Assembly: GCA_964247135.1 (NCBI GenBank)
Contig: CAXTTL010000095.1
Span: 1 to 17,071, forward strand
Length of the DNA: 17,071 bases
Origin: an uncultured Deinococcales bacterium
GTDB lineage: Bacteria > Deinococcota > Deinococci > Deinococcales > JAAFIG01
Direction of reading: 5' to 3'
Both the position numbers and the translations under genes were made by a program. Position 1 is the stretch's first letter; each line of letters starts with the position of its first letter. The notes under the pieces were generated by a model. The model saw only the letters and a list, made by a program, of their open reading frames with translations. It did not search any database and was not told the DNA's origin. Positions 1 to 17,071 of the stretch are shown here, one piece after another.

Positions 1-323
1 AACCCGCCCCTTGGAGCGCCGAGGAGTCTCGAGCGCACGATCAAAAAGTCGTCGGCGAAACCGATCAAGCCCATGCCGAGGCTCATCAGGTACGCTGCCC
101 AGCCTTTGCGGTCGGTGTAGCCCGCCAAACCAATCATCACCAGCCAGACCAGAAAGATCACGATTGAAAATGGGACACCGCCCATTGTGGGCGTACCATC
201 TTTTGATAGGTGCGTGGCGGGACCATCGCGGCGCACGGTTTGCCCCCAACCACGGCTTTTGGCGATGCCGACAAAACTGCCGACCGCAAACCAACTGAGC
301 ACGGTGGCAATCACCACGCTCAT
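1..323 (-). CDS. mraY: Phospho-N-acetylmuramoyl-pentapeptide transferase MraY, 5' part (runs off the window; not in the ORF track)
   Basis: Hand translation from ATG at 323: MSVVIATVLSWFAVGSFVGIAKSRGWGQTVRRDGPATHLSKDGTPTMGG...GLIGFADD. It has the MraY GPxxHxxKxGTPTMGG and GxxDD motifs and an ATGA overlap with the murF stop. Confidence 0.96.
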   Translation of the reverse strand, partial: MSVVIATVLSWFAVGSFVGIAKSRGWGQTVRRDGPATHLSKDGTPTMGGVPFSIVIFLVWLVMIGLAGYTDRKGWAAYLMSLGMGLIGFADDFLIVRSRLLGAPRGG

Positions 324-1633
324 GGCTGTACCTCGCCGTTGAGGGTACGGATCGCATCAACAATCAATTTCATGTTGACCGACAGCGAGCCTTTGACCAG
401 CACCGTATCACCTGGTTTGAGGTGCGTTTCAATCTCGAGCGTGGCGACTTGCGAGTTTGGGTACGACGTTGAGATTGTGCCCGAACCTCGAGCCGCATCG
501 GCAATATCGTCGCCGTACACGCCAACACCGATCACCAGTTTGGCAATTTTCCCCGCTCGGGCGCCAATTTGGGCGTGAAGTTCTGGCGAGGTTTCACCCA
601 GTTCGCGCATGTCTCCCAAGATTGCCACCTTGCGTCCCGTTTGACGCTCGAGCGTGTCGAGGCTGGCGTTGACACTTAATGGGTTGGCGTTGTACGAATC
701 GTCGATCAATTTAAATTGCAGTCCGTGTTCGACGCGCATTCTCGCGCCAGGCACTTCAACGGTTTGGACTCGAGCGATTGCATCGGGCAGATCGAGATGA
801 TACTGACCAGCGATGGCGAGAGCACCCAACGCGGCTTCGGCGACCTTTTGGGACGGGTTGGGAATGGTGACTGGTAAACCTTGAAACGAAAAACGGACGC
901 TGGATTCCTCGAGTTTTAAATCCGTGCCTTGAAAAGTTGCGCCAGCTTCAAAACCGTAACTCGGTACGTCTGGATACAGGTGCGCACAAGAGGTTGAAAC
1001 CAAGCCATTTCGCCCCTCGAGAATCCTGCCTTTTTCAAACGCAATTTGTTCCAAGCTGCCAAAAAACTCGAGGTGCGCCGCGCCGACACTGGTAATCACG
1101 CCCAAATCGGGTGCGGTCAGGTTGACAAGTTCATCCATCTCCCCGATTCGGTCAATGCCAAGCTCGAGCACGTGTTTGGAGTCTCGGTTGACGCTCGAAA
1201 GCAGGTAACAGGCAATGGCGTTCAAGGTGTTGTAATAATTGCTCGGGCAATTGAGCGCCGCCGCCAAGTACGAACGCATGGTGGTTTTGCCAGCCGAACC
1301 GGTCACGCCAATGATCGTTGCGCCGCACTCGAGCCGCCAAGCTTTTGCCCAAGCCCGCAACGCGGCGGTGGCATCCGAAACCCGCACGGCTCGAGGAACA
1401 TCGAGGTCGGTCAGCACAAACGGCGCACCAGCCTCGAGCGCCGACTGAACATAATTATTGCCATGTTCCGCCTCGCCAGCCAACGCCGCGAACGCCGTGA
1501 ATTCATTGACTTTGCGCGAATCCCAAGTGATTGCCGTGGCGGCTCGAGCATCGGCATGAACAACCACGCCAAAAGCCTCGAGCGCTGCAATCCAGTCTCG
1601 AGGCTCCAGTGGGTTGAGTTTTGATTCGATCAT
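320..1633 (-). CDS. murF: UDP-N-acetylmuramoyl-tripeptide--D-Ala-D-Ala ligase MurF
   Basis: GVTGSAGKTT P-loop, ELG, DDSYNANP, LGDMRELG and VLVKGS motifs; lies directly upstream of mraY. Confidence 0.95.
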   Translation of the reverse strand: MIESKLNPLEPRDWIAALEAFGVVVHADARAATAITWDSRKVNEFTAFAALAGEAEHGNNYVQSALEAGAPFVLTDLDVPRAVRVSDATAALRAWAKAWRLECGATIIGVTGSAGKTTMRSYLAAALNCPSNYYNTLNAIACYLLSSVNRDSKHVLELGIDRIGEMDELVNLTAPDLGVITSVGAAHLEFFGSLEQIAFEKGRILEGRNGLVSTSCAHLYPDVPSYGFEAGATFQGTDLKLEESSVRFSFQGLPVTIPNPSQKVAEAALGALAIAGQYHLDLPDAIARVQTVEVPGARMRVEHGLQFKLIDDSYNANPLSVNASLDTLERQTGRKVAILGDMRELGETSPELHAQIGARAGKIAKLVIGVGVYGDDIADAARGSGTISTSYPNSQVATLEIETHLKPGDTVLVKGSLSVNMKLIVDAIRTLNGEVQP

Positions 1634-1670
1634 GCCAGACCTCGGGTGTGACGAAGAATTAATACAGATA

Positions 1671-1697
1671 TGAGTAAGTTGAGTGAGGTGAGTAAAG
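1671..1697. repeat. Three imperfect 9-bp tandem units between ftsI and murF
   Basis: tgagtaagt / tgagtgagg / tgagtaaag at 1671, 1680 and 1689. Confidence 0.55.
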
Positions 1698-1771
1698 AAC
1701 GCATCAGGTCAATGTACCAGATTTAGAGTGACAAGCATTGATGCCAGAAATCAAAAATTGCTGACTCGCAA

Positions 1772-1795
1772 GGGCGCAGCAAGCAGCGCCCCTAC
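1772..1795 (-). repeat. GTAG-type REP (repetitive extragenic palindrome)
   Basis: Minus strand reads GTAG-GGGCGC-TGCTTGCT-GCGCCC, a GTAG tetranucleotide plus GC-rich hairpin, 3 nt after the ftsI stop. Confidence 0.75.
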
Positions 1796-1798
1796 GTT

Positions 1799-3289
1799 TT
1801 ATCGGGTACGGTGCGTGATTTTGTACATCGACGCTTTCAAACTCGCTTCTGTCGGCGTCATCTGCCAATAACTGGTTAATTCTCGGGTGATATCGGTAAA
1901 GGCGGGCAAACTGACTTGAGAACCGTGATGCAATTTTCTGGGGTGAAACACCTCAACCAGCATCGTGACTTTGGGCTGGTCAACTGGGAAAAACCCTGCG
2001 AACAACGCACCATAAACGTCGCTCGAGATTCGATGGTTTTTCGTCCAGGTTTGTGCCGTGCCAGTTTTTCCACCGAGCGGAAACCCTGGCACGATGCCAA
2101 ATTTCAAGCCGTCCTCAACCGAAGCTTGCAGCATGTCTCGGGTTTGCTTGGCGGCGCCGCTCGAGACGACACGGTACGGTGGTTGGACTTTTTGCCCCGC
2201 CATGAGCGTGGGGGTAATTAATATTCCGTCATTGACCAAAACGCTGTAGGCGGTTGCCAAATGCAGCGCGGTGGTGCTGACACCCTGTCCGAAACTGTAA
2301 TTGGCATGGTCGATGGGTCGCCAGGCTTTCCAATCGTGCAAAACTCCAGGTGTTCCCCAATTGGTCGAAGCCCAAACCTCTTGCCCAAAGCCGTACTTGT
2401 GCAAATAACCGTACAATTTTTCGCTCGAGAGGCATTCGGAGAGTTTGCTGATGCCGACGTTGCTCGAGAAACGCAGCACATCTTTTAAGGTCAAATCGGA
2501 TCGGTGTTGAATCGCATCACCGATGGTGATGCCCGAGATGGTGCGGTGCATTGGCGCGTACACGGCGGTGTCTGGCGTGGCACAACCCGAATCGATCAGG
2601 GCGGCGGCAACCAGTCCTTTCATGGTCGAACCCGGGTCCATGTAATCGCGCAGGGCGCGGTTGCTCCAATTGCTTTTGTTTTGCACGCTACGCCAGTGGT
2701 TCGGGTCAAAATTGGGGTAATTTGCCATCGCCAAAATGCGGTTGGTCTTCGCCTCCAAAATCACGGCTGTACCCGTATCGCCCTGTTCGCTGCGAATCGC
2801 TTTCTCGAGCGCCGCCTCCGCCATCGCCTGAATGACGGGGTCTATGGTGAGCACCACGTCTTTGCCCGCCAACAATTGATCGTGGGCGAACAGTTCGATG
2901 CCGTACAAACCCTTGTCCTGATCGCCAGTAAAACCGATCAACCTCGAGCCTAGCTGATTTTGCGGGTAAGAGCGTTTTGTTTCAAAAACGGTTTCGGTTT
3001 TGGGCTTGCCGTTCCTGTCGAGCATGACTTGCCCTTGGTCGTTGGTCAGTTCGCGCGCTGAGGTCACGACATAACTTTCGGCAAGCACGGTTTTTTCGCC
3101 GCCCACGCTGCTCGAGCTTAAAATTTTGCCGCGCATGATGGTTGGCGTGTCTTCTGGCACAAATGGAATGCCCGCCGAGCGCTGGGCAAAAAATACCGAC
3201 CAGACCGCCAGCATCGGTGCGAGCACCACGCCGACCACGATCACCCGTTTGGAAACTTGAGATGGAGTTTGGAATTCGTTTAACGCCAC
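1799..3289 (-). CDS. ftsI: Class B penicillin-binding protein (FtsI/PBP3)
   Basis: N-terminal TM helix, RGKI and RSYPQ pedestal motifs, ILAMANYPNFDPN, SxxK (GSTMK), SxN (SSN), KTG (GKTGT), dcw position. Confidence 0.93.
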   Translation of the reverse strand: MALNEFQTPSQVSKRVIVVGVVLAPMLAVWSVFFAQRSAGIPFVPEDTPTIMRGKILSSSSVGGEKTVLAESYVVTSARELTNDQGQVMLDRNGKPKTETVFETKRSYPQNQLGSRLIGFTGDQDKGLYGIELFAHDQLLAGKDVVLTIDPVIQAMAEAALEKAIRSEQGDTGTAVILEAKTNRILAMANYPNFDPNHWRSVQNKSNWSNRALRDYMDPGSTMKGLVAAALIDSGCATPDTAVYAPMHRTISGITIGDAIQHRSDLTLKDVLRFSSNVGISKLSECLSSEKLYGYLHKYGFGQEVWASTNWGTPGVLHDWKAWRPIDHANYSFGQGVSTTALHLATAYSVLVNDGILITPTLMAGQKVQPPYRVVSSGAAKQTRDMLQASVEDGLKFGIVPGFPLGGKTGTAQTWTKNHRISSDVYGALFAGFFPVDQPKVTMLVEVFHPRKLHHGSQVSLPAFTDITRELTSYWQMTPTEASLKASMYKITHRTR

Positions 3290-3708
3290 TGTGTTTCCAC
3301 CTTGACCTTCTGCGCGGGTTTGGGCAAATCCTGGACTGCCGCTAACGGCTCGAGTTGTTTAAAATCGAAATTGCCGCTGCTGTACGGAACCATGTCGTGA
3401 GCCACCGCCCAAGCGCGAACCCGTGCGGGGGACTCGAGGCTGGAAATATCGCGGCGAAGCTGCGCACTTTCGCGCTCGAGTTGGCTGGCTTGGTCTTGCA
3501 AATCACCGAGTTGACGTGCGTGGCTGGCGGTCAAAAACCGCACTCCTGTCAAGGCGATCAGCAATGCCACGTAATAAAACGAGTAACGAATCACCCGTTC
3601 TTTCATCAAGCGCGTTTGAGGCGATTGAAGCTGTTTTGGCGCAGTTTTTGATGAAACTCGAGATTCAGTTTTGACTTCGGGTCGGCTGGTTTCGGCAATT
3701 AAACTCAT
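3280..3708 (-). CDS. ftsL: Cell division protein FtsL-like
   Basis: Single TM segment, heptad coiled coil and LESPARVRAWA...MVP; sits between rsmH and ftsI and overlaps both. Confidence 0.75.
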   Translation of the reverse strand: MSLIAETSRPEVKTESRVSSKTAPKQLQSPQTRLMKERVIRYSFYYVALLIALTGVRFLTASHARQLGDLQDQASQLERESAQLRRDISSLESPARVRAWAVAHDMVPYSSGNFDFKQLEPLAAVQDLPKPAQKVKVETQWR

Positions 3709-4586
3709 ACGATCACCTCGAGCTTCTGGACACTTAATTTTTTTCCGACGCGAAGTTTGGCGCTTCTGGCTCGAGGATTGTCTATGGTTTCCGCTTCACT
3801 TGCTTCGATGGGGCGTTTGGTTAATGCCTCGAAATCGCCGCTGTCACGCAAGAAATGCTTGACAATCCGGTCTTCCAGCGAGTGAAAACTGATGACCGCC
3901 AAACGCCCATCGGGATTTAAAACATTTGACGCCGCCTTCAAACCAGCCTCGAGCGCCCCAAGTTCGTCGTTGACGTAAATTCTTAACGCCTGAAACGTTC
4001 GCCTTGCTGGATGGATTCCGCGAGCATGACCGCCTGGATAGGCGCGTTTGATGATCTCGGCAAGCTGCTTGGTGCTTTCTATTGGGGCTTTGTCACGGGC
4101 TTCGGAAATCCCACGCGCGATGCGCCTCGAGTGGCGTTCTTCGCCGAACTCGTAAATGATTCTGGCTAAATCTTCAAACACCATGTCGTTCACCACCTCA
4201 TAAGCACTTTCGCCAGCCTGGGACATGCGCATGTCGAGTGCGGCATCGGTGTGAAACGAAAAGCCACGGTCTTGGTCGTCGAGCTGAAAACTCGAGACGC
4301 CCAAATCCATGAGAACCCCATCAACTTTGCGACCGTCCAGCAGTTGCTCGAGGTCACGAAAATTGCCTTCGATCACCTCGAGATTGGGCAAATTCGCATT
4401 TCTGGCTCGCTCGAGGGCAAACGGGTCTTGATCCAGACCAATGACGTTCGCGCCGCGCTCGAGCAGCAATCGCGTGTGACCCGCGCCGCCGAGCGTGGCA
4501 TCCAAAATCGTTTTGCCAGGTGCGGGTTGCAAGCCATCCAGAACCTCGAGCGGCAACACTGGCGCGTGTGACAGTTCCACAATCAT
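3705..4586 (-). CDS. rsmH: 16S rRNA m4C1402 methyltransferase RsmH (MraW)
   Basis: HAPVL, DATLGGAGHT, DLGVSSFQLD, RGFSF, LDMRM, FQALRIYVNDEL, ISFHSLEDRIVK and NPRARSAKLR motifs. Start reassigned to ATG 4586, which gives an ATGA overlap with the mraZ stop. Confidence 0.97.
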   Translation of the reverse strand: MIVELSHAPVLPLEVLDGLQPAPGKTILDATLGGAGHTRLLLERGANVIGLDQDPFALERARNANLPNLEVIEGNFRDLEQLLDGRKVDGVLMDLGVSSFQLDDQDRGFSFHTDAALDMRMSQAGESAYEVVNDMVFEDLARIIYEFGEERHSRRIARGISEARDKAPIESTKQLAEIIKRAYPGGHARGIHPARRTFQALRIYVNDELGALEAGLKAASNVLNPDGRLAVISFHSLEDRIVKHFLRDSGDFEALTKRPIEASEAETIDNPRARSAKLRVGKKLSVQKLEVIV

Positions 4587-5023
4587 CCGACCAGCCTCCG
4601 CAGTGGCTCTGGCAGCGTGTCCTGGGCTGGTGGCATGGCTTGAATCTCGGCGATGCTGGCGGTCCAACGGTCGGTGTTCCAAATCTCGAGCCGTTTTGGT
4701 GCGCCCGCGATCATCACCTCAGACTCGAGGTTGGCGAAGGTGCGCAGGGTGTTTGGCACGCTGGCGCGACCTTGGTTGTCAAGGCGCACTTTGCTGGCGC
4801 CCGAGTAGAAAAAACGCACCCAGGCTCGACCAGAATTGTCATTTAACGGCAGGTCGATCAATGCCTCTTCGATTCGTTTCCATTCGGCGCTGGGGAACAC
4901 GTACAAGCAACCTTCCATGCCTCGAGTCAAGACCATGCCATCATCGAGAAAGTCACGAAAGGCAGGTGGAATGACCACCCGTCCTTTGTCATCGATTGTG
5001 TAAGGGTACTCTCCGAACGGCAT
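4583..5023 (-). CDS. mraZ: Division/cell wall cluster transcriptional repressor MraZ
   Basis: Two SpoVT-AbrB repeats (IDDKGRVVIP, LDNQGRASVP), GCLYVFP and RLEIW; first gene of the dcw cluster. Confidence 0.96.
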   Translation of the reverse strand: MPFGEYPYTIDDKGRVVIPPAFRDFLDDGMVLTRGMEGCLYVFPSAEWKRIEEALIDLPLNDNSGRAWVRFFYSGASKVRLDNQGRASVPNTLRTFANLESEVMIAGAPKRLEIWNTDRWTASIAEIQAMPPAQDTLPEPLRRLVG

Positions 5024-5110
5024 TTCCCACTCGCTCCCACCCGACTCATGGTGTTTTCATTCACCAATTTGGGTTTCAAGCCCACACCAAGGGCGTTTTT
5101 GATACGGGAC

Positions 5111-5161
5111 ACTTTAGCACGGTATCCCCACTTTTTACCACCCATCCCCACTTTTTCCCCC
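5111..5161 (-). promoter_or_regulatory. dcw promoter: extended -10 plus MraZ-binding GTGG repeats
   Basis: Minus strand has GTGG at an exact 10-bp period (5151-5148, 5141-5138, 5131-5128, degenerate GGGG at 5161-5158), followed by TGcTAAAGT (5119-5111). This matches the known MraZ direct-repeat operator layout. Confidence 0.85.
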
Positions 5162-5290
5162 AAAATCTGGCAGTAAGAATGTTGCAGCCCCACCAACCGG
5201 CTTGAGGCTGGAGACTTCAAAACCTTTAAAAATACACTTCGTAAATTGAAGTAATAAGGCAATCACGACAATTCGTTCAAACTCGAGGCG

Positions 5291-5767
5291 TCACAAGTCA
5301 AAACGATACGAGATTTCGGTCAGGGCGCTGTGGTTCACCATCTCCACCTTGCGCCCCTCGAGCTTGCCACCCAAGTGCACGTAAAAGCTGCAACTTGGGT
5401 TTCCCTCGAGCACCCACAACACCAAAGACGGCAATTGTTTGGCTTTGGCGGCATCAATCGCGGCATTCCACAAGGCTTGTCCGAGCTTTAAACCTTGAAA
5501 TGATTTCAAAACATAAATCGTGAACAACTCGGCTTCGGTTTCGCGCCATCCCAGACTGCAAAAACCGACCACCGCGCCATCAGATTCAACCACAAACACC
5601 ACCATGCTCGAGCTTGAAAGCGTGCGCTGCCACTGCGCCTCACGCGCCCCGAGTGAAAACGAGTTGATGACCTCCAAGGGCATCAAACCCGAATAGGTCT
5701 CGAGCCAAGATTGCACATGAACCCTGGCGAGGCTGGGAATGTCGGAATGGCGTGCAGAACGAACCAT
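5291..5767 (-). CDS. GNAT family N-acetyltransferase
   Basis: VRSARHSDIPSLARVHVQSWLETYSG, VVGF, ELFTIYVLKSFQGLKLGQAL (motif A) and LWVLEGNPSCSFY. Start ATG 5767 chosen because TGtTAAACT (5781-5773) lies 5 nt upstream. Confidence 0.9.
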   Translation of the reverse strand: MVRSARHSDIPSLARVHVQSWLETYSGLMPLEVINSFSLGAREAQWQRTLSSSSMVVFVVESDGAVVGFCSLGWRETEAELFTIYVLKSFQGLKLGQALWNAAIDAAKAKQLPSLVLWVLEGNPSCSFYVHLGGKLEGRKVEMVNHSALTEISYRFDL

Positions 5768-5861
5768 AACGCAGTTTAACAACAAGCCATAAAAAGCAAT
5801 AAGCCATTTGATTCAGCACCGCCTAAGCGTATCGGCAAATGCGCAACTGACAAAGAAAACC

Positions 5862-5867
5862 TAAACT
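5862..5867 (+). promoter_or_regulatory. Putative -10 box (TAAACT) for the small-protein transcript
   Basis: TAnnnT 6 nt before ATG 5874, the same geometry as other leaderless starts in the window. Confidence 0.55.
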
Positions 5868-5993
5868 AAACCCATGAAAGGAGGTCGTGTTGAAAACCTC
5901 TTAACGCGCCCTCGGGTTTTGATCAACGGACACTCGAGCGCACCCAACAGACCACCAAACCCAAAGCCTTCGCTGAGTACCAAGGAGACCACC

Positions 5994-6149
5994 ATGTCCG
6001 CTGAACTTTATTTTGCCAAAGAACGCATTCAAAACATGCAAAGCCAAGCCCAAGTCGCCCGCGAGATTCGTGCCGCACAAAACCCAATCGCTCGGGTTTT
6101 CAAATTCAAGCTTCCACGCTTTTTCAAACTTTCCCGCAAACCCGCTTAA
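5994..6149 (+). CDS. Small hypothetical protein, 51 aa (possibly 91 aa from the in-frame leaderless ATG 5874)
   Basis: AAGGAG (5982-5987) 6 nt before the ATG; helical N-half and basic/aromatic C-half; followed by an intrinsic terminator. Confidence 0.75.
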   Translation: MSAELYFAKERIQNMQSQAQVAREIRAAQNPIARVFKFKLPRFFKLSRKPA

Positions 6150-6227
6150 CCCGACCCACCACTCGCTTTGGCTCGAGTCGATGCGGACTCCTCCCTGCCG
6201 TTCACTCTGGAAGCCGAAGCTTTTTCC

Positions 6228-6257
6228 ACCCGCCCTTTGATTCAGGGCGGGTTTTTT
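6228..6257 (+). terminator. Rho-independent terminator
   Basis: ACCCGCCCT-ttgattc-AGGGCGGGT perfect 9-bp stem followed by a T tract. Confidence 0.9.
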
Positions 6258-6318
6258 GTGGGTCGAGAATTGCAAAAACAATGTGATTCTCGAGTTTTCC
6301 GAATTGGTTCATTTTAAA

Positions 6319-7212
6319 TTACGGAACTGCGTTGAAACATTCCTGACTTAAACCTTCATTCACCGTTTCAAGTAGTTCATGCGTGAAATCCCTTTGACAA
6401 AGAATATCCTGGCTCGGAGAATTGATACCCACGTCAAGCATAAATTCACAATAATGACCAACAGCACGCCTTTGTGCAGAATTCAAATCAATTCCAAAGA
6501 TCGTCACTGGATTACCGCCCAAAATCCTCAAAACAGTTTCCTCGGCAAGACCAGAATCAAAAGGTTTTCTTCGCAAAGAATTTCGCATAAAAGCTGGAAT
6601 GAGATAACGAAATCCGATTGGGTCAATACCCAACAACACAAAGTAATAACCCGTTTCTCCAAAAAGCTCGTCGGTTAGGTCTTGCCATCGTTCAACATCC
6701 TGAGATCGAGCCTCTAAAATGCGTTGTTCTCTTTCCGCATTGTCCCTGTATGGCAAATCAAGTTCCCAAGCTTCACGCAAACCTATTCCATCGCCTTTTT
6801 CAACTTCAGCAAACGCAGTTTCAATTTCAGCAATCAATTCGGATTTGCGCCGTTCGAGGTCAGGTTCATCCACATCAACACAATCGGTAGGAATCCAACC
6901 CGATTCACCTCGAGCATTCAAGCACCACCAGCCGTTGTTAGAATTCCCAAAACCCTCGAGTTTTTCACCAACTTCTAGCGTCAATTGTCGTGAATTGAAT
7001 TTATGAGCAACAATCGCTTCATTCCCTTCAAACTTCTGAAATATGCGATGGGATGCCCAACAAGTACGTCCATCGGGTAAAGTGCAAAACACATTGCCCA
7101 TCCAATTCCAATTTCTTCCCTCATCAACCTGAACTTGAACCACATCACCAACCGACAAAATGACAGCATTTTTGGATTCTCGAGCGTGGGGTTTTACGGC
7201 GAAGAGTTTCAT
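6319..7212 (-). CDS. Tandem SH3-like domains fused to a DUF6714-like domain
   Basis: N-half has two SH3-type units (LSVGDVVQV...FCTLPDGRTCW and QLTLEVGEKL...GWWCLNARGESGWIP). C-half IAEIETAFAEV..GDGIGLREA...WQDL...DPIGFRYLIPAFM resembles DUF6714 from memory. Confidence 0.65.
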   Translation of the reverse strand: MKLFAVKPHARESKNAVILSVGDVVQVQVDEGRNWNWMGNVFCTLPDGRTCWASHRIFQKFEGNEAIVAHKFNSRQLTLEVGEKLEGFGNSNNGWWCLNARGESGWIPTDCVDVDEPDLERRKSELIAEIETAFAEVEKGDGIGLREAWELDLPYRDNAEREQRILEARSQDVERWQDLTDELFGETGYYFVLLGIDPIGFRYLIPAFMRNSLRRKPFDSGLAEETVLRILGGNPVTIFGIDLNSAQRRAVGHYCEFMLDVGINSPSQDILCQRDFTHELLETVNEGLSQECFNAVP

Positions 7213-7324
7213 AAATCATGGTCAACTATGACCCACACCCATAACTTGGTCAAGTCAATGAAAACAATTTTGTTGAAACTCGAGTCATTGTTCCAACGTT
7301 CAAAACTTCTTTCGTTGCAGAGAC

Positions 7325-7330
7325 TATAAT
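7325..7330 (+). promoter_or_regulatory. -10 box TATAAT, leaderless luxS promoter
   Basis: Perfect TATAAT 6 nt before ATG 7337; no SD present. Confidence 0.75.
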
Positions 7331-7336
7331 CAAGTC

Positions 7337-7819
7337 ATGGCAAAAGTAGAATCTTTCAATCTCGATCACACCAAAGTCCGCGCCCCTTACGTGCGCGTGG
7401 CGGGCAGACACCTCACGCCGAGCGGCGACACGATCACCAAATTCGATTTGCGGCTGGCGCAACCCAACCAAGAATTTCTGGGCACTGGCACCATGCACAC
7501 GCTCGAGCATCTGCTGGCGGGAAACTTGCGCGATCATTTGACGGGGATCATTGACATTTCGCCAATGGGTTGCCGCACTGGGTTTTACATGGTCATGGAC
7601 GGCGATCAAAACGTAGAGACGGTGCGGCTGGCACTCGAGAAAACCCTGGCGTTCGTGCGCGATTTTGACCAAGCAATTCCTGGGGTGTCCGAACTCGAGT
7701 GTGGCAATTACCGCGATCACAATTTGCAAAATGCCAAGGACTGGGCAAAAAAAGTGCTTGAGCAAGGCTTGATCGTGCAAGAAACCGTGCGGATTCCGGA
7801 TGGAGTCTCGAGCCAATGA
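7337..7819 (+). CDS. luxS: S-ribosylhomocysteine lyase LuxS (AI-2 synthase)
   Basis: VESFNLDHTKV, FDLRLAQPN, HTLEH, DISPMGCRTGFY and CGNY motifs. Confidence 0.98.
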   Translation: MAKVESFNLDHTKVRAPYVRVAGRHLTPSGDTITKFDLRLAQPNQEFLGTGTMHTLEHLLAGNLRDHLTGIIDISPMGCRTGFYMVMDGDQNVETVRLALEKTLAFVRDFDQAIPGVSELECGNYRDHNLQNAKDWAKKVLEQGLIVQETVRIPDGVSSQ

Positions 7820-8463
7820 AGAAAATCATTTTGTTGGCGGCGATGGGTTCTGAGGTTGCGCCGCTCGAGAAAAAACTGCCTGGAGTGGTGATTCTGGGAA
7901 CGGGCGTGGGCAAGGTCGCGGCTGCCATGAACACGCAACGCGCCATCTTTGAGCATCAACCCGATGCGATTGTCTTTGTGGGCGTGGCTGGCGGTTTGGG
8001 CGGTCTCTCGAGGTTGGATGTGGTGGTTGCCAAAGACGCGGTGCAGTGGGATGTGGACATCACGCCGATCAACGGTGGTGAGCTTGGCACACTCAACAAT
8101 GGACAGCGCTTTTTACCGCTCGAGGAACACGGCTCGAGTTTGGCATTGCAGGCTTCGCTCGCGCTCAGATACCCGAGCATTCTGGGGCGGGTCGCTTCGG
8201 GCGATGCGTTTGTGGCTGACCCTGGCAAAAGCGCTTGGATTCAAAAGACCTTCCAAGCCGATGCGGTCGAGATGGAGGGCGCGGCGGCGTTGCAAGTTGC
8301 TTTGGCAAACAAAATTCCGATGGTTTTGATTCGCGTGATCTCCGACGGTGCAGGCGACGACGCCCCGATGAGTTTCAGCGATTTTCTCGAGGCTGCCGCC
8401 GAACGCGCCGCCAACGTGGTTGCCGCGTTCTTGCCCAAGTGGCTCGAGCATCTTGAAGCGTAA
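7816..8463 (+). CDS. mtnN: 5'-methylthioadenosine/S-adenosylhomocysteine nucleosidase (Pfs)
   Basis: AMxxE, GVGKVAAA, GVAGG, SGDAFV, VEMEGAA and RVISD motifs; ATGA overlap with luxS. Confidence 0.92.
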   Translation: MKKIILLAAMGSEVAPLEKKLPGVVILGTGVGKVAAAMNTQRAIFEHQPDAIVFVGVAGGLGGLSRLDVVVAKDAVQWDVDITPINGGELGTLNNGQRFLPLEEHGSSLALQASLALRYPSILGRVASGDAFVADPGKSAWIQKTFQADAVEMEGAAALQVALANKIPMVLIRVISDGAGDDAPMSFSDFLEAAAERAANVVAAFLPKWLEHLEA

Positions 8464-8468
8464 TTCAC

Positions 8469-8978
8469 ATGACACCTGAACCGACCAACCTCGAGCGTCT
8501 TGATCGGGCGTTGTCGCAACTCGCGGCGACCCTCGAGGTGATCTACTCGCGGCGGGTGCTCGAGGATGTGCTGGGCGATCTCGAGGAGGTCACGGCAGCG
8601 CAACTTCGCACCCTCAAGCTGCTCTCGGGCGAATCGATGGACGGCACGGGTTTGTTGATTGGCGCGATCAGTCAAGGTTTAAGAATCTCTTATCCTGCGG
8701 CGAGCAAAGCCGTGGATCGTCTGGTCGAACGCGATCTGGCGGAACGAAAACGAAGCGACGGCGATGCGCGTCAAACCTTTGTGCGGCTGACCGAACGGGG
8801 TCGTGAGGTGATTGGGAAAGTCAGGCTCGAGCGGCAAGTCAAACTCGAACGGGCATTGCAGCAGATTGGTGATGAACGCACGATTGGCGAATTTACAAAA
8901 CTGCTCGAAGCGTTCACAACTCAATCGGTGCAGGACCCTCAAGATGCGCTGGAAGTCAAACTCGAGACAGGGTTTTAA
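8469..8978 (+). CDS. MarR family transcriptional regulator
   Basis: VTAAQLRTLKLL, wHTH ISQGLRISYPAASKAVDRLVERDL and DARQTFVRLTERG; starts 5 nt after the mtnN stop. Confidence 0.9.
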   Translation: MTPEPTNLERLDRALSQLAATLEVIYSRRVLEDVLGDLEEVTAAQLRTLKLLSGESMDGTGLLIGAISQGLRISYPAASKAVDRLVERDLAERKRSDGDARQTFVRLTERGREVIGKVRLERQVKLERALQQIGDERTIGEFTKLLEAFTTQSVQDPQDALEVKLETGF

Positions 8979-10276
8979 AACGTTTGAATCAACCCGTAAG
9001 TCTCGAGCATGGTTTGAAGCGCAAGGCTCGAGCTGGCGGACTTTGCACTGACCAGGGTCGCCACGCATTTGTCTTTTAAGGGCGCGTATGGTTTGTTCTT
9101 GTCCAAGCGAAACGAACCCGCACCCGTCAGGCTCGCGCCAGCGATGCCTGTGATTTCAAAATTGCAAACAATCTGCGAAAACGCCCCGCTCAGCTCGAGA
9201 ATCGCACGGTTTTCCTTGCTCGAGTAAAAGAAAAACGCATCGAGTTTTGCATTGCCATTTTTGGCGGTGCCGCTGGGCACATTCGCCAGAAGTTTGGTCA
9301 AATTGACATCGTAAATTTGCGCCCCAATTTGCACTTTCCAGGTTTGACCCACTTCAATGTTCGGTGGCCAAGAAAGCTTGATGTTGCTCAAAGCTGGCGG
9401 GGTTGTGCCAGCTTTGATGATGCCAGGACCGCCGGTCAATTCGGCGGTGCAAATCTGATTGAGTAGAGCTGTCTGGGAATTCTTGTCTTTTTGAAAGACC
9501 GCCTCGCCCGTTAAAGTCTGACCGTTCAAACCGCCCTCACCAAACACGCAACCCCAAACGCCGACGCCATCGGTCAACTGCAACACGGCATTGCGGGTAT
9601 CCGCAACCCAGTAAAAATAGGCGTCCAAACTCGAGGTGCCATTGCTGGCTTTGCCGTAAGGATCGCCGTCCTTGTCTTTGGCATTTAACGTTAGGGTCCA
9701 GTCACCAACGGTCGCAATGCTGACTTGCCAGGTCTGCCCGACCTCGAGATTTGGGGGCCACAAGGCATTGACTTTTGGGGTTGGATCACTTGAGTTTTGG
9801 GCGGTTAAATCTGGCTTGGCTCGCCCCGTGCCGTCGTCGAGCGCCGCCGTACAAAACCCCGAGTACGGTTTAAAAGCGCTGCCCGAGTCTTTGACGAAAG
9901 TTGCACCGGTCATGATGTACTCGGTCACACCGTAAGACCCAAATTGGCACAATTGCGAGATTTTACCGTCGGTCAGGAGCAAATTGGCAAAATCTTTTTG
10001 CTTGTCATAATAAAAAAAGACGTTTAAGACCCTCGGATTTCGTAAATTTTTGGCGTTGCCGATTGGATCGCCGTCCGCGTCTTTGCCGTCCAGCGTGACC
10101 ATCCAATCGCCAAGCTTTTCGATGCTGACATACCAGGTTTGTCCAACCACGATTTTTGGGGGCCAACCGATAGCACCCGTGACCGTTGGTGCGGCGGTGA
10201 CGGGTTGTGTCTGGGCGAAAGAAATTCCAGTACCGAACAGACAAAGCAGCAAAAAGACCAGTTTAATCGGTTTCAT
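8975..10276 (-). CDS. Secreted hypothetical protein with three ~130-aa tandem repeat domains
   Basis: Signal peptide ending SFA-Q; three units starting WPPx[IL]xVGQTWxVxI, each with two conserved Cys. Confidence 0.85.
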   Translation of the reverse strand: MKPIKLVFLLLCLFGTGISFAQTQPVTAAPTVTGAIGWPPKIVVGQTWYVSIEKLGDWMVTLDGKDADGDPIGNAKNLRNPRVLNVFFYYDKQKDFANLLLTDGKISQLCQFGSYGVTEYIMTGATFVKDSGSAFKPYSGFCTAALDDGTGRAKPDLTAQNSSDPTPKVNALWPPNLEVGQTWQVSIATVGDWTLTLNAKDKDGDPYGKASNGTSSLDAYFYWVADTRNAVLQLTDGVGVWGCVFGEGGLNGQTLTGEAVFQKDKNSQTALLNQICTAELTGGPGIIKAGTTPPALSNIKLSWPPNIEVGQTWKVQIGAQIYDVNLTKLLANVPSGTAKNGNAKLDAFFFYSSKENRAILELSGAFSQIVCNFEITGIAGASLTGAGSFRLDKNKPYAPLKDKCVATLVSAKSASSSLALQTMLETYGLIQTF

Positions 10277-10429
10277 TGGTCATCAGTCTGTCATAAATTC
10301 ATGAGCGGATTTTTCAGATTGGATTGACCCAATCACCGTTTGATCGTCTGCACCTCAGCTTTAAAACTCGAGTGTGGCGGATTGATTTACTGATGCCCAG
10401 AATTGACCTTGTTTGACATCCAGAGCCAG

Positions 10430-10435
10430 TATAAT
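10430..10435 (+). promoter_or_regulatory. -10 box TATAAT, leaderless start at GTG 10442
   Basis: Perfect TATAAT 6 nt before an in-frame GTG. Confidence 0.7.
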
Positions 10436-10441
10436 GACCCC

Positions 10442-12364
10442 GTGTCGGAAGATCCTAAGCAATCAATGGTTGAGCTTTACGAGTATAAAGTCGCAGACTT
10501 GATCGCTGGGCGCGAACCGCTCGGCGGGAAGCAATCGGTCAAAACCTTGAGGGACACCATTGCAAAGCTGGCGTTGACTGGTCAACAACTCAGGCGTTAC
10601 CGCGAGACGGATCGAAAACTCCGAGAGAAAAGCGCGGCGCCAAAGTCGTTGACCCAAACCGTTGAGGGCGAAAAACTCGATGTCAACGTGGGCTTGAATC
10701 TTGACCTTGATTCTTCAATGCCCGCCGTTGTGCCAGTCGTGAGCGACAAACAGATGGCGATGGCGAACCTCGAGTTGACCGACGGCGAAACTTTCGTGTT
10801 TAAAGCGCTCAGCCATGCGGCTTGGTGTGTGGATTTTCGTGAGGAGGTACAGTCTCAGAACAAGCGCTTTAGGCTCGAGCCAAACCGCCCGAGCTTGCGT
10901 TTGATTTACGCGACGCTGCACAACCTCGAGCAATATTCGGAGTTGCCTGGTTTTAGCCAGGATTTGAACCTTGCCAAGTTTAAAGTCATTTCAGCCGTAC
11001 CAAACAGCGACGATCCGCTGATCAGTTTGGGCAACAGCGATGTGGTCAATGAACTCTTGGAAGGTCTTGCCAACCACATCGCCAGTTTTTCGCAGCTTTA
11101 CCCCAAATTGACCATGCCAAGCAGCGAAACCCTCTCGTACCTGCGTCGTTTTGCGGTGGCGGTGGCGAACGACAGCACCGCCGGCGAACCGCCACCGGTG
11201 GTCAGTCCCAGCCCGCGCGAAATTCAAAACGCGCTCGAGGATGTGCGCCGCGAGAACCTCAACCCCGAAGCCAAACGCACCATGCTCGAGCGCCTGCAAA
11301 AACAACTCGAGCACGCGCTGAGTCAAGAAAAAACCTTGCTCGGTCGTTACGAGTCTGATCGCCGCGCCCTGCAAGAATCGGTTGAAACCATTTTCGGTTA
11401 TTTGATCGACCAGGTGCCAGAGCGTTTGGGTGGTCGTGCCAAAGACCGCAATCCAGTTCAAAAGGCGTTAAACGCCCAAAACGAGGATTTAAGGCTCGAG
11501 ACCCTCAATCCAAACGCCACCGAGGTTGCGGTGCGTTTGCAACGAACCGGCGGCACGAGCTTGGCGGGCATCGAGGTGCATTGGCACACCCAGCCCGAAG
11601 GTTGGGCGATTGAGGTCGGCGGCGCGGAATACCCCTTGCAATCGGACATGAGCATTCCGCTCGAGGGACAAGAGATTCGCATTTATACCAAACAGGCGCT
11701 CGGCGCGATTTATGCCCTGATCAAAATTCGTGATCGTGGCGGGGCGAGCACCCTCTGGGAGGCGCTGAAACTTGCCCGTACCGTGGCGGTCATGCTCGAC
11801 CCCAATGAGCAATACCTCAATCTTCGGCTGGCACGGGCGGCGACCAGTTGGATCAAAGACCGTCGGGTTGACCTCGAGCAGGTCAGTCCCGAAGTTGCCG
11901 CCAATTGGGCAAACGCGCCCGAGGATCGTCTGCTCGATTTTGCCCGCAAAGGCGCGAGCCGTTTGCAGGACATGTTCAAACGCAGCCCAGAGGCGGTGCT
12001 CGAGCGGGCGTTTTTTGCCAGCGCCGAATCGCTGTCCGAACCTGGTGGAACCAACAGCGCCAACATTGTGACCAAAGCCTTCCGAGAGCTGTTGAAAATG
12101 CCCGACCATGAGCCGATTGAAGGCTTGGACATCAAAAAACCCGACGAGGCATTGCTGGTCTTGTACCGTGGCGAACCGATCACCATTCGCGTGATGCAAC
12201 GCGCCCTGACCATTCGCACCGACAACTTGGGCAAAGTTTATGTGCTGCTGCCTGGCGGCGGTGGACGAACCCTGGAGCAAATTTTGGTCCATCACATGCC
12301 TGGCGGCGCGATCATCATGGCTCGGGAGGGTTTGCGGATTGCCTTGAGTTATATTGCCGTATGA
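10442..12364 (+). CDS. Large hypothetical protein (~640 aa) with a central coiled coil, probably Deinococcota-conserved
   Basis: Long ORF with host-like composition. The N-terminus (MVELYEYKVADLIAGREPLGG) resembles Thermus/Meiothermus hypothetical proteins from memory. Start reassigned from 10403. Confidence 0.85.
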   Translation: MSEDPKQSMVELYEYKVADLIAGREPLGGKQSVKTLRDTIAKLALTGQQLRRYRETDRKLREKSAAPKSLTQTVEGEKLDVNVGLNLDLDSSMPAVVPVVSDKQMAMANLELTDGETFVFKALSHAAWCVDFREEVQSQNKRFRLEPNRPSLRLIYATLHNLEQYSELPGFSQDLNLAKFKVISAVPNSDDPLISLGNSDVVNELLEGLANHIASFSQLYPKLTMPSSETLSYLRRFAVAVANDSTAGEPPPVVSPSPREIQNALEDVRRENLNPEAKRTMLERLQKQLEHALSQEKTLLGRYESDRRALQESVETIFGYLIDQVPERLGGRAKDRNPVQKALNAQNEDLRLETLNPNATEVAVRLQRTGGTSLAGIEVHWHTQPEGWAIEVGGAEYPLQSDMSIPLEGQEIRIYTKQALGAIYALIKIRDRGGASTLWEALKLARTVAVMLDPNEQYLNLRLARAATSWIKDRRVDLEQVSPEVAANWANAPEDRLLDFARKGASRLQDMFKRSPEAVLERAFFASAESLSEPGGTNSANIVTKAFRELLKMPDHEPIEGLDIKKPDEALLVLYRGEPITIRVMQRALTIRTDNLGKVYVLLPGGGGRTLEQILVHHMPGGAIIMAREGLRIALSYIAV

Positions 12365-12711
12365 CCTGGCAGGAAGTCTTGGCGCTTCACGGCTCGAGGC
12401 GCGGCATTCGGATTGATGCCAGCCGTGCCAGCCTGCTGCTCGACTTTGGCTTGAGCGTTTACCACAACCGCCGCGAGGCAGGGTTTTTGTTTTACGAGGG
12501 CGAGGGCAAATCGGGCGATCAAACGCCCACCAAAGGCAATGCGGGACTTCTCGAGTGCCTGGAAAGCAAACGCCCTGTCTTGGTGCTCGAGCGTTTAAAA
12601 CCAGGAATCTGGCAGAACGCTGGCGAGCACTTGGTGGTTGGCGTTGAATACCATAAGCTCGAGGTGCAGCAGCGTTATGTTTTTATCTTCAAATTAAAAC
12701 CCACACAATAA
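12361..12711 (+). CDS. Stand-alone SRA/YDG-like (PUA-fold) domain protein
   Basis: LH...GI...SLLL...Y.N...F.YEGEG..GDQ..TKGN.GL...PV.V...W...G...V...F.FKL follows the SRA signature order; ATGA overlap with the upstream gene. Confidence 0.72.
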   Translation: MTWQEVLALHGSRRGIRIDASRASLLLDFGLSVYHNRREAGFLFYEGEGKSGDQTPTKGNAGLLECLESKRPVLVLERLKPGIWQNAGEHLVVGVEYHKLEVQQRYVFIFKLKPTQ

Positions 12712-12755
12712 AATAGCTCGAGCAAACATCTCATGTTGGTGTTTATCATGCGGTC

Positions 12756-13406
12756 ATGACTTCCAAAACTCGAGTTTTGCTTGCCTGTTGGTTGGCGTTG
12801 GTATTCGGCTTTGCCTTCGCCCAACAAGCGCAACCAGCGACCCAAAGCAAAAAAGACCCAATCCGAATCTATGGTTTGCAGGAGGCAAAACTGCGTTTTC
12901 AACTCGGGCGCAACTCGAGGGTGCTGGACTTAAAGGCTGACCTGAACGGTTGTTGGACCGCGATTTACGACCCTGAAAATTCCAAGTTGTCATCCGAAAA
13001 AATCGTGCTTTTCCCTCGGGTGCTCGATGAGGTAACAAAGTCTGGGTTTTGGTACGTGCTCTCGCAAATCAATTTGACCAGCGGTTGCAACGTCCAAGGT
13101 TACTGCGGTGCGGGCAGCGTGACGCAAGTGTTGTGGTTTAAATTTGATCGCCAATTAAAAGCCATCAAACGTCAATCGGTAATGGTCAGCGATTGCGCCA
13201 CCAACATCGAACCCCTAAAATTTTCGGGACGCGGCGGATTTGACGACATTCAAACAACACTCGAGATGCGTGGCGGTATGCTCGAGGTCAGTTATGAGCG
13301 AGCCGATTTCGGCACCAAGATCAATACGGTGTCTAAACTACGTTATGACCGACGCCGTCCCGAAAACGGTTTGGTGATCTCGAGCAAAACCTTTGCCCTC
13401 AAATAA
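12756..13406 (+). CDS. Secreted hypothetical protein
   Basis: Signal peptide ending AFA-Q; four Cys in the mature part including CNVQGYCGAG; TATCAT (12744-12749) 6 nt before the ATG suggests its own leaderless promoter. Confidence 0.8.
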   Translation: MTSKTRVLLACWLALVFGFAFAQQAQPATQSKKDPIRIYGLQEAKLRFQLGRNSRVLDLKADLNGCWTAIYDPENSKLSSEKIVLFPRVLDEVTKSGFWYVLSQINLTSGCNVQGYCGAGSVTQVLWFKFDRQLKAIKRQSVMVSDCATNIEPLKFSGRGGFDDIQTTLEMRGGMLEVSYERADFGTKINTVSKLRYDRRRPENGLVISSKTFALK

Positions 13407-13483
13407 GCATTCCGAACTTTCCCACCGCTCTTGTGATGGAAAGGAACGCCCGAAGATCAGTATGGCTGGTATCGTGTTGCTTG

Positions 13484-14566
13484 ATGATTCAAGGTCGCCT
13501 AAAAGATTACCCGATTGCCGATTTGCTTGGTCTGATCTCAAACGGACAAAAGTCTGGCGTGCTGACCGTGAAACTCGACGAACGCGAAGCCAGAATCCAT
13601 TTTGAAATGGGCAAGGTCTTGTACGCTCGGGTCGAGGACGGCGCGAACCTCGGCGAGTACCTGGTGCGATTTGAATTGATGAACCCCGAAGAGATTCAAA
13701 ATTTGATCGCCCGTCAGCACAAAGAAAACCCGCACACGCCGCTGGGCATGATGGCGGTGCGCTCGGGCAACATCAACGAGGAAGACCTCAAGCGGGCGCT
13801 CGAGGCGCAGTGCCTGGACGCCACCACCGAAGTGTTGATTTGGAACGACAATCAACGCTCGAGGTTTGATTTTAAAGAGCGCGGTCCAGACGCGTCTCAA
13901 GTTCCAACCCAGCATATTTTTGACCCGATGGCGTTGCTCTTGGAAGCGACCCGCAGGCTCGACGAATGGCGGCGCGGACAGGTCAAACCCTACGATGTTT
14001 TTGAGGTCGCACTCGAGGCGAGCAATCCGCCGCCGACGCTGTCCGTCGGCGAGTGGGAGTTGCTGCATTTGGTCGATGGTCAACGCTCCGCCGCCAGTAT
14101 CGCCGCCGAACTCGACATTCCCGAGGGCGAAACCTACCGCCGCTTGTTCTTGCTGCTCGAGCGAAATTTGTTGCGCCGTGCCGATGTGCGCCCCGAAGAC
14201 CCCTGGGTTTTGATCGTGACCGAGAGCCACACCACGCGGCGTTTGAACACCATGACCCTGACCCGCGAACGCTACCGCGTGATGCACGCCGACAGCCTCG
14301 AGAAAGCCAAAGAACTGCTCGAGGAGCGCCGTCCGAACACGATCTTGCTCGACTGGGCAAATCCGATTGAAGCCGCCAAACAATTCCGTGCAGTCAAAGG
14401 CAAGAACCTGACACCGATCATCGCCATTGTCAAAGAAGAACCACGCCAGGGTGGCTTTTTCAACCGCAACAACAACACAGTGTCCAACTTGCGGTTTTTG
14501 TTAAAACCCTATTCGGAAATGCAGCTTCTGGCGTCCGTCTTGGCGGTCACGGGACGCTCGGTTTAA
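13484..14566 (+). CDS. DUF4388 (PatA_N-like) protein with a C-terminal atypical receiver domain
   Basis: MIQGRLKDYPIADLLGLISNGQKSGVL...IHFEMGKVLYA, LLLEATRRLDEW, a wHTH-like segment, then WVLIVTES...ILLD...PIIAI...LLKPY. Start reassigned using TGgTATCGT at 13467-13475. Confidence 0.85.
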   Translation: MIQGRLKDYPIADLLGLISNGQKSGVLTVKLDEREARIHFEMGKVLYARVEDGANLGEYLVRFELMNPEEIQNLIARQHKENPHTPLGMMAVRSGNINEEDLKRALEAQCLDATTEVLIWNDNQRSRFDFKERGPDASQVPTQHIFDPMALLLEATRRLDEWRRGQVKPYDVFEVALEASNPPPTLSVGEWELLHLVDGQRSAASIAAELDIPEGETYRRLFLLLERNLLRRADVRPEDPWVLIVTESHTTRRLNTMTLTRERYRVMHADSLEKAKELLEERRPNTILLDWANPIEAAKQFRAVKGKNLTPIIAIVKEEPRQGGFFNRNNNTVSNLRFLLKPYSEMQLLASVLAVTGRSV

Positions 14567-14585
14567 GGGCTGCTCGATTCAAGAA

Positions 14586-15629
14586 CTATGGCGCTCGAGC
14601 CTCAATCGTGCCGGCGTCGGTTTGCAAATGAACTTTGGCTGGGTGTTGCCCAGTTTGGGTAGCCGTGAATTGATGCTCGGTCAATTCGCCAGTTTGGTTC
14701 ACCACAAATCCATTCAACTGAAGACTCAGTTCGCCAATGCTGGTCTGTCCCTCGAGTTCGATCCCGTCGGAGGCGCTAAAATCCTCGAGCGTCAGCGTTC
14801 CCAGGTTGGTGCCGAGCGTATTGCTGGAATCAGGCTCGAGCAGAATATTTTTGGCGCCGACATCACCCGTATCGGTCTTTAAATTCAGGCTGCCCCGAAT
14901 GTTGTTGGTTTGGATCGAACCCATGTTTGTCTCGAGCACGACCGCGCCTTCAACATCAGTCAAGTTCAAATCTCCGGTGTCCGCCTGCATGTTGACCTGT
15001 GATTTGCCCAGACGCTGCGCGGTGATCGTGCCGATATCGGTTTTGAGTTCAATACTGCCTTGAGCGTCTTTCAGGTCGATGTTCCCAGTGTCAGTTTGCA
15101 AATGAACCGTGGCTGTTCCCAAGTTTCGAGCCTCAATATCACCAACGCTGGTGGTCACGTCCAACGAACGCAACAAGCCGGCAACGGTCACATCCCCAAC
15201 ATCGGTTTGAAGCTGAACCTCGAGGTCTTGGGGAATATTGAGTGTGATGTCGATGCCGCAACCATTGCAAATTTTGGTTTTGATTTTGCCAGTCAACCAC
15301 AGCGTGTCGTTGGCTGTCTCGAGTTTGAATGCCAGGTTCTCGGGTTTGTGAAATCGTTTGGTGATGGTCAGGCTTGGGGTTTTGCCACCGCTGACGACAC
15401 GAATTTTGCCAACCTCGTTCTTTACATTTAACTTGTGCCAATCGCCAGGCTCGAGGGTTTTGGTTTCAACCGTCTCTTTGATCGGACCCGATTGTAAAAA
15501 CACTTTTGCGCCCACCTGACCCAGCGCAAGCGCCGTCGCTTTGCTCGCGTGCAAAATTCCGTTACACGCCGAGACTGCCACCAACGCGCCGCACGCCAAG
15601 ATCAGAAACTCGATTTTGAATCCCCTCAT
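14586..15629 (-). CDS. DUF4097 beta-strand repeat (putative adhesin-like) protein, probable lipoprotein
   Basis: Many [LV]xTDxGD[IVL] repeats at ~19-20 aa spacing; hydrophobic N-terminus ending in the lipobox VSAC. Confidence 0.88.
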   Translation of the reverse strand: MRGFKIEFLILACGALVAVSACNGILHASKATALALGQVGAKVFLQSGPIKETVETKTLEPGDWHKLNVKNEVGKIRVVSGGKTPSLTITKRFHKPENLAFKLETANDTLWLTGKIKTKICNGCGIDITLNIPQDLEVQLQTDVGDVTVAGLLRSLDVTTSVGDIEARNLGTATVHLQTDTGNIDLKDAQGSIELKTDIGTITAQRLGKSQVNMQADTGDLNLTDVEGAVVLETNMGSIQTNNIRGSLNLKTDTGDVGAKNILLEPDSSNTLGTNLGTLTLEDFSASDGIELEGQTSIGELSLQLNGFVVNQTGELTEHQFTATQTGQHPAKVHLQTDAGTIEARAP

Positions 15630-15682
15630 GTTTTGTTCCCCTTCCGTGTCACAATCTAAAATGATGATGCGCCCATATTTCC

Positions 15683-15702
15683 AAGATTCATCGAAGATTC
15701 AT
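15683..15702. promoter_or_regulatory. Direct repeat AAGATTCAT x2 at 11-bp period in the divergent DUF4097/guaD intergenic region
   Basis: Identical 9-mers at 15683-15691 and 15694-15702. Confidence 0.5.
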
Positions 15703-15716
15703 TCAAGGCTCGAGTC

Positions 15717-16997
15717 ATGAAACTCTACCGAGCCAGCCTCGCCCACACGCCACGCAACCCGTTTTTGCATTCCGACGCGCTCGAGACGTTTGTGGATGGC
15801 GGTTTGCTGGTTGATGGGGACAAAATTCTCGAGCTTGGTGAATTCTCGAGTCTGTATTCAAAATACCCAACAGCCAAAGTGGTTGATTTCACTGGCAGTT
15901 TTATGGTGCCTGGCTTGGTCGATTGTCACGTGCATTTTCCCCAAGTGAATGTCATCGGCACGATGGGGGTTCAGTTGCTCGAATGGCTCGAGACGCGCAC
16001 GCTGCCCGAAGAAGAAAAATTGTCGGACTCGGGATATGCGCGTGAGGTGGCAATCGATTTCTTGGGGCATCTTAAACGAAATGGCACGACCACCGCCTTG
16101 GTGTTTGGCAGCCATTTTAAAAATGCGATGCACGAATTTTTTGAAACCGCCCAAGATTCCAAACTTCGCATCACCAGCGGCATGGTCTTTTCGGACCGCG
16201 AATTGCGCCCGAAGCTGCATCAAAGCCCGCAACAGGCATTTGCCGGCGGCGCCGAATTAATCATGCGTTGGCACAACAACGGGCGCTTGCGCTACGCCGT
16301 GATGCCACGTTTTAGTTTGTCATGCTCGGACAAGATGCTCGAGGTGTGCAGTGCGCTTTTATCGGCGCAACCTGGAATATTGTTTCATTCGCACATCAAC
16401 GAAAACCCGCTCGAGATACAAACCGTCAAACGTCTTGCCAACGCACCCGACTACCTCGAGAGTTACGAGCGCCACAACCTGGTGGGTGAACGCAGCGTCT
16501 TTGCGCACAGCGTCCACCCGACAGCATCCGAACTTTCCCGATTGGCAAAAGCCGGCTCGAGCGTGGCGCATTGCGCCTCGAGCAACGCCTTCATCGGCAG
16601 CGGTTTGTTCCCCATGCGCTCCCACCTCGAGGCTGGGGTGCACGTGGCGCTCGGCTCGGACGTGGGTGGCGGCACGGGATTCTCGCTTCTCAAAGAGGGA
16701 CTTGAGGCGTACCAGATGCAAATGCTGCAAGCTGAGGGCGTCAAGCTTTCACCCGCGCATCTCCTGTATTTGGCAACCAAAGCTGGCGCGAAAGCCTTGC
16801 ACCTCGAGGATCAAATTGGGGATTTTACACCAGGAAAGCAAGCCGATTTTGTGGTCTTGAAAGCACCCAAGGGCAGCACCCTCGAGCGAACATTGCAAGG
16901 CTCGCCGTCAATGGCTGCCAGTTTGGGGGCGTTGTTTACCTTGGCGCGGGAGGAGAGCGTTAAAAACGTTTTTGTGGCTGGAGAAAAATTGGTTTGA
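15717..16997 (+). CDS. guaD: Guanine deaminase
   Basis: PGLVDCHVHFPQ, LLEWL..TLPEE, GTTTALVF, PRFSLSC, HINEN, AHSVH, SNAFIGSG and GSDVGGG motifs. Confidence 0.95.
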   Translation: MKLYRASLAHTPRNPFLHSDALETFVDGGLLVDGDKILELGEFSSLYSKYPTAKVVDFTGSFMVPGLVDCHVHFPQVNVIGTMGVQLLEWLETRTLPEEEKLSDSGYAREVAIDFLGHLKRNGTTTALVFGSHFKNAMHEFFETAQDSKLRITSGMVFSDRELRPKLHQSPQQAFAGGAELIMRWHNNGRLRYAVMPRFSLSCSDKMLEVCSALLSAQPGILFHSHINENPLEIQTVKRLANAPDYLESYERHNLVGERSVFAHSVHPTASELSRLAKAGSSVAHCASSNAFIGSGLFPMRSHLEAGVHVALGSDVGGGTGFSLLKEGLEAYQMQMLQAEGVKLSPAHLLYLATKAGAKALHLEDQIGDFTPGKQADFVVLKAPKGSTLERTLQGSPSMAASLGALFTLAREESVKNVFVAGEKLV

Positions 16998-17004
16998 AGT
17001 TGAT

Positions 17005-17071
17005 TGATACGGAATGAACGAGAACACTCCGTTATTCCGCTTCGCTCCATAACTCCGTTAACCTCGTTGAT
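17005..17071. repeat. Putative small intergenic repeat (MITE-like), truncated by the window end
   Basis: Begins TGATACGG; nested inverted repeats AACGAG/CTCGTT and GTTAT/ATAAC around TCCGCTTCGCTCC; ACTCCGTTA occurs twice. Confidence 0.45.

Follow-up and report, generated by a model that had tools for sequence, protein, structure and literature searches.

CTCGAG as a genome-wide, HIP-like palindrome in a family of Deinococcales

In the 5.09-Mb genome of an uncultured Deinococcales bacterium, the palindrome CTCGAG is the commonest hexamer, and its 33,925 copies (6.7 per kb, about one per 150 bases) amount to 24.7 times the expectation from composition and 35 times a first-order Markov expectation. 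The initial annotation of a 17,071-nucleotide stretch of this genome, which is termed here the window, had described CTCGAG as behaving like the highly iterated palindrome HIP1 at about 25-fold enrichment, and this description holds across the genome. CTCGAG is best read as a HIP-like word that is held by a weak, genome-wide directional force.

Within the window, 121 exact copies were counted (7.1 per kb; Table 1), compared with a mean of 3.29 (sd 1.71, largest 9) in 200 dinucleotide-preserving shuffles, none of which reached 121; the earlier estimate of about 120 copies against about 5 expected is thereby borne out. According to ORF-based gene calls, 110 of the 121 sites are genic, including 76 in the frame CTC-GAG, 11 in nCT-CGA-Gnn and 23 in nnC-TCG-AGn, whereas synonymous-codon shuffles of the window genes gave a mean of 18.4 sites and at most 29 in 200 rounds. 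The occurrence in all three codon frames, claimed previously from the Leu-Glu, MurF and nnC-TCG-AGn examples of Table 1, was confirmed. The other 11 sites lie outside genes, in 1,518 uncalled bases. Seven sites had been designated as non-coding, and the five that are listed as intergenic in Table 1 indeed lie between ORFs, whereas those at 6172 and 7279 fall inside unannotated ORFs on one strand.

Table 1. CTCGAG sites of the window, with examples of each codon frame and of intergenic positions.
Feature	Position	Strand	Remark
All CTCGAG sites of the window	28..16886	.	121 sites, 110 genic and 11 outside genes by gene calls
CTC-GAG as Leu-Glu, commonest class, in MarR-like gene 8469-8978	8490..8495	+	Example site
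nCT-CGA-Gnn frame, Ala-Arg-Ala in murF (320-1633, minus strand)	1543..1548	-	MurF position 85, phase 1
nnC-TCG-AGn frame, end of ORF 7337-7819	7807..7812	+	Example site
rsmH site, gene position 324-329 from start at 4682	4353..4358	-	Leu-Glu
Intergenic, between ORFs 4927-5262 and 5291-5785	5282..5287	.	
Intergenic site	6289..6294	.	
Intergenic, between divergent genes 8975-10276 (minus) and 10403-12364 (plus)	10367..10372	.	
Intergenic site	12717..12722	.	
Intergenic, just upstream of guanine deaminase gene (15717-16997)	15709..15714	.	

The source assembly (84% complete) consists of 386 contigs, the longest of 115,556 bases, and all of them carry at least 2.56 CTCGAG per kb, with a median of 6.81 where about 0.27 would be expected, so the excess is genome-wide and not limited to one contig, a limitation that the initial annotation had named as a point to be checked. 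Of raw reads, which the initial annotation had named as a further check, one run was found, and all its contigs belong to relatives. Since 18 other assemblies of the family display the same excess, an assembly artefact is very unlikely. The mirror word GAGCTC, which is built from the same two codons, has 0 occurrences in the source genome, and CGATCG has only 47; GAGCTC, GGCC and CCGCGG hardly occur, and systems that match them are present. A literature search did not find a published description of the CTCGAG excess in this lineage.

The excess resides at the DNA level and not at the codon level. With genes called by an ORF heuristic, under which uncalled DNA includes missed genes, the density in the source genome is 6.53 per kb in coding DNA and 7.42 per kb in uncalled DNA. 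The genes contain 17,754 sites in the frame CTC-GAG, 4,267 in nCT-CGA-Gnn and 6,402 in nnC-TCG-AGn, compared with about 3,150, 320 and 570 in synonymous shuffles, which corresponds to a 6- to 13-fold excess across the frames and to an 11- to 13-fold excess in the two latter ones; codon-order shuffles gave about 1,670 sites in total. A dicodon-preserving control is uninformative for the CTC-GAG frame because that hexamer is fixed by construction. In the remaining two frames, a first-order Markov model of the codons, into which five of the six bases are already built, predicts 2,339 and 3,414 sites. The dicodon-level check that had been proposed therefore leaves an excess of 1.8- to 1.9-fold in the two frames where it means anything.

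The idea that the excess follows secondarily from codon or dipeptide preference, from a larger dispersed repeat, or from contamination by linkers or in assembly would find some favour in the observation that 63% of genic sites are CTC-GAG and that both codons are preferred in high-GC relatives such as Thermus. It is refuted by the density of uncalled DNA and the two other frames, by the absence of GAGCTC, by the nearly information-free flanks, by the agreement of 19 separate assemblies, and by codon usage away from CTCGAG, where the share of CTC among Leu codons is only 0.156 and that of GAG among Glu codons 0.328. The earlier statement that codon bias alone cannot explain the pattern is hence well founded. 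The effect on proteins is direct, and CTCGAG is frequent enough to change those of the family: Leu-Glu is the most over-represented dipeptide, with 23,053 occurrences against 9,757 expected (Glu-Leu occurs 9,886 times), and 17,754 of these 23,053 (77%) are written CTCGAG, while the CTC share of Leu codons is 0.92 before GAG versus 0.09-0.35 before other codons.

CTCGAG is a free-standing 6-bp word, the enrichment being that of the core hexamer itself. Coding and uncalled DNA show the same flank preferences, with G at -1 in 36-39% of sites and A at -3 in 36-44%; G is weakly favoured before the word and C after it. No extended palindrome was found around CTCGAG, 79% of the sites being devoid of any palindromic extension, and neither conserved flanks nor hairpin arms of REP or MITE type were detected, with no flank base above 0.44; such almost information-free flanks indicate that CTCGAG is not part of a longer repeat. 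The short-range spacing is near random (CV 0.96; variance 7.42 versus mean 6.65 per kb), with a deficit below about 20 bases and above 400 and a slight excess at 50-200 bases. Among the 40 longest site-free stretches, 24 have a GC content of 0.45 or less versus 0.527 for the genome, and recently acquired low-GC DNA lacks CTCGAG.

The loss of existing sites proceeds about half as fast as background synonymous change. In five same-genus genomes that are about 86% identical, 69-79% of sites were conserved compared with 41-45% of control hexamers, and intact comparisons by frame numbered 242/313, 29/37 and 81/104 (0.77-0.78) versus 0.42 for same-frame control hexamers; non-coding conservation was weak (16/29 intact versus 0.455 for controls). 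Third-codon positions were 0.84-0.89 identical inside sites versus 0.696 outside, and the base adjoining the site was 0.80 identical versus about 0.68 further out. New sites are still written at tolerant positions, typically by a change of Leu-X to Leu-Glu. Most CTCGAG sites occupy positions of variable amino acids. Of 94 comparisons with the family's other genera, 21 had the site at the same position, and Deinococcus, in which none of the sites is present, differs in amino acid at 109 of 137 aligned positions. In rsmH, for instance, six Leu-Glu sites, that at 4353..4358 among them, stand where Deinococcus has Leu or Met and then another residue, and RsmH position 330 reads LE in G000 and MD, MA, MQ or MT in eight Deinococcus loci. 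The alignment of orthologues, suggested at the outset as a search for gain at non-conserved positions, thus revealed site positions that differ between genera, mostly where amino acids vary. A six-genome comparison of the window (106 columns) gave 25 single losses and 8 single gains, with 36 columns ambiguous on a star-like tree, so that ongoing gain is shown only for the comparisons between genera. Codon frames, uncalled DNA, conservation and turnover together uphold the initial proposal that a genome-wide, DNA-level process creates or keeps CTCGAG.

The source organism is a Deinococcales bacterium, and the initial annotation was correct in guessing at Deinococcota. The CTCGAG excess is a trait common to the whole family, in which 19 of 19 genomes from at least five genera are hyper-enriched. 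A few genera filed with Deinococcus are likewise hyper-enriched, and Deinococcus itself is poor in the word. In G158, a 2.3-Mb genome from the genus of the enriched G156 and G157, CTCGAG is at about chance level. The Meiothermus, Calidithermus and Marinithermus lineages contain 2-3.5 CTCGAG per kb with the reverse word GAGCTC several-fold lower, and in Thermus both words are near 0.9 per kb.

A host genome normally avoids restriction targets. CTCGAG is recognized by the XhoI and PaeR7I systems, but an XhoI-family endonuclease (PF04555) was found in 0 of 19 family genomes and the site is enriched 25-fold instead of avoided, so a type II restriction target of the XhoI type was rejected. A close homologue of the XhoI-linked methylase was not found either; an XhoI-family nuclease with a neighbouring methylase occurs in three other Deinococcota genomes, in one of which it is broken. 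In cultured members of the phylum, the available text of Blow et al. (2016, PMC4752239) reports active CTCG(m6A)G methylases with no restriction enzyme listed beside them, which modify 94.6% of sites in Marinithermus hydrothermalis, 94.1% in Meiothermus (Calidithermus) chliarophilus and 99.5% in Meiothermus ruber.

A methylation-centred explanation would have such a solitary methyltransferase mark CTCGAG, with methylation-dependent strand choice in mismatch repair, recombination or replication control creating or selecting the sites, as Elhai proposed for HIPs. It gains from these cultured relatives, which share the hexamer and show a milder excess over the mirror word, from the matching methylase that accompanies each alternate HIP in cyanobacteria (PMC4390886, in the portion available), and from the methylases that every genome examined keeps without an assigned specificity (HsdM-like, MmeI-like and a methylase-helicase fusion), specificity not being readable from sequence. 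The gene distribution argues otherwise. Considering the best three candidates per genome, no orthologue of the solitary N6-adenine methylase for CTCGAG (Calidithermus L312, 553 aa) was found in 18 of the 19 family genomes, the source genome included, nor in the closed G011 or the enriched G156, G157 and G042, and the nineteenth family genome has one homologue at 30% identity; orthologues occur in parts of four other families. In the Meiothermus-like genus g13, density does not follow the orthologue, as G193 and G201 without it have 3.1 and 3.5 sites per kb versus 2.4 in G191 with it. Across five Pfam families, a methylase orthogroup common to the enriched genomes, among them a closed one-contig genome, was not found. 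G011 has no PF01555 methylase, and its single C5 methylase is orthologous to no other. Among G000, G011 and G157, a single methylase is well conserved, a D12 enzyme adjoining a SacI-like nuclease; as the seven Deinococcus genomes with the least GAGCTC also have orthologues of it, this enzyme goes with the scarcity of GAGCTC and not with the excess of CTCGAG. The solitary PF01555 methylase of the source genome has orthologues only in G002, G007 and G157, with a TGA-interrupted copy in G019, and its two C5 methylases adjoin NgoPII-type and Eco29kI-type nucleases. Moreover, Elhai's specific model needs a G-m5C step, but CTCGAG contains no GC and the flanking G or C is only a weak preference. The methyltransferase link drawn by the initial annotation is therefore not sustained in this lineage, the search it proposed for an orphan CTCGAG methylase tracking the enrichment returned none among the five Pfam families, and a methylation-centred origin is regarded as unlikely.

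Biased repair of the very-short-patch type, in which a Vsr-like nuclease would correct T:G mismatches in near-cognate words towards CTCGAG, has a precedent in E. coli, where Dcm/Vsr raises CCWGG and lowers CTWGG. The source genome has four matches to DUF559 (PF04480), a domain that we take for a small nuclease of Vsr-like fold, but these are equally common in CTCGAG-poor Deinococcus (80 of 111 genomes) and were not found in the enriched G042, G010 and G015. There was no match to Vsr itself (PF03852) in the 84% complete source genome, and the T-bearing neighbours are not depleted, CTTGAG and TTCGAG standing at 1.17 and 1.74 times expectation and being the commonest decay products. A Dcm/Vsr-type word bias was accordingly dismissed, and this explanation as a whole is largely refuted and highly improbable. 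Selected binding sites would require an abundant DNA-binding protein (a nucleoid organizer, condensin loader, or replication or segregation factor) that reads CTCGAG, with a high and even density selected chromosome-wide. Conservation above background in every frame, constraint across six bases plus one flank, the slight spacing excess at 50-200 bases with deficits on either side, and the chance-level G158 beside G156 and G157, which fits the loss of a weakly selected trait, all accord with it, and a role in nucleoid structure has been argued for HIP1 (PMC5861425, in the available part). It is nevertheless judged improbable, as the spacing is close to Poisson, few positions are common between genera, and no candidate protein was found.

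The preferred reading is a weak, pervasive, sequence-specific force, which would act on all DNA that has been in these cells long enough. Each site would enjoy a small transmission advantage of a scaled strength of roughly 2 to 4, a figure estimated from sites outnumbering each neighbour state one letter away 16- to 50-fold, and the balance of mutation, drift and this force could settle at about one site per 150 bases, with some protein presumably reading the hexamer and one flanking base. The likeliest concrete mechanism, which we infer with well under even confidence, is a conversion-type molecular drive, whereby strands or incoming DNA carrying CTCGAG may be favoured in uptake, recombination or mismatch correction, by analogy with the arguments made for DNA uptake sequences and HIP1. 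Under such a drive, no single site would have to be functional in itself, and there would be no dependence on the known CTCGAG methylase of the phylum. ComEC and DprA occur in enriched and non-enriched genomes alike and are uninformative either way. Against the drive, no candidate reader protein was identified, a 6-bp word gives little specificity, and one site per 150 bases is, to our knowledge, about eight times the density of the densest uptake sequence described. Site conservation fits position-independent selection for function just as well; the same pattern in HIP1 was taken as selection by Xu et al. (PMC5861425, as far as its available text goes). The initial annotation offered repair, recombination or uptake bias, and nucleoid binding as mechanisms, a choice so wide that it could not be wrong, and none of them could be singled out by the present analysis.

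Compared with known systems, CTCGAG exceeds the genome-wide over-representation of at least about 15-fold that characterizes HIPs. It resembles HIP1 (GCGATCGC) as a short GC-rich palindrome that is tens-fold over-represented in coding and non-coding DNA, is kept between relatives above control words, shapes codon and amino-acid choice, and is lineage-wide yet lost in some reduced genomes (PMC4390886, PMC5861425, both in part). It differs in being a hexamer of Deinococcales and not an octamer of cyanobacteria, in having no cognate methylase found, in sister lineages that avoid it, and in its density, since HIPs occur at about 0.5-2.5 per kb in the available text of Elhai (PMC4390886). For HIP1, periodicity at 10-90 kb is also reported (Xu et al. 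2018, in the part available). A hexameric palindrome is likewise found in GGCGCC, the alternate HIP of Calothrix PCC 7103, which is the most over-represented 6-mer among 97 cyanobacterial genomes and replaces HIP1 in one lineage; GGCGCC, however, is sporadic, confined to single genomes and accompanied by a matching GrCGyC methylase, whereas CTCGAG is family-wide (Elhai 2015, in the available portion). From the solitary-methylase lineages of the phylum, CTCGAG in this family is set apart in that no orthologue of their methylase was found in 18 of the 19 genomes. Uptake sequences are also comparable. Their upkeep is attributed to a weak bias in transmission and not to a function of each site, and the known ones have 9-12 bases, are non-palindromic and occur about once per kb, with a receptor known in Neisseria. 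Like the USS of Pasteurellaceae and the DUS of Neisseriaceae, CTCGAG displays a genome-wide excess, tolerant protein positions and scarcity in foreign DNA (PMC1939737, in part), but it is palindromic and 6 bases long, and the core genes of competence do not tell enriched genomes apart from the others.

For about thirty years HIP1 has lacked an explanation, and the published accounts found describe such words only from cyanobacteria. CTCGAG is a HIP-like case in a second phylum, with a different word, a several times higher density and a clear proteome effect. On a practical level, it biases codon-usage, dipeptide and k-mer statistics and so affects binning, horizontal-transfer detection and gene prediction in these metagenome-assembled genomes, and XhoI digestion of unmodified DNA would yield fragments of about 150 bp. 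It is possible, although we hold this to be more doubtful than probable, that CTCGAG is a methylase-independent palindrome kept at its density by a hitherto undescribed DNA-reading machinery of Deinococcales, be it a nucleoid protein or a factor that gives specificity to uptake or recombination, which would have rewritten about 13,000 dipeptides to Leu-Glu and would switch on and off between close relatives, as in G156 and G157 versus G158 within one genus and the family versus Deinococcus. If this methylase-independent reading is true, the family would offer a second, independent and denser system with natural contrasts for HIP function. The different word, its density and proteome effect, the lack of a detected methylase, the on/off contrasts and the milder cultured relatives (Meiothermus, Calidithermus) make the general question of which force writes one short palindrome across a genome testable by phylogenetic profiling and experiment.

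The palindrome CTCGAG occurs in 121 exact copies in the window, while dinucleotide-preserving shuffles gave a mean of 3.29 and a maximum of 9, and none of the 200 shuffles reached the observed number. The genome holding the window (G000; an assembly of 5,091,702 bases around contig C95, with 386 contigs, GC 0.527 and 84% completeness) harbors 33,925 copies, or 6.7 per kb, which corresponds to 24.7 times the expectation from base composition and 35 times that from a first-order Markov model; CTCGAG tops all hexamers in abundance. The enrichment claimed in the initial annotation was thereby confirmed, and it is not confined to one contig, every contig of G000 carrying at least 2.56 copies per kb (median 6.81). 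A maximal-order Markov null, with a ratio of 1.24, was rejected, since the 5-mers CTCGA and TCGAG occur almost solely within CTCGAG. The flanks are poor in information: G precedes and C follows the word in 39% of cases, A stands at position -3 in 37%, genes and uncalled DNA share these preferences, and 79% of the sites are devoid of a palindromic extension. Because the flanks are nearly uninformative and the 8-mer GCTCGAGC, with 4,225 copies, does not exceed the prediction from independent flanks, CTCGAG is a free-standing word rather than part of a longer repeated unit.

All figures that separate coding from non-coding DNA rest on our own ORF and codon-score heuristic, which called 4,630 genes covering 85% of the G000 DNA. 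Fully within these genes lie 28,374 copies (6.53 per kb), and 5,541 lie fully outside (7.42 per kb). Counted by frame, the genic copies comprise 17,754 in CTC-GAG, 4,267 in nCT-CGA-Gnn and 6,402 in nnC-TCG-AGn, against approximately 3,150, 320 and 570, respectively, in five synonymous-codon shuffles within genes, which retained 3,956-4,098 copies in total; five codon-order shuffles gave 1,637-1,705. The window itself holds 110 genic copies versus 18.4 in synonymous shuffles (maximum 29, n=200). It had been suggested earlier that codon bias alone would be insufficient, and this view holds, the word being denser in uncalled DNA than in genes and exceeding the synonymous shuffles in all frames. 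The dicodon-preserving control proposed at that time bears on two of the frames: under a first-order codon Markov expectation the excess survives in nCT-CGA-Gnn (2,339 expected) and nnC-TCG-AGn (3,414 expected), while the CTC-GAG frame lies outside the reach of the shuffle, which fixes that hexamer by construction and is uninformative for it. Codon bias and a longer repeat are excluded as the origin of the excess.

Codon choice and protein composition in G000 show corresponding figures. CTC makes up 0.92 of the Leu codons ahead of GAG and 0.09-0.35 ahead of other codons, and nCT precedes CGA in 33% of cases, compared with about 1% for four of the five remaining Arg codons and 9% for CGG. Among the called proteins, Leu-Glu is the most over-represented dipeptide (23,053 observed versus 9,757 expected), 77% of it being encoded by CTCGAG; Glu-Leu stands at expectation (9,886), and Ser-Ser is raised to 1.62 times expectation.

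CTCGAG and its mirror word GAGCTC, which consists of the same two codons, were counted in 364 Deinococcota genomes; G327, flagged as unpublished, underlies none of the statements made. The counts per group reveal a trait that is graded over the phylum, extreme in the family of G000 (f1) and variable even inside one genus.

Counts of CTCGAG and its mirror word in groups and single genomes of Deinococcota
Group or genome	CTCGAG	GAGCTC
f1 (19 genomes, five genera)	12,028-35,442 per genome, 4.3-6.8 per kb	0-25 in 16 of 19 genomes; 114, 161 and 568 in the remaining three
Deinococcus-like genus g7 (111 genomes)	26-1,372 per genome	mostly low
G156 (genus g23, filed with Deinococcus)	16,253 in 1.9 Mb	2
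G157 (genus g23)	24,536 in 3.5 Mb	30
G158 (genus g23)	683 in 2.3 Mb, near chance	384
G042 (genus g19)	13,562 in 3.8 Mb	1,197
Meiothermus-like and Calidithermus-like genera, several f2 genera	2-3.5 per kb	several-fold lower
Thermus-like genus g9	about 0.9 per kb	about 0.9 per kb

At the level of single loci, the window's RsmH gene shares 92% identity with its counterpart in the Deinococcales MAG L001 and 63-70% with those of other Deinococcales MAGs and Deinococcus; MAG loci of GC 0.46-0.53 (L001, L002, L004, L005 and L030) carry 5-7.7 copies of CTCGAG per kb, and eight Deinococcus loci of about 6.9 kb each carry 0-2 copies. G158, an assembly of 2.3 Mb in 5 contigs with 95% completeness, has both words near chance, and its genus-mates G156 and G157 are hyper-enriched in CTCGAG. 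This contrast resembles the loss of HIP1, the highly iterated palindrome of cyanobacteria, in reduced symbiotic cyanobacteria, as noted by Elhai in the sections of PMC4390886 covered here.

When five same-genus genomes were aligned to the window at about 86% identity, CTCGAG was intact at 66-81 of 86-102 sites per genome (0.69-0.79), compared with 0.41-0.45 for control hexamers. Resolved by frame, the word was intact in 242/313 comparisons for CTC-GAG, 29/37 for nCT-CGA-Gnn and 81/104 for nnC-TCG-AGn, with same-frame controls at 0.42, and in uncalled DNA 16 of 29 comparisons were intact versus 0.455 for controls. Third-codon positions within the word are 0.84-0.89 identical at any of the six letters and 0.696 identical outside it, while the adjoining base is 0.80 identical and bases farther off about 0.68, with no longer gradient; thus a similar, moderate constraint is spread over all six letters and one flank.

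Between genera, the comparison of which covered murF, ftsI, ftsL and rsmH, the sites turn over: three other f1 genera have the window site in common in 21 of 94 comparisons, eight further Deinococcota in 13 of 211, and the eight Deinococcus loci in none of 137, the amino acid differing in 109 of these. Typically, a conserved Leu is followed by a variable residue that is Glu in G000. The tree of the six same-genus genomes is nearly star-shaped (pairwise identity 0.855-0.881), and 36 of the 106 informative columns could not be assigned to gain or loss on it; the site is present in all six genomes in 37 columns, missing in one genome in 25 and present in one only in 8. The single-letter neighbours of CTCGAG are not depleted in G000, where those reached by a transition are the most frequent (1.2-1.7 times expectation), and these are also the most frequent alternative alleles at the window sites in the same-genus genomes, a pattern that would be the expected look of a halo of decaying sites.

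The spacing of the word in G000 is near random (mean gap 148, CV 0.96, per-kb variance 7.42 versus a mean of 6.65). Gaps shorter than about 20 bases are under-represented, and no gap of exactly 6, a spacing that would create GAGCTC, was observed. Only 30 of 4,899 one-kb windows are free of CTCGAG. Among the 40 longest CTCGAG-free stretches, 24 have a GC of 0.45 or less, and one stretch overlaps a restriction-modification locus with an MvaI/BcnI-family nuclease gene on C189; the low-GC stretches fit newly acquired DNA into which the word is still to be written. A dense-site scan of viral contigs (three sites within about 75 bases) was discarded as a phage test, the matches listed being mostly high-GC contigs with GAGCTC equally common, and the mid-GC viral loci L223, L231, L253 and L263 gave no detectable similarity to G000. 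One sequencing run (5% of sampled words) was likewise set aside as a raw-read or methylation check, because 119 of 140 contigs were less than 95% alike to the window and represent relatives, not the same strain.

Features of the window and restriction-modification genes of G000
Feature	Location	Observation
Hairpin-forming repeat, about 30 bases (GGGCGC...GCGCCC, then CTAC)	window 1766-1799, between murF and ftsI	dozens of 97-100% identical copies on other G000 contigs and in all five same-genus genomes
ORF, 297 aa	window 6319-7212	no NCBIfam match at E <=0.001; CTCGAG density normal
ORF, 433 aa	window 8975-10276	no NCBIfam match at E <=0.001; CTCGAG density normal
ORF, 653 aa	window 10403-12364	no NCBIfam match at E <=0.001; CTCGAG density normal
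ORF, 216 aa	window 12756-13406	no NCBIfam match at E <=0.001; CTCGAG density normal
377-aa protein	window 13433-14566	C-terminal response-regulator receiver domain; short MshE-type cyclic-di-GMP-binding motif match, 28.6 bits, under the 38-bit cut-off
Dispersed repeat, 65-80 bases	window 16992-17071 (contig end)	copies 84-97% identical on many contigs, several at contig ends
NgoPII-type nuclease and C5 methylase	contig C14	GGCC at 0.016 of expectation
Eco29kI-type nuclease and C5 methylase	contig C178	CCGCGG, 11 copies
SacI-like nuclease and D12 methylase	contig C320, 1061-2985	GAGCTC, 0 copies
MvaI/BcnI-type pair	contig C189	
NotI-like pair	contig C207	
Type I system	contig C169	
Two MmeI-like enzymes	contigs C21, C192	
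Methylase-helicase fusion	contig C112	
Solitary PF01555 methylase	contig C36, 20010-21059	

The dispersed repeat at the end of the window probably caused the assembly break there.

G000 harbors many restriction-modification systems, in step with its nearly absent palindromes, and none of the systems listed tracks the CTCGAG excess. Palindromic hexamers are mostly near-erased from its 5.09 Mb, approximately 35 of the 64 lying below 0.2 of expectation; besides the words in the table, GGGCCC has 1 copy, CGGCCG 3, AGGCCT 4, CGTACG 5, GGATCC 7 and CAGCTG 15, with 1,100-1,700 expected for each. Several depleted palindromes match the resident NgoPII-type, Eco29kI-type and SacI-like systems, and the window is free of GAGCTC and of GGCC-rich words. 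The D12 methylase is the only enzyme well conserved among G000, the closed f1 genome G011 (83% identical) and G157 (75%). Across the phylum, its orthologues were found in 7 of 19 f1 genomes, G157 and seven Deinococcus genomes (69-93% identical over these) and in the Meiothermus-like G207 (61%). The seven Deinococcus genomes bearing it are the poorest in GAGCTC (10-75 copies) and are also poor in CTCGAG, which ties the enzyme to GAGCTC scarcity; the D12 methylase and SacI-like nuclease, tracking this scarcity and not the CTCGAG excess, were rejected as its driver. The system is unusually long-lived or often exchanged, and its presence tracks the near-total loss of its likely target GAGCTC.

The solitary PF01555 methylase was also rejected as the driver, its orthologues being restricted to G002, G007 and G157, with an interrupted copy in G019. 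XhoI-family nucleases, the enzyme type recognising CTCGAG, are present in none of the 19 f1 genomes, no close homologue of the G021 methylase that adjoins such a nuclease was found in f1, and Vsr was not found in G000; an XhoI-type restriction system and Vsr-type repair are excluded. A screen of the called proteins for [DNS]PP[YFW] retrieved 37 of 4,630, six of them characterised beforehand and the remaining 31 run against Pfam, and yielded no further DNA methylase but PrmC-type and MTS-type protein/RNA methylases and two DUF559 proteins. DUF559, a nuclease domain of Vsr-like fold, is common in both f1 and Deinococcus and does not follow the trait. Five methylase families were searched in G011, the enriched G157, G156 and G042, and the non-enriched G158. 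G011 carries a single C5 enzyme and none of PF01555, its HsdM-like methylases differ from the TaqI type and are without orthologues in G000, and no two C5 enzymes are more than 38% identical. No methylase of these families was seen in G156, a genome 58% complete, and G158 is almost devoid of them.

In the rows of Blow et al. 2016 (PMC4752239) covered here, active CTCG(m6A)G methylases were reported for Marinithermus hydrothermalis (94.6% of sites modified), Meiothermus (now Calidithermus) chliarophilus (94.1%) and Meiothermus ruber (99.5%), with no nuclease listed beside them and no such motif for M. silvanus. The Calidithermus gene encodes an Eco57I-family protein of 553 aa; its position, about 818 kb, is consistent with locus tag 0814. 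A phylum search scoring the best three candidates per genome, from which a very divergent copy could escape, recovered orthologues (41-79% identical) in its own genus, seven Meiothermus-like genomes, one f4 genome and several f2 genera; the orthologue in G031 adjoins a broken XhoI nuclease, which supports the assigned CTCGAG specificity. Among these best three candidates, G007 alone within f1 has a full-length homologue (30% identical, with a TaqI-like domain make-up), and no orthologue appeared in G000, G011, G156, G157 or G042. Within the Meiothermus-like genus, CTCGAG density is independent of carrying the gene.

The nearest known counterparts are found in cyanobacteria: HIP1 and the alternate HIPs, in particular the hexamer GGCGCC of Calothrix PCC 7103 (PMC4390886 and PMC5861425, in the sections covered). 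The CTCGAG case matches HIP1 in its defining statistics and in having conserved sites; it is unlike the HIPs in phylum, word, density and lineage breadth, in that the search found no cognate methylase, and in that sister lineages avoid the word. A search of full-text literature, from which most subscription journals were missing, found no paper that describes an excess of CTCGAG in Deinococcota.

The ratio of CTCGAG sites to each single neighbour state, about 16-50, would correspond to a scaled per-site force of roughly 2-4, under which site-destroying changes would be fixed at half the rate or less, in line with the observed halving. Three readings of this force were weighed. We tentatively place first, as a possibility short of even odds, a conversion-type drive, in which uptake, recombination or repair would favour the transmission of CTCGAG, because the sites turn over freely at constant density and occupy tolerant positions, foreign DNA lacks them and the force per site is weak. 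The same pattern has been described for DNA uptake sequences, and work on HIP1 points the same way (a 2024 bioRxiv preprint on Synechococcus PCC 7002 and PMC13756078, both in the parts covered). The competence genes ComEC and DprA were rejected as a discriminator, since every genome tested has them, G158 with its lack of enrichment among these. Selection for numerous CTCGAG binding sites appears rather unlikely, and a methylation-dependent process, carried out by an enzyme not recognised here, is about equally improbable. The excess is a DNA-level trait that extends over the whole family f1; under the conversion-type drive as under the other two readings, CTCGAG would be held in a balance between mutation and this force by a reader of (G)CTCGAG(C).
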